Below, in pieces: positions 1 through 64,000 of a stretch of DNA of 64,000 nt. Source of the DNA: Flavobacteriaceae bacterium (GTDB lineage Bacteria; Bacteroidota; Bacteroidia; Flavobacteriales; Flavobacteriaceae); NCBI GenBank assembly GCA_947456955.1, contig CANGTQ010000005.1, positions 8,880 through 72,879 on the forward strand, written 5' to 3'. The notes below the pieces were generated by a model, which made no database searches, was not told where the DNA came from, and was given only the letters and a program-made list of their open reading frames with translations. How positions within the stretch are numbered: position 1 is the first letter of the stretch; every line of letters starts with the position of its first letter. The position numbers and the translations under genes are program-made.

Positions 1-357
1 TGGATGAACCACTAACCCTGGTGGTTTATTAATAACCAACAACGAATCGTCTTCATAAACAATATCTAAAGGAATATTTTCCGGTAGTATCAGATTTTCA
101 AAAGGCGGATGCGATAACATTACACGAACCACATCAAAAGGCTTGACTCTGTAACTCGACTTTACCGGAATATCATTTACCCAAATATTGCCATCATCGG
201 CTGCTTTCTGAATTTTGTTTCGAGTAGCATTGGCAATCAACTGCATCAAAAATTTATCAACACGCAACAACGATTGCCCTTTGTCAGCAACATGTCGGTG
301 GTGTTCAAATAATTCCTCTTCTTCTAATTCAGGTGTATTATCCGTATTATTGTCCAT
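1..357 (-). CDS. rluD: RluA/RluD-family pseudouridine synthase, N-terminal part (gene runs off window start)
   Basis: Own translation of minus strand from ATG at 357: MDNNTDNTPELEEEELFEHHRHVADKGQSLLRVDKFLMQLIANATRNKIQKAADDGNIWVNDIPVKSSYRVKPFDVVRV...DSLLVINKPPGLVVHP. This is an S4-like RNA-binding segment followed by the INKPxGxxVHP entry into the RluA catalytic domain. It overlaps the stop of the upstream PASTA gene by 11 nt. Confidence 0.8.
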   Translation of the reverse strand, partial: MDNNTDNTPELEEEELFEHHRHVADKGQSLLRVDKFLMQLIANATRNKIQKAADDGNIWVNDIPVKSSYRVKPFDVVRVMLSHPPFENLILPENIPLDIVYEDDSLLVINKPPGLVVHP

Positions 358-964
358 CTAATGGAATAATTTCAGTAGAATCTACAGCAGTAGAGTCAAC
401 AGTTTCTTCATAAGTAATTTTCCCATCGCCAAGAACCAAATCAATTTTGGATGATTTTAAGACTTTGTCACCTGCTTTTAATTTCTTTCCGTTCTGACGC
501 AATTCAAGAACCATGTCTTTCCCTAAATAAGGTTTATAGGTAATTGTACCTTCTAATAAGCCAATGGCTTTGAGCGTTGGCACTGCCTGACGATATGTTT
601 TTTCAATCAAATCAGGTACGGCAACCATCGTATATTTATAAGCATTTATTTTGATATAAATCTTTCTGCCTTCTTTTACTTTGGCACCAGCTTTTGGCTC
701 TTGTTCTACAATAGTTAACTTCGGAAAATCGGGTTTGAAATCAACAGTATCAAGGATTATATAATCTAAATCGACAGCACTTAATTTTTCTTCTGCTTGT
801 TCCACAGAAAGTTTAGCCAAATCAGGAACTGTAATTTCCTGTCCGTGATGCGTGGTATAGGTTATCCAATGAAAAAATAAAAACGCGATAGCGGCAAAAA
901 TGGCCATTGCGAGAAGAATTTGGGTAAAAAAAACGCGGCTGATTAAATACTTTCGTAAACTCAT
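347..964 (-). CDS. PASTA domain-containing membrane protein
   Basis: ORF 347..1027. Single N-terminal TM (ILLAMAIFAAIAFLFFHWI) then repeated PASTA-like units (VPDL...). Start moved to MSLRKYL (964) because the first 21 codons run into the TTAGAC word repeat. Classic rluD-PASTA / ddl divergent arrangement. Confidence 0.75.
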   Translation of the reverse strand: MSLRKYLISRVFFTQILLAMAIFAAIAFLFFHWITYTTHHGQEITVPDLAKLSVEQAEEKLSAVDLDYIILDTVDFKPDFPKLTIVEQEPKAGAKVKEGRKIYIKINAYKYTMVAVPDLIEKTYRQAVPTLKAIGLLEGTITYKPYLGKDMVLELRQNGKKLKAGDKVLKSSKIDLVLGDGKITYEETVDSTAVDSTEIIPLDGQ

Positions 965-1199
965 AAAGAATTTTAATTTGCACAAAGATATAAAAAAGAT
1001 GCGCTTCACTATTAGATTTTTAGACATGCTATTTGGACTTTTAGAAACGCTTCGCTATTAGACAATTAGACACGCCCTTCGGGATATTAGACATGCTGCG
1101 CTCTTATACAGTTAGGAATATCTAACAATCTAAGAAGTCTAAAAGGCGCAGCCAAATCTAAAAATCTAAGAGGCATAGCCGTATCTAACAAAAAAATGA

Positions 1200-1207
1200 T
1201 AATTTTG
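1200..1207 (+). promoter_or_regulatory. Candidate Bacteroidota -7 promoter box (TAATTTTG) for ddl
   Basis: Exact match to TAnnTTTG 23 nt upstream of ddl ATG. No clear -33 TTG. Confidence 0.35.
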
Positions 1208-1229
1208 TTTAACCTAACATCCAGTAAAA

Positions 1230-2204
1230 ATGAAAAAAATTGCCATCATCATGGGCGGTTATTCCAGCGAATACAAAATATCGTTAACGAGTGGAAATGT
1301 AGTTTATCAAAACTTAGACAAAACAAAATTCAAAGGATACCGTATCCATATTTTTAAAGAAAAATGGGTTTATGTTGATGACAATGATACTGAATTCCAG
1401 ATAGATAAAAATGATTTTTCGGTTACTGTAAGCAATGAAAAAATTACGTTTGATTGTGTATTTAATGCCATTCACGGAACACCTGGTGAAGATGGATTAA
1501 TGCAGGGGTATTTTGAATTATTAGGAATTCCGCAAAACTCCTGCGATTATTATCAGGCGGCATTGACATTTAACAAACGTGATTTATTATCGGTTCTAAA
1601 ACCCTACGGTATAAAATCGGCTACCTCCTATTATTTAAATCTTGGTGATGAAATCAAGCAGGATGAAATTCTAGCAAAAGTGGGATTACCTTGTTTTGTT
1701 AAACCAAACAAATCGGGTTCCAGTTTTGGAATCAGTAAAGTAAAAACCAAAGACGAACTTTTATTTGCGATTGCCAATGCTTACAAAGAAGACAATGAAA
1801 TAATCATCGAAAGCTTTCTTGACGGAACCGAAGTTTCTGTTGGTGTCATTAACTATAAAGGAGAAACCATAGTTTTGCCTATTACCGAAATAGTATCCGA
1901 AAATGATTTCTTTGATTACGAAGCCAAATATCTTGGGAAATCACAGGAAATAACACCAGCCCGAATTTCTGAAGACATAGCCGAAAAAATTAGAGTTGTT
2001 GCCAAAAAAGCCTATACGATTTTAAAAATGAGTGGATTTTCGAGAAGCGAATTTATCATTGTAGAAGGAGAACCCTTTATGTTAGAAATGAATACCATTC
2101 CGGGACTAACGACCGAAAGTTTGATTCCGCAACAAGCACATGCAGCTGGAATTGCGTTGGAAGATTTATTTAGCAACTCAATTGAATTAGCATTAAAAAA
2201 GTAA
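1230..2204 (+). CDS. ddl: D-alanine--D-alanine ligase
   Basis: ATP-grasp Ddl motifs MGGYSSEYKISL, HGTPGEDG, FVKPNKSGSSFGISKV, EMNTIPGLT. 324 aa. Confidence 0.93.
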   Translation: MKKIAIIMGGYSSEYKISLTSGNVVYQNLDKTKFKGYRIHIFKEKWVYVDDNDTEFQIDKNDFSVTVSNEKITFDCVFNAIHGTPGEDGLMQGYFELLGIPQNSCDYYQAALTFNKRDLLSVLKPYGIKSATSYYLNLGDEIKQDEILAKVGLPCFVKPNKSGSSFGISKVKTKDELLFAIANAYKEDNEIIIESFLDGTEVSVGVINYKGETIVLPITEIVSENDFFDYEAKYLGKSQEITPARISEDIAEKIRVVAKKAYTILKMSGFSRSEFIIVEGEPFMLEMNTIPGLTTESLIPQQAHAAGIALEDLFSNSIELALKK

Positions 2205-2282
2205 AACGTTGCTGTTGTCGGTTTTGAGTTGTCAGTTTTACAACCAAAAACAGATAACAGATAACAGAAAACAGATAACAAA

Positions 2283-2744
2283 ATGAAAAGAAAAGCCGTT
2301 TTCCCAGGTTCGTTTGACCCACTTACTTTAGGGCATTATGATATTATACAAAGAGGCATTTCACTTTTTGATGAAGTTATTGTGGCGATTGGTATCAATG
2401 CCGAAAAAAAATATATGTTCACATTAGAGGAGCGCAAAAAGTTTATAGAAGTTGCTTTCAAAGACGAGCCAAAAGTAAGAGTGATTACTTATGAAGGGTT
2501 AACCATTGATTTGTGCCGAAAATTAGACGCTGAGTTTATCCTACGTGGCTTGCGAAATCCGGCCGATTTTGAGTTCGAAAAAGCTATTGCACATACCAAC
2601 AGGAGATTGTCAAAAATTGAAACAGTCTTTCTTCTAACCGCTTCCAAAACATCGTATATTTCATCAAGCATTGTTCGCGATGTGATTAGAAATGGCGGCG
2701 ATTACTCCGTTTTGGTTCCGGATAGTGTGGTGGTAAAAAAATAG
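2283..2744 (+). CDS. coaD: Phosphopantetheine adenylyltransferase
   Basis: FPGSFDPLTLGHYDII (HxGH nucleotidyltransferase motif), ISSSIVRD. 153 aa. Confidence 0.93.
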   Translation: MKRKAVFPGSFDPLTLGHYDIIQRGISLFDEVIVAIGINAEKKYMFTLEERKKFIEVAFKDEPKVRVITYEGLTIDLCRKLDAEFILRGLRNPADFEFEKAIAHTNRRLSKIETVFLLTASKTSYISSSIVRDVIRNGGDYSVLVPDSVVVKK

Positions 2745-2911
2745 TGTGATTTTTTTTTTATGAGTGTTAAAATTCTTTTACCTCAAAATCTTAATTAGCT
2801 GTTTTATTTTTATTAAACCTAGAGGGTTATTACATTCAGAATATATAAATTACATTTATAAAATATTTTGATTTAAACATTTTTTTTGAATCTAATTTAA
2901 CAGCTATTTTT

Positions 2912-4213
2912 ATGAGTACACATCTTAAGAAGACACTTTCACCAATACTTCTATGGGGACTTGGAGTAGGATATGTAATATCTGGAATGTATTTTGGTTG
3001 GAATTTGGGTCTTGAAAAAGGAGGTACTTTTGGAATGGCAATTGCCACTCTCATTATAACAATTATGTATGTTTGCTTTAGCTTTTCCTATTGCGAATTA
3101 TCATGTGCAATTCCAAAAGCAGGCGGTGGTTTCGATTATGCTAACAGGGCATTAGGAAAGGATATAGGATTTATTACAGGAATAGCCCAAGTTATTGAAT
3201 TTGTATTTGCTCCTCCAGCTATCGCAATTGCAATCGGGGCTTATTTAAACCTTTCATTTCCTCAAATTCCAATTATACAAACTGCAATTATTGTTTACTT
3301 ATTATTTACCACGCTTAATGTATTGGGTGTAAAAATAGCAGCTACTTTTGAATTGTTTATTACTATACTTGCTGTTGCAGAGTTATTGCTTTTTTTTGGA
3401 GTGACAATCCCCCATTTTTCCGCAGATAACTTCACAAAAAATGCAAGTATAAATGGTTGGGGTGGAATCTTTGCCGCTATTCCATTTGCAATTTGGTTTT
3501 TTCTAGGTATTGAAGGTGTTGCAAATGTTGCAGAAGAAACCGTAAATCCCCAAAAAAATATTACAAAAGGATTTGGAAGTGCTATGCTTACACTAGTTAT
3601 ATTATGTGTTATGGTATTTGTTGCTTCAATTGGCGTAGGTGGATGGGAGGAAATTGTATACAAATCAGACAGTAGTTTATCCGATTCACCGCTTCCTTTA
3701 GCAATGGCAAAAGCAGTATCAAAAGATAGTTTAATGTACCAATTAATTATTGGCGTTGGGCTATTTGGACTTATAGCATCATTTCATGGATTAATACTTG
3801 CCGGAGGAAGAGCCACTATGGAACTAGGAAAAATAAATTTTGCACCAAAATTTTTAGGTAAAATAAACACAAAATTTTCAACTCCTACAAATGCACTAAT
3901 CGTAAATATGATTCTTGGAATTGCAGCTTTGTATACTAATAAAACAGGAGAAATAATAACAATAGCTGTTTTTGGAGCACTTACTTTATATATTATTTCT
4001 ATGATATCGTTATTAAAATTGAGAAAAACAGAACCCAATTTAGAAAGACCATTTGTTGTACCATTTTATCCAATTCTTCCAATAACAGCATTGTTAATAG
4101 GTTTTTTATCCATAATTACAATGAGTTATTTCAATCCCGTTTTGGCTTTATTGTATTTTGGAACAGTAGTTTTAGGTTACATCCTCTTCAAAATATTTTA
4201 TAAAACTAAATAA
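2912..4213 (+). CDS. eat: Ethanolamine permease (APC superfamily)
   Basis: 433 aa, about 12 hydrophobic helices, APC-type N-terminus (LWGLGVGYVISGMYFGWN). Immediately upstream of eutBC. Confidence 0.8.
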   Translation: MSTHLKKTLSPILLWGLGVGYVISGMYFGWNLGLEKGGTFGMAIATLIITIMYVCFSFSYCELSCAIPKAGGGFDYANRALGKDIGFITGIAQVIEFVFAPPAIAIAIGAYLNLSFPQIPIIQTAIIVYLLFTTLNVLGVKIAATFELFITILAVAELLLFFGVTIPHFSADNFTKNASINGWGGIFAAIPFAIWFFLGIEGVANVAEETVNPQKNITKGFGSAMLTLVILCVMVFVASIGVGGWEEIVYKSDSSLSDSPLPLAMAKAVSKDSLMYQLIIGVGLFGLIASFHGLILAGGRATMELGKINFAPKFLGKINTKFSTPTNALIVNMILGIAALYTNKTGEIITIAVFGALTLYIISMISLLKLRKTEPNLERPFVVPFYPILPITALLIGFLSIITMSYFNPVLALLYFGTVVLGYILFKIFYKTK

Positions 4214-4261
4214 CTATTGTAAAAGACCAAATTCTATCAAATTAGACTTTTAAAAAAATCA

Positions 4262-5638
4262 ATGTACAAACACACAGTAAATAATATTGTTTTTGTTTTC
4301 AATACGCTAGCCGAATTAATGGCCAAAGCTACACCGGCACGTTCTGGAGATATTTTGGCCGGAATTGCAGCAAAATCATATCAAGAACGTGTTGCTGCTC
4401 AAATGGCACTTTCAGAAATTCCAATTCGTGAATTTTTAAATGAACCATTGATTCCCTATGAAACTGATGAAGTTACTCGGTTGATTTTTGATAGTCATGA
4501 CAAGGAGGGTTTTAAAAGCATATCTCATTTAACCGTAGGTGATTTCCGTAATTATTTACTCGAAAATAATGTACAGAAAAAAGAATTAACTAGTATACAA
4601 AAATCAATTACTCCTGAAATAGCTGCTGCAGTTTCTAAAATTATGAGCCTACAAGATTTGATACTTGTTAGTTCAAAATGTGAAGTAATCACTAAATTTA
4701 GAACTACAGTTGGATTAAAGGGTCATTTATCGACGCGACTTCAACCTAACCATCCAACAGATGACGTTAAAGGAATACTTGCCTCGGTGGTTGACGGCCT
4801 TTTTTACGGAAGTGGAGATGCACTTATTGGTATAAACCCTGCATTTGACAATATTAATACACAAATCAATTTATTAAAAATGCTGGATGATGTTAGACAG
4901 CAATATAAAATACCAACACAGATTTGTATTCTTAGTCATATTACAAATACAATAATGTCTATTGAAAAAGGAGCTCCAGTAGATTTAGTTTTTCAATCAA
5001 TCGGCGGAACCGAAAAAACAAATAAAAGTTTCGGTATCAATTTATCTATATTAAAAGAAGGCTACGAGGCTGCACAATCATTATCAAGAGGCTCAATAGG
5101 AAATAATGTTATGTATTTTGAAACAGGGCAAGGCAGTTCACTTTCTTCTAACTCCAATCATGGAATTGACCAACAAACTTTAGAAGCGCGTTCCTATGCT
5201 GTAGCACGTGAATTCAATCCTTTTTTAGTTAATTCAGTAGTGGGCTTTATTGGTCCAGAATATCTATTTGATGGAAAACAGATTATAAGAGCTGGACTAG
5301 AAGATCATTTTTGCGCTAAAATCATGGGGCTACCAATGGGTTGCGATATTTGCTATACCAATCATGCTGAAGCAGACCAAGATGATATGGATACGTTATT
5401 AACGCTCTTAGGAACCGCAGGATGCAATTTTATAATGGGAATTCCTGGAGCAGATGATATTATGTTAAATTATCAAAGCACTTCTTTTCATGATGCCTTA
5501 TATATTAGAAAACTTCTTGGACTTAAACCAGCACCCGAATTTGAAGAATGGCTAATCAAAAATGGGATAATGAATCATAATAATGAACTTTTACCACATA
5601 AAAGTCAACACAAATTATTAGAATTAATCAATAAATAA
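4262..5638 (+). CDS. eutB: Ethanolamine ammonia-lyase large subunit
   Basis: 458 aa, full-length EutB-like (GINPAFDN, MGLPMGCDICYTNH, TSFHDALY). Confidence 0.92.
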   Translation: MYKHTVNNIVFVFNTLAELMAKATPARSGDILAGIAAKSYQERVAAQMALSEIPIREFLNEPLIPYETDEVTRLIFDSHDKEGFKSISHLTVGDFRNYLLENNVQKKELTSIQKSITPEIAAAVSKIMSLQDLILVSSKCEVITKFRTTVGLKGHLSTRLQPNHPTDDVKGILASVVDGLFYGSGDALIGINPAFDNINTQINLLKMLDDVRQQYKIPTQICILSHITNTIMSIEKGAPVDLVFQSIGGTEKTNKSFGINLSILKEGYEAAQSLSRGSIGNNVMYFETGQGSSLSSNSNHGIDQQTLEARSYAVAREFNPFLVNSVVGFIGPEYLFDGKQIIRAGLEDHFCAKIMGLPMGCDICYTNHAEADQDDMDTLLTLLGTAGCNFIMGIPGADDIMLNYQSTSFHDALYIRKLLGLKPAPEFEEWLIKNGIMNHNNELLPHKSQHKLLELINK

Positions 5639-5646
5639 TTTTAGTT

Positions 5647-6387
5647 ATGGAGTTGGACGATTGGCATATTTTAAAAAAATATACGAATGCAAGAATTGCA
5701 CTTGGTAGATCAGGAAATTCATTACCAACTAATAAGGTTTTAGAGTTTCGAATGGCACATGCACTTGCAAAAGACGCTATAAGTACTGAGCTAGACGTAT
5801 TAAATTTAGTTGAAGATGCAAAAAAGCTTAGTTTAAAAAGTATTTTAGTTCAAAGCCAAATAAGTAACGGGATTGACTATCTAAAGAATCCTAATATTGG
5901 AAGAATTCTTAATGAAGTAAGCATAAAAAAACTGAAAGATTGGCCTGAAAAAAAAATAACTTTATCTATAATTATTGCAGATGGATTATCGGCTGAAGCT
6001 GTAAATCTTCATGCTATTAAACTAATAGAACATTTAATTCCTAAATTAAAATTTAAAACTATATCTCCCATTATAATAGTAAAATATGGAAGAGTTGCGA
6101 TTTCAGATGAAATTGGAGAAATACTAAACTCAAGTATTGCTTTGATTTTGATTGGAGAAAGACCAGGATTAAGTTCGCCTACAAGTATGGGTGCCTATAT
6201 TACTTATAATCCAAAAAAAGGAAATACAGATGAAAAAAGAAATTGTGTTTCTAACATACAAAGTGAAGGTTTGTCATATGAATTTGCAGCAATGAAATTG
6301 GCTTATTTAATTGACGAAATGTTATTTAAAAAACTATCAGGAGTAGATTTAAAAGATGATTTTTCAGATAAATACATCAATAAATAA
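5647..6387 (+). CDS. eutC: Ethanolamine ammonia-lyase small subunit
   Basis: 8 nt after eutB. IGERPGLSSP motif and length (246 aa) typical of EutC. Confidence 0.9.
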   Translation: MELDDWHILKKYTNARIALGRSGNSLPTNKVLEFRMAHALAKDAISTELDVLNLVEDAKKLSLKSILVQSQISNGIDYLKNPNIGRILNEVSIKKLKDWPEKKITLSIIIADGLSAEAVNLHAIKLIEHLIPKLKFKTISPIIIVKYGRVAISDEIGEILNSSIALILIGERPGLSSPTSMGAYITYNPKKGNTDEKRNCVSNIQSEGLSYEFAAMKLAYLIDEMLFKKLSGVDLKDDFSDKYINK

Positions 6388-6422
6388 ATTGAAACTATTT
6401 AAATCCAAAAAGTAAATAATTA

Positions 6423-7769
6423 TTACTCCTCTGATTTCTTAATTACTTTTCTCGCGACTTCAATCTTAAACTTCTTCCCTTTCATTTTTTCATCGCGAAT
6501 ATTGGAAAGCAATTCTTTTACTTTTTTAGATTTTACCGCGGCAAACGAAATAAAATCCTTGACTTCTATTAAACCCAAATCGCCTTTTTCGAGTTTTCCT
6601 TTTTGGGAAAAGAAACCTACGATGTCTATTTTATTGAGTTTGTTTTTCTTGCCTCCACTGATGTAAATTGTTTGGAATTCAGGTGATTTTGGTAATTTGG
6701 TTGCGTTGACGACTTTTAAAACCGACATTCCATAATCGATATAATCGAGTTTTTTTTCACTTTCGTGGAAAATGATATAAGCAGTACCGGAAGCCAGCAT
6801 ACGAGCAGTTCGTCCGTTTCTGTGGGTGAATTCGTCTTCCTTTGAGGGCAAATGATAATGTATTACGTGTTTCATTTCGGGAATATCCAAACCACGTGCT
6901 GCCAAATCGGTGGTAACCAAATAACTGACGCTTCCGTTTCTGAACTGAATTAAAGCGCGTTCGCGTTCGTCCTGATCCATGCCGCCGTGGTAGTAGGTGG
7001 CGTAGATTCCTTTTTCGTTTAGCGCATCGCTAATACGTTCAGCCGCGTCTCTGTGATTGCAAAAGATTAAAGCCGATTCCGATTGTAAGGAACAAATCAA
7101 ATTAAATAAACTGCCAATCTTATCTTTCTCTTTTGAAACTACCATTTTCATCGAAAGATTTACTTTAGCTTCTTCCGTAGGAATAAAATCTAAAACCCTT
7201 GGATTTACAACTCGCGTATATTTTGGGATTTCAATTCCGGCTGTTGCCGAAACCAATATTCGTTTATTTAATTTGGATAATTTACTGATGATAAATGACA
7301 TTTCTTCATGAAAACCCAGTTGCAGTGATTTGTCAAATTCATCCAAAATCAATATCTCAATGCGGTCGACTTTAAAAGTGCCGCGGTCAAGATGATCGGC
7401 AATTCGACCCGGAGTTCCAATTAAAACTGTCGGAGGATTAGACAAGTTTTTGATTTCTATATCAATCGAATGGCCGCCATAGCAAACGTTGACTTTATAA
7501 TTGGTACCCATTTTTTTCCAAACTTGCTCAATCTGTATTCCCAACTCTCTTGATGGTACTAAAATCAAACATTGCACTCCAGCCACATACTCATCTAACA
7601 ACTCAAATATAGGCAATAAAAAAGCCAGTGTTTTCCCCGAACCTGTTGGCGATAGCAACAATACATTGCGGTCGTTTAGAATGGTTTCTTGGGCAGCGAT
7701 TTGCATTTCGTTTAAGCTATCGATGCCTAAATTTAATAGGATATTGTTGGAATGATGGTTATTTGTCAT
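6423..7769 (-). CDS. ATP-dependent DEAD-box RNA helicase with C-terminal DbpA-type RNA-binding domain
   Basis: Motifs SPTGSGKT (I), PSRELG (Ia), TPGR, DEFD (II), SAT (III), HRNGRTAR (VI). C-terminal GGKKNKLNKIDIVGF segment. Start placed at MTNNHH (7769) because the 23 upstream codons of ORF 6423..7838 translate the CAGTCT word repeat. Confidence 0.88.
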   Translation of the reverse strand: MTNNHHSNNILLNLGIDSLNEMQIAAQETILNDRNVLLLSPTGSGKTLAFLLPIFELLDEYVAGVQCLILVPSRELGIQIEQVWKKMGTNYKVNVCYGGHSIDIEIKNLSNPPTVLIGTPGRIADHLDRGTFKVDRIEILILDEFDKSLQLGFHEEMSFIISKLSKLNKRILVSATAGIEIPKYTRVVNPRVLDFIPTEEAKVNLSMKMVVSKEKDKIGSLFNLICSLQSESALIFCNHRDAAERISDALNEKGIYATYYHGGMDQDERERALIQFRNGSVSYLVTTDLAARGLDIPEMKHVIHYHLPSKEDEFTHRNGRTARMLASGTAYIIFHESEKKLDYIDYGMSVLKVVNATKLPKSPEFQTIYISGGKKNKLNKIDIVGFFSQKGKLEKGDLGLIEVKDFISFAAVKSKKVKELLSNIRDEKMKGKKFKIEVARKVIKKSEE

Positions 7770-7789
7770 TAGGCAAAGATAACTAAATA

Positions 7790-7877
7790 AGTAGGCAGTC
7801 TCAGTCTCAGTTTTCAGTTTGTCTACTGCGACTGACACGAGCGCAGCGAACTGACGAAGTAAAACTGCGACTGTATA
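7790..7877. repeat. Intergenic word repeat (CAGTCTCAG / ACTGCGACTG words)
   Basis: cagtctcagtctcagttttcagtttgtctactgcgactgac...gaactgacgaagtaaaactgcgactg. Same CAGTCT word as the 38.3 kb microsatellite. Confidence 0.7.
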
Positions 7878-8480
7878 CTATTTCAATAGCTTCTCTTCTT
7901 CAAACAATAACTTAATATTCTCATACGAATTTTTCAAGGCTTCTTTTATTTGCTCCGGGTTGAGCCATACCGCCTTTTCTATACCTTCATTGGCCTGTGG
8001 AAAGGGTGTTCCTTCAAAATTAGTTTGCATTTCAAACCAATGCGTTATTTTAAGTTTATACTTTCCATTTCGTTTAAAAATGTGATAGGTTTTTTGAAGT
8101 TTTCGGGTAATTTCTAATTTATTAACACCTGTCTCCTCTTCTACTTCACGCATAGCAGTATCAGCAATTTCTTCTTCTCTTTCTATTCCGCCTTTGGGTA
8201 AATCCCATTTTCCGTTTCTAAATATAAATAAAACATCACCATTTTTGTTAAAAACTAAGCCACCTCCTGCTTTGCAAACCGGAATTTTTTCCTTTAATTT
8301 TTTCAAAATGACTTTTTCATCAGGATAATACAAAGAAGCTTTCTGAATTTTATTTTGAAACATTTTTATGATGAGTTGCTCAATATCAATACTTTCCAGT
8401 AAAAAGAACTGAAAATCGGTTTCTTTCGAGATCTCATTAGTTAAAAAAAGTGGTTTATCGTTGACAAAAACTTTATACAT
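7878..8480 (-). CDS. Nudix hydrolase
   Basis: Nudix box GGIEREEEIADTAMREVEEETGV. Start at MYKVFVNDKPL (8480) preferred, alternative ATG at 8507. Confidence 0.85.
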   Translation of the reverse strand: MYKVFVNDKPLFLTNEISKETDFQFFLLESIDIEQLIIKMFQNKIQKASLYYPDEKVILKKLKEKIPVCKAGGGLVFNKNGDVLFIFRNGKWDLPKGGIEREEEIADTAMREVEEETGVNKLEITRKLQKTYHIFKRNGKYKLKITHWFEMQTNFEGTPFPQANEGIEKAVWLNPEQIKEALKNSYENIKLLFEEEKLLK

Positions 8481-8483
8481 TTG
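8476..8483 (+). promoter_or_regulatory. Candidate -7 box (TACATTTG) just upstream of pyrE start
   Basis: Exact TAnnTTTG 5 nt before ATG 8488. This would imply a near-leaderless pyrE mRNA. Lies inside the 5' end of the divergent Nudix ORF. Confidence 0.3.
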
Positions 8484-8487
8484 TACT

Positions 8488-9129
8488 ATGATTTTTAATA
8501 AAGACACAGCCGAAAAAACAGCCGAATTGCTTTTACAAATAAATGCAATTAAATTGAATCCAAAAAATCCTTTTACTTGGGCATCGGGTTGGCAATCTCC
8601 AATTTATTGTGACAACCGATTAATACTATCATTTCCAGCGATAAGAAATTTTGTACGAGAAGAATTTTCCAAACATATTGAAAAAGAATATGGTAAACCG
8701 GACGTCATTGCGGGAGTCGCAACTGGTGCTATCGGAATTGGGATGCTTGTAGCGGAATATATGGGATTGCCTTTTGTTTATGTCCGACCAGAACCCAAAA
8801 AACACGGTAGACAAAATCAGGTGGAAGGCTTTTTACAGAAAGGTCAGAATGTAGTTGTAGTAGAAGATTTAATTAGCACTGGAAATAGCAGTTTGTTAGC
8901 AGTAGAAGCCCTAAAAGAAGCTGGAGCGAATATCAAAGGTATGGTGGCTATTTTTACTTATGGTTTTGATGTCGCGAAAGAAAATTTCAAAAATGCCAAT
9001 ATCGAGTTAAACACTTTAGCCGATTATAATAATTTATTAGAATTGGCTGTTGCCAAAAATTATATTTCCGAAATAGAACTCAAAACATTGCAAGAATGGC
9101 GAGTGAGTCCCTCGACTTGGAAAGTGTAA
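8488..9129 (+). CDS. pyrE: Orotate phosphoribosyltransferase
   Basis: PRPP-binding motif VVVVEDLISTGNSS, WQSPIYCDNR. Start at MIFNKDTAEK (8488) rather than the track's 8461. Confidence 0.92.
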   Translation: MIFNKDTAEKTAELLLQINAIKLNPKNPFTWASGWQSPIYCDNRLILSFPAIRNFVREEFSKHIEKEYGKPDVIAGVATGAIGIGMLVAEYMGLPFVYVRPEPKKHGRQNQVEGFLQKGQNVVVVEDLISTGNSSLLAVEALKEAGANIKGMVAIFTYGFDVAKENFKNANIELNTLADYNNLLELAVAKNYISEIELKTLQEWRVSPSTWKV

Positions 9130-9243
9130 ATGAGATAATAGATAATAGACTGATAGATACATAGAAGGATAGATAATAGACGGATAGATAATAGACTATC
9201 TATTATTTGTCTATCATCTCTAATCTATTTGTCTCTCATCTCT
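9130..9243. repeat. Imperfect long palindrome built from GATAATAGAC words
   Basis: Left arm gagataatagataatagactgatagata...ggatagataatagac, right arm tatctattatttgtctatcatctctaatctatttgtctc. Inner stem ataataga/tctattat with a 3-nt loop, G-U rich extension. Confidence 0.8.
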
Positions 9244-9259
9244 TTAAAAAATAAAAACT

Positions 9260-9652
9260 ATGAACCTTGAAAGTCCAAAAGTTACCGTAGCTAAATCAGC
9301 ACAACACATCTTTGATTCCTTGTCAGATGTAAAAAACTTTGAAAAACTAATGCCAGAAAACATTGCTAAGTTTGAAGTTTTAGGGGATGATATTTTCAAC
9401 TTTGGTTTAAAAGGAATGCCTGAAATCAAATTGAAAATGAAAGACAAAACACCATACTCAAAAGTGATCTTAGCAGCAGCGAGCGATAAATTACCATTTA
9501 CTCTAACAGCAAACATCGATGCTATTTCTGATGCGCAAAGTGCTGTGCAATTACACTTTGAAGGCGATTTCAATCCAATGATGGCGATGATGATTAAAGG
9601 ACCAATCTCAAAGTTTATTGAGACGTTGGCAGAGAATATGAATAAGCTTTAA
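9260..9652 (+). CDS. SRPBCC-family (START/polyketide-cyclase-like) small protein
   Basis: 130 aa, N-terminal SPKVTVAKSAQHIFDSLSDVKNFEKLMPE pattern typical of SRPBCC ligand-binding proteins. Assignment by pattern only. Confidence 0.55.
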   Translation: MNLESPKVTVAKSAQHIFDSLSDVKNFEKLMPENIAKFEVLGDDIFNFGLKGMPEIKLKMKDKTPYSKVILAAASDKLPFTLTANIDAISDAQSAVQLHFEGDFNPMMAMMIKGPISKFIETLAENMNKL

Positions 9653-9687
9653 CAGTAAGAATAAAGAAAATATAGAAAATAGACTAA

Positions 9688-9712
9688 AAGCTACTGAAAA
9701 GTGGCTTTTTTG
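9688..9712 (+). terminator. Rho-independent terminator after SRPBCC gene
   Basis: aaagctac-tgaaaa-gtggcttt stem (one G-U) followed by a T run. Confidence 0.6.
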
Positions 9713-9723
9713 TTTATTACTGT

Positions 9724-9806
9724 GTCATTTCGAACAAAGTGAGAAATCACATAATCTTGCTACTAAACACCAATAAAATGAGATTTCTCCCGTTGGTCGA
9801 AATGAC
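9724..9806. repeat. REP/MITE-like palindromic element (GTCATTTCGAAC...GTCGAAATGAC termini)
   Basis: Arms gtcatttcgaacaaagtgagaaatc and gagatttctcccgttggtcgaaatgac are inverted. A second compact copy lies at 13745..13808. Confidence 0.7.
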
Positions 9807-9813
9807 AAATAAA

Positions 9814-9868
9814 TTATTTAACCGTTGTCAATCGCTTATCAATAATACGTTCCATATAATCCTGTACA
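9814..9868. repeat. Orphan duplicate of the 3' end of the LTA-synthase-like gene
   Basis: ttatttaaccgttgtcaatcgcttatcaataatacgttccatataatcctgtaca versus 9918..9972 ttatctaactgtagtaagtcgcttatcaataatacgttccatataatcttgaac. On the minus strand it encodes VQDYMERIIDKRLTTVK*. Confidence 0.8.
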
Positions 9869-9917
9869 TTTGATATTAAGAGGAGAATGTCCAGTGGACA
9901 TTCGGTATTTAACTTTT

Positions 9918-11843
9918 TTATCTAACTGTAGTAAGTCGCTTATCAATAATACGTTCCATATAATCTTGAACGAATGCTTTACATTTTAATTCCAATAAAT
10001 CCATAACAGCATTTCGTTTCGAAATTAAATTGTATTCCATGGCTTTATCATTCTTATCATAAAACCCAATGGCTTTTTTACCGTCAAAAGTGCAAATATA
10101 ATCGCCACTCATAAACTGGTACATATTTGAACCGTATTTTATTACAAAAGGCGCTACTTGCCTTTCGCTAATCAAGCTTCTGCCCCAACTTCTAAACGGT
10201 TTTTGGTAGCCAATCATGTCTAATATCGTTGGATAAATATCTATTTGCTGTGCCCAATCATTATTGACACCTACGTATTTTTCATCGGGCGAAAAGAACA
10301 AAATCGGAACGGTATTTTTATTAAATTCTTTTTTATACTCATCGTAAGCAATTGTATTTCCGTGATCGGCAACGAGAACAAAAATAGTGTTTTTGTACCA
10401 CGACTGCTTTTTGGCGGAAGCAAAAAATTGTTTTAAAGAATAATCGGTATATCCAATACTTTCGTTGATATTTACTTTTCCTTTTGGAAACTTACCTTCA
10501 TATTTTTCGGGAACTTTATATGGTTCATGTGACGAAACCGAGAACAATGTCGCCATGAAAGGTTGTTTTTTTTGTGTCAGTTTGTTGTTAAAAAACTGGA
10601 AGAACGGCTCATCCCAAATGCCCCAAACACCATCAAACTCAGCTTCATTATTAAATTCAGTTTTACCATAATAATGATCATAGCCTAAGATATTTCCAAA
10701 ACCTAAAAACCCCATCGAGCCATTTGGTGCACCATGAAAAAAAGAAGTGTCATATCCTTGACTTTCTAAAGTAGAAACCAAAGATTCAATTTTTTGCTTC
10801 GGATAAGGTGATGAAGTAAATGCATTCTGAAACGACGGAATTCCGGCAATTACCGATGACATTCCATGAATCGATTTCCAACCATTAGCATAGGCATTCG
10901 TAAAAATTAAACTGTGTTGCGCGAGTGAATCTACAAATGGTGTATAGCCTTGATAACCCTTAATTTTTGTTCCTTTATTAAACGCACCATTGTATTCACG
11001 CGCAAAACTTTCAAGTATAAAAATCACAACATTAGGCTTGGATGGAGGATTGTTTTTGTACTGTTTTATAGGCATCAATAAACTATCAACCTGCGCTTTT
11101 GAAACGAGATTTACTTTCTTAAACGTATTGGTATTCCAAGTTCTGATAATCGCAAATGGTGTATTTAAAACAATATCTGACTGCGATACATTGGTAACAA
11201 ATCGGCTGGCATCCAAAATATTAATTGGTCGCGTGCTTTTCTTAAAATCACCCCGGATTCCACCGATGCAGAGTATTGCAATTAACAGAAAACTAAATAT
11301 AGATGTTGCAAAGTATTTTAGATCGGGTGTTTCTGTTTTATGATGCACTTTGGTTTTTTTGTAAAGCAAAATCCAAATAAAAGAAAGCGCAAAAAACAAC
11401 AAAAACACATGCCAGTAATTGAGTATGAAATCAAAAAGTAAAAGCATCTTATTACTCTCGTTTTCAAGTGTATCAAGCGATGCTCTTGTACTTCTGCTAA
11501 AAGTATAACGGTAATAAATAAAATCGATAAAATTAGCGGAATAGGCTACTAAATTAGGTATAAAATATAGATAGAAAAGTGTCTTCTGATATTTCTTTCT
11601 GGAGTTATGAAGTGCCGGAATAATTGACCCGATAATAAATAAACTATTGACATACAAAATAGTTGTGGTATCAAAAGCTAGACCGTGGAAACACAATTTT
11701 AAAAAATCAATTACGCCGTCTACTTTTATTAAAGAACTATTGTAAACGTAGAATAAAACTCTGGCTATGGAGTAAAAAACATAAGCCAATAGAATTCTAA
11801 TGGATAGTATTTTATACTCTTCAAAACGGGGGAATTTTTTCAT
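9918..11843 (-). CDS. LTA synthase family / sulfatase-like membrane phosphotransferase
   Basis: 641 aa. Multi-TM N-terminus then alkaline-phosphatase-superfamily domain (VIFILESFAREY, FHGAPNGSMGF, LVADHGN). Confidence 0.8.
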   Translation of the reverse strand: MKKFPRFEEYKILSIRILLAYVFYSIARVLFYVYNSSLIKVDGVIDFLKLCFHGLAFDTTTILYVNSLFIIGSIIPALHNSRKKYQKTLFYLYFIPNLVAYSANFIDFIYYRYTFSRSTRASLDTLENESNKMLLLFDFILNYWHVFLLFFALSFIWILLYKKTKVHHKTETPDLKYFATSIFSFLLIAILCIGGIRGDFKKSTRPINILDASRFVTNVSQSDIVLNTPFAIIRTWNTNTFKKVNLVSKAQVDSLLMPIKQYKNNPPSKPNVVIFILESFAREYNGAFNKGTKIKGYQGYTPFVDSLAQHSLIFTNAYANGWKSIHGMSSVIAGIPSFQNAFTSSPYPKQKIESLVSTLESQGYDTSFFHGAPNGSMGFLGFGNILGYDHYYGKTEFNNEAEFDGVWGIWDEPFFQFFNNKLTQKKQPFMATLFSVSSHEPYKVPEKYEGKFPKGKVNINESIGYTDYSLKQFFASAKKQSWYKNTIFVLVADHGNTIAYDEYKKEFNKNTVPILFFSPDEKYVGVNNDWAQQIDIYPTILDMIGYQKPFRSWGRSLISERQVAPFVIKYGSNMYQFMSGDYICTFDGKKAIGFYDKNDKAMEYNLISKRNAVMDLLELKCKAFVQDYMERIIDKRLTTVR

Positions 11844-11962
11844 ATTCAGGGTAAAATTAAAGGTAACAAAACTACATATTTAGGTTGTAAATGCTGCATA
11901 TTTTAAATTAATATTGTTTAAGAAACTAATATTAATTAATTTGCAATAAAATTACTATTCTA

Positions 11963-13738
11963 ATGACTCCAATATCAAGACTTTTTGACTTCCCATACTA
12001 TCAGCTAAAAAAAAACAACCTCTCAGATTGTCTTGTTACCAAATATGACGGTCGATGGGTAAAAACTTCTACACAACAATATATTGACAAAGCCAATGCT
12101 GTATCAAGAGCTTTACTTCGATTAGGAGTTCTTGAAAATGACAAGATAGCAATAATTTCAACTTCAAATAGGACAGAATGGAATATTATAGACATTGGAA
12201 TACTGCAAGTTGGCGCTCAAAATGTACCTATTTATCCAACTATTGCTGCTGAAGATTATGAATATATTTTAAATCACTCAGAGTCAATTTTTTGTTTTGT
12301 TTCTGATGAAATGATTTATGAAAAAATAAAATCTGTAAAGGCAAATATTCCATTACTAAAAGAAATTTATTCTTTTAACGAGATTAAAGGATGTAAAAAT
12401 TGGTCAGAGATTTTGGAACTTGGAAAAGATGAGAGTAATCAAGATGTAGTTGAAGACAGAAAGAATAATGTTAAACCTAATGATTTAGCAACTATAATTT
12501 ATACCTCTGGAACAACTGGAAAACCTAAAGGCGTTATGCTTTCTCATGATAATATTGTATCCAATGTTTTTGCTGGCGCAATGAGAATTCCTTACACAGA
12601 AGGCAATTATAGAACTATGAGCTATTTACCTGTTTGTCATATCCTGGAACGGTTTTATTTGTATTTATGTCAATATTATAGCATATCAATCTATTTTGGT
12701 GAATCTTTAGATAAAATTGGTGAAAATATAAAAGAAGTAAAACCTCATTTAATAACCGGAGTTCCCAGAGTTCTTGAAAAAATATACGATAAAATATACT
12801 CAAAAGGATTAGAGCTTAAAGGAATAAAAAAGATGCTTTTCTTTTGGGCCATCAATTTAGGATTTCAATTTGAGCCTTATGATGCAAATGGTTGGTGGTA
12901 TAAATTTCAATTAAAAATTGCCAGAAAACTAATCTTTAGTAAATGGAAAGAAGCGGTAGGAGGAAATTTACAACTTATTGCTTGTGGAAGTGCGGCACTT
13001 CAACCCCGTTTAGCTAGAATTTTTGCTGCTGCTGAAATCACAATAATGGAAGGCTATGGATTAACAGAAACTTCTCCACTAGTTGCTATAAATGATATGC
13101 GTAACAATGGTTTCAAAATAGGAACTGTTGGGAAAGTCATTGATAAAGTAGAAGTAAAAATAGCCGAAGATGGAGAAATTTTATGTAAAGGTCCAAACAT
13201 AATGTTAGGGTATTATAAAGACGAAGCCCAAACTAAAGAAGTAATGACTGATGGCTATTTTCACACAGGTGATATAGGAGAAATTGACAGTGAAGGTTTC
13301 TTGAAAATTACTGATCGCAAGAAGGAAATGTTTAAAACTTCGGGTGGGAAATATGTTTCACCACAATTATTGGAAAATGCGATGAAACAATCTCGTTTTG
13401 TAGAACAAATTATGGTGATTGGAGATGGTCAAAAAATGCCTGCAGCGTTTATCCAGCCCAACTTTGCGTTTGTTAAAGAATGGGAGCGAATTCATGGAAT
13501 TCCAATAGGAAATACAAATGAAGAAATAATTTCAAACCCCAAATTAATTGAACGTATTCAAGAAGAGATCAATGAATTAAACAAAAAATTTGGTAGTTGG
13601 GAACAAATAAAACGCTTTGAACTTACTCCCGATGTTTGGTCAATTGATGCCGGACACCTTACTCCTACTATGAAACTCAGACGTAAAATTGTAATGGAGA
13701 AATATAAAGACTTATATAAAAAAATATATAACTCTTAA
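11963..13738 (+). CDS. Long-chain fatty acid--CoA ligase (AMP-dependent synthetase)
   Basis: AMP-binding signature IYTSGTTGKPKGVMLSH, GYGLTET, HTGDIG, TPTMKLRRK. Confidence 0.9.
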   Translation: MTPISRLFDFPYYQLKKNNLSDCLVTKYDGRWVKTSTQQYIDKANAVSRALLRLGVLENDKIAIISTSNRTEWNIIDIGILQVGAQNVPIYPTIAAEDYEYILNHSESIFCFVSDEMIYEKIKSVKANIPLLKEIYSFNEIKGCKNWSEILELGKDESNQDVVEDRKNNVKPNDLATIIYTSGTTGKPKGVMLSHDNIVSNVFAGAMRIPYTEGNYRTMSYLPVCHILERFYLYLCQYYSISIYFGESLDKIGENIKEVKPHLITGVPRVLEKIYDKIYSKGLELKGIKKMLFFWAINLGFQFEPYDANGWWYKFQLKIARKLIFSKWKEAVGGNLQLIACGSAALQPRLARIFAAAEITIMEGYGLTETSPLVAINDMRNNGFKIGTVGKVIDKVEVKIAEDGEILCKGPNIMLGYYKDEAQTKEVMTDGYFHTGDIGEIDSEGFLKITDRKKEMFKTSGGKYVSPQLLENAMKQSRFVEQIMVIGDGQKMPAAFIQPNFAFVKEWERIHGIPIGNTNEEIISNPKLIERIQEEINELNKKFGSWEQIKRFELTPDVWSIDAGHLTPTMKLRRKIVMEKYKDLYKKIYNS

Positions 13739-13744
13739 AGCTTA

Positions 13745-13808
13745 TCATTTCCATCAACGAATGTAATTTCATCGATATTAGCGGGATTTCTCCCTACGTA
13801 CGAAATGA
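13745..13808. repeat. Second copy of the CGAAATGA palindromic element
   Basis: tcatttccatcaacgaatgtaatttc ... gggatttctccctacgtacgaaatga. Same terminal words as 9724..9806. Confidence 0.55.
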
Positions 13809-13892
13809 ATAAAATAGATGTTTATGATTTGACAAAGTGTTCTTTTTAACTAGCATTACTTAACGATTCGCCAGACTTAAAACTTTATCATT

Positions 13893-14945
13893 ATGAAAAT
13901 AAAACTACTATCCTTCATACTGTTCGCATTACTTTTATTTTCGGGTTGCAAAGAAAATAAAGCAGAAGACACCACAAAAGCTAACTATTTGGATTACTCC
14001 AAAAGTGACGACCAAGCAACAGGTGGGATCAAAATGATTCCAATTACAACTCCCATTGGCAAATTCAATGTTTGGACAAAACGTGTTGGGAACAATCCTA
14101 AGATAAAAGTGCTTTTACTACATGGCGGGCCGGGAGGAACTCATGAATTTTTTGAATGTTTTGATGGTTATTTTCCAAATGAAAGTATTGAGTATATCTA
14201 CTACGACCAGTTAGGTTCCTACTACAGCGACAAGCCAAATGATAACAGCTTATGGACGATTGACCGTTTTGTAGACGAAGTGGAGCAAGTGAGAAAAGCA
14301 TTGAAACTTGATAACACTAATTTCTATTTGATGGGACAATCTTGGGGCGGAATTCTAGCAATGGAATATGCACTCAAATACCAAAAAAACCTAAAAGGAT
14401 TAGTAATTGCCAATATGATGGCAAGTGCTCCGGCTTATAACAAATATGCCGAAGAAGTTTTAGGACCACAATTAGACCCGAAAGTATTTGCCCAAATCAA
14501 AGATTTTGAAGCAAAGAAAGATTATACCAATCCAAAATACACCGAATTGTTGTTCAAGTATTATTACACCGAGCATATATTAAGAATGCCAATTGACAAA
14601 TGGCCGGAATCTATCAATAGAGCTTTCAAACATTTAAACCCGAATGTGTATGTTTTTATGCAAGGACCAAGTGAATTTGGAATTACAGGTGATGCAACTT
14701 TAAAAGATTGGGATGTCACTTCAAAACTAAAAACACTTACGATTCCAACCTTAGTCATTGGCGCAAAATATGACACTATGGATCCAAAACACATGGAATG
14801 GATATCTAAAGAAGTTCAAAACGGACGTTTTTTATATTGTCCGAACGGAAGTCATTGCTCTCAATATGATGATCAGGAACATTATTTCCCGGGTGTAATT
14901 TCCTTTTTAAAAGATGTTGATAGCGGAAATTTTAAAAAATTATAA
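13893..14945 (+). CDS. Proline iminopeptidase-family alpha/beta hydrolase, lipoprotein
   Basis: Lipobox LLLFSGC. HGGPGG oxyanion motif, GQSWGG nucleophile elbow. Confidence 0.85.
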   Translation: MKIKLLSFILFALLLFSGCKENKAEDTTKANYLDYSKSDDQATGGIKMIPITTPIGKFNVWTKRVGNNPKIKVLLLHGGPGGTHEFFECFDGYFPNESIEYIYYDQLGSYYSDKPNDNSLWTIDRFVDEVEQVRKALKLDNTNFYLMGQSWGGILAMEYALKYQKNLKGLVIANMMASAPAYNKYAEEVLGPQLDPKVFAQIKDFEAKKDYTNPKYTELLFKYYYTEHILRMPIDKWPESINRAFKHLNPNVYVFMQGPSEFGITGDATLKDWDVTSKLKTLTIPTLVIGAKYDTMDPKHMEWISKEVQNGRFLYCPNGSHCSQYDDQEHYFPGVISFLKDVDSGNFKKL

Positions 14946-14969
14946 ACTAGACTAATATCAATCATATTA

Positions 14970-14998
14970 AAGCCTCTTAATTTTTTTAAGAGGTTTTA
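14970..14998 (+). terminator. Rho-independent terminator
   Basis: aagcctctta-attttttt-taagaggtttt hairpin followed by Ts. Confidence 0.65.
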
Positions 14999-15113
14999 TG
15001 TTTTAATTAAATGCATAGAGTTAATTTTCCTAGTGTTTTTTTTATGTTAAAATCTATATTTACTATGCGTGCATAATATTTGTTTTGTATCTTTGAAATT
15101 GTTTTCATAAAAA

Positions 15114-15545
15114 ATGAAAGATAAAACTATAGATTATATACTCCGCGCAACCTGGCAAGCTGTTTCCAGAATGTACAACGAAGAAGCTTCGAAGTTTGAA
15201 GGTTCTATGGCCATAGGTTTTGCACTGTTAAGCATCGAGAAAGAGGATGGTACTCCGTCAACAGCAATAAGTTCTAGAATGGGAATGGAAGCGACAAGCT
15301 TAACAAGGACTCTAAAAACTTTAGAGGAAAAAGGATTGATTATTCGAAAGAAAAATCCAAATGACGGAAGAGGTGTTTTGATATATTTAACTGATTTTGG
15401 AAAACAAATGAGAGCACAATCTAAAGAAACTGTTATGCAATTCAATGATACCATTCGTAAAAATATCTCAGAAGAAAAATTACAAAACTTCATGGAAGTT
15501 GCAGATATTATTAATGAATTGATTTCCGAGAAGAAGATTTTTTAA
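15114..15545 (+). CDS. MarR family transcriptional regulator
   Basis: 143 aa winged-helix (SRMGMEATSLTRTLKTLEEKGLIIRKKNPNDGRGVLIYLT). Heads the beta-oxidation genes. Confidence 0.85.
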   Translation: MKDKTIDYILRATWQAVSRMYNEEASKFEGSMAIGFALLSIEKEDGTPSTAISSRMGMEATSLTRTLKTLEEKGLIIRKKNPNDGRGVLIYLTDFGKQMRAQSKETVMQFNDTIRKNISEEKLQNFMEVADIINELISEKKIF

Positions 15546-15640
15546 AAATAGATAATAGACGGATAAATATAAGATAATAGACAATCTGTAATAATAAAGT
15601 CCATCATCTATTAGTCTATAATCTATCATCTTTAACAAAC
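15546..15640. repeat. GATAATAGAC-word imperfect palindrome
   Basis: aaatagataatagacggataaatataagataatagacaatc ... catcatctattagtctataatctatcatc. Confidence 0.75.
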
Positions 15641-15645
15641 AACAT

Positions 15646-18036
15646 ATGAAACGAACAATTAAAAAAGTGGCAGTAGTAGGATCCGGAATTATGGGTTCAG
15701 GCATAGCTTGTCATTTTGCCAACATTGGTCTTGAAGTATTGCTTTTGGATATTGTCCCAAATATACTTACTGAAGCTGAAGAAAAAAAAGGACTGACTTT
15801 AGAAAATAAGTTGGTTCGCAACCGCATTGTAAATGAACACTTAGCCAATGCATTAAAGTCAAAACCATCACCTATTTACAGTCAGAAATTTGCAAGTAGA
15901 ATTACAACTGGTAACACTACAGACGATATGGCAAAAATAGTCAACTTCGATTGGGTTATTGAAGTGGTAGTAGAACGTTTAGATATCAAAAAATTAGTTT
16001 TTGAACAAATAGACAAATTCAGAAAACCAGGAACATTGGTGACTTCAAACACTTCAGGAATTCCAATTAAGTTTATGAGCGAAGGCAGAAGCGATGATTT
16101 CCAGAAACATTTCTGCGGAACTCACTTCTTCAATCCTGCCCGTTATTTAAAGTTATTCGAAATCATACCGGGACCTCAAACTTCAACTGAAGTATTGGAT
16201 TTCCTGTTTGATTACGGTTCAAAATATTTAGGTAAAACTTCGGTCGTAGCCAAAGATACTCCAGCTTTTATCGGAAACCGAATAGGAATCTTCGGTATTC
16301 AAAGTTTATTCCACTTGGTAAAAGAAATGGGCTTAACCATTGAAGAAGTAGATAAACTTACCGGACCAGTTATAGGTCGACCAAAATCGGCTACGTTTAG
16401 AACCGTTGATGTAGTTGGTTTAGACACACTCGTTCATGTGGCTAACGGTTTATATGAAGGTTGCCCAAATGACGAAGCTCACGAACTGTTTAAACTTCCT
16501 GATTTCATAAACAAAATGATGGAAAACAAATGGCTAGGTAGCAAAACAGGGCAAGGTTTCTACAAAAAAATTGACAAAGATATACTCTCCTTAGACCTAG
16601 ATACTTTAGAATATCGTTCCGCCAAAAAAGCGTCTTTTGCTACTTTAGAATTGACCAAAACAATTGATAAACCTATCGACCGTTTCAAAGTCTTGGTTAA
16701 AGGAAAAGACAAAGCGGGTGATTTCTACAGAAAGAATTTCTCGGCTATGTTTGCCTATTGCTCGAATAGAATTCCAGAAATCACAGACGAATTCTACAAA
16801 ATTGATGACGCCATGAAAGCCGGTTTCGGTTGGGAAAACGGACCATTCGAAATATGGGATGCCATTGGTGTAGAAAAAGGTATTGAATTGATGCAAACCG
16901 AAGGCAATCAACCTGCAGCTTGGGTTACTGAAATGCTTACTTCTGGAAGTACTAGTTTCTATACCGTGAAAGAAGGCGCAACCTATTACTATAATATATC
17001 AACAAAATCGCAAACCAAAGTCCCAGGACAAGACAGTTTCATTATTCTAAACAATATACGAGACAGTAAAAAAGTATGGAGCAATAGCGGCGCTGTAATT
17101 CATGATTTAGGTGACGGTATCTTAAATCTTGAATTCCAGTCAAAAATGAATACTATTGGTGGAGATGTTTTGGCAGGAATTAACAAAGCAATAGACCTGG
17201 CAGAAACACAATACAACGGTTTGGTTATTGGAAACCAAGCAGCCAATTTTACTGTTGGTGCCAATATTGGAATGATTTTTATGATGGCGGTAGAACAAGA
17301 ATACGAAGAGTTAAACATGGCTATCAAATATTTTCAAGATACGATGATGCGTTGTCGCTACTCTTCTATTCCAGTTATTGTTGCTCCACACGGAATGACA
17401 TTAGGTGGTGGTTGCGAAATGACAATGCATGCCGATAGAGTAGTTGCAGCAGCTGAAAGTTATATTGGCTTGGTAGAATTTGGGGTTGGGGTAATTCCTG
17501 GCGGTGGCGGTTCTAAAGAAATGGCATTAAGAGCATCAGACTTATTTCATAAAAACGACGTGGAACTTAATGTGCTTCAAGAATATTTTTTAGCCGTAGC
17601 AATGGCAAAAGTTTCTACTTCGGCTTACGAAGCTTTTGATATAGGTGTGTTACAAAAAGGAAAAGATATTGTTGTAGTCAACAAAGACCGACAAATTGCT
17701 GTTGCCAAACAAGTTGCATTGCAAATGGCAGAGCAAGGTTATACACAGCCAATTCGTAGAACAGATGTAAAAGTATTGGGTAAGCAAGCCTTAGGAATGT
17801 TCCTAGTAGGAACTGACCAAATGGTTGCTGGAAAATACATCTCAGAACACGATCAAAAAATTGCTAATAAACTGGCTTATGTAATGGCTGGTGGCGATTT
17901 ATCTGAACCAACACTAGTAAGCGAACAATATTTATTAGATATCGAAAGAGAAGCATTTTTAAGCTTGTGTACAGAGAGAAAAACTCTGGAAAGAATTCAG
18001 TTCATGTTAACCAAAGGGAAACCGTTAAGAAATTAG
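15646..18036 (+). CDS. Bifunctional 3-hydroxyacyl-CoA dehydrogenase / enoyl-CoA hydratase
   Basis: 796 aa. N-terminal Rossmann VAVVGSGIMGSGIA (3HCDH), C-terminal crotonase-like domain (APHGMTLGGGCEM). Confidence 0.9.
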   Translation: MKRTIKKVAVVGSGIMGSGIACHFANIGLEVLLLDIVPNILTEAEEKKGLTLENKLVRNRIVNEHLANALKSKPSPIYSQKFASRITTGNTTDDMAKIVNFDWVIEVVVERLDIKKLVFEQIDKFRKPGTLVTSNTSGIPIKFMSEGRSDDFQKHFCGTHFFNPARYLKLFEIIPGPQTSTEVLDFLFDYGSKYLGKTSVVAKDTPAFIGNRIGIFGIQSLFHLVKEMGLTIEEVDKLTGPVIGRPKSATFRTVDVVGLDTLVHVANGLYEGCPNDEAHELFKLPDFINKMMENKWLGSKTGQGFYKKIDKDILSLDLDTLEYRSAKKASFATLELTKTIDKPIDRFKVLVKGKDKAGDFYRKNFSAMFAYCSNRIPEITDEFYKIDDAMKAGFGWENGPFEIWDAIGVEKGIELMQTEGNQPAAWVTEMLTSGSTSFYTVKEGATYYYNISTKSQTKVPGQDSFIILNNIRDSKKVWSNSGAVIHDLGDGILNLEFQSKMNTIGGDVLAGINKAIDLAETQYNGLVIGNQAANFTVGANIGMIFMMAVEQEYEELNMAIKYFQDTMMRCRYSSIPVIVAPHGMTLGGGCEMTMHADRVVAAAESYIGLVEFGVGVIPGGGGSKEMALRASDLFHKNDVELNVLQEYFLAVAMAKVSTSAYEAFDIGVLQKGKDIVVVNKDRQIAVAKQVALQMAEQGYTQPIRRTDVKVLGKQALGMFLVGTDQMVAGKYISEHDQKIANKLAYVMAGGDLSEPTLVSEQYLLDIEREAFLSLCTERKTLERIQFMLTKGKPLRN

Positions 18037-18112
18037 ATAATAGATAATAGACGAAGAGACAATAGACAAAAAGTCTATCATCTATCATCTCTCTATCTAT
18101 CATCTTAAAAAT
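18037..18112. repeat. GATAATAGAC-word imperfect palindrome
   Basis: gataatagataatagacgaagagacaatagacaaaaagtctatcatctatcatctctctatctatcatc. Confidence 0.75.
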
Positions 18113-18120
18113 AAAAAAAA

Positions 18121-19302
18121 ATGAAAACAGCCTATATTGTAAAAGCATACAGAACCGCAGTTGGAAAAGCGCCAAAGGGAGTATTTCGATTCAAACGTCC
18201 CGATGAATTAGCAGCAGAAACAATTCAATACATGATGAACGAGCTACCTGAATTTGACAAAACTCGTATCGATGACGTGATGGTTGGAAATGCTATGCCT
18301 GAAGCCGAACAAGGATTAAACGTCGCGCGTTTGATTTCGCTTATGGGATTAAAAGTAACGGATGTACCGGGCGTGACAGTGAATAGGTATTGCGCTTCCG
18401 GATTAGAAACCATTGCTATGGCAACGGCTAAAATCCAAAGTGGTATGGCTGATTGCATTATCGCCGGAGGAGCTGAAAGTATGAGCTTTATTCCAATGGG
18501 AGGTTATAAACCTACTCCTGATTATGCCGTGGCAAAAGAAGGAAACGAAGACTACTATTGGGGAATGGGATTAACTGCTGAAGCGGTTGCCAAACAATTT
18601 AATGTATCTCGAGAAGACCAAGATGAATTTGCATTCAATTCGCATAGAAAGGCCTTGCAGGCACAAGCTGATGGGAAGTTTGATAAACAAATTGTACCGA
18701 TAATTATTGAGCAAACCTTTATTAATGAAAACGGTAAAAAAGAAACAAAATCGTATACGGTAACTAAAGACGAAGGACCAAGAGTAGATACCAATGCTGA
18801 CGCTTTAGGAAAGTTAAAACCTGTATTTGCAGCCGATGGTAGTGTAACTGCCGGTAATGCTTCTCAAATGAGTGATGGAGCTGCTTTTGTTTTAATCATG
18901 AGTGAGCAAATGGTAAAAGAATTAAACCTTACTCCTATTGCCCGAATGATAAGCTATGCTGCTGCGGGTGTTGAACCACGAATCATGGGAATTGGTCCAG
19001 TGAAGGCCATTCCGAAAGCCTTAAAACAAGCGGGCTTGACTTTGAACGATATTAACTTAGTTGAACTAAACGAAGCTTTTGCATCTCAAGCTTTAGCCGT
19101 TACAAGAGAATTAGGAATAAATCCGGATATCATTAACGTCAATGGTGGTGCAATTGCACTGGGGCATCCATTGGGTTGCACGGGAGCTAAACTTTCTGTT
19201 CAACTATTTGACGAAATGAAACGCCGCGGTAATAAATACGGAATCGTTTCTATGTGTGTTGGAACCGGACAAGGTGCTGCTGGGGTTTATGAGTTGTTGT
19301 AA
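18121..19302 (+). CDS. fadA: Acetyl-CoA C-acyltransferase (thiolase)
   Basis: Active-site Cys context NRYCASGLE. C-terminal NVNGGAIALGHPLGCTGA and CVGTGQGAA. Confidence 0.93.
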   Translation: MKTAYIVKAYRTAVGKAPKGVFRFKRPDELAAETIQYMMNELPEFDKTRIDDVMVGNAMPEAEQGLNVARLISLMGLKVTDVPGVTVNRYCASGLETIAMATAKIQSGMADCIIAGGAESMSFIPMGGYKPTPDYAVAKEGNEDYYWGMGLTAEAVAKQFNVSREDQDEFAFNSHRKALQAQADGKFDKQIVPIIIEQTFINENGKKETKSYTVTKDEGPRVDTNADALGKLKPVFAADGSVTAGNASQMSDGAAFVLIMSEQMVKELNLTPIARMISYAAAGVEPRIMGIGPVKAIPKALKQAGLTLNDINLVELNEAFASQALAVTRELGINPDIINVNGGAIALGHPLGCTGAKLSVQLFDEMKRRGNKYGIVSMCVGTGQGAAGVYELL

Positions 19303-19346
19303 TAGAAAAGACGGATAGATGATAGACGAATAGATAATAGACAAAA

Positions 19347-19715
19347 ATGGAGGATTTTAAGAGACATAATTTTAAGAAACTAAAAGTTTGGCAAATGGGA
19401 ATGGATTTAGCTAAAATTATCTTTGATCTTACTGATACTTTTCCGATTTCTGAAAAATATGGATTAAAAAGTCAAATGGATAGATGTTCGATCTCAATAC
19501 CTTCAAATATTGCTGAGGGTTTAAGTAGAACAAATAAATCATTTTGCCACTTTTTAGATATTTCTCTAGGTTCATCATTTGAGTTACAAACTCAACTTCT
19601 ATTGGCTTATCATAGAAAATATTTATCTGCTGAAGACTCAAATCAAATTGAAATAAAGATTGAAGAATTTCAAAAAGCAACAATGTCATTTCAAAATAAA
19701 TTAAATAATTATTAA
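19347..19715 (+). CDS. Four-helix-bundle protein (23S rRNA intervening-sequence protein family)
   Basis: 122 aa. LKVWQ...SIPSNIAEGLSR hallmark. Sits between thiolase and acyl-CoA dehydrogenase, bracketed by complementary word-repeat arms. Confidence 0.85.
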   Translation: MEDFKRHNFKKLKVWQMGMDLAKIIFDLTDTFPISEKYGLKSQMDRCSISIPSNIAEGLSRTNKSFCHFLDISLGSSFELQTQLLLAYHRKYLSAEDSNQIEIKIEEFQKATMSFQNKLNNY

Positions 19716-19757
19716 TAGCAGGCGTCTATTATCTATCATCTTAAAAAAACAGAAACA

Positions 19758-21548
19758 ATGAGCGACATAACTAGAGGAGGACAATTCCTCGTAAAAGAAA
19801 CAAAATGTGAAGACATCTTTACTCCAGAGGATTTTTCGGAAGAGCAAATCATGATGCGAGATTCTGTTAAGGAATTCGTGGATAAAGAAATTTGGCCTTA
19901 CAAAGATCGATTCGAAAAGAAAGACTATGCTTTTACAGAAGAAGTTATGAAGAAAGCTGGTGAAATGGGGTTCCTAAGCGTAGCTGTCCCGGAAGCTTAT
20001 GGTGGAATGGGAATGGGTTTCGTAGATACGTGCTTGGTTTGCGACTACATTTCTGGTGCCACAGGTTCATTTTCAACAGCTTTTGGAGCACATACCGGAA
20101 TTGGAACAATGCCAATTACACTTTATGGAACCGAAGAACAAAAACAAAAATACGTTCCTAAATTAGCTTCTGGCGAATGGTTTGGAGCATACTGTTTAAC
20201 AGAACCAGGTGCCGGTAGTGATGCCAATTCAGGAAAAACAAAAGCTGTACTTTCTGCTGACGGAAAAACGTATAGCATAACCGGAGGAAAAATGTGGATT
20301 TCTAATGCTGGATTTTGCTCTTTGTTTATTGTGTTTGCGCGAATTGAAGACGATAAAAACATCACTGGTTTTATCATTGAAAATGACCCAAATAACGGAA
20401 TCACCATGAATGAAGAGGAACACAAATTAGGTATTCGTGCTTCTTCTACGCGACAGGTGTTTTTTAATGAAACAAAAGTTCCGGTTGAGAATATGTTGGC
20501 TGGTCGTGGCGAAGGCTTTAAAATTGCTATGAATGCGCTTAATGTAGGCCGAATTAAATTGGCTGCTGCTTGTTTGGATGCACAACGACGTGTAACTTCC
20601 AATGCTGTTAATTATGCTAATGAACGAATTCAATTTAATGTACCTATTTCTAGTTTTGGTGCAATCCGTTATAAATTAGCCGAAATGGCTACTTCAGCTT
20701 ATGCCGGTGAAAGTGCAACCTATCGTGCTGCAAAAGATATAGAAACCCGAATCAAATTGCGTGAAGCCGAGGGAACTTCTCACCAAGAAGCTGAATTGAA
20801 AGGGGTGGAAGAATTTGCTATTGAATGTTCTATTCTAAAAGTGGCTGTTTCTGAAGATGTTCAAAATTGTGCCGACGAAGGAATTCAAATTTATGGCGGT
20901 ATGGGATTCTCAGAAGATACTCCTATGGAAAGTGCATGGCGTGATGCGCGTATAGCCCGTATTTACGAAGGAACGAATGAAATCAACCGAATGTTATCAG
21001 TAGGGATGCTAATTAAAAAAGCTATGAAAGGTCACGTTGATTTGCTTGGACCGGCTTCAAAAGTGCAGGAAGAATTGATGGGTATTCCATCTTTTGATAC
21101 ACCTGATTACTCTGAATTATTTTCTGAAGAAAAAGAGATAATCGGTAAATTGAAAAAAGCATTCCTAATGGTTGCTGGTGGTGCGGTTCAAAAATACGGT
21201 CCAAATTTAGAAGACCACCAACAATTGTTAACCGCTGCTGCCGACATATTAATTGAGATATATATGGCTGAAAGCACTGTTTTACGTACAGAAAAATTAG
21301 CCAAAAAAGAAGGTGAAGAAAATGTAATAGAGCAAATAGCTATGGCTAAATTGTATTTATACAAAGCTGTTGATGTAGTTACCCAAAAAGGGAAAGAAAG
21401 CATTATTTCATTTGCTGAAGGCGATGAGCAACGAATGATGCTCATGGGATTACGCCGATTCACAAAATATACAAACATGCCTAATATTGTTGGATTGAGA
21501 GAAACAATCACAACAAAATTAGTAGCCAAAAATAGTTATTGTTTTTAG
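19758..21548 (+). CDS. Acyl-CoA dehydrogenase (long form)
   Basis: 596 aa. CLTEPGAGSD, IYGGMGF, RIYEGTNEI motifs. Confidence 0.92.
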   Translation: MSDITRGGQFLVKETKCEDIFTPEDFSEEQIMMRDSVKEFVDKEIWPYKDRFEKKDYAFTEEVMKKAGEMGFLSVAVPEAYGGMGMGFVDTCLVCDYISGATGSFSTAFGAHTGIGTMPITLYGTEEQKQKYVPKLASGEWFGAYCLTEPGAGSDANSGKTKAVLSADGKTYSITGGKMWISNAGFCSLFIVFARIEDDKNITGFIIENDPNNGITMNEEEHKLGIRASSTRQVFFNETKVPVENMLAGRGEGFKIAMNALNVGRIKLAAACLDAQRRVTSNAVNYANERIQFNVPISSFGAIRYKLAEMATSAYAGESATYRAAKDIETRIKLREAEGTSHQEAELKGVEEFAIECSILKVAVSEDVQNCADEGIQIYGGMGFSEDTPMESAWRDARIARIYEGTNEINRMLSVGMLIKKAMKGHVDLLGPASKVQEELMGIPSFDTPDYSELFSEEKEIIGKLKKAFLMVAGGAVQKYGPNLEDHQQLLTAAADILIEIYMAESTVLRTEKLAKKEGEENVIEQIAMAKLYLYKAVDVVTQKGKESIISFAEGDEQRMMLMGLRRFTKYTNMPNIVGLRETITTKLVAKNSYCF

Positions 21549-21570
21549 TTTAAGTTAAGTTAATTGTTGA

Positions 21571-21602
21571 AAAATCTCTTGCACAAACAAGAGATTTTTT
21601 TT
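21571..21602 (+). terminator. Rho-independent terminator after acyl-CoA dehydrogenase
   Basis: aaaatctcttg-cacaaa-caagagatttt followed by a T run. Confidence 0.8.
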
Positions 21603-21701
21603 GTTTAAAATTTCTAAATTTCAGTAATGTTTAAGTTTTTAATTACCCAAATTCGTAATCTGTAATTAGCTATATTTGCTTAACTAAATCGATATAGTTT
21701 T

Positions 21702-23129
21702 ATGGAAGAATGCATCTCCGTATTTGATATGCTTAAAATTGGTGTTGGCCCCTCAAGTTCGCACACACTTGGACCTTGGCGTGCAGCTGAACGCTTTTTA
21801 TCTGAATTACAAACAAAAAACTTGTTCGATAAAATAACCCGAGTCAAAGTTGATTTGTATGGTTCACTCTCCTTAACAGGAAAAGGACATGCTACCGATT
21901 TGGCTTTAATGCTTGGACTTAGCGGACAAGACCCTGAATTTATTCCAGTTCAAGACATAGACGGAATTATAAAAAATATCAAAAATAAAAACGAAATTAA
22001 TTTAGCTAACACTATTGTCATTCCATTTTATTTTTTGCAAGACATAGTTTTTAATAAAAATTTCCTTCCTTTTCATGCTAATGGTTTGACATTTACTGGT
22101 TATTTAAATGACAATACGGAATATACTTCTACCTTCTACTCTATTGGTGGCGGATTTGTAGTAAAAGAAGAGCGCGTGAATACCAAAAAGAAAATGCAAA
22201 TCAAATGTGCTTTCCCATTTTCAATTCAAAATGCAGAAGAGTTATTACAACTCACAATTTCACAAAACAAATCGATTTCTGAAATCGTTTATGAGAATGA
22301 AAAATCGATGCGTAGTGAAGAAAATATTCATCATGAATTAATGCGCATTTGGCATACCATGCTTGAATGTATGTACATTGGTTGTCATTCTGAAGGGATT
22401 TTACCTGGAGGTTTAAATGTAAGACGACGCGCTTTTGATATGCATCAAGGTTTGATTGGTTTGGCCAACTATACTACTCCACAAGAATGGTTAGAATCCA
22501 TTCGAAAAACCGAAGTTAAATTTCGTCAAATACTTAAATGGGTTTCTTGTTTTGCTTTAGCTGTGAATGAAGTAAATGCTGCTTTAGGTAGAGTTGTAAC
22601 CGCACCAACCAACGGAAGTGCCGGGGTAATTCCAGCTGTTTTGATGTATTATTTAGTGATTGAAAATCATCAAGCTGGAGAAAAAGAAATCAAACAATTC
22701 CTTATGGTGGCTGGAGAAATTGGAAGCATCTTTAAAAAGGGATCAACAATCTCTGCAGCTATGGGAGGTTGTCAGGCAGAAATAGGTGTTTCTTCCGCTA
22801 TGGCAGCCGGAGCTTTATGTGAAGTTATGGGTGGTACTGCTGACCAAGTCTTGATGGCTGCCGAAATCGCTATGGAACATCACCTAGGAATGACTTGCGA
22901 CCCTATTGGTGGTTTGGTTCAAATTCCTTGTATAGAACGCAATACTATGGGCGCAATCAAGGCAATAAATGCCGCAGAACTCGCCATGGAAACCGATGCA
23001 AAAAATGCTAAAGTTCCGCTAGACAAGGTAATTGAAACCATGTGGAAAACTGCCAAAGATATGAACTCTAAATACAAAGAAACTTCAGAAGGTGGTCTTG
23101 CTGTAGCAGTAAATATGGCGGATTGTTAG
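21702..23129 (+). CDS. sdaA: L-serine ammonia-lyase, iron-sulfur dependent, single chain
   Basis: 475 aa. [42 protein letters not shown]. Confidence 0.92.
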
Positions 23130-24175
23130 AATTCAAAAGCTAAACTCGTGGTAATAAAAAAGTTATTATTGGTAGGTAATTCATCTTTTAAGAATACTTT
23201 TTCTTGACTTTGCAAATACCGTGCTTCGGTTCTAAATTTTACTTTTTCATTAAAATTGTAATCCACATTTATAGAACTACCAAATGTTTTAAAATCGCCA
23301 TTTGAGGCTATAATAATATTATTTTTATCCTGATAATATTCCGCTCTGAAAGTAGTTTGCCATTTACTATTCCAATTATATTGTGTCATAATCACTGGGC
23401 TATACCAAATATGATAATCTGTTTTAATAGGGTCAATATCTTGCATTCCTATGTCAAAACCTGAAATAATGCGCCAATGACTGTTACATTTATAATCCCA
23501 ATAAAAGTTATTAAAAAAACGCATACCCCAATACTGATTATAAACTTCTTTTCCTAAATAGGAACTCCAATTGAATAATGACTTAGCGGTGGGTTTATAG
23601 CTAATTTGAGTTCCGAGTGCTGGTGGAATTTTGGTATTGGTTCGCTTAATTCTTTGCCAACCATTGGTTACTAAAAAAGCGAAGTTCCATTTTTCATTGG
23701 GTTTATAACCATATTTTACACCCGTCATATAGTAAGGAGAGTTTTCTGCTAGTAAAGAACGAGTTAAGGTAAGATTACTCGAAGAAATAGCGGTTTCAAA
23801 TCCAATATAACTAGGCATAATACCAACTTCGACAGTTTGTTTTTTTGCGCTATCCAGATAAAGACCTACAAAAGCTTCATTGAGCAGTTTCGTATTTTCG
23901 TTAGCATAATTATCATCAACATAGGTTCCCGAATGTAATGCAATACTGGCATAGACATTTTCATATTCCGCTTTGGCTCTAAGCAATCCTATATTGATAT
24001 TAAACTCATTATGTCTATTATAATTATACATAAACGGAAGTTTTGTTTCCAAATTTGGAGTATTGAAATCGTAGGCATAATAAGTTTCAATATAACCTGA
24101 AAATTCAAAATCTACAGCTCTTTCCTGCGAAAAAACGAATTGTGAGATAATCAAAAAAAAGAAAAATTTCTTCAT
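23126..24175 (-). CDS. Outer-membrane beta-barrel porin
   Basis: Signal peptide MKKFFFFLIISQFVFSQ, alternating aromatic beta-strand pattern, C-terminal ...SLAFEF. Confidence 0.7.
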   Translation of the reverse strand: MKKFFFFLIISQFVFSQERAVDFEFSGYIETYYAYDFNTPNLETKLPFMYNYNRHNEFNINIGLLRAKAEYENVYASIALHSGTYVDDNYANENTKLLNEAFVGLYLDSAKKQTVEVGIMPSYIGFETAISSSNLTLTRSLLAENSPYYMTGVKYGYKPNEKWNFAFLVTNGWQRIKRTNTKIPPALGTQISYKPTAKSLFNWSSYLGKEVYNQYWGMRFFNNFYWDYKCNSHWRIISGFDIGMQDIDPIKTDYHIWYSPVIMTQYNWNSKWQTTFRAEYYQDKNNIIIASNGDFKTFGSSINVDYNFNEKVKFRTEARYLQSQEKVFLKDELPTNNNFFITTSLAFEF

Positions 24176-24202
24176 TTATTTTAGATGAAGGGTAAGAAAA
24201 TA

Positions 24203-25507
24203 TTAATATTTCATCCAACGAATTAACTCTTTCCATGTTGGCTTTTTTCCATACATCAAAATACCAACACGGTAAATCTTCGCGGCAAACCAAACGACTC
24301 CGAGAAAAGTACTGAATAGAATTATCATTGATAAGATAATCTGCCACATCGGAACACCAAACGGAATTCGCATCATCATAACAATTGGCGACGTTAGCGG
24401 AATCATTGAAAAAACCGTTGCCACTGTTCCATTTGGATCATTCATTACCGTGAAGAAACCAATATAAACTCCTAATATTAAAGGCATAATGATTGGCAAC
24501 AAGAATTGTTGTGAGTCAGTTTCATTATCGACAGCCGCACCAATTGAGGCATAAAAAGAACTGTATAAAAAGTAACCCCCTATAAAATAAATGATGAAAG
24601 AAATCAAGATAGTCGCAATTGGCAGATTCCATAATTCTTTTATATACATACCTATATTACTATCTGCAGCTTGTTGAGCAGTATCCATTGCTTGAGCCTG
24701 CGCTTCTGCTGATGCGCCCATATGAACTCCAAACATACTTGAAACAATAAACATAGCAGACAGCCCTAATATTACCCAAATCAAAAATTGCAAAATACCG
24801 GCTAATGATGTTCCGATAATTTTACCCATCATCAATTGAAAAGGTTTTACAGATGAAATAATTACTTCTATAATTCTGGATGTTTTTTCTTCAATAACGC
24901 TTCGCATCACCATATTTCCATATAATATGATAAACATCATAATCAAATAACCAAAAGCGCCACCAATGATGATTTTAATTTCGTTTAATCCTTTCAATGC
25001 TTCTTCGCCTGATGCTTTTTCTAAATTAATAGCAACAGTAGCTTTTGCATTATTGATTTTTAAAGTATCTAAACCTGCTTTTTGAAAGTTTTCGGCAGTT
25101 ATTTTTTTAGCAATAACGTCTTCTAAATTGTCAATAAAAGATACACTTGGACTATCATTGGAAACAAATTGAATGGCTTTTTGCAGCTTGCTATTGTCTT
25201 CTACTTTCGGAATAATTAAGAGTCCTTCGTAGCTTTCGCTGATGATACTATCCTTTAAAACTTTTAAATCAACTCGAGATAAATCAACATATTTGTATTC
25301 TTCATCACTTTTAAACTCATTTACAAATTGACCAGTTTTATCATGAATAGCAATGGTTTTTAATTCTGCTTTCATCGTGCTTAAATAGCCAACAAAAACA
25401 CCGATACCAACAAACAATAACGGACTCAAAAATGTCATTACAATGAACGATTTATTACGCACTTTGGCAATAAATTCTCTTTTTATGATAAGTACTAATT
25501 TGCTCAT
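24203..25507 (-). CDS. ABC-2 type transporter permease (NatB-like)
   Basis: 434 aa. N-terminal TM, large extracytoplasmic loop, then 5 C-terminal TMs. Downstream of the ATPase. Confidence 0.8.
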   Translation of the reverse strand: MSKLVLIIKREFIAKVRNKSFIVMTFLSPLLFVGIGVFVGYLSTMKAELKTIAIHDKTGQFVNEFKSDEEYKYVDLSRVDLKVLKDSIISESYEGLLIIPKVEDNSKLQKAIQFVSNDSPSVSFIDNLEDVIAKKITAENFQKAGLDTLKINNAKATVAINLEKASGEEALKGLNEIKIIIGGAFGYLIMMFIILYGNMVMRSVIEEKTSRIIEVIISSVKPFQLMMGKIIGTSLAGILQFLIWVILGLSAMFIVSSMFGVHMGASAEAQAQAMDTAQQAADSNIGMYIKELWNLPIATILISFIIYFIGGYFLYSSFYASIGAAVDNETDSQQFLLPIIMPLILGVYIGFFTVMNDPNGTVATVFSMIPLTSPIVMMMRIPFGVPMWQIILSMIILFSTFLGVVWFAAKIYRVGILMYGKKPTWKELIRWMKY

Positions 25508-25603
25508 ATTTCAGACTTCTTAGATTTTAAGATTATTAGACTTCTTAGAATTTAGATTGATTGATTGATTTATTAATGTCTAACAATCTAACTTTCTAAC
25601 AAT
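25508..25603. repeat. TTAGAC/TCTAAC-word imperfect palindrome
   Basis: agacttcttagattttaagattattagacttcttagaatttagattg ... ttaatgtctaacaatctaactttctaacaatc. Same word family as 1019..1192. Confidence 0.7.
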
Positions 25604-26524
25604 CTATTGTGTTACCGTTTGGATAAAAATATCATTCATACTAGGAATTTTTTCGACAAAATGAGTTACTTGACCTCTTTGAACCAAGGTGTTTAGTAAA
25701 TCATTTGGCGCAGCATTTCCAAGGTTAATTTCTAATTTTAATTCGTCGTTCAACGATTTGAAATCCGTTTGGGATAAAGTAAATTTTTGTGACAAATCAT
25801 ACATCAGACCTTCTATATTATCGCTTAAAATTCCAACTTCATAGCTATTCGTTCTGAATTGCTTTTTGACATCAGTAAGTTTCCCTTCAATCAGTTTGTT
25901 CGATTTGTGAATTAATGCAATATAATCACACATTTCTTCCACGCTTTCCATTCGATGTGTAGAAAAGATAACTGAAGTTCCCTGTCTGTTTAGCTCGATG
26001 ATTTCATCTTTAATCAGATTAGCATTTACGGGGTCAAAACCAGAAAAGGGTTCGTCAAGAATAAGTAACTTTGGTTTGTGCAAAACGGTAACAACAAATT
26101 GTATTTTTTGTGCCATTCCCTTAGAAAGCTCCTGAATCTTTTTGTCCCACCAACCTTGAATTTCCAAACGATCAAACCAATAATCCAATTGTTGTTTTGC
26201 CTCTTGTTTTGACAAACCTTTTAGTTGTGCCAAATACAAACACTGCTCGCCTACTTTCATGGTTTTATACAAACCTCTTTCTTCGGGCATATAACCAATT
26301 AATGCAACGTGTTCAGGCTTTAGTTTTTCACCATCCAAAATTATTTCACCACTATCGGGCAGAGTAATTTGATTGATAATTCTAATTAGGGAAGTTTTTC
26401 CGGCACCATTTGGACCGAGAAGTCCATATATACTGCCTTTTGGAACGGTTAAAGAAACTTCATTAAGCGCGGTATAATTACCATATTTCTTAACTACTTT
26501 GTTTACTTCAAGAATATTGCTCAT
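25604..26524 (-). CDS. ABC transporter ATP-binding protein (NatA-like)
   Basis: Walker A GPNGAGKTS, signature LSKGMAQK, Walker B LLILDEPFSGFD. Confidence 0.9.
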   Translation of the reverse strand: MSNILEVNKVVKKYGNYTALNEVSLTVPKGSIYGLLGPNGAGKTSLIRIINQITLPDSGEIILDGEKLKPEHVALIGYMPEERGLYKTMKVGEQCLYLAQLKGLSKQEAKQQLDYWFDRLEIQGWWDKKIQELSKGMAQKIQFVVTVLHKPKLLILDEPFSGFDPVNANLIKDEIIELNRQGTSVIFSTHRMESVEEMCDYIALIHKSNKLIEGKLTDVKKQFRTNSYEVGILSDNIEGLMYDLSQKFTLSQTDFKSLNDELKLEINLGNAAPNDLLNTLVQRGQVTHFVEKIPSMNDIFIQTVTQ

Positions 26525-26730
26525 AGGTTAAATAAGTTTCAAAAAATTAAAAATCAAAAATCAAAAAAAAGCATAATTCCAAAAACTCAAAATTCAAAAT
26601 GAACGTAAAAACAAAATTTGGAAATTGAATTTTGAACTTTGAATGTTATTTGGGATTTGTCTTTTCGAATTTGCTTCTTAAATTCTAGGTAAAAGTAAGC
26701 AATAAGTAATAAAATGAAACGATTTGTTAC

Positions 26731-26764
26731 AAAAAACCCACCCTGTTTTTTACAAAAGGATGGG
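26731..26764 (-). terminator. Rho-independent terminator downstream of dnaJ
   Basis: Minus strand reads cccatcc-ttttgtaaaaaaca-gggtggg-tttttt. Confidence 0.65.
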
Positions 26765-26831
26765 AAAAATTGCTATGAAAAAGAAATTACTTGCTTCCAA
26801 GTAATAACCAAATGTAAAAATATTTTTTAAA

Positions 26832-27956
26832 CTATGAAAACATATCCTTTACTTTTTCAAAAAAAGATTTGTCCCCTTTTTCCGGATTTGGAATAAAGTT
26901 TTCATCGGTTAACGATTTTTCAAAAAACTGACGTTGTTCTTTGTTTAGATTTTTTGGAGTCCAAACATTGATATGTACCAATAAATCACCATTACCATAG
27001 CTATTTAGACTTGGAATTCCTTTTCCTTTCAGTCTTAAAATTTTTCCTGACTGAATACCGTCATCTAGTTTAATCCTTACTTTACCATTTACCGCTTCGA
27101 TTTCTTTTGAAACACCAAGTGCTGCTTCAGCAAAGCTGATGTATAAGTCGTAGTGAAGATTTTCACCTTCACGTTTTAAAAATTCATGTTCTAGCTCCTC
27201 TATAGCAACAATTAAATCTCCCGGAACTCCATTTCCAGGAGCATCATTTCCTTTGCCTGAAACTTTTAATTGCATACCGTCAACAACACCCGCAGGGATT
27301 TTGATAGAAACCGTTTCGTCTTCCATTATCATTCCTTGAGCATCAGCATTATTTGGTTTACTTTCAATAGTTTGACCCGAGCCTCCACAAACATTACAAG
27401 TTGTAGCCGATTGCATTCTACCCAAAATGGTATTGGTAACTCTTAGTACCTGACCTTGCCCGTTGCAGGTTGAACAAGTTTTATATTTAACGCCAGGAGC
27501 CTGTATTTTACGTTTTACTTTTACTTTTTTCTCAACACCATTAGCAATTTCTTCTAAAGTCAATTTAACTTTGATACGAAGATTGCTTCCTTTTACTCTT
27601 CTATTTCCACCAGAACCACCGCCAAAACCTCCAAATCCGCCTCCTCCAAAAGCACCACCAAAAATATCTCCAAATTGGCTGAAAATATCATCCATGTTCA
27701 TGTGATGTCCGCCACCATATCCGCCAGCACCATCAAAAGCGGCATGACCATATTGATCGTATTTTGCTTTTTTATCTGCGTCGCTCAATATTTCATATGC
27801 TTCAGCAGCTGTTTTAAAATTTTCTTCGGCTTGTTTGTCTCCCGGATTTTTATCAGGATGAAATTCAATCGCTTTCTTTCGGTAGGCTTTCTTTATTTCT
27901 TCTGGGGAAGCGTTTTTTGATACGCCTAATATATCGTAAAAATCTTTTTTGCTCAT
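26832..27956 (-). CDS. dnaJ: Molecular chaperone DnaJ
   Basis: J domain with HPD (FHPDKNP), G/F-rich linker, CxxCxGxG zinc-finger repeats ([16 protein letters not shown]). Confidence 0.95.
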
Positions 27957-28016
27957 AATATTTTATATAAAATTCAAACGCGATAAATCGCGTTTCTATT
28001 CGGTTGTAATTTAAAA

Positions 28017-28586
28017 TTAATTTCCAATTACAACCTTTGGAAAACGAATTATTTTATCACCTAGTTTGTACCCTTTTTCAATTACATCAACAATTTTTCC
28101 TTTCAAATCGTCTGTTGGTGCAGGAATTTGGGTAATAGCTTCTGCAAAATCGGCATTAAATGAATCGCCTACTCTTACTTCAACCTGCTCCAAACCTTTT
28201 GAGATAAGTGTAGTTTTTAATTTTTCATGAATTAATTCTACTCCTTTCAATAAAACATCATCGTCTGACTTAGAAATTTCCAGCATTGCTCTGTCAAAAT
28301 CATCCAATACTGGCAACATGGATTGTAATACATCTTGATTGGCAGTTTTAAACAAATCAATTCTTTCTTTAGCGGTTCTTCTTTTGAAGTTTTCAAATTC
28401 AGCAAAAAGACGAAGAAATTTATCTTTCTCATTGGCTAAATCTTCCTGAAGCTTTTCCTCAATAGATAATTCAGTTGCTGATTCAATTTCATTTACACTA
28501 TTTTCTGTTGTATTTTCATCAATAATTGTTTCTTTTTCTGGATTTTCAGTATTCATCGAGTTTTTATTTTTAAAAATATTTTTCAT
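28017..28586 (-). CDS. grpE: Nucleotide exchange factor GrpE
   Basis: 189 aa. FLRLFAEFENFKRRTAKE and C-terminal beta domain (YKLGDKIIRFPKVVI). Confidence 0.93.
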   Translation of the reverse strand: MKNIFKNKNSMNTENPEKETIIDENTTENSVNEIESATELSIEEKLQEDLANEKDKFLRLFAEFENFKRRTAKERIDLFKTANQDVLQSMLPVLDDFDRAMLEISKSDDDVLLKGVELIHEKLKTTLISKGLEQVEVRVGDSFNADFAEAITQIPAPTDDLKGKIVDVIEKGYKLGDKIIRFPKVVIGN

Positions 28587-28611
28587 ATTAAATTCTTGAT
28601 TTTTTGGTTTG

Positions 28612-28643
28612 CAAAAGTACTGCCATTTCTTTTAAAATGTCAA
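28612..28643 (-). promoter_or_regulatory. Candidate sigma-A type promoter for grpE-dnaJ (TTG-N21-TACTTTTG)
   Basis: Minus strand reads TTGacattttaaaagaaatggcagTACTTTTG. The -7 box is an exact TAnnTTTG match 26 nt upstream of the grpE ATG. Confidence 0.5.
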
Positions 28644-28832
28644 ATTGTCATTTAATTTTGTTTGATAAAAAAAATAACAGAAAATAATTATCAAATTTTA
28701 GTAAAAATTTAATAAAATTTTAAGACTGTTACGATTTCGTTTAAACTAAATTTGTTCGTCAATACCAAACAAGTAATGACTATAGGTTAGTTTATCGCTG
28801 TAAAAAATTATTAATTCAAGAATCTTTATAGT

Positions 28833-28866
28833 AAAAAAAAGTGCTGTATACAACAGCACTTTTTTT
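28833..28866. terminator. Bidirectional hairpin terminator
   Basis: aaaaaaaagtgctgt-ataca-acagcacttttttt, a perfect 8-bp stem flanked by A and T runs. Directly after the stop of the 28865..29770 gene. Confidence 0.8.
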
Positions 28867-29770
28867 ATGAATATAAATCCTCAATAGCTTCTTTTATATT
28901 GAGAAATTGAAATTGAAAACCTTCATCTATAATCTTTTGGGAACTTAAATTTTTACTAGAAAAAAGTAAATAGCTCATTTCACCAAGCATCAATTTCATT
29001 ATAAACTCTGGAATATTAGGTAGAAAAAGTGGTTTTTTTAGTGTCTTAGCAATAACAGTTGTTAAATCCTGATTGTTTGTCGGATTTGGACTTACCGCAT
29101 TATAAACACCTTTCAATTGGTTTTCAATCGCAAAACTAAACATAGCAACCAAGTCGTAAATGTGTATCCATGATTGTATTTGTTTACCATTTCCCAAGGC
29201 TGCACCAAAACCCATTTTAATAGGTTTTACCATTTCAGGTAAAGCACCTCCTAAATTAGAAAGTACAATTCCGGTTCTTAGTTTACAAACATTTAACCCT
29301 AAAACCTGAAATCGATCAGCACTTTCTTCCCATTTTTTTACAACATTAGAAAGAAAACTATCTTCTGTTTCTGTGGTAGTTTCATCATAAACTTTATCAA
29401 AACCTTCCGGATAAATAGCTGTTCCGGAGGCAGAAACAAATTGTTTTACTTGGTTTGGATTTTTTTTAACCAAATTATAAAGTAGTTCACTCGCTAAAGT
29501 TCTGCTTTCTATTATTTCTTGTTTGTAAGCATTTGTCCATCGCTTTGCTATGTTAGCTCCGGCTAGATGAACAATGACGTCAACTCCGAAAATACAATTT
29601 TCATCAATTTTACTTTGCTGCGGATTCCAATAAAAACCATGATAATTAGGTTTACTTTCAATCTTTGAAACTAAAGTAGTAAGATAATTTATTGTATGGC
29701 CTTTTGCAAGTAATACTTTTACCAGTTCAGTACCTATTAAACCTGTTGCTCCTGTAATTAAAATCTTCAT
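28865..29770 (-). CDS. TIGR01777-family NAD-dependent epimerase/dehydratase-like protein (with DUF1731-type C-terminus)
   Basis: ILITGATGLIG Rossmann start, 301 aa. Confidence 0.8.
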   Translation of the reverse strand: MKILITGATGLIGTELVKVLLAKGHTINYLTTLVSKIESKPNYHGFYWNPQQSKIDENCIFGVDVIVHLAGANIAKRWTNAYKQEIIESRTLASELLYNLVKKNPNQVKQFVSASGTAIYPEGFDKVYDETTTETEDSFLSNVVKKWEESADRFQVLGLNVCKLRTGIVLSNLGGALPEMVKPIKMGFGAALGNGKQIQSWIHIYDLVAMFSFAIENQLKGVYNAVSPNPTNNQDLTTVIAKTLKKPLFLPNIPEFIMKLMLGEMSYLLFSSKNLSSQKIIDEGFQFQFLNIKEAIEDLYS

Positions 29771-29939
29771 TTTGAAATTATTTTATTTCCTTCGGCTGTC
29801 TCATTCGCACTAGTCGCTAAGCTGCATAAAATTACTTCGTAAATTTGCTAAAGTTTAGTTTTTGCTTCGCCTCGGGTTTGTCAAAATTACATTCAATATC
29901 TAATAAGTAATACCCAATTGTAATAGGTTTAACTTTTGT

Positions 29940-30395
29940 CTATGCTTTCAATTTGATACTCCATTCAAAGTTCATTTCAGAAACCTGTTCTCTTTTTTCA
30001 TTTACTCCAACAGATTTCATCCAAATAGTTTGTCCTTCACCGGTAGCAATTGTTTGTTTGATGGCTTCTTCTATCAAATGGCCATCATTACAAGTGAATG
30101 TAATTCGTCCGGTGGCTTTTTTTGAAAAGTTACTATTGTTGTTGGCAACCAACATCGAGATATTTTTTCCGCTTTTTTTGATTTGCATCATTACCAGTGT
30201 ACCGGTTGTCAATTCTGCAGCCATGGCTTGCACAGCAAAATACATTGATTTAAAAGGATTTTGATTAAACCATCTGTGTTTAACAGTTACTACACATTGT
30301 TCTTTTGAAATAGACTTAACTCTTACACCACTCCAAAAAGCAGAAGGTAATTTAAAAAATAAAAAAAAGTTTAATTTTAAAGGCGTAAATTCCAT
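29940..30395 (-). CDS. DUF4442-like hotdog-fold (thioesterase-like) protein
   Basis: 151 aa. Pattern FWSGVRVKSISKEQCVVTVKHRWFNQNPFKSMYFAVQAMAAELTTG typical of DUF4442. Assignment by pattern. Confidence 0.6.
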   Translation of the reverse strand: MEFTPLKLNFFLFFKLPSAFWSGVRVKSISKEQCVVTVKHRWFNQNPFKSMYFAVQAMAAELTTGTLVMMQIKKSGKNISMLVANNNSNFSKKATGRITFTCNDGHLIEEAIKQTIATGEGQTIWMKSVGVNEKREQVSEMNFEWSIKLKA

Positions 30396-30613
30396 AAAAA
30401 CTATAATTTACTGTAAAAGTACAACAATACAGATAGATTACAAGTTGTTGTAAAATGCTAATTTCATGTTAAATTTTAGTACTTTGTATTGCATAATACC
30501 TTTTTTTAAAAGTATCTTTGTTTAAGAATTTAATCTTTTATGTATAGTATTCAAAGATTCAATCATTAACAAAAAATGAATTTGGTAATCAAAAAATAAA
30601 TAAATCATGTATT

Positions 30614-30955
30614 ATGAATATTGAAAACACAAAAGCTCAGATGCGTAAAGGTGTTTTAGAATTTTGTATTTTATGTGTCTTAAGAGACAAAGAAGCATAC
30701 ACATCTGAAATATTAGACACTTTAAAAAACGCAAAACTGCTTGTGGTAGAAGGAACTGTTTATCCGCTATTGACAAGACTAAAAAATGATGGTTTGCTTA
30801 ATTACCGATGGGAAGAATCAACTTCTGGACCACCAAGAAAATATTACGGTTTGACAGAAATAGGAAAATCATTTTTAACAGAATTAAATGGCACATGGAC
30901 AGAACTGTCTGATGCCGTAAACATCATCACAACTAACAAATCAAAGAAATCATGA
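30614..30955 (+). CDS. PadR family transcriptional regulator
   Basis: 113 aa winged helix. VEGTVYPLLTRLKNDGLL, PPRKYYGLTEIG. Confidence 0.9.
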   Translation: MNIENTKAQMRKGVLEFCILCVLRDKEAYTSEILDTLKNAKLLVVEGTVYPLLTRLKNDGLLNYRWEESTSGPPRKYYGLTEIGKSFLTELNGTWTELSDAVNIITTNKSKKS

Positions 30956-32700
30956 ACAAAACAGTAAATAGTAATATAGGCGGTTTAATTTTTCACATAG
31001 ATGAAGATGCATACCAAAAATTAACTCGATATTTTGAGGCAATAAAACGTTCCCTTTCTAATTCTTCTGGTCAGGATGAAATCATGAATGACATTGAAAT
31101 GCGTGTAGCCGAATTGTTAACTGAAAAACAAAAAAGCGACAAACATGTAATCAACAATAAAGATGTTGATGAAGTAATTGTAATCATGGGTCAGCCAGAA
31201 GATTACCGAATAGACGATGACACAAACGATAAAGCAGCTTCGGAACCATTTTATCCCTATACTAAATCTAGAAAATTATATCGAGATAAAGACAGAGGAA
31301 CAATTGCCGGAGTTTGTTCAGGTTTAGGCCACTATTTCGGAATTGACGCTGTTTGGTTAAAAATCTTATTCCTGATATTATTCTTCGGATTCGGAACCGG
31401 ATTTATTGCATATATCATTCTTTGGATAGCGATGCCAAAAGCAGTAACTACTTCTGAAAAACTAGAAATGACTGGTGAACCAGTTACCATTTCTAATATC
31501 GAAAAAAAAGTAAGAGAAGAATTTGAAAGCGTTTCTAACAAGTTTAAAAACGCCGATTATAACAAAATAGGAAACGAAGCAAAAGCAGGAGCGACAAAAG
31601 TAGCTGATGGAATTGGTGAAATTTTCATGAATGTTTTCAAAGTATTTGCCAAAATATTAGGCACCATAATTTTAGTTTTCTCTTCATTTGCCTTATTGGG
31701 AATATGTTTTGTTTCCATCTTTATGATCTTTTCATCATCAATGCCGGACAACTACATTCTAAATCACATTAGCACACCTATTGGTTTAGAAACACCTATC
31801 TGGGCTCAAGGAGTATTATTTCTATTAGCTTTTGGAATACCAATGTTTTTCTTCTTAATGCTTGGATTAAAATTATTGGTAACCAACTTGAAATCGTTTG
31901 GGAATATTGTTAAATTCAGCTTATTAGGTATTTGGATAATTGCTGTTGGAATCTTAATTTCATTAGGAATAAACGAAGCTACTCAAATAGCGTTTGATGG
32001 AAAAACAGTTAAAAAAGAAACTATCAATATAGCGCAAACTGATACGTTAATAATAAAATTTAAAAACAATGATTTTTATTCAAAAAGTAGTTATGACCAT
32101 ACTGATTTCAAATTAACACAAGATGAGAAAAACAATGAAATAATTTATTCTAATAATGTTACGATTGAGATTATGAAAACGGAAGAAGCCCTACCCTATA
32201 TTCAAATTGAAAGACTAGCCGTTGGAAAATCAGCCAATGAAGCCAGAAATCGTGCAGAAAATATCAAATACGGTTATAAAATTGAAGGAAATAAAATAAT
32301 TTTAGACAATTATTTATTGACCGCTGCTAACTATAAATTCAGAGGTCAAAAAGTAGAATTGTTCTTGTATTTACCAAAAGGAACTTTGTTCAAAGCCGAT
32401 CAAAATGTTCAAAATTATAACAGAACCAGTAACGACTTTTTCAATTTGCACTTTAGTTCAAGTGACTATATTTATAAAGTGGAAGATTCTCAGGTAAAAT
32501 GTTTGAATTGTCCGGCTGATGAAAATGAATATAACGATGTTGAAAACGGCACAACGGAAGTTATCACCAATGAAAATGATAGCACTGATGTGGTTACTGT
32601 AAAAGTTAATGGTAAAACAGTTATTGAAACCAAATCAGAAAAAACAAAAACAGGAAAACTTACTGTTGGCGAAAACGGAGTAATAATTAAAACTAATTAA
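30952..32700 (+). CDS. PspC domain-containing membrane protein
   Basis: Overlaps padR stop by 4 nt. PspC motif LYRDKDRGTIAGVCSGLGHYFGIDAVWLKILFLIL followed by several TMs. Confidence 0.85.
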   Translation: MNKTVNSNIGGLIFHIDEDAYQKLTRYFEAIKRSLSNSSGQDEIMNDIEMRVAELLTEKQKSDKHVINNKDVDEVIVIMGQPEDYRIDDDTNDKAASEPFYPYTKSRKLYRDKDRGTIAGVCSGLGHYFGIDAVWLKILFLILFFGFGTGFIAYIILWIAMPKAVTTSEKLEMTGEPVTISNIEKKVREEFESVSNKFKNADYNKIGNEAKAGATKVADGIGEIFMNVFKVFAKILGTIILVFSSFALLGICFVSIFMIFSSSMPDNYILNHISTPIGLETPIWAQGVLFLLAFGIPMFFFLMLGLKLLVTNLKSFGNIVKFSLLGIWIIAVGILISLGINEATQIAFDGKTVKKETINIAQTDTLIIKFKNNDFYSKSSYDHTDFKLTQDEKNNEIIYSNNVTIEIMKTEEALPYIQIERLAVGKSANEARNRAENIKYGYKIEGNKIILDNYLLTAANYKFRGQKVELFLYLPKGTLFKADQNVQNYNRTSNDFFNLHFSSSDYIYKVEDSQVKCLNCPADENEYNDVENGTTEVITNENDSTDVVTVKVNGKTVIETKSEKTKTGKLTVGENGVIIKTN

Positions 32701-32702
32701 TC

Positions 32703-33446
32703 ATGTTGAAGTTCGTAGTATTTTGTGCCAAAATAATTGCCGCAACTATAGCAGCCGCACTTTTTGTCTCATGTCATGTAAGAGATATTCATTTCGGCAA
32801 TGGAATCGATGGTAATAGAAACGTTACAACAGAAAAACGTAACGTTGAAGGGAACTTTTCAAAAGTAGACGTAAGTCGCGGTTTAAACGTAACATTGGAA
32901 AAGGCTGACAACTATTTTGTAGAAGTAGAAGCCGATCAAAACTTGCAGGAACATATTTCTACCAAAGTTGAAAACGGAACGCTTTACATTACTTCTGATG
33001 AAAATATTGACGAAGCTACAGCAAAAAACATCCGTGTTAAACTGCCATCTTTAAGAGCACTTGAAGCTACCAGTGGCTCTTCAGTCAGTACGAAAAATAC
33101 CTTTGACGGAACTGATTTTAAAGTAAAAACCAGTAGCGGCAGCGAAGCAGATGTAAGCATAGAATATGATGTGGTAAAATGTGAAAGCACTAGCGGAAGT
33201 ACTCTGAAAGTAAACGGAAAAGCACTAAAACTTACTACACATTCTTCAAGCGGAAGCTCTATTAATGCTCAAGGTTTATTAGTTAATGATGTCGTTGCTG
33301 AATCATCAAGCGGCAGTTCGACCAACGTACATCCATTAGTGAGTTTAAAAGCAAAAGTATCTAGCGGAAGCTCTATCGATTATAACAGTTCTCCCAAAAC
33401 TGTAAGTAAAGAAGAAAGTTCTGGCGGAAGTGTTTCTAAAAAATAA
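32703..33446 (+). CDS. DUF2807 / head-GIN domain protein
   Basis: FSKVDVSRGLNVTLEKADNYFVEVEADQNLQEHISTKVENGTLYI then repeated SSGSS beta-helix-like units. Confidence 0.75.
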   Translation: MLKFVVFCAKIIAATIAAALFVSCHVRDIHFGNGIDGNRNVTTEKRNVEGNFSKVDVSRGLNVTLEKADNYFVEVEADQNLQEHISTKVENGTLYITSDENIDEATAKNIRVKLPSLRALEATSGSSVSTKNTFDGTDFKVKTSSGSEADVSIEYDVVKCESTSGSTLKVNGKALKLTTHSSSGSSINAQGLLVNDVVAESSSGSSTNVHPLVSLKAKVSSGSSIDYNSSPKTVSKEESSGGSVSKK

Positions 33447-33454
33447 GTTAATAA

Positions 33455-33488
33455 AACATCTCAATGAAAATTGAGATGTTTTTTTTTC
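33455..33488 (+). terminator. Rho-independent terminator
   Basis: aacatctcaat-gaaa-attgagatgtt followed by T8. Confidence 0.8.
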
Positions 33489-33558
33489 TATTTTTGACAC
33501 TGAGTCTAGTTCAGAAAACAAGACGAACTTATAAAGTAAAAACATTGATTGTAAATTC

Positions 33559-34398
33559 ATGAAAAAAATATTTATACTAAGTTTCCTTTTTATCACGGCA
33601 TTTAGCTTTGCCCAAAAGAAAGAAAAAGTAAAAGGTTCCAAAATTGTTAAATTGGAACAAAAACAAGTAGAAGACTTTGAGTCGCTTGAAGTAGAAGACA
33701 ACCTTGAATTATTTTTGATTAAAGGAAATGAATGTAGACTCGAAATAGAAGCCGATGATAATTTAATTGAATTTGTCGACTATAAATTAACCGGCAAAAA
33801 TCTCCGAATTTCAACTTCCAGAGATATTTCAAGTTATAAAAAACTCAGTGTTCGTGTTACCTACAACGACAAATTCAACATGGTCATTGCCAAAGATGAA
33901 ACCAATGTGACAGCTTTGTCCGATGTAATTTTAGACAACATTACTTTTAAGAGTTATGACTATTCTAAATTGTTTCTGAATGCCAAAACCAAAAACTTCA
34001 CGTTGATGGCCAACGATAAATCGAAAGTAGAACTCAATTTAAAATCCGAAAAAACAGCGGTTGATGTAAGCAAAAGCGCTTATGTAAAGGCACTTATTTC
34101 CTCTGGTGAAATGAAATTTGATATGTACCAAAAAGCAACTGCCGAAGTAGAAGGTGATGCAATAGATTTAAAACTCCGATTGGATAACAACACCGATTTC
34201 ACTGGTAAAAAATTTAAAGCTAAAAATGCTTTAGTAGAAACTTCAGGTTATGCCAAAACAAATATTAATATTAGTAATATGGCAACTCTGGATGCTTCCG
34301 GAAATAGTGAAATAGAATTGTATGGTGAACCCGTAAAAATTGAAATCAAGCGTTTTACCGATAGTGCTATTCTACAAAAAAAGCCAACTAAAAAATAA
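33559..34398 (+). CDS. DUF2807 / head-GIN domain protein (second paralog)
   Basis: Signal peptide, FESLEVEDNLELFLIKGNECRLEIEADDNLIEFVDYKLTGKNLRI. Confidence 0.7.
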   Translation: MKKIFILSFLFITAFSFAQKKEKVKGSKIVKLEQKQVEDFESLEVEDNLELFLIKGNECRLEIEADDNLIEFVDYKLTGKNLRISTSRDISSYKKLSVRVTYNDKFNMVIAKDETNVTALSDVILDNITFKSYDYSKLFLNAKTKNFTLMANDKSKVELNLKSEKTAVDVSKSAYVKALISSGEMKFDMYQKATAEVEGDAIDLKLRLDNNTDFTGKKFKAKNALVETSGYAKTNINISNMATLDASGNSEIELYGEPVKIEIKRFTDSAILQKKPTKK

Positions 34399-34402
34399 AA
34401 AT

Positions 34403-34443
34403 AATCCCATCTTGTTCCAAAAAAACAAGAAGGATTTTTTTTT
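34403..34443. terminator. Bidirectional terminator between convergent genes
   Basis: aatcccatcttgtt-ccaaaaaa-acaagaaggatt followed by T9. Confidence 0.6.
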
Positions 34444-35368
34444 ATGGTTCTATTTTAGATGCCAAGAGATAAATAACAGCCATTCTAATGGCTACACCAT
34501 TTTCAACTTGATCTAAGATGACCGATTGTTTAGAGTCGGCAACATCTGAAGTAATTTCTACTCCCCGATTAATTGGTCCTGGATGCATAATTACAATTTC
34601 TTTTGATAAAGAATCTAAAAGTTGTTTGTCAACACCATATTGCATTGCGTATTCTCGTGTTGATGGAAAGTAATTAAAATCCATTCTTTCGTTCTGAACA
34701 CGAAGCATATTGGCTGCATCGCACCATTCTAGTGCTTTTCTCAGGTTTGGCTCAACCACTACCCCAAGACTTTCAATGTGCTTTGGAATTAAGGTTTTTG
34801 GTCCACATACTTTTACTTCTGCACCCTGCATTTGAAGTGCATAGATATTGGATAATGCTACTCGTGAATGTAAAATATCACCAACGATTACCACTTTCTT
34901 ACCTCTTACTTCACCCAATCTTTCTCTAATGGAATAACTATCTAAAAGTGCTTGTGTTGGATGTTCATGTGCTCCGTCTCCAGCGTTTATGATGCTTGCT
35001 TTTACGTTTTGTGATAAGAAAAAAGCAGCTCCGGGATTCGCATGTCGCATGACAACCATATCCACCTTCATAGATAGGATATTGTTTACCGTGTCTATTA
35101 ATGTTTCACCTTTTTTTACTGAAGATTGTGCTGTAGAAAAACTAATAACATCTGCAGATAATCTTTTTTGAGCTAACTCAAAGGAAAGTTTGGTTCGTGT
35201 ACTGTTTTCAAAAAAAATGTTGGCAATGGTAATGTCGCGCAGCGATGGCACTTTCTTAATTGGCCGATTGATGACTTCTTTGAAATGATCAGCCGTTTCA
35301 AATATCAAATCGATATCTTGCTTGTTAAGATACTTTATCCCTAATAAATGGTTAACTGATAGTTCCAA
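34442..35368 (-). CDS. pyrB: Aspartate carbamoyltransferase catalytic subunit
   Basis: FFENSTRTKLSFE, HEHPTQALLD, MHPGPINRG. Confidence 0.95.
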   Translation of the reverse strand: MELSVNHLLGIKYLNKQDIDLIFETADHFKEVINRPIKKVPSLRDITIANIFFENSTRTKLSFELAQKRLSADVISFSTAQSSVKKGETLIDTVNNILSMKVDMVVMRHANPGAAFFLSQNVKASIINAGDGAHEHPTQALLDSYSIRERLGEVRGKKVVIVGDILHSRVALSNIYALQMQGAEVKVCGPKTLIPKHIESLGVVVEPNLRKALEWCDAANMLRVQNERMDFNYFPSTREYAMQYGVDKQLLDSLSKEIVIMHPGPINRGVEITSDVADSKQSVILDQVENGVAIRMAVIYLLASKIEP

Positions 35369-35415
35369 TTGAGTTTATGGTTTGTAGTTTGTTGTTTGTT
35401 GTTTATAGTTTAAAT

Positions 35416-35452
35416 CCTTATTCCTTATTCCTTATTCCTTATTCCTTATTCC
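35416..35452. repeat. (CCTTATT)5 heptamer tandem repeat abutting pyrR stop
   Basis: Five exact copies 35416..35450 plus a partial one, preceded by GTTTGTT-like words 35377..35410. Fills the pyrR-pyrB spacer. Confidence 0.9.
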
Positions 35453-35985
35453 TAAATCAAATAAACTGCATCTTCCCCATCCTTCTCCTTCCAGCAGACT
35501 TTTACTTTTTCATCGTTAATAACATCAACTTGACGACCTCGATAATCAGGTTGTATTGGCAGATGACGACTGAATCTTCTGTCAATTAACACTAACAGTT
35601 CTATTTCTGACGGTCTTCCAAAGGATTGTATGGCAGTCAATGCAGCTCGTATGCTTCTTCCTGTGAAGAGCACATCGTCAATAAAGACAACTTTCTTATC
35701 TTCAACTAGGAAGTCGATTTGGGTCTTATTTGCTTCTAATTGTTTTTCGCCACGTCGGAAATCATCACGGAAAAAAGTGATGTCTAAAAATCCTAAGGAT
35801 ATATTTTTGATGTTGTATTCGGTTTCTAAAATGATTTTCAATCGTTCAGCGAGCGAAACACCGCGGGGTTGAATTCCAATAAGAACTGAGTTGGAAAAAT
35901 CAAGGTGATTTTCAATCAACTGACAAGCCAAACGATGGAGTATGATATTGACTTCTTTGGAAGTGAGCAATACTTTTTGACTCAT
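35452..35985 (-). CDS. pyrR: Bifunctional pyr operon regulator / uracil phosphoribosyltransferase PyrR
   Basis: 177 aa. PRPP motif VVFIDDVLFTGRSIRAAL. Confidence 0.92.
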   Translation of the reverse strand: MSQKVLLTSKEVNIILHRLACQLIENHLDFSNSVLIGIQPRGVSLAERLKIILETEYNIKNISLGFLDITFFRDDFRRGEKQLEANKTQIDFLVEDKKVVFIDDVLFTGRSIRAALTAIQSFGRPSEIELLVLIDRRFSRHLPIQPDYRGRQVDVINDEKVKVCWKEKDGEDAVYLI

Positions 35986-36256
35986 GATAGTGTTGTTTGG
36001 GATACAAATATAAGAATTATGAATTAGGTTCTTTAATTATGATTTAAAGATTTATAAAAAGATGAAATTTTGATGAATTTACTACTTACAAATAAGTATT
36101 TTTTTATTGTAAATAATTTGTCGATGGGTTTTCATTCTTTAACTTATGAAGAATTGAAAAAAAATGTCGGTTCTAAAATAACTAAAAATAAAACTAATAA
36201 AAGTACTTCCTTTTGAAAGTGCTTTTTTTGTACTTTTAAATTTCTAAAAAAAGTAT

Positions 36257-37384
36257 ATGTCCAAACTTCCTCATATCGGCTCGAGCATCTTTACTGTAAT
36301 GTCACAAATGGCAACCGAACACAACGCTATTAATCTTTCACAGGGATTTCCGAATTTTCCGGTTGACAAAAGATTAATTGCTATTTTTGCCCGACTGGCA
36401 TCTGAAAACGTACATCAATATAGTCCAATGAGCGGATATCCTCCACTTTTAGAAAAGATCGCTAAGCTTACCCAACAATCATATCGAAGAATAGTTAATA
36501 ATAAGAGTGAAATCCTTATCACCGCTGGCGCGACTGAAGGAATATTTGCCGCGATTCAAGCATTAGTCAACCCTAATGAAGAAGTTATTATTCTTGATCC
36601 AAGTTACGATTGCTACGAAGCTCCAATTTTATTAAGCAACGCCAAACCAATTCGGGTGGCACTTAACGATGATTTTACACCCAATTGGGAAAACATAAAT
36701 GCAGCTACAAACGAGAATACAAAACTCATCATCATCAACAATCCGCATAACCCAACAGGTAAAACCTGGACTTCAGCTGATTTTGATCAATTAGAAAAAT
36801 TAGTTGACTCCTTCTCTAACCTAATCGTTTTTTCGGATGAAGTTTATGAATACATTACTTTTGAACAGCCGCATATTTCAATCCATAATCGTCAAAAATT
36901 ATGGAATCGAAGCATTACCGTTTCTTCTTTTGGAAAATCATTTCACATTACAGGATGGAAAATTGGTTATATCATTGCACCGGAACATTTGATGAAAGAA
37001 ATCAAAAAAGTGCATCAATTCCTTGTTTTTAGTGTGAATAGTATTTCGCAAGTTGCCATTTCGGAATATCTGGATATTGTTGATGTCTATAGTCTTGGAA
37101 ATTTCTACCAACAAAAAAGAGATTTCTTCCGTAATTTATTGAAAGAAACCAAACTGCAACTCTTACCTTGCGAGGGCACTTATTTTCAGGTTGCTTCTTA
37201 TGCCAACATTTCAAGTGAAGATGATTTTACTTTCACCAAGCGATTGGTAACCGAATTTGGTGTGGCAGCCATTCCGATTTCTCCTTTCTATGCAGATGGG
37301 AGAGACACCAAATGCATTCGGTTTTGCTTTGCCAAAGATAATGCAACACTAATTCAAGCTGCTGAAAGATTAATAAAACTATAA
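36257..37384 (+). CDS. Class I/II pyridoxal-phosphate aminotransferase (methionine aminotransferase-like)
   Basis: 375 aa. NNPHNPTG, PLP-lysine context SSFGKSFHITGWKIGY. Confidence 0.85.
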   Translation: MSKLPHIGSSIFTVMSQMATEHNAINLSQGFPNFPVDKRLIAIFARLASENVHQYSPMSGYPPLLEKIAKLTQQSYRRIVNNKSEILITAGATEGIFAAIQALVNPNEEVIILDPSYDCYEAPILLSNAKPIRVALNDDFTPNWENINAATNENTKLIIINNPHNPTGKTWTSADFDQLEKLVDSFSNLIVFSDEVYEYITFEQPHISIHNRQKLWNRSITVSSFGKSFHITGWKIGYIIAPEHLMKEIKKVHQFLVFSVNSISQVAISEYLDIVDVYSLGNFYQQKRDFFRNLLKETKLQLLPCEGTYFQVASYANISSEDDFTFTKRLVTEFGVAAIPISPFYADGRDTKCIRFCFAKDNATLIQAAERLIKL

Positions 37385-37411
37385 TTATATTTACCAAAAA
37401 AATAAAACCTT

Positions 37412-38323
37412 ATGAATTTCTCTGCAAAAATGCTTCGTGATAATGCATTATCCGATAAAGTAATAGTAGTAACTGGTGGCGGAAGTGGCTTGGGTAAAGC
37501 CATGACCAAATATTTTCTTGAATTAGGAGCAAAAGTGGCCATTACATCACGCGATTTTGAAAAACTAAAAATCACTGCATCCGAATTGGAAAAAGAAACT
37601 GGTGAAACCCGAGGCGAAGCTGAACTGAGCGGAGTTAAATGCCTTCCTATTCAATGCGATGTTCGCCATTATGACCAAGTTGAAGCCATGCTTGCTGAAG
37701 TATTGAAAACTTTTGGAAGAGTTGATGTATTGCTAAACAATGCAGCCGGAAACTTCATCTCGCCTACCGAAAGACTTTCTGCCATTGCTTTCGATACCAT
37801 CATCGATATTGTTTTAAAAGGTTCCAAAAACTGTACACTCGCTTTTGGCAAACATTGGATTGCCGAAAAACAAACCAATTGCAATGTTTTGAATATTGTA
37901 ACAACTTATGCTTGGACAGGTTCGGGTTATGTGGTGCCAAGTGCCACGGCCAAAGCCGGAGTTTTAGCAATGACTAGAAGTTTAGCAGTAGAATGGGCAA
38001 AATATGGTATTCGAATGAACGCCATTGCTCCCGGACCATTTCCAACAAAAGGTGCTTGGGACAGATTATTACCCGGAGATTTAGCCGAAAAATTTGATAT
38101 GGCAAAGAAGGTCCCGTTAAAACGCGTTGGAGACCATCAAGAGTTAGCCAATTTAGCAGCTTATTTAGTCTCTGATTTCTCTGCCTATATCAATGGCGAA
38201 GTGATTGTTATTGACGGCGGTGAATGGTTACAAGGCGCAGGCCAATTCAACATCTTAGAAAAAATTCCGCAAGAAATGTGGGATATGATTGAGGGGATGA
38301 TTAAGAATAAAGGAAGTAAATAG
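37412..38323 (+). CDS. SDR family oxidoreductase (2,4-dienoyl-CoA reductase-like)
   Basis: VTGGGSGLGKA, NNAAGNF, DVRHYDQV. Carries an apparent 11-aa insertion (ETRGEAELSGV), see findings. Confidence 0.85.
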   Translation: MNFSAKMLRDNALSDKVIVVTGGGSGLGKAMTKYFLELGAKVAITSRDFEKLKITASELEKETGETRGEAELSGVKCLPIQCDVRHYDQVEAMLAEVLKTFGRVDVLLNNAAGNFISPTERLSAIAFDTIIDIVLKGSKNCTLAFGKHWIAEKQTNCNVLNIVTTYAWTGSGYVVPSATAKAGVLAMTRSLAVEWAKYGIRMNAIAPGPFPTKGAWDRLLPGDLAEKFDMAKKVPLKRVGDHQELANLAAYLVSDFSAYINGEVIVIDGGEWLQGAGQFNILEKIPQEMWDMIEGMIKNKGSK

Positions 38324-38327
38324 TTAG

Positions 38328-38431
38328 CAGTCTCAGTCTCAGTCTCAGTCTCAGTCTCAGTCTCAGTCTTAACCTCAGTCTTAACCTGAGTCTCAACCTC
38401 AGTCTCAGTCTCAACCTCAACCTCAGTCACA
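38328..38431. repeat. (CAGTCT)7 hexamer microsatellite plus degenerate CAACCT/TAACCT units
   Basis: Seven perfect CAGTCT copies 38328..38369, then about 10 degenerate units. Generates the spurious TETETE ORF 38185..38487. Confidence 0.95.
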
Positions 38432-38570
38432 GAAGGCAGATTTCTTAACTGAAAACTGCAACCGCAACTGAAAACTAGACCACTCAAAACTTTACAAGAA
38501 TGTTAACAAAATTCCGTTGGCAAAGCCATAAATAATTGTATTTTTACGGCTCTAAATTTTTTAAAATTAA

Positions 38571-39338
38571 ATGGGTAAAATCATTGCTATTGCCAATCAA
38601 AAAGGTGGTGTTGGAAAAACAACAACTTCTGTAAACCTTGCAGCATCACTGGGAGTTTTAGAAAAAAAAGTACTTTTAATAGACGCTGATCCACAAGCCA
38701 ACGCCAGTTCCGGTTTAGGTATTGATGTGGAAAATGTGGCTATTGGTACCTATCAAATTCTAGAACACAGCAATACACCTTCAGAAGCTATTATTCCATG
38801 TAGCGCACCAAATGTTTGGGTAATTCCTTCGCATATTGATTTGGTTGCCATTGAAATCGAGTTGGTTGATAAAGAAAATCGAGAGTACATGCTTAAACAG
38901 GCTTTGGAAAGCATCAAAGACGAATATGATTATATCTTAATTGATTGTGCTCCATCTTTAGGTTTGTTAACATTAAATGCATTAACATCCGCCGATAGCG
39001 TGGTCATTCCTATTCAATGTGAATATTTTGCTTTAGAAGGTTTAGGAAAACTATTAAACACGATTAAAAGTGTTCAAAAAATACACAACGCAAATTTGGA
39101 TATCGAAGGACTTTTATTAACCATGTTTGACTCCCGTTTGCGTTTGTCTAATCAAGTGGTTGAAGAAGTACAAAAACATTTTAGTGACATGGTTTTCAAA
39201 ACAATCATTCAACGAAATGTGAAATTAAGTGAAGCACCAAGCTTTGGTGAAAGTATCATTAACTTTGATGCAACAAGCAGAGGTGCAACAAACTACTTGA
39301 GTTTAGCCGAAGAAATTATCAAGAAAAACAGCAATTAA
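38571..39338 (+). CDS. parA: ParA family chromosome partitioning ATPase
   Basis: Deviant Walker A NQKGGVGKTTT, IDCAPSLG. Confidence 0.93.
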   Translation: MGKIIAIANQKGGVGKTTTSVNLAASLGVLEKKVLLIDADPQANASSGLGIDVENVAIGTYQILEHSNTPSEAIIPCSAPNVWVIPSHIDLVAIEIELVDKENREYMLKQALESIKDEYDYILIDCAPSLGLLTLNALTSADSVVIPIQCEYFALEGLGKLLNTIKSVQKIHNANLDIEGLLLTMFDSRLRLSNQVVEEVQKHFSDMVFKTIIQRNVKLSEAPSFGESIINFDATSRGATNYLSLAEEIIKKNSN

Positions 39339-39341
39339 GCC

Positions 39342-40241
39342 ATGGCAAAAGCTATAAAGAAACAAGCATTAGGAAGAGGTTTATCAGCCTTATTGAAAGA
39401 TCCTGATAATGATATAAAATCGATTGGTGATAAAAATGCCGACAAAGTTGTAGGCAATATCATCGAACTAGATATTGAGGCAATTGCCATAAATCCATTT
39501 CAACCAAGAAGTAATTTCAATGAAGATTCGCTACAGGAATTAGCTTCATCTATCAAAGAATTAGGATTAATTCAACCGATAACCGTTCGAAAATTAGACT
39601 TCAATAAATACCAATTAATTTCAGGAGAACGTCGTTTACGTGCTTCAAAATTAGTGGGTTTGAAAACAGTTCCTGCATACATCAGAATTGCCAATGACAA
39701 TGAATCATTGTTAATGGCTTTGGTAGAAAATATTCAACGTCACGATTTAGACCCAATAGAGATTGCGCTTTCGTATCAAAGATTAATTGACGAAATTCAA
39801 TTGACTCAGGAACAAATGAGCGAACGCGTTGGAAAAAAACGTTCTACGATTGCCAACTATTTGCGATTGTTAAAGTTAGACCCAATCATTCAAACCGGAA
39901 TTCGTGATGGTTTTATCAGTATGGGACACGGTCGTGCAATAATCAATATTGAAGATCAGGACGTACAGACAGATATTTACCAAAAAATTGTAAGTCAAAA
40001 TCTTTCAGTTCGTGAGACTGAAGCTTTGGTTAAAAATTACCAAGAAAGCATTAAACCTGCATCACCAAAAGCTAAAAAAGCAGCTTCATTCAAAGTTGAA
40101 GATGAGCAAAAAAAAGCATTCGCAAATTTCTTCGGTTCAAAAATTGACGTAAAAGTTGCCGGAAACGGTAAAGGAAAAATCACGATTCCGTTTCACTCCG
40201 AAGAAGATTTTAATCGCATTATCAAACTAATAAAAGGTTAG
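39342..40241 (+). CDS. parB: ParB/Spo0J chromosome partitioning protein
   Basis: ParB box LISGERRLRAS, HTH SERVGKKRSTIANYLRLL. Confidence 0.93.
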   Translation: MAKAIKKQALGRGLSALLKDPDNDIKSIGDKNADKVVGNIIELDIEAIAINPFQPRSNFNEDSLQELASSIKELGLIQPITVRKLDFNKYQLISGERRLRASKLVGLKTVPAYIRIANDNESLLMALVENIQRHDLDPIEIALSYQRLIDEIQLTQEQMSERVGKKRSTIANYLRLLKLDPIIQTGIRDGFISMGHGRAIINIEDQDVQTDIYQKIVSQNLSVRETEALVKNYQESIKPASPKAKKAASFKVEDEQKKAFANFFGSKIDVKVAGNGKGKITIPFHSEEDFNRIIKLIKG

Positions 40242-40798
40242 TGAATAAGATATTTTACATAGTAATACTCTCATTCCTATTTGGAAATCAATCGGCTTTA
40301 TCTCAGGAAATTGGTAAAGCTTTAAAAACAAAAGACACCTTAAAACAAAAAGAAATTGATCCACTCCGACCAACAAAAGCGGCTTTTTATTCTGCTTTAT
40401 TACCAGGATTAGGTCAGGCCTACAATAAAAAATATTGGAAAATCCCCATTGTTTATGGTGCAATTGGAACAAGTTTGTATTTTTATATTGATAACAGTAA
40501 AAAATACCATAGCTATCGAGATGCCTACAAACGCAGATTATTAGGATTTGACGATGATCAATATCAATATCTTGATGATTCTAGATTAATACAAGCACAA
40601 CGATTCTATCAAAGAAACAGAGATTTATCACTTTTAGTTACTATTGGTTTTTATGTGTTAAATATAGTTGATGCTAATGTTGACGCACACTTAATACAAT
40701 TCAACGTGAGTGACAAACTATCATTTCAACCTGATGTGTATATGAATGATATTGATTACAAACCAAATTTAGGACTAACTTTTAACTACAAATTCTAG
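40241..40798 (+). CDS. DUF5683-like membrane protein
   Basis: GTG start overlapping parB stop by 1 nt. SALLPGLGQAYNKKYWKIP motif. Conserved position after parAB in Bacteroidota. Confidence 0.7.
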   Translation: MNKIFYIVILSFLFGNQSALSQEIGKALKTKDTLKQKEIDPLRPTKAAFYSALLPGLGQAYNKKYWKIPIVYGAIGTSLYFYIDNSKKYHSYRDAYKRRLLGFDDDQYQYLDDSRLIQAQRFYQRNRDLSLLVTIGFYVLNIVDANVDAHLIQFNVSDKLSFQPDVYMNDIDYKPNLGLTFNYKF

Positions 40799-41509
40799 AT
40801 GAAAATAGCCTTATTAGGATATGGTAAAATGGGCAAAGTAATCGAAGGGATTGCTTTAGAAAGAGGTCATAAAATTGTATTAAAAAAAGACGAATTTAAC
40901 ACTTTTGATGGCTTAGCTTCTGCAGATGTTGCTATTGATTTTAGTGCGCCAAAAGTTGCGATTGAAAATATTTCTGCTGCTATCAATCATGGAATTCCGG
41001 TAGTTTCGGGAACAACAGGTTGGTTAGAAGATTATCATTTAATGGAGAAGCTTTGTCTTGAAAAAAATGCAGCATTTTTGTATGGCTCTAACTTTAGTTT
41101 AGGAGTCAATATTTTTTTTGAACTTAATGATTATCTAGCAAAGATGATGGCTAAGTTTAAAGATTACAAAGTTTCAATGGAAGAAATCCATCACACCCAA
41201 AAATTGGACAAACCAAGCGGAACTGCCATTTCATTGGCAAATGCTATCATCAATCATACAGATAAAAACAATTGGGCAATCGAAAACCCAAAAGAAGATG
41301 ATGTTTTTATCGATGTAAAAAGAATTGATGATGTACCTGGAACACATAGTGTTTATTACAATTCAGATGTTGACTTTATTGAAATTAAGCATGTAGCCCA
41401 TAACCGCGAAGGCTTTGCTCTTGGTGCAATCATTGCTGCCGAATGGATCATTGGTAAAAAAGGAGTTTTCTCTATGAAAGATGTTTTAGGATTAGATAAT
41501 AGAATATAG
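40799..41509 (+). CDS. dapB: 4-hydroxy-tetrahydrodipicolinate reductase
   Basis: 236 aa. MKIALLGYGKMG, EEIHHTQKLDKPSGTA. Confidence 0.92.
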   Translation: MKIALLGYGKMGKVIEGIALERGHKIVLKKDEFNTFDGLASADVAIDFSAPKVAIENISAAINHGIPVVSGTTGWLEDYHLMEKLCLEKNAAFLYGSNFSLGVNIFFELNDYLAKMMAKFKDYKVSMEEIHHTQKLDKPSGTAISLANAIINHTDKNNWAIENPKEDDVFIDVKRIDDVPGTHSVYYNSDVDFIEIKHVAHNREGFALGAIIAAEWIIGKKGVFSMKDVLGLDNRI

Positions 41510-41544
41510 ATAATAGAATATAGACTTGAATGAGTTCTAATAAA

Positions 41545-41720
41545 CGTCATAATTACAAGAATTTAAAGTTTTCGTAATTGGGAATCGAAATTGCAAATGA
41601 TATATCTGATATTTTAATTGATTTTGCTAAAACATGAAAGATATGACTAAAGTTCCCAAATCAGCAGATGCTCTGTTTCAATGCCAAGTAATATAGCTGA
41701 AGGCTTATCAAGTATCAATT
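41545..41720 (+). pseudogene. Decayed four-helix-bundle (23S IVS protein family) gene
   Basis: Three frames together read KRHNYKNLKVF / LGIEIANDISDILIDFAKT / ERYD*SSQISRCSVSMPSNIAEGLSSIN*. Compare the intact copy: KRHNFKKLKVWQMGMDLAKIIFDLTDTFPISEKYGLKSQMDRCSISIPSNIAEGLSR. Frameshifts, an in-frame stop and a truncation are present. Confidence 0.8.
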
Positions 41721-41772
41721 AAAACTCAGGTATCCAAAAAAAGCAGGCTATTATTTTAAACTTATTACTTAA

Positions 41773-42315
41773 ATGAAAAAAGAATTTATAACGATTTTTT
41801 GTATTTTAAGCTTATCATTATTGCTTTTAAGCTTTAAAACAAAACAGAAAAACGAAAGAACCAAAATAAATATTGATTTGTCATTGGTTTTGCCTGCTCA
41901 TGTAGAAGAGCAAGAAAAATTATTTTCTATGCTTAAAAAAACCAATCCAAATTTTATTTTTTTTAGGTCTTTTTTAACTTCAAAAAGCAGAAAGGCTTTT
42001 TTTGGTGTATCAAGGTATGAAAATTCAGAACCAGAAAAATTAGATGATGTTTTTTATCAACAAACTGTAAATCATAAGGATAACAGACTTGGGAACAACT
42101 ATAAATTAATTTCTTATAGAAAATACAAAAGTGGCAATAAATATCTTTATGAAAAAGTTAGTAGCCCTAATAAGGGGCAATGTTGTGTCATGTATTACTT
42201 TATGAAAAATAATTTCAGTAATGTTATGTATGAAATAAAACTATCAGGAGAAATAAATCAAATGGAGGAAATGAGAAACATTGCTAAAAAAATTGCATTA
42301 ACTGTAAGATTGTAA
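41773..42315 (+). CDS. Hypothetical secreted/membrane-anchored protein
   Basis: 180 aa. N-terminal hydrophobic segment FITIFCILSLSLLLLSF. No recognisable domain. Confidence 0.5.
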   Translation: MKKEFITIFCILSLSLLLLSFKTKQKNERTKINIDLSLVLPAHVEEQEKLFSMLKKTNPNFIFFRSFLTSKSRKAFFGVSRYENSEPEKLDDVFYQQTVNHKDNRLGNNYKLISYRKYKSGNKYLYEKVSSPNKGQCCVMYYFMKNNFSNVMYEIKLSGEINQMEEMRNIAKKIALTVRL

Positions 42316-42430
42316 GACACTTTCCAAAAAAGTGTATAAGTTATAAATAAAGGGGTTTGACATTTTCTTTAAGTCTTGAAACCAAAGTGAACTCTTCCTG
42401 AGCGAGCAGCTATTTCAATTTATCCCAACA

Positions 42431-42610
42431 TTATTCACAAAACCAAATTTTTTCCCTGTCCACTTGTTATATAGTTCCATCTGCGTCGTTCATCATACAC
42501 TCTTTGTTGTTTTTACAATCTGAAAGTCCAAGATTATGTCCTATTTCAAGCACTAAAATAATCTTAGTTTTAAAATGGTAAACAAAGCTTTTATTAGGGT
42601 TGATAAACAT
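42431..42610 (-). pseudogene. Possible remnant of an archaemetzincin-like zinc metalloprotease C-terminus
   Basis: Own translation: MFINPNKSFVYHFKTKIILVLEIGHNLGLSDCKNNKECMMNDADGTI*QVDREKIWFCE*. It resembles the HExGHxxGLxHC...CvM...D....C end of archaemetzincins. The first His is replaced, there is an in-frame stop and no N-terminal domain. Confidence 0.35.
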
Positions 42611-42714
42611 AATTATTGTGTAAAATTCAAAATCAATTTTACAATTTTATATAGTTATCATTAAAATATTGTCAAAAATTTTGCAACTTCAAATTTTATT
42701 TATATCTCTGCAAA

Positions 42715-42831
42715 GTATTTCGAACCCATTAAGGGTACCAACCGAGTGAAGACACCACGGTGGTAAAACAATACGGACCCTCAGGTCAAAATAAACGTAA
42801 GTTTCTCGATGGCTTTTATTGATCGAAATAC
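42715..42831 (+). ncRNA. Candidate structured RNA / 5' leader of the downstream orphan operon (unclassified)
   Basis: A perfect 9-bp closing stem gtatttcga (42715-23) / tcgaaatac (42823-31) encloses several elements. These are hairpin ACCC-attaa-GGGT (42724-36), helix cca..cgag (42738-46) / ctcg.tgg (42805-12), and hairpin GACC-ctca-GGTC (42776-87). The segment is locally GC-enriched within a very AT-rich spacer. It has no ORF with a start codon and ends 30 nt before ATG 42862. Confidence 0.35.
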
Positions 42832-42861
42832 AAACTAAATTATTAATTAAAATTTGTTTGT

Positions 42862-43260
42862 ATGAAAGAATTATGTCACTTTAGATTAAAAGATAAGACA
42901 ACATTATCCTTTGAAACCATCCCTGTTGAAGTAAAACAAAATTATGTAAAAACCAAACCTTTACAGAATTATAGTTCAACCTATTTTTTTCTTTCTATTG
43001 CTCATAATCAATTAAACACTTTTATTGATTTAACTGGTTTTGAACCTTGTGTTATTCTGTATTTTGATGACAATCTATTTTTTGAAGGTGCCTCCTATTA
43101 TAGTGTTTCTTCTACTAGTTTTTATTGTATTCAAACACAATCCAAAAATATAATCTTGGCAAAACTACCACAAGATCTTCCTTTAAATTCATTATTGAAT
43201 ATTAGTACTTTAAAAGAAACTTTAAATTTTATTTCTTATGAAAACTTCCTTTCAAGATAA
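42862..43260 (+). CDS. Hypothetical protein (orphan, 132 aa)
   Basis: First ORF after the structured RNA. Overlaps the next ORF by 23 nt. No recognisable motif. Confidence 0.55.
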   Translation: MKELCHFRLKDKTTLSFETIPVEVKQNYVKTKPLQNYSSTYFFLSIAHNQLNTFIDLTGFEPCVILYFDDNLFFEGASYYSVSSTSFYCIQTQSKNIILAKLPQDLPLNSLLNISTLKETLNFISYENFLSR

Positions 43261-44095
43261 AATTAATCAATGTCAATTGGCTACTAAAGCACAAATCCAA
43301 TATTTGAAAAATTACAAAAGTAAGATTGAAGAAAGTTTAGTTTTTGATTCTTTTTTTTCAGAAAGTAAATATAAAGGTCAAGACAGCTTTTTTGAATTAT
43401 GGAATTGTTATGGATTATCTGATGATAATATGAGTTGGCTTAATTTTGGATTTCAAAGTAATGTAACATTATTTCATTCAAAGTATCATTTGATGGAAAA
43501 ATGGTTTGAAATATTATTTAGTAAAAAAATAGCTTTTAAGCCCTTTTTTGATATTGAAATTGAACATCATAACCGAATAAGAGAAAATGCAAATAAAAAA
43601 GGTATTAAAAACTTAGTATTGATTGTAGATTTTGATAAAATAGCTAAAATAATAGACGATCATTTTATTAGTGTTAGTAATTCAAAATTAAATATTAATA
43701 CAGTAAATGGCGCTACAATTACACCTCCAGCTCAAATAGACGAGGCATTAGTAGTTGTACTTTTGAATGTTTCGTATACGGATATTAGTACTATATCTGA
43801 ACTTAAAAACTGGATTTATTTAATTACAAATACTGAAAATCAAACTTTAACAGAACGCTTGTCCTATTTAAATATCTTGGCTAATTCACTAAATGAAGCC
43901 ATGAAAACTTCTGATCATGCTTTATCAAAAGCCTATTTATATGGACTGTATTCACAACTATTAAAATGGATTCATGAAACGTTAGACTTGGTAGAATGGA
44001 CTTGTGATGCTGACTATGAAAAACTACCAATACTCCTATTAAAAGAATTTAAAACGTGTAAATGTTTGCACATGTGGAAAAGTAAAAACAATTAA
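43238..44095 (+). CDS. Hypothetical protein (orphan, 285 aa, predicted mostly helical)
   Basis: Overlapping start with the upstream ORF suggests translational coupling. No recognisable motif. Confidence 0.6.
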   Translation: MKTSFQDKINQCQLATKAQIQYLKNYKSKIEESLVFDSFFSESKYKGQDSFFELWNCYGLSDDNMSWLNFGFQSNVTLFHSKYHLMEKWFEILFSKKIAFKPFFDIEIEHHNRIRENANKKGIKNLVLIVDFDKIAKIIDDHFISVSNSKLNINTVNGATITPPAQIDEALVVVLLNVSYTDISTISELKNWIYLITNTENQTLTERLSYLNILANSLNEAMKTSDHALSKAYLYGLYSQLLKWIHETLDLVEWTCDADYEKLPILLLKEFKTCKCLHMWKSKNN

Positions 44096-44121
44096 TTCAA
44101 AACAAATTACAATATAATAAG

Positions 44122-44556
44122 ATGAAAAATATAGAACAATCAAATTGGTGGGAACACAACCATTTTATCAATGGTTATGGTAAATTCCCTTATGTAATAT
44201 TAAAAGTTGGGTATGCATTATTTATGCAAATTCCGATACACTTCAATAAGAATAATGATATAATCAATTACCCAGGTAGCCATATCAATGGTGTTTCTGA
44301 AACAGATTTAAAAGCCTATGAGTATAACAAATTAAGTTCACTGCACGAAAAAATCATCGAGCATTGCAAATGGATGAAAAATAAAATTGAAGCTGACCGA
44401 GGCGGAACTGTAAAAATGTGCTTGGTAGAAGGACCAGATGTTTCGTATTATTTTGAAGGAGATACAATAGACTTTAGCACGAATATACCTGGTGGAGGCA
44501 CTTTACTCACTCAAGATCATAAAGTAATTGGAATGAATGTCAAACATTATTTATAA
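44122..44556 (+). CDS. Hypothetical protein (orphan, 144 aa)
   Basis: 26 nt after the previous ORF. No recognisable motif. Confidence 0.55.
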   Translation: MKNIEQSNWWEHNHFINGYGKFPYVILKVGYALFMQIPIHFNKNNDIINYPGSHINGVSETDLKAYEYNKLSSLHEKIIEHCKWMKNKIEADRGGTVKMCLVEGPDVSYYFEGDTIDFSTNIPGGGTLLTQDHKVIGMNVKHYL

Positions 44557-44670
44557 CTAAAACTAAAAACAAACGCTTATGTAAAAACAAAGAATTTAAG
44601 GTTAAACAAAAAAGTCAAAGAAGAAATAATCCCATTCCCATTTTTAATTTTAATTTTAAAACCAAATAAC

Positions 44671-45384
44671 ATGATTGTAATTAAATCAGAAGCCTTTATT
44701 ACTGATAAGGGTAAAAGTGAAATTAATGAAGATACCCTGAAGTGTCAGTCGGGTAAATTTTATGTCGTGTGCGATGGTGTAGGTGGAAATGGGAATGGAT
44801 TATTAGCCTCTCAATTGCTTGTTGAATCTGTAGCAAATTCTTTGTCTCATTCTGAGGATTTAGTCATAGCTATTGCTTTAAAAGAAGCTGAAAAAGCTTT
44901 AGAGGATTATAAAAGGAAAAATAAAAATACGTATCTAATGGCCAGTACCCTTGCCTTAACCAAAATTACTGATTCTTCAATACTCATTGGATGGGTTGGT
45001 GACAGCAGGGTGTATCAATTTAGAAATGGTAAAATTATATACAAAACCACAGACCACTCCTGGATTAGTGATGCTATAAAAGGAGGAAGTATTACAGCGT
45101 TAGAAGGACTTTTTCACCCGGAACGCAATAGATTAACAAGAAGTGTAAAAGGGAATTCGCAACCCACTGTAATGGATGAACATATACTAACTAATTTAGA
45201 AGACAATGACTATATTCTAATTTGTTCGGATGGTATTATGGAATCATGGATTGATGAAGATTTAGAAAACTTGTTTTCTGAAGTAAAACCTGCCTCCTAT
45301 TTCGTTCAAAAGCTTCATGAAAATTGCCAACTTTTTTCTAATGACAATTATACTGCTATAGTCTATCAAATAAGTAAATTATAA
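44671..45384 (+). CDS. PP2C-family serine/threonine protein phosphatase
   Basis: NEDT, VVCDGVGGNGNG, WVGDSRVY, DHSW, LICSDGI, a PPM metal-binding motif series. No cognate kinase in the window. Confidence 0.85.
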   Translation: MIVIKSEAFITDKGKSEINEDTLKCQSGKFYVVCDGVGGNGNGLLASQLLVESVANSLSHSEDLVIAIALKEAEKALEDYKRKNKNTYLMASTLALTKITDSSILIGWVGDSRVYQFRNGKIIYKTTDHSWISDAIKGGSITALEGLFHPERNRLTRSVKGNSQPTVMDEHILTNLEDNDYILICSDGIMESWIDEDLENLFSEVKPASYFVQKLHENCQLFSNDNYTAIVYQISKL

Positions 45385-45405
45385 AATTATAAAATTATTA
45401 AACAT

Positions 45406-45813
45406 ATGATCTCAAAAGAATTATTACTGGGTTACGAAGCTACATGTTATAGTATTCTAAATCCTAAAATCGATATTTATCTCGGTAAAGAAAATGAAGC
45501 ATTACAGTCTTTTTTAAAAGAACATGATTTCAAATCTTGGTGCTTCATAACGGCTTGGAATCCTTTTTCAAAAGCACTATCCGTTGAAGAAAACATAGCG
45601 TTGAATTCACTTCTTGAACAAGACTTAACCCATTATGCTGTATTTGCTGCAGAAGGTAAAGACACCATAGGAAATTGGCCTCCTGAAATCAGTTTTTTTG
45701 TTGGTAATATTTCGAGAGAAGACACCATCTATTTGGGAAAGAAATACCAACAAAATGCAATCGTTTTTGGCGAAATCAATGAATCGGCAGAGCTAATTTT
45801 ATTAGTTGATTAA
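45406..45813 (+). CDS. DUF3293-like protein
   Basis: 135 aa. WCFITAWNPFSKALSVEENIALNSLLEQDL...WPPEISFFVGNIS...QNAIVFG pattern recalled from the DUF3293 family. Assignment from memory of the family signature. Confidence 0.5.
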   Translation: MISKELLLGYEATCYSILNPKIDIYLGKENEALQSFLKEHDFKSWCFITAWNPFSKALSVEENIALNSLLEQDLTHYAVFAAEGKDTIGNWPPEISFFVGNISREDTIYLGKKYQQNAIVFGEINESAELILLVD

Positions 45814-45905
45814 ATAAAATTCATAATCACTTATCATCAATGTGTAGAAGCAAAAATAATTTAAAGAGTATAAAAGTATTGTTGTTTAAATAATCAAATA
45901 TAAAT

Positions 45906-46652
45906 ATGAAATTTAAAAAGAGTATTTTCTTTATAGTAACTGTATTAATATTGAGTTGTAGTATCTATTTCTTTAAAGAAAAGTGGTATCCACTTCTAAA
46001 GCGATATTATAGTAAGTACAATAAAATAACCAATCGTGAAGATATTATTTACGACACTAAAACAGCAGTCTGGGGGATTGATTTATCTCATCATCAAGGT
46101 GATGTCAACTGGGATAAACTGGTAACAAGTAAGCCCCATTTTGTTTTTTGTAAAGTAACTGAAGGAAAATCACATAAAGACACCAAATATAATTATCACC
46201 GCACCCAGGCAAGAAAAAACAACATCAAAATGGGTGCCTATCATTTCTTTAGTTACAATAGTTCTGGTAAGTCGCAAGCAAACTATTTTATAAAGCATGC
46301 CAAATTACAAAAGGGAGATTTACCCTATGTATTGGATGCAGAGTATATGCCTAAAATGCCAAATAGGAAAGCGGTTACCAGGGAACTACTCTCTTTTTTA
46401 CAAACCGTTGAAAAGCAAACAAATGTTAGACCCATACTATACTGTGATAAGAATTTTTATGCTAAATATATAAAAGGATACACTAAAAAAGAATATACAC
46501 TATGGTTATGTGATTATAACAGAAAACCCAATATACCCCATTCATTCTGGCAAAAAACTGATAAATTTAAAGTAGAAGGAATATACGGAAATGTTGATTT
46601 TAATGTTTTTAACGGAAACAAAGAGCAATTACAACAATTAACAATAGACTAA
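45906..46652 (+). CDS. GH25 muramidase (lysozyme) with N-terminal membrane anchor
   Basis: N-terminal TM SIFFIVTVLILSCSIYFF. GH25 motifs WGIDLSHHQGDVNWDKL, CKVTEG, GAYHFF, LDAEY. Confidence 0.85.
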   Translation: MKFKKSIFFIVTVLILSCSIYFFKEKWYPLLKRYYSKYNKITNREDIIYDTKTAVWGIDLSHHQGDVNWDKLVTSKPHFVFCKVTEGKSHKDTKYNYHRTQARKNNIKMGAYHFFSYNSSGKSQANYFIKHAKLQKGDLPYVLDAEYMPKMPNRKAVTRELLSFLQTVEKQTNVRPILYCDKNFYAKYIKGYTKKEYTLWLCDYNRKPNIPHSFWQKTDKFKVEGIYGNVDFNVFNGNKEQLQQLTID

Positions 46653-46654
46653 TT

Positions 46655-47053
46655 TTGGCTCCAATCAAAAAAAAATATCAAAGAAAGGTTACTGACATTG
46701 CTACATTGCATTATATCAACTTAGATGGGATGAAAATTACTCTTTTTTCTCCCTATGAAGTAATGGTAAATGAGCTACTTTCTATTGGGGTTAATCCGAT
46801 GGGGAAAACTATTAAAGAATTGCAAATAGAAGTGAGCGAAATTATTCTTAAACACTATATGGATTGCCATTATGGAAAACGTTATATAGCTGGTAATTCA
46901 GAAAACAATAGGATAGATAGATACAATCAAAAAAGGGTAATTATACATCATTTAAAAGAACTTTCTTATTGGCTATATGATTACGATTCTAAAAAAATGC
47001 CTAAAAACATAAAGTTCGATTTTGAATTACATAGAAAACATAATACAACCTAA
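46655..47053 (+). CDS. Hypothetical protein (orphan, 132 aa; TTG start, alternative ATG 105 nt downstream)
   Basis: Starts 2 nt after the GH25 stop. No recognisable motif. Confidence 0.45.
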   Translation: MAPIKKKYQRKVTDIATLHYINLDGMKITLFSPYEVMVNELLSIGVNPMGKTIKELQIEVSEIILKHYMDCHYGKRYIAGNSENNRIDRYNQKRVIIHHLKELSYWLYDYDSKKMPKNIKFDFELHRKHNTT

Positions 47054-47267
47054 TTATGAACATTACTGATTGGATTGCCCATGCCGATTTACTTTACAAT
47101 CAATTATTTCTGATTGTAATGGGTGGTCTATATGTATTGGCTTACCTCACTGGTTACACATAAAAACGATGGGATCTTAAATTTAATAATTAAGATAAAA
47201 TGATTGACTTATTACATTTAAATTTTTCAAATCAAAAAGAAACGAATTAGAAGAGTAGTTTTTAGTA

Positions 47268-47636
47268 CTAAATAAATCTATTTCTTTTTGCTTCGTCATA
47301 CCACTGCTTAATTTCTTGTCTTCGTCCATTATTTTCGAAAGTTTCCATTACTACTTTTTTAAGCATGTAATGGAGTTTTCTTTCAATTAGTTCTGGGGCT
47401 TCGGCAATTGGAATGAAAAAAATTTGTTCTTTTTCGTAGGCATCAAAATTGAGTTTGAGTTTTACAGCGCGGGTGTATCTTTCTATTACTTGAATAGTTA
47501 TATCCATGTATAGAATTGTTCCTTCTTGTACGCAATAATATTCTCCATCATCTCCTGGTATTGGTAGTTGAATTTTTACCTGAGGATAAATAAGGTTTTC
47601 GAGTATGAAGTCAATGTATTTTTGTCTTATTGCCAT
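47268..47636 (-). CDS. Hypothetical protein (orphan, 122 aa), last gene of nuclease-helicase/SIR2 triad
   Basis: Starts 10 nt after the SIR2 stop. No recognisable motif. Confidence 0.55.
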   Translation of the reverse strand: MAIRQKYIDFILENLIYPQVKIQLPIPGDDGEYYCVQEGTILYMDITIQVIERYTRAVKLKLNFDAYEKEQIFFIPIAEAPELIERKLHYMLKKVVMETFENNGRRQEIKQWYDEAKRNRFI

Positions 47637-47646
47637 TTTTGTAATT

Positions 47647-48351
47647 TTATAGTTTACTTAGTACTTCATACAATTGCCGCATGCCATTCGTAGCTTTTTC
47701 AGAGAGGTAGTAAATAGAACGTTCGTCGTCAATATCCATTTCGTGTGCTAGTGGGTCGATTACTACCATTTGGCTAGCAAAAGGCACATAGTGCGGCAAG
47801 GCATTTGCAGGACTTACCATTAAAGACGTTCCAACTACTACAAACACAGAACAGGTAACGGCTTCTTTTATAGCGGCATCATGAATGGATTGGTCTAATC
47901 CTTCACCAAAAAATACAATATGCGGTCGGAGTTGAGAATTTTGGTCACAAAGGTCGCCTATAAGTACATCTCCTTCCCTATCGTATAGTAATTTAGGATC
48001 AGCTGTTGAACGCGATTTCATGAGTTCGCCGTGCAAATGAATAACTTTGGTTGAACCTGCACGCTCGTGGAGGTTGTCTACGTTTTGGGTTACTATAACT
48101 ACTTCATAGTTTTCTTCTAATTTAGCTATGAGTTCGTGCGCTAAATTAGGCTGTGCTTCGTGGCATTGTTTTCGGCGTTGGTTGTAAAATTCAAGTACAA
48201 GCCCCGGATTGTTGTTCCATGCTTCTGGGGTGCAAACGTCTTCTATTTTGTAATTATCCCAAAGACCGTCTTCAGAGTCTCTGAAAGTTTGCAAGCCACT
48301 CTCGGCTGATATACCGGCTCCTGTGAGGAAAAGTAATTTTGGTTTTTTCAT
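47647..48351 (-). CDS. SIR2-family NAD-dependent protein deacylase-like protein
   Basis: FLTGAGISAESG, FRD..GLW, TQNVDNLHERAG, HLHGE (catalytic His), VVGTSLMV. Short Bacteroidota-type sirtuin without zinc-ribbon cysteines. Confidence 0.88.
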   Translation of the reverse strand: MKKPKLLFLTGAGISAESGLQTFRDSEDGLWDNYKIEDVCTPEAWNNNPGLVLEFYNQRRKQCHEAQPNLAHELIAKLEENYEVVIVTQNVDNLHERAGSTKVIHLHGELMKSRSTADPKLLYDREGDVLIGDLCDQNSQLRPHIVFFGEGLDQSIHDAAIKEAVTCSVFVVVGTSLMVSPANALPHYVPFASQMVVIDPLAHEMDIDDERSIYYLSEKATNGMRQLYEVLSKL

Positions 48352-48386
48352 GGGTAGAATTCTTTATTAAAAGAGATCAAAATCTA

Positions 48387-51300
48387 TTAGACTTTTTTAG
48401 CCATTTCTATGAATCTACAAAAAGGATTTGCCAATTTAATTTGTTTCGGCGATTTACAATCGGGTTCAAAAATTGAATTATTAGAAACCATAATAAAAAT
48501 AGCTTTAGCCCTTGATACTGCTACATTAAACCTATTAGGAGAATACAGAAAGTCCATACCTCTTGGTGCATCTTCTGGAGAAGAAGTGGCTACGGAATAA
48601 ATAATCACCGGAGCTTCTTGTCCTTGAAATTTATCAACTGTCCCAATGGACACATCATTAATTTGATCTACAAGTTTTTGAACCTGAGCATTGTATGGAG
48701 AAATGATTTTAATATCCTTTTTAGTTATACTATTTTCTTCTCCTTTACTTGAAATCCATTTCACATCACCTTTGGTTAACTCATTGACAATGTCCAATAT
48801 TACATCTGCCTCTTCTTGTGATGAATTAGTATTTCCTTTATGTTCAACATTTACATAGAATAATCCAGAACCTTTAAATTTAGTATTCCCTATAATTGAT
48901 TGGTTTGCCAGCTCAGGACGAACACTTAATTTTTTTTCATAGAACAACTCTGAATTTAATTCACAAATTTCAGGATGCATTCTCCAGGTTTCTTTTAAGA
49001 AGACTCCTTGTTCAGGTGCTATAGTTTTATTTCCGTTAATAACATGTTCCAAAGCAGAAACTTCTGTTCCTTCAGGATGAACACCCTGTTGAGGCTGTTG
49101 CAATTGTTGAGGATCACCCAATAAAATTATGTTTTTAGTAGATTTTGAAATAGCGAGGGTATCAATTAAAGCCAATTGACCTGCTTCATCTACAAACAAA
49201 TAATCTACAGTATCATTAAAACTTGGTGTACTCCACATAAAACTAGTACCTGCAATTAAATTTACTTCATTCAATTTTGTTTGTATTACTTTTTTATCGG
49301 TAGTAATAGTCCATGGATAAAATTCTTCACTGATACTCGATACTTTTTGGATCATATTTATTTTTAATCCAATTTTATCAGCTTCGGATTGAATTTTCTC
49401 TAACAATCCTGTAATTACTTTATGTGATAAAGCCGTTACCCCTATTTTCTTATTAGCTTGTATTAGTCTAATTATCATATTACTTGCCGTATAACTTTTA
49501 CCCGTACCCGGAGGTCCTTGAATGGAGAGAATAGAGTTATTTAGTTTAGCTGCCCAATCACTTGCCAGTTCTAATGTATCATCTGTGTTTATTACTTCAT
49601 CAATTGTACTAGGTATATTTCTTAATAATAAATCCCTAGCCGCTCTGTAGTTAGGCAAATCAGAATCAAAACCATTATCTACAATCCATTGTGCTAATTC
49701 AATTATAGCATTTTCTTTATCAACTGTTTTAATGTCATCAAAAGGAAATATAGCTATAGGATGCTCGCCAATTCTTGCGTTTCCTCGTTTGATTTTAACT
49801 TCTCTTTTAATCAAATCAATACTTTCAATTGTTCCTGCTGCATCACCATTTTGATTTTTAATTTTAGCATTCTTTTTAATCTCTCCTTCTTGATAAGGAA
49901 AAGTATAGGTTTCTATAGTACTTCTTAAAACAATTTCAGATTGACCTGTATATTGCAAATAACTCAAAGCTGTTTTTTCTTCTAACAATTCATCTGTGGA
50001 AAGATTTTTCAATCTATAATACTCCCACAAAAATGATTTCATCTCCCGGCGATACCAGTTCAACATGTGAGCTAAAATAAATTTAGCCTTATCAATGCTG
50101 GTAATTCGTTCATCACTATTTTCTGAAACGCCTTGCATTAATGCATCGAAGATGGGTTTTATTCTTTCCATATGAGCATTATTTTTTTCATTTGCTTCAC
50201 CTGGTTTAATTTCAGGTCTCGTAATTACAACCCCTTTATCAATCAATTCTTTTCTTAAAGACTCTAACCATTTATGTAATCGTTCTGTACTTATACAATC
50301 ATCTTGATTGTATAATTGAATACCGTCAATCATTTCTTGGGTAATCTCTTCAAACTTTTGAGTTTCTAATAAAAATTCATATTCTGCCTTTATTTTAGAC
50401 AAGGCTCTTAAATCCATTTCCCTAGTATATCCAAAAAATTTCTCTAAATCTTTAATTGAATATTTTTCTACACTTGCTCTAACGGATTGTCTTACTACAC
50501 CGTATAAATCAATAAATTTACCGGCTCTTAAATAGGAATCTATTTCCGTTTCACAAGTAGCATATTTACTCATCAATCGTTTAAAAGCAGTCTTTTCATA
50601 AGGGGCATAATGATAAATATGCAAGTGCGGTTCTTCAACTAATTTAGCCTCTGCAAATGAGATAAATGTTTCAAATGCTACTTTTTCTTCCTCTTCATTT
50701 TTTGCCCAAATGGGATAATATTTACCTTCACAGTACCATCCAAATAGATATTCTAGACCTCCTGGCTCTATCATTGGATCTCCTTCTAAATCCAAATAAA
50801 TATCGTGTTTTGTCGGTTCAGGAAGTTTATTAAACCCCATTTCAACTTCTACAGCTAATGTTTCATATATGTTACGAGATTCTACTCTGCCTTTGTATTG
50901 AACTTTGGCTTGTTCTCGTAATTTTCGGTAAGTATCTATGGCACCTTTTGTTGGAGTGAAATCAACAGGAATCTCCCAATTGGCAAAGCCTTCAAGAGTG
51001 TTAATTTGATGGGATTTGACCTCTTTTATCTGTGCTGTTCCCATACCAGCAACAAAGCCGAGATGATCATCTTTACGTCTTCGCTTATTACAATCCTCCC
51101 ACCAATTGCATATATCACAATGAGTAATAGGCTCAGGGTAAGTATCTTTTTCAATTTCGATACTATCTATCAATCGTTTTTTTGCTAATCTTACAAATGA
51201 AATATAATCATCAACTCTATATTCTATTTTGCACTCAGGATTTTGTACCCACATTTTTTCAGGCATCTTTCCCTGAATAACACCTATTTTTTCTGAATAA

Positions 51301-51746
51301 AGTGCAATTTGTAAAATTGTGCCGGCACGAGTTTCAGTGGCTAATTTAGTATCTAAAACTTCGTATGACCAATTTCCTAACTTGCTTGGTGTATCTACTT
51401 TTAAAATAAAATCAGCCCAACCACCCCAAATTCCATTTTCAACTAATCGTGCTTGATATATAACATCAACACCATTCTCCATAGCGGAAATGGTATCTTG
51501 TTCAGTATTGCTATTCTCTTGATTGATTTCAACAATAGATTTACCCTCAAGACGTAATTGTTGTAAAAAGGATTCTTCAAATTTTAGTCCTCTTTCTCGC
51601 AACATATCTAAAACTCTATTCTGATATACTGGCTTTTTCAGTTCCCCTAAAGCAGCTTTTTTATTCAAATTAGTTAAATGTTTGCAACTAATGTGATTGG
51701 CTAAATCAGATGGGGAGAATATTATATTATCATTTACTTTTTTCAT
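48387..51746 (-). CDS. TM0106-family RecB/Cas4-like nuclease fused to SF1 (Upf1/DNA2-like) helicase
   Basis: 1119 aa. N-terminus FSPSDLANHISCKHL, PD-(D/E)xK ADFILKV...YEVLDTKLA, Cys cluster HCDICNWWEDC. Middle segment IYLDLEGDP (RNase-H-like). C-terminus Walker A GPPGTGKSYT, Walker B VDEAGQ, LGDPQQL, ISPYNAQV, TVDKFQGQE, NVAVSRAK. Confidence 0.88.
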   Translation of the reverse strand: MKKVNDNIIFSPSDLANHISCKHLTNLNKKAALGELKKPVYQNRVLDMLRERGLKFEESFLQQLRLEGKSIVEINQENSNTEQDTISAMENGVDVIYQARLVENGIWGGWADFILKVDTPSKLGNWSYEVLDTKLATETRAGTILQIALYSEKIGVIQGKMPEKMWVQNPECKIEYRVDDYISFVRLAKKRLIDSIEIEKDTYPEPITHCDICNWWEDCNKRRRKDDHLGFVAGMGTAQIKEVKSHQINTLEGFANWEIPVDFTPTKGAIDTYRKLREQAKVQYKGRVESRNIYETLAVEVEMGFNKLPEPTKHDIYLDLEGDPMIEPGGLEYLFGWYCEGKYYPIWAKNEEEEKVAFETFISFAEAKLVEEPHLHIYHYAPYEKTAFKRLMSKYATCETEIDSYLRAGKFIDLYGVVRQSVRASVEKYSIKDLEKFFGYTREMDLRALSKIKAEYEFLLETQKFEEITQEMIDGIQLYNQDDCISTERLHKWLESLRKELIDKGVVITRPEIKPGEANEKNNAHMERIKPIFDALMQGVSENSDERITSIDKAKFILAHMLNWYRREMKSFLWEYYRLKNLSTDELLEEKTALSYLQYTGQSEIVLRSTIETYTFPYQEGEIKKNAKIKNQNGDAAGTIESIDLIKREVKIKRGNARIGEHPIAIFPFDDIKTVDKENAIIELAQWIVDNGFDSDLPNYRAARDLLLRNIPSTIDEVINTDDTLELASDWAAKLNNSILSIQGPPGTGKSYTASNMIIRLIQANKKIGVTALSHKVITGLLEKIQSEADKIGLKINMIQKVSSISEEFYPWTITTDKKVIQTKLNEVNLIAGTSFMWSTPSFNDTVDYLFVDEAGQLALIDTLAISKSTKNIILLGDPQQLQQPQQGVHPEGTEVSALEHVINGNKTIAPEQGVFLKETWRMHPEICELNSELFYEKKLSVRPELANQSIIGNTKFKGSGLFYVNVEHKGNTNSSQEEADVILDIVNELTKGDVKWISSKGEENSITKKDIKIISPYNAQVQKLVDQINDVSIGTVDKFQGQEAPVIIYSVATSSPEDAPRGMDFLYSPNRFNVAVSRAKAIFIMVSNNSIFEPDCKSPKQIKLANPFCRFIEMAKKV

Positions 51747-51814
51747 GCGATTATTTTATTTTATAAGAGCTAACTATCTAATTAATATAATTTAAGCTAA
51801 ATTTACTTTTGATT

Positions 51815-53185
51815 TTACTTTATTAACTCATATCCTTTAGCACTTACTACTACTATTCTATTTTCGGCTGTTTTTATAAGTTTTTCCATTTTAGTTAATT
51901 TGGTTTCGATTTTTACTAATTCTCTATCTTCAGTATACTTTGTCAAATCATAACAAAACAATTCTTCAGTGGTTAACAAGTACAAATTATCTTCCACAAT
52001 AAAAAAGTCCCTTAAAGAATGTTTTAAAATAATTCTATTATTCCACTCCTTCTCTTCTTCTAAGTATAAATCATATTCTTCTTTACCAATTCGAATTAAC
52101 TCGTCTTTTTCCTCTTGTGATTTATTATTCCACTCTTCTATACTGGCAAAAAAATAATCAGACTCATTAAATTCATTTTCATTTTTAGGGTTAGCTAATT
52201 CATCAAGAATTCTTAATCTTTCTCTTTCTTGGTATTCTTCTTCCCATTTGCGTTTCATATATAAAGGTTCCCGCTCAGGTTCATTTGGGTTAAAATAATT
52301 CTTTTTACCCTCTTTATTATTTATTTCAGCAGTAAAATCAGGGCTATAAAATGATTTTGTTTTATTTTTTGATTGCAATTCTAGAAATTCTTCTACTGTG
52401 TAAGAATCAATTGCTTCATCTTTTAAAGGATGTGCTAAATCATTATCATCACAACAAGATTCTGGTTTGATTTCAGTTGATTGTCTGTACTGTACTGACT
52501 CTTCTGACTCATCTAAATATTCTATCTTTATACTCGTTTCACCAAAAATGGTCAAATGTTGGGCACAACCAAAACTACCAACTGTAGATGATTTGATTCC
52601 TAACCATTTTTCATTCCCATCTCCTTTTACAATATGCTCGTATGTGCCATTATCAGGGAGATTAATTGTATTGGTATGAATTGGAACCCTAGGATTTGAA
52701 ATGTCAAATTCAAAAATATACTTAGGAAACACTATATTGTCTAATAAAATCAACTTATTACCTACAATAACAATATCATCAATTGCTTTGTTTTTTACAG
52801 CTACTATAGGTAAATTAATTTGTTTGAATTTAAAGTCAACTTGACTTAAGTCTAATAAAGAGCAAAGCTCTCCTAAATCGTTCTTTTTCTTTTTATAGGT
52901 TCCTCCCAGGTATACCACATCTCCTTTTATGGCAATCGAACTAAAATTAAATTGATTATTAAAACCTATGTACTCACCATTTTCTCTATACATTTTTAAA
53001 GCCTTTTCTTTAAAGTTGATAGAAACAAATATTTCATGTTTTTGACAATAAACGGTCTTGGAAACATAAGGAATATCAATTGGTCCTAAGTTTACAATTT
53101 GATTATTCTCTATTGTAGCAATAACGCTTTGTGTTTTTTGCGGGATTACAAATAGGTTTTTCATAAAGATTCTATTCAATTTCAA
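51815..53185 (-). CDS. Hypothetical protein (orphan, 456 aa) translationally coupled to sbcC
   Basis: ATG overlaps the sbcC stop by 14 nt (alternative ATG at 53164). Beta-rich N-terminal half and C-terminal about 70 aa are separated by an acidic KE-rich insert (WEEEYQERERLRILDE...EEEKEWNN). Confidence 0.6.
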   Translation of the reverse strand: MKLNRIFMKNLFVIPQKTQSVIATIENNQIVNLGPIDIPYVSKTVYCQKHEIFVSINFKEKALKMYRENGEYIGFNNQFNFSSIAIKGDVVYLGGTYKKKKNDLGELCSLLDLSQVDFKFKQINLPIVAVKNKAIDDIVIVGNKLILLDNIVFPKYIFEFDISNPRVPIHTNTINLPDNGTYEHIVKGDGNEKWLGIKSSTVGSFGCAQHLTIFGETSIKIEYLDESEESVQYRQSTEIKPESCCDDNDLAHPLKDEAIDSYTVEEFLELQSKNKTKSFYSPDFTAEINNKEGKKNYFNPNEPEREPLYMKRKWEEEYQERERLRILDELANPKNENEFNESDYFFASIEEWNNKSQEEKDELIRIGKEEYDLYLEEEKEWNNRIILKHSLRDFFIVEDNLYLLTTEELFCYDLTKYTEDRELVKIETKLTKMEKLIKTAENRIVVVSAKGYELIK

Positions 53186-56100
53186 TTGTGCTATATCCGG
53201 CGCCCGTTTTTAATAATTTTATTTTGGTCCCTATTCGATCTTTTAATTCGCCCACATGCGAAATTATCCCAATAGATTTATTGCTTTCATTTTGCATATT
53301 TTCGAGGATTGTAATGGCTTGGTCTAGAGATTCTGGATCTAGAGAACCAAATCCCTCATCTATAAATAATGATTCAATATTAACATTACGAGCAGCTAAA
53401 TCGGATAACCCGAATGCTAATGCCAAACTCAACTTAAATGTTTCCCCACCTGATAAAGAAGTTACACTACGTTTTGAATTACCCATGTATGTATCGATAA
53501 CCTGTAAGGCATCTGAATCATTAGCAACTTCCAATAAATAGCGGTCAGAAAAGCCAGCTAATCTTTTATTACCGTATTCGATAAGTTGGCGCAATGTTAA
53601 ATCTTGAACAAAATTGGAGAATTTTTTTCCTTGACCGTCACCAATAAGTGCATTCATTTTACTCCATAAACTTAAATCTTTGAGCAAAGCATCTAGTGTC
53701 TCTTGACTTTTTTGGAGTCTTTGTTTATTTTCTTCATTTACTTTGATTTTTTGTTCCTGGTCCCAAATGTGTTTTTGGAGTTCGGATATTGCCTCTGACA
53801 ATTTTGGAAGCAATTCAATTAATTCATCTAAAGTAATAGAAGTATCGTCTAATTTGTTTTCTTCTTCTAAAATTTGATCTGTTGCAGTTATAGTTGTTTT
53901 TAAAGCTACTTCGCGAGTTTTTATTTCAAGAGATTCACTACGGATTTCTGCCGCTTTTGTTTCGTCTAATAATTTAGCCTTTAATTCTTCCAATGACTTA
54001 ATCCCTTTTGATTCTAATTTAGAAAATAGAAATTCGGATAAACTTTTATGAGTGTCTATTGCAATTTTTAGATTTTCTTGATTTGCTTTAATTTGCAAAC
54101 TCAACCCCTTTATAGAAGAATTACATAGTACAAAGTTTGTTTTTAATGTATTTACTTCTGTATTGATGTCATTCCCATTATAAATTGAATTACGAATATC
54201 TTTTGCTTTTATATATTCTTTATTTAAAAGCAAATGGTTATTATAGGTATTTTTTAAATCTTCTAAACCTTTAAATGCTTGAAACTTTTTTTCTAATATA
54301 TCCAGTTCACTTTGCTTTTCTTGATAAGTTGTAAGCCCTGCTTCCCATTCCACAATTAGAGAATTCAAATTCCAATTTAGTTGATCGCAAAGTGTTTTAA
54401 CATCAGTTTCTTGGCTAATAAAATCGGTAGATTGTGTTTTTAGTTTATCAGCATCTGTCACGCCTAATTCTTTCAAATTTGTAATATTCCCAATTAATTT
54501 AAAGTGTTCCTTTTGATACGTATTTAACTCAGAAGATAATACTTCCCATTTTTCTTGTAAGGCATTGATTAATGCTTCTTCAATATTTTCAGAATATGGA
54601 TGGCTTTCCGAACCACACAAAGGACATGGTTTACCCTCTTCAAGTTCACTACGATGCTGGTCTAAACTCTTGCGACTTTTCCAATCTTCCAATTCTGCAG
54701 CTGCTATTTTAACTTTTGGTTCTACTACCTCTATTTTTGTTTTTAATTGTTTTTCTTCTTCAATTGCTTCAGCTAATTTTTCTTTTTGGGAAGCAATGTT
54801 TTTGGTTAGTGATTCTATTGCTTCTTTTTTTGAATCATATAATTTTCGTTTGCTTATTAATTGGGTTGCTGGTAAAATTAAATTTGCAAATTCTATTTTT
54901 TTAGACAAAACCTCTTCTATTGTACATAATCCACTTTGCTTTATTAATATTGAAATTGAATTTATTTCTTCCTGAATTTTTTCATATAATTCTTCATTTA
55001 TCTTTAATAAAATTCCAAAAGGAACAAGAAATTCTAATTTGTCTTTTAATCTTTGAAATTCCTGCTCTGTTTTTGAAAGTTTTGATTGCTCATCATTTTG
55101 CAAGGCAACAACTTGCTTTAAAAACGAATCCAATTCTAATTCAAAATCTGTTTCGGTAATTGTTTTACCAATTAATTTCGATGCCAAAACAATATTGGCG
55201 GCCTTTTGATTCTCAAAAGTCCTACGATTCTCATCTAAAGTAAATATAGTTTCAGAAAGTTTTGATGCAGTATTCTTATACTGTTCTATTTGATTCATTT
55301 CATCACGAAAAACAACTAAATCGTCATGTATAACCAACTTATTTTCTTGGGATGCAAATGCTTTTTGCAGTTCTAAAAATGCAGCCCAATCAGCTTGATT
55401 TTTTTCTTTTATTAATTGATTTTTTTGAATACTCTCTTTAATTACTTTTTTATCATTAAAAGATTTATGTTTGGTCTTTTCTACTTCCAACAATGGCATA
55501 TTCGTATTAATGTCAGCATTAATTTTGTCAATTTCTTCTTGTTCCAAAAGAACGGTTTCTCCCATCTTAGTTTTTTGAATCTCAACCGATTCTTTTACTT
55601 CCCTATACCGTTCAAAAACCAATACACCAATTCTTCGATAGACAGAAGAACCTGTGATCTTTTCTAAAATTAAATTGCGTTCATCTTTCTTTGCCAATAA
55701 TAATTTAGAAAATTGACCTTGAGCCAAAATCATAGACTGGACAAATTGATCGAAATTCAATCCAATTATTTCTTCATTTTTCTTAACAACATCCTTTATT
55801 CCAGAGACAATAATTGCATTTGTTTCAACGTTCGTTAAATCTTGTTTTCTACTATCTAGGGTACCTGTTCTTGTCCGTCTAATAGACCAATTAGAACGGT
55901 ATTTTATTCCTTTGACTTCATATTCAATTTCAGCAAAACAGTCAAGTGCATTTTTAGTCAATATAACTCCTTCTTTTTCTATTATTGATTCAGTAATTGC
56001 TGAATCAATTCTAGGAATTCTATTGAATAATGCTAAGGTAATTACATCCAAAATAGATGATTTTCCGGTACCTGTAGCACCCGTAATCACAAAAAGTCCA

Positions 56101-56189
56101 GATTCGCCAAGAACTCCATTTTCAAAATCAATTTCGTGTTCTCCTTTTAGAGAATGTATATTTTTAAATTTTACTTTACAAATTTTCAT
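53172..56189 (-). CDS. sbcC: SbcC/Rad50-family ATPase
   Basis: 1005 aa. Walker A ITGATGTGKSS, long coiled coil with zinc hook GKPCPLCGS, signature SLSGGETF, Walker B LFIDEGFGSLD. Confidence 0.9.
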   Translation of the reverse strand: MKICKVKFKNIHSLKGEHEIDFENGVLGESGLFVITGATGTGKSSILDVITLALFNRIPRIDSAITESIIEKEGVILTKNALDCFAEIEYEVKGIKYRSNWSIRRTRTGTLDSRKQDLTNVETNAIIVSGIKDVVKKNEEIIGLNFDQFVQSMILAQGQFSKLLLAKKDERNLILEKITGSSVYRRIGVLVFERYREVKESVEIQKTKMGETVLLEQEEIDKINADINTNMPLLEVEKTKHKSFNDKKVIKESIQKNQLIKEKNQADWAAFLELQKAFASQENKLVIHDDLVVFRDEMNQIEQYKNTASKLSETIFTLDENRRTFENQKAANIVLASKLIGKTITETDFELELDSFLKQVVALQNDEQSKLSKTEQEFQRLKDKLEFLVPFGILLKINEELYEKIQEEINSISILIKQSGLCTIEEVLSKKIEFANLILPATQLISKRKLYDSKKEAIESLTKNIASQKEKLAEAIEEEKQLKTKIEVVEPKVKIAAAELEDWKSRKSLDQHRSELEEGKPCPLCGSESHPYSENIEEALINALQEKWEVLSSELNTYQKEHFKLIGNITNLKELGVTDADKLKTQSTDFISQETDVKTLCDQLNWNLNSLIVEWEAGLTTYQEKQSELDILEKKFQAFKGLEDLKNTYNNHLLLNKEYIKAKDIRNSIYNGNDINTEVNTLKTNFVLCNSSIKGLSLQIKANQENLKIAIDTHKSLSEFLFSKLESKGIKSLEELKAKLLDETKAAEIRSESLEIKTREVALKTTITATDQILEEENKLDDTSITLDELIELLPKLSEAISELQKHIWDQEQKIKVNEENKQRLQKSQETLDALLKDLSLWSKMNALIGDGQGKKFSNFVQDLTLRQLIEYGNKRLAGFSDRYLLEVANDSDALQVIDTYMGNSKRSVTSLSGGETFKLSLALAFGLSDLAARNVNIESLFIDEGFGSLDPESLDQAITILENMQNESNKSIGIISHVGELKDRIGTKIKLLKTGAGYSTIEIE

Positions 56190-56212
56190 AATGATGAATT
56201 GAGCTTATTGAA

Positions 56213-57430
56213 TTATTCTATTGAAGTTGAATCACCTATTTTTTCCAAGATTTCTTTAAATGCAAAAATTAATTCTTCTGTATTTTCTAAAGAATCATCT
56301 TGTTCCAATCGCTTTTCAAACAATTGAACAGGTGAAAAATCGCCAATATCTTCACCTGCGTTAAGCAAAACAGAAGTGCCTACTAACTTGTTTTTAAAAT
56401 TAATACGTCCTTTCAAAATTTGGAAGCCTTTTTGTGCTTCGGCTGTTAAAAGTTCCTCCAACATTCGAATATGCTCTATATTTTCATTTTCCTCTTCAAT
56501 TAAAAGCTCTATCAAATCAGTCAGAGGCGATTCTGTATTATACGACTCGAGACTGTATTTAACTTCGGCTAAAGTGCCTTCCATACGAATCAACTTTCTG
56601 AATTTAGGAATTTTGATAGAAGAAATTTCAAAATTATCTCCTTGAAGTTCTAAAATTACGACTTCCTTTTGGTCATCTTTTTCACTAAAACTTAATTGAA
56701 TGGGTGAACCACTATAACGGATGTGATCCAGGCCAACAATTTGAGGTTTGTGTATGTGACCTAAAGCAACATAATTTGGTGTATCTCCGAAAATTTTAGC
56801 CTCTACTCCTGCTTGATTACCTATTTGGATTTCTCTTTCACTTTCAGACACTATCGCGCCTTGAGCATATAAATGAGCCATTACTATAAATGGAATTCCT
56901 TTATAATTTATGGAATAATACTCATTTACCTTAGCAAAATAATTTGCAATACCACAACGAATTAATTCAATTTTATCTTCATATGATTCACCAGGAAGTG
57001 CATTTCTAATATCTTTATCTCTCAAAAAAGGAATGGCAGCTACAACTACCTTTTGATTGTCAATTTCAATTTCAACAAATAATTCAGAAATATCATTAGG
57101 TACACCGCCCACAACTTTGATTTCTAAAATTTCTAGAAGTTCTTTTGGTGCATTTATAACATGGGGAGAATCATGATTCCCTCCTGTTAGTATTACCTTA
57201 CACTTTAATGGTAATAGCTGCTTTAAAAAGGAATAATACTGTTTCATTGCCGCTTGAGAAGGATTGGCTTGGTCAAACAAATCACCTGACATTAACAATA
57301 CATTGATATTGTTTTCTTGAATAGTATTAATTAACCATTCAAAAAAAAGATCCATATCATCTGAAAAATCAACTTTTAACAATTGTTTTCCAATATGCCA
57401 ATCGGCAGTGTGTAATATTTTTAATCTCAT
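56213..57430 (-). CDS. sbcD: SbcD/Mre11-family nuclease
   Basis: HTADWHIG, SGDLFD, GGNHDS, MAHL, GHIH calcineurin-like phosphoesterase motifs. 405 aa. Confidence 0.9.
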   Translation of the reverse strand: MRLKILHTADWHIGKQLLKVDFSDDMDLFFEWLINTIQENNINVLLMSGDLFDQANPSQAAMKQYYSFLKQLLPLKCKVILTGGNHDSPHVINAPKELLEILEIKVVGGVPNDISELFVEIEIDNQKVVVAAIPFLRDKDIRNALPGESYEDKIELIRCGIANYFAKVNEYYSINYKGIPFIVMAHLYAQGAIVSESEREIQIGNQAGVEAKIFGDTPNYVALGHIHKPQIVGLDHIRYSGSPIQLSFSEKDDQKEVVILELQGDNFEISSIKIPKFRKLIRMEGTLAEVKYSLESYNTESPLTDLIELLIEEENENIEHIRMLEELLTAEAQKGFQILKGRINFKNKLVGTSVLLNAGEDIGDFSPVQLFEKRLEQDDSLENTEELIFAFKEILEKIGDSTSIE

Positions 57431-57441
57431 AATTTATAATC

Positions 57442-58071
57442 TTACCATGGTTTTATTTTCATATAATAATCCAAAAATGCTTTTACTAATAAGTCGGTTG
57501 GAGTTTCAACTTTTAATGTTTGACTAAAAATAACTAACTCTTGTGCAATACGAATGACTTCCTTTCTGGCGACTATATCTTTACATCCAGAAACATCATA
57601 ATGCCAACCAAACTTTATTAAATATTCTTTAAATCGATGACGCTCTTCGGGCAAATAGAAAAACCTATTATAATCCAACACATCAACATCATATAAAATT
57701 TGTTCTTCCAAAAGTTTGTCATTATCTTTTAATATCATAATAGATGTTTTATAAGCATATTCACTATCAAAACCTTTTCTACTTAAATAACTGTAGCATA
57801 TTCTAGAACTCTTAAATTCCCATAAATCCTCTCCATTATCTTGTCGTGCGGAATCATGAAATAAAATAGCGTAAAATGATTTTTCAATATCAATAGTAAC
57901 TTTATGCTTTTTATAATAGCAATACATCAAATCTGCCAAAAGTAAACACCTTATAATATGAAATCTACCATGAAAACTTTCTAAATCAAAAGTTTCTTCA
58001 TGTTTTTGATATAAAGACGCTATTTCATCTTTAAAGAAATTAAGGGCATTATTTAATTGTGATGATACCAT
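57442..58071 (-). CDS. HD-domain-like phosphohydrolase (uncharacterised)
   Basis: 209 aa. H...H (FHGRFH) then LFHDSAR (HD dyad) and a later DVDVLD. Stop is 11 nt before the sbcD start. Confidence 0.55.
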   Translation of the reverse strand: MVSSQLNNALNFFKDEIASLYQKHEETFDLESFHGRFHIIRCLLLADLMYCYYKKHKVTIDIEKSFYAILFHDSARQDNGEDLWEFKSSRICYSYLSRKGFDSEYAYKTSIMILKDNDKLLEEQILYDVDVLDYNRFFYLPEERHRFKEYLIKFGWHYDVSGCKDIVARKEVIRIAQELVIFSQTLKVETPTDLLVKAFLDYYMKIKPW

Positions 58072-58172
58072 TTAAATCATTTTTTTTGTTTATGTATAAT
58101 TGAAGCTTACAATTTTAAGCAATAATGTTGTTTTAAAAATTTTAATACAATTATAGTTATCAATTACTTTAA

Positions 58173-59111
58173 TTAATCTTTTAATATATAAATTAATTCA
58201 TCTATTTTCTCTTTTTCAAGTATAGGTAAAATCCAACTTTTTGGAATTGCAGCATAACCATAAAACAAACCTGCCAATCCTCCCGTTACAGCTCCCGTTG
58301 TATCGGTATCGCCACCTAAATTAACGGCTTTTAGAACAGCGTCTTCATAAGTATCTGTAGTTAACAAACACCAAATACTGGCTTCTAATGTTTGAATGAC
58401 ATATCCACCACTTTGGATTAGATTTTCATTTAATTCATAAATATTTCCGTTAATAAGTCTGTCAAAATGGGGTAATTCAACGCTGTAAATTTTATTAGAA
58501 TTTAAAAACTCAGGGACAGTTTTTTTAAGATTTTCATAAATCTCAAATTTGTCTTTACCTTCCATTAGTTGTAATGCAAACTCTAAGTAATAGAAACAAG
58601 AAATAACAGAACGATTATGTGCATGGGTAATGGATGAAGCTTCTTTTACTAAGTCAAAACGTTTCTCGATACTTAAATCTTTAAGTAGCAATGCTAATGG
58701 TAATATCCGCATTAAGGAACCATTACCATTATCAATTTCATTTTGACCTCCAGCGAGGTTTGGATGAACTCCTTTACTAAGATTGATGATCGATTGCCTT
58801 GTCGTATTTCCAATATCAAATACTTCTCCCGTTGCGGTCCAATAGCCTTCATTTTTCCATTTGATAAATTTACTGGCTAATCTATGGATGTCATATCCTT
58901 CAACAATAGATTCTGCCAAACAAAAAGTTAGCGAACTATCATCAGACCACACTCCTATTCCTTGGTCATGTACACCTCCAGAACCCATTTTTGTTACTGG
59001 ATTATTCTTTAAATATTCCCTACTCTCAAATTCAACAGGGACACCCAAAGCATCTCCCACGCAAACCCCATAGAGAATGTCTTTCAAATAATTTCTTGTT
59101 ACCCTATCCAT
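58173..59111 (-). CDS. ADP-ribosylglycohydrolase (ARH/DraG family)
   Basis: GVCVGDALGVPVEF, WSDDSS, GGDTDTTGAVTGGLAGLFYG. Confidence 0.88.
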   Translation of the reverse strand: MDRVTRNYLKDILYGVCVGDALGVPVEFESREYLKNNPVTKMGSGGVHDQGIGVWSDDSSLTFCLAESIVEGYDIHRLASKFIKWKNEGYWTATGEVFDIGNTTRQSIINLSKGVHPNLAGGQNEIDNGNGSLMRILPLALLLKDLSIEKRFDLVKEASSITHAHNRSVISCFYYLEFALQLMEGKDKFEIYENLKKTVPEFLNSNKIYSVELPHFDRLINGNIYELNENLIQSGGYVIQTLEASIWCLLTTDTYEDAVLKAVNLGGDTDTTGAVTGGLAGLFYGYAAIPKSWILPILEKEKIDELIYILKD

Positions 59112-59144
59112 ATTAATCTATTTATTTAAATTTCTTTATTCTCA

Positions 59145-59405
59145 TTAAAATTTATCTTTTTCATTTTTGTTATAATCTAAACAACCTTTGATATACGATA
59201 TAAACCCAATTAATTCATAAATAAAAACACCTATTATCCATTTTACCATTATGCTTGGAAAAGTAAAAAAAACAACAAAAATTACCACTGTGGAACATAA
59301 AGCATAAGTCTTAAATGCTCTATCTGAATATAATCTTAGAATATCCGAATAGCCAGCTGTAACTAGAAAATTAAAAATAAAGAAACCTAAGATAAATAGA
59401 TACAT
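59145..59405 (-). CDS. Small membrane protein (3 predicted TM)
   Basis: 86 aa, three hydrophobic stretches. 33 nt upstream of ARH. Confidence 0.45.
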   Translation of the reverse strand: MYLFILGFFIFNFLVTAGYSDILRLYSDRAFKTYALCSTVVIFVVFFTFPSIMVKWIIGVFIYELIGFISYIKGCLDYNKNEKDKF

Positions 59406-59483
59406 AGTAAGTAGTTTTATATTAGTGATACAAATGTAGGAATCGATTTAGTCAAAATATGACAAAGTTATCTTCAATTATAT

Positions 59484-60989
59484 TCAATCTGTCCCTAAGT
59501 ATTCCATATCCTTATTTTCTCCCAATTCATTTTTATAACAAACACCAATACCATTTTTTGTATTTATCTCCCCTAGTAAATGTAAATCAGTAAATCCATA
59601 ACAATGATTAATTAATATCGATTTTATTTTATTTAATGCAAACAAGGGTTTTATTGATTGTATTTTATTACAATCACAAAGTTGAATATATTCAAGATTT
59701 TTTAAGTTGGACAGCAATTCAAGATTATCAATTATATTATTATTTTCTATATAGAATTCTTTAAGGTTTTTTAAATATTTGATAGCATTAATATCTTCCA
59801 AAGAAGGCAAATTGTAAAAAGAAATGTCACTGATCTTGTTACATTTTGAAAGTGAATTAAGTGATTTTAAATTGTGGAAATCACCTAGATTCAAGCATCT
59901 GAGATTGATTAAGTTTTCAAATCCGTGTATTGTTTTTACAGAAGAATTATAAATAGATAATTCTTCTAATTGCTGGCATTTTGTTAATAAACCTAAAGAT
60001 TTAAGGGCATATACCGACCAAACTCTCAATGACTTTAATTTGCTTAAATCAGTAATGAAGGATAACGATTTTAATTTTTTATTATACATAAGTTCAAGTT
60101 TCTCTAAAGTAGTAAGTAAGCTAATGTTTTCATATTCAGAAAATACATTACAATCCTCAATTTGAAGAGATTTAATTTTTGTCAAATTATGAAATCCAAT
60201 AATTTCTTTTAATTTTCTATTGCTATTTATACTTAAACGTTTCAACGAATGTGGTTTGTCTAAATGAATTACTTTTATGGAATTACATTCTTGAATAGAC
60301 AAAACTTCCAATTTTTTAATAGCAAAAATGCCATCTATATTTTTTAATTTATCACAATAGGAAAGGTCAATAATTTTAAGATTACTTAATTTCATTATTT
60401 TTTCAATTCCTTTTATATTATTGCAGTTATAGAGTTGAATTTCATTTAATTCACTTAGCTTTTCAATACTTTTTAAATCAGTAATTGAATTACAATAATA
60501 CATCGCCAAACATTTCAGATTTGAAAGACTTTCTAGCGGTTTTAAATTGGTTAAATTTTGTGTTTTAAAATAAATGGTCAGTAAATTGGAATATGTTTTA
60601 CTAAAGCCCGTAAAACATTTTCTGTCTTCCAAAATGTCAATACTTTTTACTCTTGTATTTTCGTTAAGTGTATTTAAAATTTCTAAATCAGGAAACTCAA
60701 TACATTTTAGTTTTTCCAAACATGGCAACTCATTTACTGGACTTAAATCCAATAGAGAATTACAATTTTCTATGGAAAGTACCCGTAATTTTTTAAACGA
60801 ACCTATTGCTGACAAATCTTTGAAATTCTCACAACTTGTAATGGAGATTTTTTCTAGGTCTTGTAATAGAATAAAAGGCTCTAAATTTTCAATTGATGAA
60901 TTGTCTTTTAATTCTAACTTTTTTAAATTGAAGGCAAAAGATTGATTTTCACCATTACTGAGCGTAATGGTAATAAATTCGTTTTTCAT
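59484..60989 (-). CDS. Leucine-rich repeat protein (cysteine-containing, RNI/FBXL-like LRRs)
   Basis: 501 aa. About 18 tandem 22-24 aa units of the form L..L..L.l..C..l.dl..l (e.g. LKKLRVLSIENCNSLLDLSPV, LSNLKCLAMYYCNSITDLKSI). No signal peptide. Confidence 0.8.
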   Translation of the reverse strand: MKNEFITITLSNGENQSFAFNLKKLELKDNSSIENLEPFILLQDLEKISITSCENFKDLSAIGSFKKLRVLSIENCNSLLDLSPVNELPCLEKLKCIEFPDLEILNTLNENTRVKSIDILEDRKCFTGFSKTYSNLLTIYFKTQNLTNLKPLESLSNLKCLAMYYCNSITDLKSIEKLSELNEIQLYNCNNIKGIEKIMKLSNLKIIDLSYCDKLKNIDGIFAIKKLEVLSIQECNSIKVIHLDKPHSLKRLSINSNRKLKEIIGFHNLTKIKSLQIEDCNVFSEYENISLLTTLEKLELMYNKKLKSLSFITDLSKLKSLRVWSVYALKSLGLLTKCQQLEELSIYNSSVKTIHGFENLINLRCLNLGDFHNLKSLNSLSKCNKISDISFYNLPSLEDINAIKYLKNLKEFYIENNNIIDNLELLSNLKNLEYIQLCDCNKIQSIKPLFALNKIKSILINHCYGFTDLHLLGEINTKNGIGVCYKNELGENKDMEYLGTD

Positions 60990-61035
60990 AATTGATTTAG
61001 GAAGTTGTTACTAAATTATTTATTATTCAGTGAGT

Positions 61036-61482
61036 TTATAATAAGTTTTTAATTCTGGTAGAAATTTGGTCATCTTCATCGATTACTTCTCTTAATTCTG
61101 GATTTATTTCAATAGCTTTTAATAAAAATTCCAAATTATTTTTTAGAGCAACCGAACCCCACAATATTGGATTCCCGACAGGAACATCTACTCTTATGGC
61201 ATCAAGCATTAATTCTTCATTATCCGATAGACTGTCATCTGCAAAAATGAGAAACGAAGAATCACAACCACTTTTTAACAAACCTTCTCTAATGAAACTA
61301 ACATCTTTCGAATAGTATTTCTTAATTATAGATTTATATTCATTAAGAGGTTCTTCATCCCAAAGCCAAATATCAGGATTGCATAAAAGCAAAATTTCTT
61401 TGTCGCATTTTAGTTCATAGCTGAGATTTTGGAATTCGTAAGTATCGTCCTCAATAATATCTAGTGCTTCGTCTTTTGTCAT
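61036..61482 (-). CDS. DUF4116-like repeat protein
   Basis: 148 aa. Repeated D.E..L.a.. units (CDKEILLLC, DNEELMLDAIRVD, NNLEFLLKAIEINPEL). Assignment by pattern. Confidence 0.45.
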   Translation of the reverse strand: MTKDEALDIIEDDTYEFQNLSYELKCDKEILLLCNPDIWLWDEEPLNEYKSIIKKYYSKDVSFIREGLLKSGCDSSFLIFADDSLSDNEELMLDAIRVDVPVGNPILWGSVALKNNLEFLLKAIEINPELREVIDEDDQISTRIKNLL

Positions 61483-61534
61483 TTTTGTTTTTTTTATAAG
61501 TAATTAGTAAAACGAGATTGTACTATTTAATAAT

Positions 61535-61864
61535 TCAGTAATCAAATGTATCTAAAAATTTTAATTCTGTTGCTGTGAGATTATCCAAACCAACTTCATT
61601 TATTTTATCCAAAATGACATTTAAGGTTTCCGTAGTATCTATTGCTTCCCAATGGTCGTAATAACGTTCATCAAAAATAGATTTAGATTGAGCGTAGTTA
61701 TTTAGACAAACTAAAATTAATATAAATGGTATTATTTTATTTGGTGTGTATTTAGCAGCAATAGCAAAGGGTTTGGAGCAGGATAAGAAAAAATTAGTAG
61801 TAAGGATTGAAAATTTATTCTTATGTATTGAAGTTAAATTATAAATTTGAAAAACCTTGGGCAA
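61535..61864 (-). CDS. Hypothetical small protein (start uncertain)
   Basis: 109 aa ORF. Internal signal-like IIPFILILVCLNNYAQ, C-terminal LDKINEVGLDNLTATELKFL motif. 9 nt after the upstream gene. Confidence 0.4.
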   Translation of the reverse strand: MPKVFQIYNLTSIHKNKFSILTTNFFLSCSKPFAIAAKYTPNKIIPFILILVCLNNYAQSKSIFDERYYDHWEAIDTTETLNVILDKINEVGLDNLTATELKFLDTFDY

Positions 61865-61873
61865 TTCAAAACC

Positions 61874-62431
61874 TTAAAGATGTAAATCAACCAATTGCAA
61901 GGCTTCAAAAAAATCGATTGCTTTAACTTCTTCAAAAAAATCTATTTCACTCTCATGTGGAAGAAAATCAGAAATTATACGAATAATAAAATCTTGTGGT
62001 TTTTTTAAAAACATAAAGGTATAGTCTTCCATATTTACAACTGTTCGTTCAGCCAAATCGGTTGTTCTTACAAATTTATCAGAAGTTAGTGATGTTAAAA
62101 ATGGTAGTTGTGTTTTGGACAATGTATTAATTGGCGCTCCATTTTCAAACAAACCACCTTCGTAACCATACAAAGAGGAATTTGTGATTTCTATTGGTTT
62201 TCCAAATCCTAAATAGGCTGGTAACTCATTTTGTTTTCCAACAATAGCTGCAAATCCCATTAAAATACAAACATCATGATGGGGTAAATTCATAAGTGCT
62301 TTTGCGGCACTCTCTCTACCAATGCCAGATACAACAACTTTATAATTATGTTTCAAATCGGGAATACGAGACAAGGCATCATGTACTTTCTCTTGTTCTA
62401 TTTCCATTGGGGTAAGGATGATAATATTCAT
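61874..62431 (-). CDS. Short MTAN/PNP_UDP_1-like nucleosidase/phosphorylase family protein
   Basis: 185 aa. IIILTPMEIE, VVSGIGRESAAKAL, ILMGFAAIVG, VVNMEDY and IRIISDF match the nucleosidase-fold GIG..AA, ME and ISD positions. 55 nt downstream of psuG. Confidence 0.6.
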   Translation of the reverse strand: MNIIILTPMEIEQEKVHDALSRIPDLKHNYKVVVSGIGRESAAKALMNLPHHDVCILMGFAAIVGKQNELPAYLGFGKPIEITNSSLYGYEGGLFENGAPINTLSKTQLPFLTSLTSDKFVRTTDLAERTVVNMEDYTFMFLKKPQDFIIRIISDFLPHESEIDFFEEVKAIDFFEALQLVDLHL

Positions 62432-62486
62432 TTTATATAGTTTAATTTCAAAAAAGCATTTTGGAAAATGAACAGATGGGTATTTT

Positions 62487-63407
62487 CTATTTCATTCCTT
62501 GTAAAGCCACAGCAATCATTGTAGCAATTTTTGCATTGTTTTTTATCAAGGCAATGTTGGCTTCTAAGCTTTCTCCTTCAGTATTATCGGCTATGAATTT
62601 TAATAAAAAAGGAGTTACTGCTTTGCCTTTAACACCTTGTTTACTAGCTTCGTTAAGTGCTTTTAGAATGTGTTTTTCTATAACAGCTGGTTCCATTTCA
62701 TATTCAGCAGGAACCGGATTGGCAATCAAAACGGAACCATTTAACCCTAAATCCCATTTGGCGCTTAAGAGTTGGGCAACGTCTTTTGCAGTATCCAAAC
62801 GAAGTGGTGATTTAAAACCACTTTTGGAAGAATAAAAACTGGGGAATTCGTCCTGCCCAAAAGTCACAACCGGCACGCCAATCGTCTCCATATATTCCAA
62901 AGTCAAGCCAATATCCAATATCGATTTTACACCAGCGGCAACTATAGCTACATTGGTTTTTGCCATCTCGGTCAAATCAGCTGAAATGTCCATGGTTACT
63001 TCCGCACCACGATGAACACCTCCAATACCTCCCGTAGCAAAGATTTTAATTCCGGCCATGGCAGCAATACGCATGGTAGCTGCTACAGTTGTGGCGCCTG
63101 GCAATTGTTGGGCAATAACATAAGGCATGTCGCGTATACTTACTTTCCAAACATCCTTAGTTTGTGCAAAATAATCAATGTCTTCTTTTGACAAGCCTAC
63201 TAAACATTTTCCGTTTCGTATTGCAATCGTAGCTGGAACTGCGCCATTTTTTCTTACCACATCTTCAACAGCAGCTGCTGTAATTGCATTTTTTGGCCAC
63301 GGCATGCCATGGGAAATAATAGTAGATTCCAGTGCTACAATAGGCAGATTATTATCCAAAGCGTTTTGTACTTCTGAGCTAATAATGATATAATCCTTTT
63401 TAGTCAT
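62487..63407 (-). CDS. psuG: Pseudouridine-5'-phosphate glycosidase
   Basis: 306 aa. VALESTIISHGMPWP, FATGGIGGVHRG, IndA family. Confidence 0.92.
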   Translation of the reverse strand: MTKKDYIIISSEVQNALDNNLPIVALESTIISHGMPWPKNAITAAAVEDVVRKNGAVPATIAIRNGKCLVGLSKEDIDYFAQTKDVWKVSIRDMPYVIAQQLPGATTVAATMRIAAMAGIKIFATGGIGGVHRGAEVTMDISADLTEMAKTNVAIVAAGVKSILDIGLTLEYMETIGVPVVTFGQDEFPSFYSSKSGFKSPLRLDTAKDVAQLLSAKWDLGLNGSVLIANPVPAEYEMEPAVIEKHILKALNEASKQGVKGKAVTPFLLKFIADNTEGESLEANIALIKNNAKIATMIAVALQGMK

Positions 63408-64000
63408 TATAATATTTTTTCTTGTTTTTATAAAGTGTTGAAGGTTTCAACGATAAGTCAACAGCACCTTTTCTTTTTAATATTTCTAAAGCTAATGTGT
63501 GTCCCAATTGCAGGCAAGTCATTTCATCTTCACCATTTACAAAACCAAAAACCCAACCTGCCAAGGCGGCATCTCCTGCCCCAGTGCTATCTACAATTTT
63601 AATAGATGGAACCGACAAAGCTAGATTTTGTGAAGCAGTAAACCACTCAGAGCCCTCTGCTCCTTTTCTGAGCCAAATGGCTTTCACTCCCCTTTCAAAA
63701 AGTGATGCTTGTAGTTGCTCTTTTAAAGTAACATGGGCGCACATCGCTGCGAGTTCATCTTCGTTAGGTGTTAGCATAAAAACTCCGTTTAAATCTAATG
63801 TTGCTAATTTTATTGCCTTGGAAACCGAAACAGGTTCTATGATGAGTTGCTTTTGGTTGGCTTTAGCAAAATGAATTAGCCATTGAATTGTTTTACTCTC
63901 CAGATTAGTGTCAATAATCAGTATGTCAAAACCCTTGATATAATCGGTTTGGCTTTCTAAATAGTCTACAGATATATACTTCCCACAGCTATCCTGACAA
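63400..64000 (-). CDS. psuK: PfkB-family carbohydrate/pseudouridine kinase, C-terminal part (gene continues past window end)
   Basis: The frame stays open upstream of the track's Met to the window edge (...DILIIDTNLESKTIQWLIHFAKANQKQLIIEPVSVSKAIKL...LTPNEDEL). DSTGAGDA motif. Overlaps the psuG start by 8 nt. Confidence 0.8.
   Translation of the reverse strand, partial: CQDSCGKYISVDYLESQTDYIKGFDILIIDTNLESKTIQWLIHFAKANQKQLIIEPVSVSKAIKLATLDLNGVFMLTPNEDELAAMCAHVTLKEQLQASLFERGVKAIWLRKGAEGSEWFTASQNLALSVPSIKIVDSTGAGDAALAGWVFGFVNGEDEMTCLQLGHTLALEILKRKGAVDLSLKPSTLYKNKKKYYND

Follow-up and report, generated by a model that had tools for sequence, protein, structure and literature searches.

A probable chromosomal plasticity zone at a lineage-specific synteny breakpoint after dapB in a Flavobacteriaceae bacterium

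Results

Gene content of the interval downstream of dapB

The window analyzed here is a 64,000-nucleotide stretch of a Flavobacteriaceae contig (GCA_947456955.1, CANGTQ010000005.1), in which the interval from 41,510 to 62,431 contains 21 ORFs (Table 1). An earlier note on this DNA had described the interval as a single accessory-looking block of about 21 kb, inserted after dapB. About half of the ORFs lack a Pfam domain, as that note had estimated, and the PP2C, GH25, SIR2, ADP-ribosylglycohydrolase (ARH), LRR, and RecB-nuclease/SF1-helicase domains it had listed were all recovered. The genes for SbcC and SbcD, which together account for 4.3 kb, a fifth of the block, had been missed, as had the SAM-I/IV riboswitch. 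Two gene blocks converge, as previously described, at 47,053/47,268. The two gene remnants reported at the left edge were confirmed by profile searches: the repaired peptide of the first (three-frame translation) matched positions 9–50 of 106 of PF05635 (23S_rRNA_IVP, E 5.4e-6), and the second matched the C-terminus of PF07998 (Peptidase_M54, positions 149–193 of 194, E 1.9e-7). ORF A had no match in Pfam, PADLOC, or PHROG and is also present in an identical, independent contig (L095; comparison loci are numbered where they have to be told apart).

The AT-richness that had been noted by eye was borne out by a GC content of 0.301 for 41,510–62,431 compared to 0.341 for 1–41,509. Strong compositional deviation is limited to 42–45 kb (GC 0.27, tetranucleotide z 2–4) and 58–62 kb (GC 0.25–0.28, z 3–6), and the sirtuin and helicase stretch (47–51 kb) is core-like with a GC content of 0.34. 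None of the ORFs of the block showed an integrase or transposase domain in Pfam searches, and neither a tRNA nor flanking direct or inverted repeats were found, in line with the absence of a visible self-encoded mobility function remarked upon earlier.

Table 1. Coordinates of features at and downstream of dapB (positions in the window).
Feature	Coordinates	Strand	Description
dapB	40799–41509	+	Closes conserved parA-parB-DUF5683-dapB block; TIGR00036, 141 bits (cut-off 122)
Four-helix-bundle gene fragment	41545–41720	+	23S rRNA intervening-sequence protein; truncated, frameshifted; junction debris
ORF A	41773–42315	+	180-aa orphan, hydrophobic N-terminus, between the two remnants
Archaemetzincin-like remnant	42431–42610	-	Peptidase M54 C-terminus; in-frame stops; HEIGH degraded to LEIGH
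Portable riboswitch cassette	42675–47060	+	Extent of DNA homology to copies in other genomic contexts
SAM-I/IV riboswitch aptamer	42710–42803	+	58 nt upstream of ORF B
ORF B	42862–43260	+	132 aa, first gene 3' of riboswitch; narrow orphan family
ORF C	43238–44095	+	285 aa, 23-nt overlap with B; narrow orphan family
ORF D	44122–44556	+	144-aa orphan; lineage-specific insert inside cassette
PP2C-type Ser/Thr phosphatase	44671–45384	+	Conserved cassette member; PF13672, E 9e-12
DUF3293 protein	45406–45813	+	Conserved cassette member; PF11697, E 1.2e-18
GH25 muramidase	45906–46652	+	N-terminal hydrophobic segment; variable cassette slot; PF01183, E 2.7e-42
ORF H	46655–47053	+	132 aa, last conserved cassette gene
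Insertion/deletion hot spot	47143–47161		From blastn blocks and junction sequences versus L086
ORF I	47268–47636	-	122-aa orphan downstream of sirtuin
Sirtuin	47647–48351	-	Stand-alone, canonical (NAD-dependent deacylase type); end gene of cluster
K	48387–51746	-	1119 aa; iron-staple RecB-type nuclease, RNase-H-like domain, SF1B (Upf1/Dna2-type) helicase; TM0106 family
L	51815–53185	-	456-aa orphan overlapping sbcC stop
SbcC	53172–56189	-	Rad50-like ATPase; 1005-aa type common in Flavobacterium; PF13558
SbcD	56213–57430	-	Mre11-like nuclease; TIGR00619, 175 bits (cut-off 78)
O	57442–58071	-	209 aa, always directly upstream of sbcD; HD-type motif only
AT-rich insertion	58182–61872	-	Strain-specific, 3.7 kb; L086 has 112 unrelated bases instead
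ARH	58173–59111	-	Pfam domain
86-aa ORF	59145–59405	-	Within AT-rich insertion
LRR protein	59484–60989	-	Pfam domain
DUF4116 protein	61036–61482	-	Pfam domain
ORF T	61535–61864	-	Within AT-rich insertion
U	61874–62431	-	185 aa, conserved Flavobacterium gene, part of psuG/psuK flank

A portable cassette led by a SAM-I/IV riboswitch

Comparison by blastn with four other loci (L089, L090, L091, and L092) placed the beginning of DNA homology at 42,675/42,676 and its end at 47,029–47,060, and the gene order B-C-PP2C-DUF3293-H is conserved among the copies. This unit, together with its riboswitch, recurs in L089 and L092, and the end of L096 carries the riboswitch together with B and C. The three genomic contexts are unrelated, and two of them adjoin known defense genes: a type III restriction-modification system and a HEPN gene directly precede the cassette in L096, and in L092 a PLD gene with a weak match to DrmC lies two genes downstream of it. 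Compared to the L089 and L092 copies, PP2C is 51% and the DUF3293 protein 57–59% identical, and ORF H is 38% identical to a 119-aa gene located 3' of DUF3293. ORF D is missing between C and PP2C in both copies, and neither contains the GH25 gene, a YkuD gene following H instead. In the close strain L086, ORF H is 90% identical, ORF D is deleted, and ORF C is truncated by a deletion. PP2C matched NF033484 (Stp1/IreP) with 136 bits, under the cut-off of 230.

The aptamer matched RF01725 over its full length (1–99 of 99), scoring 52.8 bits (gathering score 41.1). Full-length matches above the gathering score were obtained in the window and five further loci, and the riboswitch precedes each B homologue examined at the DNA level. 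The short P2 of the window copy fits the variant SAM-I/SAM-IV class, which lacks the P2 internal loop (Weinberg et al. 2010, PMC2864571). The leader shows 91% conservation and two compensatory pair changes, in P2 and P3, and the stability of the whole-leader fold is not unusual (z -1.8). SAM riboswitches usually control genes for methionine or SAM metabolism or transport, whereas the genes downstream here are two orphans, a PP2C phosphatase, a DUF3293 protein, and another orphan, in a portable unit found in two contexts beside known defense genes. If the switch behaves as is known for the SAM-I clan, it would repress the cassette at high SAM levels and allow its expression once SAM declines. 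The first two genes belong to narrow families: 12 homologues of ORF B (61–97% identity) were retrieved from 5.8 billion proteins and 11 relatives of ORF C from 1.84 billion representatives. The ORF B model is predicted to be all-beta (pLDDT 66), with no significant match in a PDB fold search, and the ORF C model all-alpha (pLDDT 74), with neither PDB nor viral fold matches.

A conserved cluster of DNA-end-processing genes

A cluster of approximately 10.8 kb in the middle of the interval is conserved in order in related Flavobacterium at 54–90% identity, as judged from eight contexts within one Flavobacterium clade. The order O-sbcD-sbcC-(L)-K-(two small genes)-sirtuin is kept in L082–L085. In L088 the order is O-sbcD-sbcC-recD-recC-recB, and L087 contains the same sbcD-to-recB run followed by a sirtuin gene, such that recD-recC-recB stands in the place of K in both; K is missing from L086. 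The sequence of SbcD is 85–98% identical in L086, L087, and L088 but just 29–31% identical to the K-adjacent SbcD of L082–L085. SbcC homologues in Flavobacterium grade from 99% to 40% identity, and the top NCBIfam matches of SbcC are all to SbcC (PRK10246, 361 bits, and TIGR00618, 269 bits, each below its own cut-off). Protein O is 54–63% identical in L082–L085 and L088 and 98% identical in L086. The HD domain previously assigned to it came down to an invariant H..H/HD/D motif (H34, H38, H72-D73, and D128/D130), as profile and PDB searches returned no match. Neither L nor ORF I matched any family in Pfam, PADLOC, or PHROG; ORF I is 99% identical in L086, and L is sporadic or decayed in relatives, being 84–89% identical in L083 and L087 and present only as fragments in L086 and L088. 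The SIR2 domain reported earlier is present (PF02146, 1–180 of 180, E 1e-42), but the protein is a canonical sirtuin rather than one of conflict type: its top NCBIfam match is an NAD-dependent protein deacylase (198 bits, under the cut-off), and PADLOC defense-SIR2 models did not match. It is 82–95% identical in L084, L085, and L086.

Protein K matched TIGR03491 with 236 bits (cut-off 97) in addition to AAA_11, AAA_12, and RNase_H_2, and its best match among solved structures is mouse DNA2. Its invariant residues (C21, C210, C213, C219, D132-T-K134, Q146..Y150, Walker A, and DEAGQ) make up the complete motif sets of an iron-staple nuclease and an SF1B helicase, and 3834 homologues were found across Bacteroidota. 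A bacterial DNA2-like helicase-nuclease, Bad of Geobacillus stearothermophilus, is described as rare and sporadic, occurring in Firmicutes, some Proteobacteria, and Mycobacteria (PMC7430649). As far as Bad can be likened from its description, it and DNA2 share with K an N-terminal nuclease whose RecB-type core is preceded by one Cys and followed by CxxCx5C (the "iron staple"), and an SF1B helicase C-terminal to it. Unlike Bad, K contains an extra RNase_H_2 domain, belongs to the TM0106 family (TIGR03491), is widespread with more than 3800 homologues in Bacteroidota, adjoins sbcDC, and alternates with RecBCD; a search for the relevant terms in the Bad paper gave no mention of an operon or genomic context. 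With RecBCD/AddAB, K shares the slot (sbcD-sbcC-recD-recC-recB-...-sirtuin in relatives versus sbcD-sbcC-L-K-sirtuin in the window) and the predicted nature of a helicase-nuclease machine. It differs in being a single polypeptide with an SF1B Upf1/Dna2-type instead of a UvrD-type SF1A helicase and another nuclease arrangement. The C-terminal helicase of K also matched positions 759–1095 of 1112 of the MkoA model of Mokosh (163 bits). Mokosh, however, pairs the MkoA helicase with the PLD nuclease MkoB or fuses them as MkoC, whereas only the helicase core of K matches, its nuclease is RecB-type, its neighbors are sbcDC, and no PLD nuclease gene or domain is present here. Because K occupies the slot of recD-recC-recB in other Flavobacterium, we infer that it may be an alternative end-resection enzyme acting together with SbcCD. 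It could equally be an accessory, defense-type gene, as it is absent from the closest strain.

Differences from a close strain and the right boundary

Strain-level comparison was made with one close strain, L086, whose sequence stops short of dapB. The two share five collinear blocks at 92.3, 98.3, 92.2, 94.1, and 97.6% identity, parted by four non-homologous or missing segments with no repeats found at the joins. On these alignments, the two differ by four events, each an independent insertion, deletion, or replacement. At the hot spot between the convergent gene blocks, L086 contains a 2.5-kb GmrSD-type gene (Pfam GmrSD_N and GmrSD_C; PADLOC HEC-06, E 1e-50). The insertion at 58,182–61,872 is the most AT-rich patch, and an ORF similar to T abuts O in L085. 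Gene U has counterparts of 68–76% identity in eight further Flavobacterium genomes and of 89% identity in L086, where it is contiguous with both psuG and O. The earlier note had called U an MTAN-like nucleosidase, a reading left unsupported by family, NCBIfam, and PDB searches, all without a match. By this conservation U is ordinary conserved chromosome and not cargo, and the compositional and strain-level boundary on the right lies at 61,872 instead of at 62,431, where the block had been thought to end.

A synteny break at the dapB stop codon

The parA-parB-DUF5683-dapB block is collinear in 80 related genomes. The interval does start directly after dapB, as had been proposed, with a sharp synteny break at its stop codon (41,509) versus 76/76 Flavobacterium relatives. 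In all 76, a lepB-like gene (Peptidase_S26) starts less than 600 bp from dapB, and in 75 of them wbqC is next. Neither lepB nor wbqC was found in the window or the 9.4 kb beyond it, and no lepB-wbqC lies within 32 kb. The right flank of the window instead contains psuG, psuK, kdsA, and men genes, which were found near dapB in none of the 80 relatives. Since the right flank is not a continuation of the dapB neighborhood, the left edge is, judged from gene order, a rearrangement or synteny breakpoint and not an insertion between two matching flanks. The presence of kdsA and men genes in the right flank makes an insertion of more than 32 kb unlikely.

Discussion

We consider the interval from 41.5 to 62.4 kb likely to be a five-layered chromosomal plasticity zone, grown at a lineage-specific synteny breakpoint directly after dapB, and not a single island. 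The layers are junction debris (41,510–42,674) with two pseudogene fragments and one orphan ORF; the portable 4.4-kb cassette, in which the riboswitch precedes B, C, PP2C, DUF3293, and H, with D and GH25 filling variable slots; the DNA-end-processing cluster (47,268–58,071) of O, SbcD, SbcC, L, K, sirtuin, and I, among which lineages exchange internal slots; the strain-specific AT-rich 3.7-kb insertion with ARH, LRR, and DUF4116 genes; and gene U, conserved chromosome. That accessory DNA is present was thus correctly recognized earlier, but not that it forms one inserted block. A single island of about 21 kb between dapB and psuG, acquired in one event with mobility genes since lost, would account for the sharp break, the pseudogene debris at the left edge, the lower mean GC, and the many ORFs without an assigned domain. 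This reading is largely refuted and very improbable: psuG and psuK do not form the far side of the dapB neighborhood, composition is heterogeneous with a core-like 47–51 kb, gene order in the middle 10.8 kb is maintained in relatives, U is a conserved gene of the genus, and four separate events distinguish the closest strain. The abruptness of the break, in a window that derives from a metagenome contig, might also suggest a mis-assembly fusing two unrelated genomic regions; with L095, from another study and assembly, 100% identical across the junction (35,918–49,338) and junction-side proteins present on four contigs, we give this almost no credence. Hardly any more can be given to ordinary core genome that appears odd only through poor annotation. 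Although conserved homologues of U, O, K, SbcCD, and the sirtuin occur in relatives, this option was rejected on the basis of presence/absence differences versus the 92–98% identical strain L086, and the few homologues of B and C among billions of proteins, the two patches of strong compositional deviation, and the pseudogene debris also speak against it.

Of the alternatives, a defense island spanning the whole interval, with SIR2, nuclease-helicase, SbcCD/Lamassu-like, ARH, and PP2C genes as anti-phage systems, retains the most weight but is still improbable. It draws on partial PADLOC matches (the K helicase to MkoA, SbcC to LmuB at E 1e-16, and a weak match of PP2C to PDC-M21C at E 1e-7), the GmrSD enzyme in the convergence gap of L086, the neighbors of the cassette in L096 and L092, and WYL-domain genes that flank the cluster in relatives. 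PADLOC models nevertheless identified no complete known system, only partial domain-level matches, with no PLD partner for the Mokosh-type helicase and no LmuA effector. The SIR2 protein is a full-length sirtuin without a sensor or effector fusion, the best NCBIfam matches of SbcC and SbcD are E. coli-type and the proteins of a common Flavobacterium type, the slot of K is elsewhere taken by RecBCD, a repair enzyme, and 0/10 orphans matched PHROG or PADLOC models. The conflict-system flavor perceived earlier has limited support, which comes from the company the cassette keeps elsewhere: a type III restriction-modification system adjoins it in one genome and a GmrSD enzyme in another.

The zone resembles known plasticity zones and hot spots in its conserved anchors (dapB; U, psuG, and psuK), in content that differs in a 92–98% identical strain, in its AT-rich patches, pseudogene debris, and defense genes in some strains (GmrSD in L086), and likewise in the lack of an element-encoded recombinase. 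It differs in that its anchors are neighbors in 0/80 related genomes, the zone coinciding with a rearrangement breakpoint, and in that half of it consists of a conserved cluster of repair genes, in which the units that vary are internal slots. Gene flux here would depend on the host's own recombination and not on a recombinase supplied by an element. Entire slots would then be traded by homologous exchange between the conserved genes on either side, with illegitimate joining giving rise to the insertions and deletions.

Gene layout and composition

The window is part of a 148-kb metagenome contig (ENA ERZ27280134, k141_483716) of a Flavobacterium-like organism, in which parA, parB, a DUF5683 gene and dapB are followed by eight plus-strand ORFs, 13 minus-strand ORFs, psuG and psuK (see the table). 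The GC content of the block after dapB (41510-62431) is lower than that upstream of it (0.301 vs 0.341), as the earlier note had described. Most of this shift comes from two patches, one at 42-45 kb (tetranucleotide z 2-4, GC 0.27) and one at 58-62 kb (z 3-6, GC 0.25-0.28), and the sirtuin/helicase stretch at 47-51 kb has a core-like GC content of 0.34. Coding strand and GC skew both change sign at about 47.1 kb, and the cumulative skew reaches its maximum at 47-48 kb, after which it declines steadily; the switch could be a mere consequence of gene orientation. The two gene remnants that had been noticed at the left edge are real, as the repaired translation of one matches positions 9-50 of 106 of the four-helix-bundle protein 23S_rRNA_IVP and that of the other matches the final 45 residues of Peptidase_M54. 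The PP2C, GH25, SIR2, RecB-type nuclease plus SF1 helicase, ADP-ribosylglycohydrolase and LRR domains named in the earlier note were also borne out, and DUF3293 and DUF4116 domains were found in addition, the nuclease being of the TM0106 type. That note had not listed SbcC, SbcD or a SAM-I/IV riboswitch, and its "MTAN-like" label for the last minus-strand gene (U) was not supported, since neither the single sequence nor a nine-sequence profile matched PNP_UDP_1/MTAN in Pfam, NCBIfam or the PDB.

Positions of features in the window and in related loci, with the state of each segment in the closest strain (L086)
Feature	Sequence	Position	Comparison with L086
Aminotransferase gene	window	36257-37384	
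dapB	window	40799-41509	
Eight plus-strand ORFs	window	to 47053	
Cassette DNA homology in L089 and L092	window	42675/42676 to 47029-47060	
SAM-I/IV riboswitch	window	42710-42803	
B, first 40 codons of C	window	42944-43359	97.6% identity
Most of C, all of D (difference 4)	window	43360-44629	clean deletion; 1-2 nt microhomology
H, GH25, DUF3293, PP2C	window	44630-47142	94.1% identity
19 bases at convergence point (difference 3)	window	47143-47161	2.5-kb GmrSD-type gene
Sirtuin, I	window	47162-48351	92.2% identity
13 minus-strand ORFs	window	47268-62431	
Most of L, all of K (difference 2)	window	48352-52918	3.1 kb: 233-aa protein, WG-repeat/DUF4116 protein, 148-aa protein
K	window	48387-51746	
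O, sbcD, sbcC, first 89 codons of L	window	52919-58181	98.3% identity
SbcC	window	53172-56189	
SbcD	window	56213-57430	
O	window	57442-58071	
ADP-ribosylglycohydrolase (ARH)	window	58173-59111	
ARH, 86-aa ORF, LRR, DUF4116, T (difference 1)	window	58182-61872	112 unrelated bases
psuK, psuG, U	window	61873-64000	92.3% identity
U	window	61874-62431	
GmrSD-type gene	L086	17488-19605	
WYL gene	L083	2927-3838	
WYL gene	L084	4028-4951	
WYL gene	L087	237-1148	
WYL gene	L088	7131-8042	
recD-recC-recB	L087	6976-15321	
recD-recC-recB	L088	13365-21701	
Pair of ~190-aa genes	L083	13357-14787	
Pair of ~190-aa genes	L084	13383-14537	
Pair of ~190-aa genes	L088	21717-23018	
tRNA	L089	7751-7822	

Synteny at dapB and at the right edge

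The surroundings of dapB were examined in one genome per species, which gave 80 Flavobacterium loci with dapB 68-89% identical to that of the window. The upstream block parA-parB-DUF5683-dapB is common to all 80. Downstream, a lepB-like gene (Peptidase_S26 plus DUF5684) starts less than 600 bp from dapB in every one of the 76 loci with enough sequence on that side, and wbqC comes next in 75 of these. Both lepB and wbqC are missing from the window and from the 9.4 kb past its right end. None of psuG, psuK, the sulfur transporter, kdsA, the M28 peptidase, menC, menA and menB lies within 10 kb of dapB in the 80 relatives; because these right-side genes are near dapB in no relative, the dapB side and the psuG/psuK side are not neighbours elsewhere. 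The left edge is a synteny breakpoint and very probably not one end of an insertion. Mis-assembly of the dapB join was considered and rejected, as L095, a scaffold assembled in another study, agrees with the window at 100% identity over 35918-49338.

At the right edge, U has homologues with 68-76% identity in eight other Flavobacterium genomes. In L086 the identity is 89%, and there U is contiguous with both psuG and O, the gene next to sbcD. U is thus chromosome backbone, so 62431 is not the island edge for which it had been taken. In more distant relatives (L031, L036, L038, L040, L049, L073 and L080) U lies upstream of parA, and in several of them it is directly beside a homologue of the window's aminotransferase gene. 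The window has these two genes on either side of the block, with 25 kb between them, which is another indication of rearrangement around the dapB locus.

Comparison with a close strain

The close-strain comparison was made with one strain, L086, represented by a contig of a third study that stops short of dapB. It aligns with the window in five collinear blocks separated by four differences (see the table). The identity of the shared blocks is uneven, with SbcC about 99% identical (98.5% by tblastn), which points to recombination between strains. Inspection of the junction sequences found no repeats at any of the joins. The GmrSD-type gene of L086 (PADLOC HEC-06, E 1e-50) sits exactly where the two gene blocks of the window converge.

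The rightmost segment that is strain-specific relative to L086 (difference 1) is also the most deviant patch in composition. In a relative (L085) a T-like ORF directly abuts O, and for this reason the genes from the ADP-ribosylglycohydrolase to the DUF4116 gene appear to have been inserted between T and O. In NCBIfam the ADP-ribosylglycohydrolase scores best with the Tri1-type ADP-ribosylarginine hydrolase, an immunity-type enzyme, at 178 bits, below the cut-off; no ADP-ribosyltransferase gene is found near it.

A repair cluster with exchangeable parts

The middle of the block holds a conserved cluster of O, sbcD, sbcC, L, K (the 1119-aa nuclease-helicase), the sirtuin gene and I. K-type clusters in four contexts from one clade (L082-L085, including F. 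aciduliphilum) have the order (WYL)-O-sbcD-sbcC-(L)-K-(two ~190-aa genes)-sirtuin, with O 54-63%, K 77-83% and the sirtuin 82-90% identical to the window; SbcD is only 29-31% identical, and SbcC is of a 1013-aa type. The order is WYL-O-sbcD-sbcC-recD-recC-recB in F. chungnamense (L088) and WYL-sbcD-sbcC-L-recD-recC-recB, then the sirtuin gene, in L087; in both, SbcC is 1005 aa long and 80-85% identical, and SbcD 85-90% identical, to the window. Judged by gene order, the slot that lies between sbcDC and the sirtuin gene is filled either by K or by RecBCD, and the two sbcDC types (1005-aa or 1013-aa SbcC) likewise alternate at the locus between O and K, with the window combining the 1005-aa type with K. 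The 29% SbcD identity had suggested that the window's sbcDC (53172-57430) is a foreign replacement, a reading that was rejected as the 1005-aa SbcC is the common Flavobacterium type.

Several small features vary among these loci. A WYL gene at the upstream end of the cluster precedes O, or in L087 directly precedes sbcD, and the window and L086 are without it. The conserved pair of ~190-aa genes, which has no Pfam match and which the window lacks, is located after K or recB and before the sirtuin gene, and in L083 and L088 it is followed by a ~77-aa ORF.

The window's SbcD matches TIGR00619 with 175 bits against a cut-off of 78. The top NCBIfam matches of SbcC are all SbcC, below the equivalog cut-offs; PF13558 and AAA_29 match, and a CPLCGS motif lies mid-protein. 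On these sequence features the pair is a predicted SbcCD. Lamassu differs, in that SbcC gives only weak LmuB matches (E 1e-16), the adjacent gene is SbcD, and neither an LmuA effector nor an LmuC partner was found at the SbcC locus. The 234-aa sirtuin is canonical PF02146 throughout, with an NAD-dependent protein deacylase as its best NCBIfam match; unlike the defence SIR2 proteins (Thoeris ThsA, DSR, SIR2-HerA and SIR2-pAgo) it has no corresponding partner or fusion, and its sole PADLOC match covers 36 residues at E 0.0015. Over the whole block PADLOC returned partial domain matches and no complete known defence system. The residues of an H..H/HD/D metal-binding motif in O are invariant in six homologues, and O had no profile match in Pfam, NCBIfam or the PDB by single-sequence or profile searches, so that the "HD" label of the earlier note has this motif as its only basis.

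The nuclease-helicase K

K belongs to the TM0106 family (TIGR03491, 236 bits against a cut-off of 97), with RNase_H_2, AAA_11 and AAA_12 domains, and has 3834 homologues across Bacteroidota that form a smooth identity gradient; a metagenome scan with K returned a single locus. In 10 homologues (57-81% identity), the iron-staple cysteines C21, C210, C213 and C219 (one before the nuclease core and CxxCx5C after it), the RecB-type residues D132-T-K134 and Q146..Y150, and the Walker A and DEAGQ motifs of an SF1B (Upf1/Dna2-type) helicase are all invariant. The closest PDB structures are DNA2 (mouse, top), NAM7/Upf1 and IGHMBP2. With iron-staple nuclease motifs and a C-terminal SF1B helicase, K is a putative Dna2/Bad-like enzyme; Bad, a bacterial DNA2-like enzyme, has the same architecture (PMC7430649). 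A literature search on TM0106-type nuclease-helicases found no study. In contrast to Mokosh proteins, only the helicase core of K matches the PADLOC MkoA model (163 bits), and no PLD domain, as in the nuclease MkoB or fused as in MkoC, is present in K or its neighbours. We infer that K is an end-resection enzyme working with SbcCD. K may instead have a defence-type role, since it is missing from the closest strain.

A portable riboswitch cassette

The left part of the block contains the SAM-I/IV riboswitch, which matches RF01725 over its full length (1-99 of 99) with 52.8 bits against a gathering threshold of 41.1 and lies directly upstream of orphan ORFs. The same riboswitch was found in five further loci (44-53.7 bits), and every locus with sequence upstream of B has it. 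Compensatory changes in P2 (CG to UA) and P3 (UA to AU) were seen among four leaders, a number at which they are statistically weak. Across four lineages the leader keeps 91% identity, against only 71-84% for B. The overlap of a conserved 12-bp hairpin with the AUG hints at translational control; leader folding gave no clear terminator or anti-terminator. By score and helices the riboswitch thus belongs to the RF01725 class, but the downstream genes fall outside sulfur, methionine and SAM metabolism, as B, C, D, PP2C, DUF3293, GH25 and H gave no match to a met or SAM family. If this riboswitch acts as those of the SAM-I clan do, the cassette would be expressed at low SAM.

Cassette homologues were examined in six contexts (L089-L093 and L096). 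In L089 and L092 DNA homology extends over the cassette with the order B-C-PP2C-DUF3293-H kept; D and GH25 are extras of the window lineage, and a YkuD gene follows H in these two loci instead. The neighbours are different each time. The window has dapB debris, and L089 has a tRNA together with a SusC/SusD locus. In L092 the cassette is accompanied by YkuD and by genes for a PLD protein, a resolvase and an aspartic-protease-like protein. L096, which ends soon after C, has a DrmD-like SNF2 fragment, type III methyltransferase and restriction enzyme genes, and a HEPN gene. The left part of the block is a portable riboswitch cassette. The L089 tRNA is about 2 kb upstream of the cassette, with two unannotated ~200-aa ORFs between, and could mark an integration site there.

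B and C can fairly be called "orphan": only 12 homologues of B turned up in 5.8 billion proteins, and 11 of C in 1.84 billion representatives. A phage or plasmid origin gained no support, as the cassette DNA had no match in plasmid or phage collections, B had no relatives in IMG/VR, and ten orphans of the block had no PHROG match. AlphaFold models are all-beta for B (pLDDT 66) and all-alpha for C (pLDDT 74). At E 0.001 Foldseek found no match for either in the PDB, nor for C in BFVD; fold matches to 14-3-3 and 3pjy were dismissed as noise (TM ≤0.55, E ≥0.03). Literature searches on DUF3293, and on SAM riboswitches with defence terms, found nothing relevant and, in the papers covered, no link of SAM riboswitches to defence islands.

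Origin of the interval

The block had been read as a single island of about 21 kb inserted between dapB and psuG/psuK. We rejected a classical island because four defining properties are missing. No integrase, recombinase or transposase Pfam domain occurs in any ORF between 41.5 and 62.4 kb; there is no sign of insertion at a tRNA or att site, as the window has no tRNA and neither the whole block nor a part of it is enclosed by a pair of repeats, in line with the absence of mobility signals already noted from the sequence. The flanks are not adjacent where the block is absent (dapB leads to lepB in 76/76 loci, and right-flank genes are near dapB in 0/80), and the compositional deviation is confined to the two patches. 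A conserved cluster also lies mid-block, and gene content differs from L086 four separate times within conserved anchors, as in a hot spot or plasticity zone. The single-island reading should therefore be dropped; as a genome feature the region is an ordinary flexible region, a chromosomal hot spot of an already known kind.

For the interval as a whole, the best interpretation is a plasticity zone that lies at a rearrangement breakpoint. Entire slots would be swapped through homologous recombination between the conserved neighbours O, sbcDC, L and the sirtuin gene, smaller pieces may be gained or lost via illegitimate joins, and debris would build up at the breakpoint. Such exchange would need no element-encoded recombinase, which agrees with none being found in the block.

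Biological implications

The position of K in the RecBCD slot beside sbcDC leads to the hypothesis of an alternative DNA-end-resection enzyme, parallel to eukaryotic Mre11-Rad50 plus Dna2. Two components set the region apart from a common hot spot, one being the SAM-I/IV riboswitch with its portable set of non-metabolic orphans and the other a Dna2-like nuclease-helicase that is widespread in Bacteroidota and whose locus alternates with RecBCD.

For the cassette, an improbable reading, drawn from association alone, is that of a SAM-depletion alarm, in which B, C, PP2C, DUF3293 and H are silent at normal SAM and released when SAM collapses. The collapse could be set off, for example, by a phage enzyme that degrades SAM and thereby disarms SAM-dependent restriction-modification, and the output would be a second-line anti-phage or envelope-stress response. 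If true, the alarm would account for a metabolite riboswitch that moves with non-metabolic orphan genes, for the cassette lying directly downstream of type III restriction-modification in one genome and beside GmrSD in another, and for its decay in one strain. Apart from this improbable reading, the tight and repeated association of a SAM riboswitch with a portable non-metabolic operon means either a wider SAM regulon or a new coupling between cell state and accessory function.

Follow-up and report, generated by a model that had tools for sequence, protein, structure and literature searches.

A SAM-I/IV riboswitch ahead of an orphan operon in a Flavobacteriaceae bacterium, with a putative expression platform that would hide the start codon

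SAM-I/IV riboswitches usually reside upstream of genes for the metabolism or transport of SAM or methionine. Some other riboswitch classes for the same ligand, SAM-III (the SMK box) and SAM-II/SAM-V, hide the translation initiation region of the mRNA upon SAM binding. These RNAs have folds unrelated to that of SAM-I/IV, and in them the Shine-Dalgarno sequence is sequestered within the aptamer itself. A pseudoknot designated PK-2 was reportedly found in SAM-I/IV by Trausch et al. in 2014. By definition, SAM-I/IV has a P2 without an internal loop and lacks a pseudoknot at the tip of P2 (Weinberg et al., 2010, Additional file 1; PMC2864571). It shares clan CL00012, and a binding pocket made by two coaxial stacks, with SAM-I (the S-box; RF00162) and SAM-IV (RF00634; PMC6890682). 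SAM-IV is distinguished by a split P2 (P2a/P2b) and two pseudoknots, PK-1 and PK-2, in the latter of which the apical loop of P3 pairs with the 3′ tail (PMC6890682), and SAM-I is distinguished by a K-turn in P2 and by a P4 placed inside a four-way junction. None of these distinguishing features is seen in the RNA described here, a SAM-I/IV riboswitch that precedes genes of quite another kind.

The RNA is located in a 64,000-nucleotide stretch of a Flavobacteriaceae genome (contig CANGTQ010000005.1; hereafter the window), and all of its features lie on the plus strand. A first-pass annotation made from the sequence had drawn attention to the segment at 42715-42831 as a GC-enriched RNA with several helices that would match no known riboswitch or sRNA class, and had proposed that it is either a riboswitch-like cis-regulatory leader or an RNA component of the system encoded downstream. 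Its description of the segment holds in part. The GC content is 0.44 within the Rfam match described below versus 0.27 for 42001-44000, the computed folding energy of the segment is -32.3 kcal/mol (z = -3.19), which none of 200 dinucleotide shuffles equalled, and the segment ends 30 nt upstream of the ATG at 42862. The supposed lack of a known class does not hold: an Rfam cmscan identifies a SAM-I/IV aptamer (RF01725) at 42710-42803 (+) with 52.8 bits versus a gathering score of 41.1. The match covers model positions 1-99 of 99, with E-values of 8.4e-6 for the whole window and 6.6e-8 for the local search. It is the single Rfam match in the scan of the whole window, and when the models of clan CL00012 were compared by cmscan, SAM-I/IV was the best and was retained. 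The annotation itself had named a clean Rfam match as the finding that speaks against a new class, and such a match was obtained; thus, the segment belongs to a known riboswitch class and is no new RNA class. Membership of this family suggests that the ligand is SAM.

Relatives of the leader were collected by two routes, one through the proteins encoded downstream and the other through the RNA. In the protein-first route, the family of the 132-aa first ORF was very small, comprising 12 clusters with 61-97% identity, one member being in a Flavobacteriaceae MAG. Every homologous locus for which upstream DNA was present (L003-L008) carried the same Rfam match, at 44-54 bits, at the same distance from the ATG, and compensatory changes in P2 and P3 occurred among these leaders. 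The leader was also present in three loci that were reached via the 144-aa protein or distant members of the same 132-aa family (L129, L130 and L131). L129, which has the same leader with 49.1 bits, is from an isolate, Flavobacterium aciduliphilum. RF01725 was above its gathering score in all 10 independently retrieved homologous loci (44-54 bits; L003-L008, L129, L130, L131). As the riboswitch keeps a constant distance from the first start codon and shows compensatory changes in every homologous locus examined, the first of the two proposed roles, that of a cis-regulatory leader, is borne out. In the RNA route, an exact pattern of the aptamer core, ACCAACC N10-20 GGTGGTAAAACAATACGG, was searched for in metagenomic contigs and was found in at least 120 of them; from the matches listed, 117 distinct leader contexts were obtained, along with 86 complete leaders that differ from one another (alignment A2). 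A scan of metagenome contigs with a protein pattern for the 132-aa ORF returned nothing. The leader core had no match in IMG/VR, and the leader had no blastn match among GenBank phages or PLSDB plasmids, so that, as far as these collections show, it is no element of a phage or plasmid.

The order of elements is conserved throughout the 86 leaders: GUAUUUCGAA, P2, P3, AAAACAAUAC, P4, an A-rich tail, a linker of variable sequence and finally the platform, which consists of (A/U)UCGAAAUAC followed by ACAAAUAA-loop-UUAUUUGU-AUG. In the window, the leader begins with a 5′ switching strand, GUAUUUCGA (42715-42723), of which the first five nucleotides pair with 42770-42774 to form P1 and all nine can pair with 42823-42831 to form a helix that we call anti-P1. 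P2 (42724-42736) is an ACCC/GGGU hairpin lacking an internal loop. Each of its four pairs has been changed on both sides among the 86 leaders, in which P2 varies from 4 to 7 bp with a variable loop, again without an internal loop. P3 (42737-42764 in the Rfam alignment) contains the ligand pocket, CAACC/GGUG, and a 4-nt apical loop, and a compensatory change from U-A to A-U is found in P3 of 10 of the 86 leaders. The 3′ strand of P1, AAUAC (42770-42774), is defined by the Rfam alignment and the pair counts, P1 being paired in 99.5% of cells. P4 (42776-42787), a GACC/GGUC hairpin in which two pairs have been changed on both sides, is positioned outside the junction, 3′ of P1, in the Rfam alignment and in the 86 leaders alike. 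It is followed by the A-rich tail AAAAUAAACG (42788-42797), which is nearly invariant in the 86 leaders and matches the 3′ tail of the Rfam consensus. Thus, the RNA resembles described SAM-I/IV members in its P1-P2-P3 core, in CAACC/GGUG of P3, in a P2 having neither an internal loop nor a K-turn, in a P4 that lies 3′ of P1 and precedes an A-rich tail, and in a score above the curated threshold (PMC2864571). The nucleotides known to form the pocket in the SAM-I clan, namely the A-U/U-A pairs of P1, the G of J1/2 and CAACC and GGUG of P3, are all present in the cmscan alignment, and they are invariant in the 86-leader alignment, an invariance partly imposed by the search pattern.

How does this architecture relate to the fold drawn before the family was recognized? 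The closing stem, a perfect 9-bp match of GTATTTCGA (42715-23) to TCGAAATAC (42823-31), is present and corresponds to anti-P1, and the two hairpins ACCC/GGGT (42724-36) and GACC/GGTC (42776-87) are also present and are the aptamer helices P2 and P4. P1 (42715-19/42770-74) and P3 (42737-64) had been missed. The drawing is essentially the ligand-free conformer, in which anti-P1 closes a loop containing P2 and P4. An internal helix between 42738-46 and 42805-12 had been drawn as well: its strands are complementary in the window, and its conservation fails, since it can form in one of the 86 related leaders, which is the window itself. It was rejected on the ground of this uniqueness; it also clashes with the invariant P3, which it would destroy.

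Covariation among the homologous leaders supports P2, P3, P4, anti-P1 and the start-codon sequestor described below. These five helices are conserved with compensatory changes. In alignment A2, the state consisting of the aptamer and the sequestor had 97.0% of cells paired, with nine pairs changed on both sides, and none of 500 shuffles was as good, a statistic inflated by the mutual relatedness of the leader sequences. Sliding the helix partners reduced pairing in this state to 31-46%. The alternative state with anti-P1 had 96.0% of cells paired over the 86 leaders. Within this state, the anti-P1 helix was paired in 96.2% of cells; two of its pairs have changed on both sides, a further four vary by wobble alone, and its compensatory variants include GUAUUCCGAA/UUCGGAAUAC and GUAUUCAGAA/UUCUGAAUGC. 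Much of P3 and J3/1 is fixed by the search pattern, so that those columns are structurally uninformative.

The loops were also considered as possible partners in tertiary pairing. The P3 loop is 4 nt long (NAGN), is closed by a covarying helix and has no complement in the tail; with so short a loop, PK-2 of the SAM-IV architecture would not be able to form. Pseudoknots involving the P3 loop or the P2 loop were rejected for want of complementarity and of loops long or constant enough to pair. A candidate pseudoknot is suggested between the P4 loop and the linker. In the window, GA(U)GG at 42808-42812 could pair with CCUC of the P4 loop (42779-42782), a pairing weakened by the bulged U. In close relatives, the linker has GAGG(G/A)C, complementary to the P4 loop CCUC. 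Covariation between loop and linker is seen in the subset with long P4 loops (UGUCU:AGACA, UGUCC:GGACA, CCUCU:AGAGG and RCCAA:UUGGU), and the native pairings exceeded permuted ones in 500 of 500 permutations.

Downstream of the leader is a run of seven ORFs on the same strand (42862-47053), which we assume to be a single transcription unit. The first gene, with its ATG at 42862, encodes a 132-aa protein (family A; 42862-43260) and is followed by genes for a 285-aa protein (43238-44095), a 144-aa protein (family B; 44122-44556), a PP2C phosphatase (44671-45384), a DUF3293 protein (45406-45813), a GH25 muramidase (45906-46652) and a terminal 132-aa protein (46655-47053), the phosphatase, DUF3293 and muramidase being assigned by Pfam. 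This gene set recurs, again preceded by the leader, in L003-L008 and in L129 of F. aciduliphilum, whose operon lies at about 3.7-9.1 kb of contig QLSZ01000003.1. There, a single leader is followed by family A, a 94-aa protein, family B, PP2C, a 129-aa protein, FGase, DUF3293, a 133-aa protein and a 295-aa protein. Across the riboswitch-led loci, the orphan families recur in shuffled orders and also as fusions of A and B. The first gene in the loci listed is most often family A (45), followed by C (11), D (10), B (9) and an FGase-family amidohydrolase (5), with rarer orphans in the remainder. Among the matches listed from at least 120 metagenomic loci, and in F. aciduliphilum, this orphan pool, together with PP2C, DUF3293 and FGase, is always found downstream.

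Families A, B, C, D, E and G, the 285-aa protein and the terminal 132-aa protein have no match in Pfam, NCBIfam, PADLOC or PHROGs, and the orphan proteins have none among PDB sequence profiles. The 214 clusters of family B and the 67 of family A carry no annotation other than hypothetical. AlphaFold gave confident models of both: that of family B (pLDDT 81.5) has no match among PDB or viral folds, and that of family A (pLDDT 82.5) is a beta-sandwich, resembling only structures to which no function has been assigned (3pjy, TM 0.60; 3m7a). The 62 further downstream proteins include C5 DNA methylases, PLD, HipA, GmrSD, HepT with an MNT-type nucleotidyltransferase, Gp49, UmuDC-like and Bro-N proteins. 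Among the main clusters and these 62 proteins, which together represent at least 120 loci, no gene for SAM metabolism was found, and the context of SAM or methionine metabolism or transport that is usual for the family is not seen behind the leaders listed.

This deviant gene association, taken with a difference in J1/2, raises the question of whether the ligand is SAM at all. J1/2 is UCGA in the window in place of the family consensus AAGA (UCGAA in place of AAGAG for the window and its 86 relatives), the G being kept. The RNA might therefore be a subtype that has the SAM-I/IV fold with its specificity shifted to another, probably SAM-related, ligand, candidates being SAH, some other compound derived from SAM, or a conjugate of SAM with a nucleotide, for example the SAM-AMP signal of Bacteroides type III CRISPR. 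New ligand classes were recognized in just this way, by deviant gene association, among the ykkC and guanine-class variants. Besides the fact that the subtype never precedes a SAM-metabolism gene among at least 120 loci, the apparent absence of PK-2, the candidate P4-loop pseudoknot of a subset and the report of a separate SAM-II "long loops" variant in Bacteroidetes would fit such a shift. However, all the known SAM-contacting nucleotides of the SAM-I clan are kept and the score is well above the family threshold. In addition, the first two positions of J1/2 vary in the original SAM-I/IV alignment too, for instance as CUCCAG. On balance, we regard a shifted ligand as unlikely. The subtype nevertheless differs from described SAM-I/IV members in having UCGA at J1/2, a 4-nt P3 loop apparently too short for a P3-loop pseudoknot and, in a subset, candidate pairing between the P4 loop and the linker, and in being followed by uncharacterised island genes and not by genes for SAM or methionine.

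The likely output of the riboswitch is indicated by the platform. Two strands located between the linker and the start codon overlap each other: the 3′ strand of anti-P1, UCGAAAUAC (42823-42831), which is the 3′ arm of the closing stem drawn in the earlier annotation, and the 5′ arm of the sequestor, AUACAAAC (42828-35), which pairs with GUUUGUAU (42856-63) so that the A and U of the AUG are covered. The two have AUAC in common, and its position does not vary among the leaders. The sequestor (42828-42863) is paired in 98.0% of cells, both nucleotides having changed in two of its pairs, and its 3′ arm always ends inside the AUG, TTTGTATG being invariant in the 86 leaders. When P1 was forced in folding computations, the sequestor hairpin extended over the AUG. 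Over the 86 leaders, the mean unpaired probability from -4 to +3 around the AUG, computed with ViennaRNA, was 0.12 with P1 forced versus 0.40 with the 3′ strand of P1 blocked, and accessibility of the start codon rose by more than 0.1 in 73 of them. For the window itself, the values were 0.15 versus 0.37; anti-P1 and the full sequestor partly coexist in its minimum-energy fold, and consequently the predicted amplitude of switching is modest. Forcing P1 in the 86 leaders cost a mean of 3.3 kcal/mol in stability relative to the unconstrained state, a gap of about 3 kcal/mol that ligand binding could overcome to tip the balance to P1. Inspection and scanning of the window leader revealed no intrinsic terminator. 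Upstream, a Bacteroidetes-type -7 motif, TATCTCTG (42703-42710), with one mismatch to TAnnTTTG, is situated 4 nt before the riboswitch, and in 59 of the 82 related leaders compared, the distance from the end of TAnnTTT[G/A] to GUAUUUCGA downstream of it is likewise exactly 4 nt, suggesting that this motif acts as a promoter. It was assessed by directly counting TAnnTTTG, as a sigma-70 scan is uninformative for Bacteroidetes.

Taken together, the conservation of the platform, the shift in accessibility and the lack of a terminator lead us to read the leader as a SAM-dependent translational OFF switch. We consider it probable that the leader is a SAM-I/IV riboswitch joined to a translational expression platform of the operon mRNA; the direction of switching and the translational level of control are what the folding models predict. 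An outline of the proposed process is as follows: three helices, P1, anti-P1 and the sequestor, would compete for shared strands. P1 would form between GUAUU (42715-19) and AAUAC (42770-74) to close the ligand-binding aptamer containing P2, P3 and P4, anti-P1 between the longer 5′ strand GUAUUUCGA (42715-23) and UCGAAAUAC (42823-31), and the sequestor between AUACAAAC and GUUUGUAU, including the A and U of the start codon. In the absence of SAM, the 9-bp anti-P1 would prevail over the 5-bp P1 and hold AUAC, which the sequestor needs, so that the start codon would be exposed and the operon translated. When SAM is bound, P1 would be locked and the anti-P1 strand freed, the sequestor would then close over the AUG, and translation of the first gene would be blocked. 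By this logic, the operon would be expressed when cellular SAM is low. The proposed OFF logic is like that of SAM-III and SAM-II/SAM-V. Unlike in those classes, it is a separate platform of three helices that would hide the AUG, with no Shine-Dalgarno-like sequence involved. Hiding of the AUG in place of a Shine-Dalgarno sequence suits Bacteroidetes, which do not rely on Shine-Dalgarno sequences.

Translational riboswitches are often coupled to Rho, and a SAM riboswitch of this kind might act mainly through transcription or mRNA stability, that is, through Rho-dependent termination or access of RNases, and not through occlusion of the start codon. The sequestor differs by only 4 bp between the two states and the modelled effect in the window is modest, which speaks for such a mode of action. 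Nevertheless, no intrinsic terminator is present in the leader, all 86 leaders have a conserved hairpin whose 3′ arm ends inside the AUG, and AUAC is common to anti-P1 and the sequestor at the same position in every one, so that control acting mainly at these other levels seems rather improbable. That the RNA is a new multi-helix class or a trans-acting component folded as first drawn is highly improbable: this fold does approach the minimum free energy structure computed for 42715-42831 and its closing stem is conserved, but the RNA matches a known Rfam family cleanly, the internal helix is limited to one leader in 86, the closing stem is accounted for as anti-P1, and we found no evidence for a component of the downstream system in an element that base-pairs with the start codon of the mRNA carrying it and has a promoter motif 4 nt upstream.

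As an RNA discovery, the leader is ordinary: its riboswitch class is known, and an Rfam scan is enough to recognize it immediately. Its interest lies in the platform and the regulon. Read as a SAM-dependent translational switch, it provides a covariation-supported example of riboswitch control of translation in Bacteroidetes, in which a relay of three helices (P1, anti-P1 and sequestor) would hide the AUG. The subtype, with more than 100 examples, would control shuffled orphan families that often stand beside restriction-modification, toxin-antitoxin or other conflict genes. It appears to be a Flavobacteriia subtype dedicated to island-borne orphan operons, an undescribed regulon; in the literature searched, no paper was found that links SAM-I/IV riboswitches to orphan genes of Flavobacteria or to defence. 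Either an island-encoded response to SAM starvation or destruction or an altered ligand would be new biology.

What could such a response be for? One doubtful speculation is that the subtype serves as the sensor of a hitherto unrecognized, modular family of island-borne systems (families A to E and G, the 285-aa protein, PP2C, FGase and DUF3293) that are switched on when SAM collapses. A guard version of it, equally tentative, supposes that phage SAM lyases deplete SAM, the cofactor of R-M and BREX systems, and so disarm neighbouring systems of these types, whereupon the riboswitch would release a back-up operon for defence or abortive infection. In this reading alone, the leader would resemble the guard triggers PrrC/EcoprrI, retron Ec48/RecBCD and PARIS/Ocr, in which an island function is unleashed when a phage disables a host defence, the trigger here being destruction of SAM. 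Sensing in those systems falls to proteins or to complexes of retron ncRNA and protein; here it would fall to a metabolite riboswitch, which, if the guard reading is true, would serve as an immune sensor. A second version, in which the subtype senses a different SAM-derived signal, is less likely.

The link between the operon and islands is one of guilt by association. PADLOC gave a single, weak match within the operon, to PP2C (PDC-M21C, 1e-7), the DUF3293 protein, the orphan families, the 285-aa protein and the terminal 132-aa protein having none. Five of the seven annotated neighbourhoods are island-like, with genes for defence or mobility. In the window, the neighbours are SIR2, an MkoA-like helicase of 1119 aa, an SbcC-like ATPase, a Metallophos protein and, on the opposite strand, an ADP-ribosylglycohydrolase. 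The operon is accompanied by a type III R-M system and pEK499_p136 in L005, by PLD and a resolvase in L006, by an MmeI-type R-M system, an SNF2 helicase and a tyrosine integrase in L130, and by HisKin-conflict, iREC, TOTE components, SNF2, DUF4391 and two methyltransferases in the P0064 locus. The neighbours in L129 and L131 are ordinary. The operon of L131 adjoins a tRNA gene.

Upstream of the riboswitch-led operon of the window, a short minus-strand segment (42413-42574) matches residues 157-210 of a 213-aa protein of Flavobacterium aciduliphilum with 74% identity (E = 1e-26) in a tblastn search, in which the query was the gene located divergently upstream of the related operon in that species (L129, 2998-3639). 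Judged by this similarity, the segment is a remnant of a peptidase M54-like gene, and because the remaining part of such a gene is absent from the window, it represents a pseudogene fragment left after truncation. Over 42663-42720, the putative promoter region of the operon, the window is 93% identical to its counterpart in F. aciduliphilum (L129). On the downstream side, the operon faces a convergent, defence-like cluster on the minus strand (47647-59111), which encodes SIR2 (47647-48351), a 1119-aa MkoA/MkoC-like helicase (48387-51746), a 456-aa unknown protein, a 1005-aa SbcC-like ATPase (53172-56189), a Metallophos protein (56213-57430) and an ADP-ribosylglycohydrolase (58173-59111). Next after the cluster is a gene for an LRR protein (59484-60989).

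At L131, a locus reached via protein homologues, the last gene of a riboswitch-led operon ends at 11391, and about 0.9 kb beyond it lie a tRNA gene (12264-12348, plus strand) and a Flavo-1 RNA (RF01705, 51.1 bits; 12387-12456, minus strand), separated from the operon by a minus-strand gene for a 242-aa protein. The proximity of the tRNA gene and Flavo-1 RNA suggests a tRNA-linked insertion site. The P0064 locus (JGI 3300059473) carries a riboswitch-type operon, known here from its genes alone, in which a 123-aa protein is followed by a 146-aa family B protein and further genes. It is flanked on one side by a TOTE-type conflict system (HisKin-conflict, iREC, PIF1/TBP-TOTE and S1CSD-TOTE) and on the other by a cluster of SNF2, DUF4391 and two methyltransferases.

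Among the orphan proteins of these operons, family B of the window (144 aa, 44122-44556) yielded a confident AlphaFold model (pLDDT 81.5, pTM 0.78), for which Foldseek found no match in either PDB (best E = 2.9) or BFVD (best E = 0.58), and thus the modeled fold may be undescribed. Its invariant residues include G20, F22, P23, Q36, P38, G52, P123, G125 and H142. Two other riboswitch-led orphan families, C (L009, 194 aa) and G (L052, 196 aa), gave no match in a Pfam search; their C-terminal motifs, CPFSNHGH...YGCGWCKKKG and CLFHNRRH...CRCAHGSG, respectively, resemble in sequence the CHC2 zinc finger found in DnaG-type primases.

One contig (L045) has two copies of the riboswitch leader spaced by 3.7 kb (2921-2960 and 6642-6681), each followed by its own family A gene, so that several such units are possible per genome. 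An aptamer copy at L012 (1618-1780), the same element as that of L021, has lost the expression platform and has no ORF at the usual distance; after its A-rich tail come a GC-rich hairpin and a stretch of T residues (aaaaaacgccaagcttgcttgagcgttttttt) that together resemble an intrinsic terminator.

Follow-up and report, generated by a model that had tools for sequence, protein, structure and literature searches.

Phages deplete S-adenosylmethionine (SAM) with lyases of the superfamily that includes DUF3293 proteins, and thereby disarm SAM-dependent defences. The SAM lyase of T3 overcomes BREX and restriction-modification through SAM removal (cited in PMC12839542, PMC12255297); in type III CRISPR systems, members of the same family are known to target SAM-AMP (PMC12255297). 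Here we describe a DUF3293 gene within a seven-gene block behind a SAM-I/IV riboswitch. The block lies in a 64,000-nucleotide stretch, "the window", of contig CANGTQ010000005.1 from a Flavobacteriaceae bacterium (GCA_947456955.1), and it represents one local variant, in part eroded, of a mosaic mobile cassette family. A first-pass annotation of the window had not recognised the combination as a described system, and neither the family libraries nor the literature that we searched contained a description of the unit.

Results

Seven plus-strand ORFs occupy positions 42862-47053 of the window: gene A (42862..43260, 132 aa), gene B (43238..44095, 285 aa), gene C (44122..44556, 144 aa), a PP2C (PPM) Ser/Thr phosphatase (44671..45384, 237 aa), a DUF3293 protein (45406..45813, 135 aa), a GH25 muramidase (45906..46652, 248 aa) and gene G (46655..47053, 132 aa, with a TTG start). 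A 23-nt overlap between A and B is followed by gaps of 26, 114, 21, 92 and 2 nt. Pfam matches were found to PP2C_2 (9e-12), DUF3293 (1e-18) and Glyco_hydro_25 (about 3e-42), and the family search of the seven products gave no match for A, B, C and G. The first-pass annotation was exact in its ORFs, its spacings and these three assignments. Same-length homologues at 71-95% identity, together with dN/dS values of 0.09-0.25 against locus L002 in six of the seven genes, indicate that the ORFs are real genes and not chance ORFs of AT-rich DNA. The exception is gene A (dN/dS about 0.6), which shares only 33% identity with its L002 counterpart, as against 74-84% for the neighbouring genes.

Gene A is the hypervariable leading gene of the cassette and has no match in Pfam, NCBIfam, PHROG or PADLOC. 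Relatives of A and C (the A/C family) occur in 37 leaders and supply the first gene behind the riboswitch in 34, of which 25 are A by BLAST. The two are fused in L007/L087 (269 aa), and a 637-aa protein of L095 has a C-like part detected by BLAST and an A-like N-terminus read from the sequence. Gene C is a recurrent cassette domain with 58 homologues, every one unnamed; its AlphaFold model is confident and alpha/beta (pLDDT 86, pTM 0.81), and a Foldseek search of the PDB returned nothing below E=1. Gene B is a narrow orphan, an accessory member of the cassette (dN/dS 0.22 against L002). It has only 14 word-indexed homologues, each at least 71% identical, no PDB sequence match and no occurrence in 2.9 million viral contigs. 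An exhaustive profile search of 1.84 billion proteins found B in just 11 representative clusters, and the 132/285/144-aa trio that had been singled out as a possible conserved group is not conserved. Gene G, with no family match in Pfam, NCBIfam, PHROG or PADLOC, has homologues at 42-77% identity in L002, L005 and L009 and a family member in L007; it occurs in 8 leaders, usually next to DUF3293 (dN/dS 0.25 against L002).

The PP2C protein also matches Pfam PP2C (1e-6) and NCBIfam Stp1/IreP (1e-39, yet under the equivalog cut-off), and the metal-binding motifs DGVGG, GDSR, SDG and DN can be read from its sequence. No kinase was seen beside it in the island. The GH25 protein (Pfam, 2.7e-42; PHROG endolysin families, up to 3e-41) carries a DAE motif and an N-terminal hydrophobic segment (…VLILSCS…) of the signal-anchor or lipoprotein type. 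A YkuD L,D-transpeptidase replaces it in L009, L011 and the P0008 contig. Among the seven products, PHROG matches are limited to PP2C and GH25.

The DUF3293 protein belongs in the superfamily of the S-adenosylmethionine lyases (PII-like). In Foldseek comparisons its model (pLDDT 89.5) matches the T3 SAMase 7ock_K (TM 0.44, prob 0.87, E 0.29) and annotated phage SAM hydrolases (TM 0.54-0.56, E about 6e-3). A Flavobacterium-phage domain matches both PF11697 (2e-13) and PF23780 S-AdoMet_lyase (1e-6, above the cut-off); PF23780 is matched weakly by 3 of 43 relatives, and the window protein itself has no match to it. An hhalign comparison (P=0.0013) aligned the key residues, and G89, W91, E94 and Q116 of the DUF3293 protein correspond to the Gly, aromatic, Glu and Gln residues that contact the ligand (PMC7877911, PMC12255297). 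Superfamily membership is supported by the phage SAM hydrolase fold matches, the phage domain that hits both families and the aligned Glu and Gln ligand-contact residues. The gene has the lowest dN/dS of the range, 0.09 against L002. The domain also lies inside a giant virion protein in 68 Flavobacterium phage records and is carried by phage polyvalent proteins.

The structured RNA that had been placed upstream of the block is real. It is a SAM-I/IV riboswitch aptamer (RF01725; 42710..42803, plus strand), matched over the full length of the Rfam model at 52.8 bits (gathering score 41.1). This identity and the superfamily of DUF3293 are two facts absent from the first-pass annotation. Directly 5' of P1 lies TATCTCTG (42703..42710, plus strand), a probable Bacteroidota -7 promoter box; its consensus, TAnnTTTG, holds the same place in a 24-leader alignment (A5) and in both leader groups described below. 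We take it to be a promoter on the strength of the known Bacteroidetes promoter consensus, and transcription would then begin at about 42715, with the first P1 base. A SAM-I/IV riboswitch stands ahead of the module in all 6 independent loci that searches with B, DUF3293 or C recovered, leads L002-L005, L007, L009 and L138, and turned up in every one of the 18 pattern loci tested. Aptamers of this type also stand before metK in 21 leaders (MetK identity confirmed by Pfam), and cassette and metK-linked leaders share an identical aptamer core. The two groups differ in J1/2, UCGAA in cassette-type and AAGAA in metK-type leaders, and in the second P1 pair; all remaining core positions are the same. 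The cassettes of L007, L041 and L087 use the canonical CAUCAAGAA form. The core pattern had 0 matches in viral contigs.

Between the aptamer and gene A, a switch segment (42823..42835, plus strand) holds TCGAAATAC (42823-42831), complementary to the P1 5' strand, and ATACAAAC (42828-42835), complementary to the start-codon region of gene A. The two resulting helices, anti-P1 and sequestor, are mutually exclusive because ATAC is common to both. In the ligand-free state, the P1 5' strand with J1/2, GTATTTCGA (42715..42723, plus strand), would pair with 42823-42831 and act as an anti-sequestor. This anti-P1 helix is paired in 93.5% of cells, with 15 double-change cells, 0 of 500 shuffles as good, 27-52% pairing in slid controls and per-locus z-scores of 3-7 against shuffled linkers. 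The 3' arm of the sequestor, GTTTGTAT (42856..42864, plus strand), overlaps the ATG of gene A (42862-42864); this helix is paired in 85% of cells (10 double-change cells), with at most 1 of 500 shuffles as good and 23-60% pairing in slid controls. The spacing between each helix and the ATG is constant in leaders whose first gene is A/C, p94, FGase or p129. Covarying, mutually exclusive helices of this kind imply a switch at the level of translation, off while SAM is bound. From the sequence, we infer that the leader binds SAM and that regulation runs in this direction, so that the riboswitch appears to turn the cassette on at low SAM.

Cassettes behind a riboswitch of the SAM-I/IV type occur in dozens of Bacteroidota species. 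Their parts include A, C, A-C fusions, PP2C, DUF3293, G, FGase, GH25 or YkuD, SIR2, M54 and others, and a census of leaders counted the A/C family 37 times, MetK 21, p94 19, FGase 12, DUF3293 10, G 8, PP2C 5 and GH25 4. Other loci of Flavobacteriia again combine A, C, PP2C, DUF3293, G and GH25, and the order of PP2C, p129, FGase, DUF3293, G and GH25/YkuD downstream of a single riboswitch is shared by L002, L005, L009, L011 and L007/L087. The earlier proposal of a co-inherited unit behind a structured RNA therefore stands, and the outcome that would have counted against it, homologues that never co-occur elsewhere, was not observed. The further interpretation as a fixed, PP2C-centred set of seven genes does not: content is mosaic and only 5 riboswitch-led arrays carry PP2C. 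PP2C and DUF3293 occur together in the window, L002, L005, L009, L011 and the P0008 contig; gene C is absent from L009 and the P0008 contig. MetK-DUF3293 pairs in L048 are preceded by a riboswitch of their own, and extra internal riboswitches in the arrays of L048, L011 and L026 suggest that each switch may reach nearby genes only.

Both ends of the block are eroded. An M54-type metallopeptidase pseudogene remnant (42413..42574, minus strand), comprising the last ~54 codons with two in-frame stops, is the decayed left-hand gene of the cassette; it is 72-74% identical (tblastn) to the C-termini of the intact M54 genes (Pfam) of L002 and L005, which are divergent and upstream of the riboswitch. 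The decayed right-hand end is a 35-codon N-terminal remnant of a 167-aa membrane protein (47056..47163, plus strand), annotated as a 35-aa gene in L001 and matching the N-terminus of L002 p167 at 25 of 35 residues. The intact gene follows G in L002 and is the last gene of the L007 cassette. The nuclease/NADase-type genes previously noted beside the block do adjoin it. One is a convergent SIR2 (CobB-like) gene (47647..48351, minus strand; Pfam SIR2 1e-42; NCBIfam deacylase subfamily 1e-58), with a homologue at 51% identity within the riboswitch-led array of L007/L087. The other encodes a fusion of a RecB-like nuclease and an SF1 (Upf1/DNA2-type) helicase (48387..51746, minus strand; TIGR03491 9e-70 plus an IGHMBP2-type helicase); its C-terminal part alone matches PADLOC MkoA-like (3e-48), and a homologue at 43% identity (tblastn) lies within the riboswitch-led array of L013. 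Other island neighbours are SbcCD-like genes and an ADP-ribosylglycohydrolase. GC content is low (0.26-0.31), and the region after dapB is strain-specific: a 96-98%-identical strain lacks all of it, indicating that the cassette is dispensable. BREX genes abut the cassettes of L009 and L138, and an integrase lies near that of L002; no BREX gene was found in 119 short genome loci, and the seven products matched no known defence system in PADLOC.

Discussion

Ordinary physiology of SAM starvation would account just as well for co-regulation with metK, and the main rival to a role in genetic conflict is that the cassette is an accessory part of the SAM regulon, with no phage or mobile-element role, that tunes the turnover of SAM (DUF3293, FGase), the modification state of proteins (PP2C, SIR2) and the envelope (GH25, YkuD) when cells grow slowly and are poor in SAM. 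This agrees with the 21 metK leaders of the same aptamer type, the pairing of metK with DUF3293 in some cassettes, the resemblance of the neighbouring SIR2 to CobB-type deacylases and the lack of a match to a known defence family; L,D-transpeptidases and muramidases are, moreover, typical envelope-remodelling enzymes. We nevertheless consider it somewhat unlikely, in view of the mosaic, strain-specific content in variable islands near integrase, BREX or nuclease genes, the orphan families of very narrow spread, the hypervariable leading gene, the DUF3293 domains of phage virion and polyvalent proteins, and the dispensability evident from the close relative strain. The reach of the switch is also debatable. 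Translational control at gene A need not govern genes 2-7, and the gaps before PP2C (114 nt) and GH25 (92 nt) could hold unrecognised promoters. The riboswitch might then gate A alone, or A with the overlapping B, the other genes being unrelated same-strand cargo; additional riboswitches before single genes in other arrays and freely shuffled gene content point the same way. That is unlikely, given the shared order of the same families behind one riboswitch in the five settings listed above, the lack of a TAnnTTTG box within either gap and of a terminator-like site between genes, and the improbability that a SAM-related DUF3293 stands beside a SAM sensor by accident.

The gene-content census of riboswitch-led arrays largely refutes a dedicated seven-gene signalling or defence system in which a stand-alone PP2C controls effectors. 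A weak PP2C match to the PADLOC candidate family PDC-M21C (1e-7) and the recurrent company of PP2C and DUF3293 speak for such a system, but most arrays lack PP2C (5 against 37 for the A/C family), B is limited to a few close relatives, L009 and the P0008 contig lack C and have YkuD in place of GH25, and neither a kinase nor another partner is conserved; we regard it as improbable. A cassette aptamer that senses a ligand other than SAM, for example SAM-AMP or SAH, so that the cassette answers an immune signal, is very improbable: its systematic J1/2 and second-P1-pair differences from metK-type leaders, and the activity of SAM-lyase family members on SAM-AMP, are set against an otherwise identical core, the canonical CAUCAAGAA form in L007, L041 and L087, and a J1/2 change for which pairing with the anti-P1 segment accounts completely. 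Scarcely any probability attaches to a prophage or satellite remnant with GH25 as endolysin, the small ORFs as phage genes and the riboswitch as incidental. A, B, C, DUF3293 and G have no PHROG match, structural, packaging, holin and spanin genes are absent, B is missing from 2.9 million viral contigs and the riboswitch core pattern has no match in viral contigs, despite the endolysin matches of GH25 (3e-41), the integrase near the L002 cassette and the DUF3293 domains of phages.

We favour a response to SAM depletion. With SAM bound, P1 would form and the freed segment would cover the start codon of gene A, stopping translation of the leading gene; expression of the downstream genes should fall too, via translational coupling and polarity. 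A drop in SAM would allow the anti-P1 helix to form and the cassette to be expressed. The DUF3293 product, possibly with G or MetK, would then target SAM or a SAM-derived molecule, PP2C would act on phosphoproteins, and the exported GH25 on the cell wall. Placing a SAM lyase under a switch that SAM turns off would amount to positive feedback, and MetK-DUF3293 pairs, if DUF3293 is a lyase, would run a futile cycle; DUF3293 may therefore bind SAM without cleaving it, or use another substrate, for example SAM-AMP.

The biological role that we infer is the least certain part of this account. A conflict context is suggested by the strain-specific, low-GC island, the decayed ends, the SIR2, nuclease-helicase, SbcCD-like and ADP-ribosylglycohydrolase neighbours, the presence of SIR2 and nuclease-helicase homologues within riboswitch-led arrays elsewhere, the BREX genes and integrase close to other cassettes, the hypervariable gene A, the phage DUF3293 domains and the defeat of BREX and restriction-modification by T3 SAM lyase. 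The best explanation, to which we give about an even chance, is that the cassette mounts a SAM-depletion response within the conflict over SAM between Flavobacteriia and phages or mobile elements.

A SAM-I/IV riboswitch heads the array

The first-pass annotation had described the interval 42862-47053 as a seven-gene plus-strand operon behind a structured RNA and had read it as a PP2C signalling or effector-control module. Seven plus-strand ORFs do lie exactly there, with a 23-nt overlap followed by gaps of 26, 114, 21, 92 and 2 nt; A, B, C and G denote its four orphan proteins of 132, 285, 144 and 132 aa. The leader carries a SAM-I/IV riboswitch (Rfam RF01725) at 42710-42803 (+), which scores 52.8 bits (gathering score, 41.1), covers model positions 1-99 and ends 58 nt upstream of gene A.

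Related loci were reached by protein queries rather than by RNA: gene B led to loci L002 and L003/L004, DUF3293 to L005/L006, L007/L008 and L009, and gene C to L138, in the complete genome of Christiangramia fulva; this species and Flavobacterium aciduliphilum (L005) are available in culture. A SAM-I/IV riboswitch (45-59 bits) heads the array in all six independent loci reached in this way. Across the relatives overall, RF01725 scores range from 44 to 59 bits, and Rfam re-testing of loci found by pattern returned SAM-I/IV in 18 of 18. The elements CCAACCG, CCACGGUGG and AAAAC-AAURCGG, together with the J1/2 G, are identical between 50 leaders of the cassette type and 15 of the metK type, and the sole differences between the two aptamer types are a covarying pair in P1 and two bases in J1/2. 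Because the aptamer core is shared by both types, the ligand is most likely SAM in each.

The window leader resembles the SAM-I/IV riboswitches found at metK and other SAM genes in belonging to the same covariance family and carrying the same core nucleotides, and it would likewise be off with SAM bound. It differs from them in what it precedes, which is not a set of genes for SAM or methionine biosynthesis or transport but a mobile mosaic of orphans, a phosphatase, a SAM-lyase-superfamily protein and a cell-wall hydrolase. Known SAM or methionine genes are absent from the seven, but DUF3293 falls in the S-AdoMet lyase superfamily and metK is present in related arrays. One Bacteroidota contig (L022) has, besides a classical SAM-I riboswitch (RF00162, 68 bits), a SAM-I/IV element before metK, with sites at 498-598 (+) and 4396-4491 (+), so the two kinds coexist in one genome.

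A probable start-codon switch specific to cassette leaders

The segment GTATTTCGA (42715-42723), which comprises the 5' strand of P1 and J1/2, is complementary to TCGAAATAC (42823-42831), giving an anti-P1 helix. A second segment, ATACAAAC (42828-42835), is complementary to GTTTGTAT (42856-42863), which takes in bases one and two of the start codon of gene A, giving a sequestor helix. The two helices have ATAC in common and are therefore mutually exclusive. Both were evaluated on an alignment of 24 distinct leaders (A5) against shuffles and slid controls. In the anti-P1 helix 93.5% of cells are paired and 15 are compensatory, values reached by none of 500 shuffles (slid controls, 27-52%); in the sequestor helix the figures are 85% and 10, reached by at most one of 500 shuffles (slid controls, 23-60%). 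Scans of individual loci found anti-P1 helices of 9-10 bp (z = 3-7 versus shuffled linkers) that end 33-38 nt before the ATG, and sequestor helices of 8-10 bp. The layout is the same in leaders that precede genes of the A/C, p94, FGase or p129 families, the last three being further families that recur in these arrays. Both helices are confined to cassette leaders; the cassette-type platform was not found in the metK leaders, which have a different one, and for this reason metK leaders were dropped as a control for the cassette switch logic.

With SAM bound, P1 would form and the segment thus freed would mask the start codon, turning translation off; with SAM absent, the anti-P1 helix would form and leave the start codon free. 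A scan for an intrinsic terminator found none between the aptamer and gene A, and control is therefore read as translational. The -7 promoter consensus of Bacteroidota is TAnnTTTG. This box stands immediately 5' of P1 across the leaders; its counterpart in the window is TATCTCTG at 42703-42710, which we take to be the -7 promoter, and its position places the transcript start probably at the first base of P1.

Genes of the block

The PP2C, DUF3293 and GH25 identities first proposed hold up in Pfam (PP2C_2, 9e-12; DUF3293, 1e-18; Glyco_hydro_25, 3e-42), and A, B, C and G are as motif-less as had been claimed, with zero matches in Pfam, NCBIfam, PHROGs and PADLOC. We judge the four orphans to be genuine genes because they have homologues of the same length at 71-95% identity and because of their dN/dS values, which against the L002 copies are 0.22 for B, 0.21 for C and 0.25 for G, compared with 0.25 for PP2C, 0.09 for DUF3293 and 0.11 for GH25. 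Gene A is the exception, at about 0.6, and would be either under diversifying selection or swapped by recombination. Between gene A (42862-43260) and its L002 counterpart (9271-9633) identity is 33%, whereas the other cassette genes are 74-84% identical between the two loci. The G+C content of the block is 0.26-0.31, versus 0.34-0.39 in the housekeeping genes to its left.

The PP2C protein (45.4 bits against a Pfam cut-off of 24, and 28.6 against 20.3) carries, by eye, all of the PPM metal-binding motifs (DGVGG, GDSR, SDG and DN). It is similar over its full length to Stp1/IreP-type phosphatases (NCBIfam, 1e-39), but its score of 136 bits lies below the cut-off of 230 for the equivalog NF033484 and, unlike those phosphatases, it is embedded in a mobile cassette; no kinase domain and no partner Hanks-type/eSTK kinase were found among the scanned island proteins. 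The GH25 protein scores 145.5 bits against a cut-off of 27, and its catalytic D-x-E motif reads 'LDAEY'.

Gene C has a confident AlphaFold model for which Foldseek found no fold relative in the PDB. Gene B, which has no relatives in a PDB sequence search, is a narrow orphan: each of its 14 word-indexed matches is at least 71% identical, and an exhaustive profile search of 1.84 billion representative proteins gave 11 clusters and no distant relatives. The genes A and C, separate in the window, form a single 269-aa fusion in L007/L087, an argument for their working together; a 637-aa protein in L095 has a C-like portion by BLAST and an N-terminus that reads as A-like. An all-against-all hhalign of 14 family profiles found no other kinships among the cassette families, and a Pfam search of ten additional riboswitch-linked families was without result. 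Some longer proteins of the A/C cluster show, by eye, a CHC2-type zinc-ribbon-like motif (L055 gene 3 and L085 gene 2) or a UVR-like 'ENEDFELC..IKEV' motif (L072 gene 4 and the L085 protein). The sole Pfam backing for these motifs is a sub-threshold match of the L085 protein to Zn_ribbon_DnaG (E 0.013), and they give just a hint of a nucleic-acid-binding role.

A mosaic cassette family

Clustering of array genes by BLAST gave the order A-B-C-PP2C-DUF3293-GH25-G in the window, A-p94-B-C-PP2C-p129-DUF3293-GH25-G-p167 in L002, A-p94-C-PP2C-p129-FGase-DUF3293-G-295 aa in L005 and A-PP2C-FGase-DUF3293-G-YkuD-M54 in L009. The L007 array is (A-C fusion)-217 aa-p129-G-FGase-GH25-SIR2-p167, and a further contig has A-B-PP2C-DUF3293-119 aa-YkuD-76 aa. 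The unit is, on these comparisons, a mosaic cassette and not a fixed seven-gene system.

A census by aptamer core pattern, with one genome per species, returned at least 119 loci, nearly all of them in Bacteroidota (Flavobacteriaceae, Weeksellaceae, Crocinitomicaceae, Chitinophagaceae, Sphingobacteriaceae and others). Array families encoded on the same strand were counted behind 124 leaders, made up of the genome loci plus the window and five loci reached earlier. The A/C family follows at least 37 leaders and is the first gene in at least 34; MetK, its identity upheld by Pfam, follows at least 21, p94 at least 19, FGase at least 12, DUF3293 at least 10, p129 and G at least 8 each, and GH25 at least 4. 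With such mosaic gene content, and with PP2C behind 5 of the 124 leaders counted, the dedicated PP2C-centred seven-gene system of the first-pass annotation is poorly supported.

Several loci contain two or three riboswitches: L011 at 1-94 (-), 467-562 (-) and 809-903 (+), L026 with three pattern sites, L035 at 4943-5035 (-) and 5104-5196 (+), and L048 at 4405-4507 (-) and 5518-5624 (-). In such genomes the two or three SAM-I/IV elements lie within a few kb of each other, some of them divergent, and each precedes one or a few small cassette genes, so that the locus reads as a string of riboswitch-gene units. The gene order f13-f7-MetK-DUF3293 (f13 and f7 being two array families) recurs in L048, L106 and L128, and in L048 a second riboswitch is placed directly upstream of MetK-DUF3293.

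A Cyclobacteriaceae MAG (L013) has an array consisting of the riboswitch, a 189-aa protein and a 1129-aa protein, the latter 43% identical over its full length to the RecB-like nuclease-helicase of the window (48387-51746); a defence-like nuclease-helicase is thus directly riboswitch-led elsewhere. A homologue of the neighbouring SIR2 protein of the window (51% identity) is located inside the riboswitch-led arrays of L007/L087.

DUF3293 and the S-AdoMet lyase superfamily

The AlphaFold model of the window DUF3293 protein is confident (pLDDT 89.5, pTM 0.85). Its sole high-probability match in the PDB is the T3 SAM lyase with MetK (7ock_K; probability 0.87, TM 0.44, E 0.29), and PII proteins appear lower in the same list. 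Among predicted viral structures the best match is a phage DUF3293 protein (TM 0.81-0.87), followed by a Flavobacterium phage 'structural protein', by polyvalent proteins of the ART-PolyVal and RelA/SpoT kinds, and by many T7-like early proteins about 135 aa long, of which three are annotated as S-adenosyl-L-methionine hydrolase (TM 0.45-0.56, E 6e-3 to 3e-2). The model has a PII-like, ferredoxin-type fold, as have the phage SAM lyases (T3 SAMase, Svi3-3; PF23780) and the CRISPR-associated SAM-AMP lyases.

Flavobacterium phage vB_FspP_elemoC_14-1A encodes a 'structural protein' of about 3,700 aa with a DUF3293 domain (MT497067.1 49920-61004; our L137). The same residues of this domain are above threshold on both Pfam models, DUF3293 (2e-13) and S-AdoMet_lyase PF23780 (1e-6, 28.9 bits against a cut-off of 28), and domains of this type are present in 68 Elemovirus records. 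The giant virion protein is a candidate virion-delivered SAM or SAM-AMP lyase. The window DUF3293, unlike the phage SAM lyases, has a shorter T-loop and no match to PF23780 at E<=1; among its cassette-type relatives 3 of 43 match that model weakly, the best at 0.011.

A comparison by hhalign of the DUF3293 profile with a profile of six T3-like SAMases gave P=0.0013 across 68 columns and ranked first among 91 cross-family comparisons. This weak alignment places G89, W91, E94 and Q116, which are invariant or nearly so among DUF3293 proteins (alignment A4), on G55, Y57, E68 and Q94 of T3. In the SAM and SAM-AMP lyases, SAM is contacted by a Glu that ends the T-loop on its C-terminal side and by a Gln in the B-loop, and the T-loop Glu, the B-loop Gln and a Gly-x-aromatic element align with DUF3293 (PMC7877911, PMC12255297). 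We regard the residue correspondence with T3 SAMase as supportive rather than conclusive. The DUF3293 profile had no match among PDB sequences and none, in hhalign, to a single T3 SAMase sequence; the link emerged only via the fold search, the SAMase profile and the bridging phage domain. Since the window protein falls short of PF23780 and the single-sequence comparisons are negative, DUF3293 is filed in the superfamily and not in the Pfam family. Judged by sequence profiles and model together it is a member of the S-AdoMet lyase superfamily and may have a lyase-type activity.

The window DUF3293 also differs from the phage SAM lyases in being chromosomal, in lying under a riboswitch that would be SAM-off and, in some arrays, in being paired with MetK. 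A DUF3293 fold is likewise found within the ART-PolyVal, RelA/SpoT-type and giant Elemovirus proteins, whereas the window protein is a free-standing cellular protein of 135 aa with about 30% identity to the phage domain. No mention of DUF3293 was found in the literature searched.

Genomic setting

Statements on genomic context refer to individual loci. A Flavobacterium strain that is 96-98% identical to the window (L129) is collinear with it up to the end of dapB (41517) and continues there with lepB, bAvd and WbqC on to mutL, none of which occurs in the window up to 64000; all window DNA past dapB is therefore strain-specific. This region (41518-64000, at least 22.5 kb) also includes a DUF4116 gene, and to the right of the cassette it encodes SIR2, a RecB-like nuclease-SF1 helicase fusion, SbcC-like and SbcD-like proteins, an ADP-ribosylglycohydrolase and an LRR protein. 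A second stretch specific to the window relative to L129 measures 2.9 kb (30445-33362), and its ORFs resemble, by eye, a PadR-type regulator of 113 aa, a 582-aa membrane protein with a PspC domain and a 247-aa DUF2807-like protein.

Remnants lie at both edges of the cassette. An M54 (archaemetzincin-type) metallopeptidase pseudogene, interrupted by two in-frame stops, is found at 42413-42574 (-); in L002 and L005 the intact gene lies divergently upstream of the riboswitch, and in L009 it is inside the array. At 47056-47163 (+) stands a 35-codon N-terminal stub of p167, a 167-aa multi-pass membrane protein whose intact gene follows G in L002 and is the last array gene in L007, and the window cassette is thus truncated on the right. 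An ADP-ribosylglycohydrolase followed by an LRR protein occurs both inside the riboswitch-led array of L138 (CP028136.1 7835-9688) and in the window at 58173-60989 (-). The two ADP-ribosylglycohydrolases are only 24% identical, and the genes may be another recurrent cassette pair.

Cassettes adjoin BREX genes in L009 (PglZ, helicase, PglX) and L138 (BrxL), an integrase in L002, GIY-YIG, AAA and WapI genes in L003, and NERD-helicase and RhuM genes in L005. They resemble the defence islands and 'backup effector' layers around BREX in occupying regions that vary between strains and that encode nuclease-helicases, SIR2, SbcCD-like proteins and ADP-ribosylglycohydrolases, and two loci lie directly beside BREX. 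BREX itself requires SAM and is defeated by a phage SAM lyase (PMC12839542, PMC11842806). A general linkage to BREX was rejected: cassettes abut it in 2 of 6 long loci and in none of the 119 short (<=8 kb) genome loci listed, and we claim no enrichment. Unlike the proteins of such islands, no cassette protein has a convincing match in PADLOC-DB v2, where weak single matches were found for PP2C (PDC-M21C, 1e-7) and DUF3293 (PDC-S02, 0.013) and none for A, B, C, GH25 or G, and the seven proteins match no single system.

The riboswitch core pattern had no matches in the 2.9 million viral contigs of IMG/VR, and gene B is absent from them as well, which indicates that the cassette is cellular rather than phage-borne; a phage origin was dropped on the former result. 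In PHROGs, GH25 matches endolysin families, PP2C matches two families of unknown function and the other five proteins have no match. The combination expected of a prophage lysis cassette (an endolysin with a holin or spanin and phage genes, present in viral genomes) was not found, and a prophage-remnant reading is poorly supported.

Proposed expression at low SAM and its possible role

A riboswitch with a covariation-supported start-codon switch heads a widespread family of mosaic cassettes, and a member of the SAM-lyase superfamily is among their recurrent genes, in variable DNA rich in conflict genes. We infer that the unit is expressed at low SAM and that the whole array follows the switch. 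Phages are reported to remove SAM with lyases of the superfamily to which DUF3293 is assigned, and so to defeat BREX and restriction-modification (cited in PMC12839542 and PMC12255297). Given this removal of SAM by phages, and the presence of DUF3293 in a Flavobacterium virion protein, we favour a SAM-depletion response within phage-host conflict, a statement that, taken whole, we hold to be evenly poised between true and false.

The main rival, which we consider unlikely, is ordinary SAM-starvation physiology. Another explanation is that the switch gates gene A only and the remaining genes are unrelated cargo. Internal promoters are possible within the block; no TAnnTTTG box was found in the 114-nt and 92-nt internal gaps, and no intergenic terminator-like site was found in the block. 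Unrelated cargo seems to us slightly less likely than starvation physiology.

The favoured SAM-depletion response contains a puzzle, in that a SAM-off switch driving a SAM lyase would be positive feedback, and where MetK is paired with DUF3293 a futile cycle would result. DUF3293 in cells may be a binder or buffer of SAM or a partner of MetK; its substrate may be a conjugate of SAM, for example SAM-AMP; or the positive feedback, a committed collapse of SAM, may itself be the point.

A more specific proposal, which we offer as a conjecture and think rather doubtful, is that the riboswitch is an innate-immune sensor of phage counter-defence, a SAM 'guard' built from RNA and carried on mobile cassettes across Bacteroidota. 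Flavobacterium phages carry DUF3293 domains and other phages make SAM lyases early, which would deplete SAM and disarm BREX and restriction-modification. The fall in SAM would open the SAM-I/IV leader and allow translation of shuffled back-up effectors and SAM-pathway proteins: the host SAM-lyase-family protein, sometimes a spare MetK, a muramidase or transpeptidase, PP2C, SIR2 and a nuclease-helicase. Either SAM would be restored or the infected cell would be halted.

The SAM-I/IV riboswitch class, PP2C, GH25 and SAM lyases are already known. New, as judged by the literature and libraries searched, are the control by a SAM riboswitch of mobile cassettes with orphan and conflict-type genes across a phylum, the cassette-specific expression platform, and the placement of DUF3293 in the SAM-lyase superfamily. 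The literature searched contained no defence system triggered by a metabolite riboswitch and nothing that connects a SAM riboswitch with defence or with SAM lyases, and we know of no described defence system that has such a riboswitch as its trigger.

Riboswitch regulons normally consist of genes for biosynthesis, transport or recycling of the sensed metabolite. In dozens of Bacteroidota species a well-known SAM sensor instead precedes mobile, fast-shuffled genes, most of them unknown. For DUF3293 this yields a concrete hypothesis: it is a candidate lyase-type protein for SAM or SAM-AMP that occurs in cells as well as in phage virion proteins. A common regulatory context, and with it a handle on function, is gained for six orphan families or more (A, C, G, p94, p129 and B). 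A testable question follows: do bacteria detect, through a riboswitch, the phage depletion of SAM that is aimed at BREX and restriction? Even if the cassette should serve nothing more than starvation physiology, a major phylum would be shown to have a larger SAM regulon than was known.
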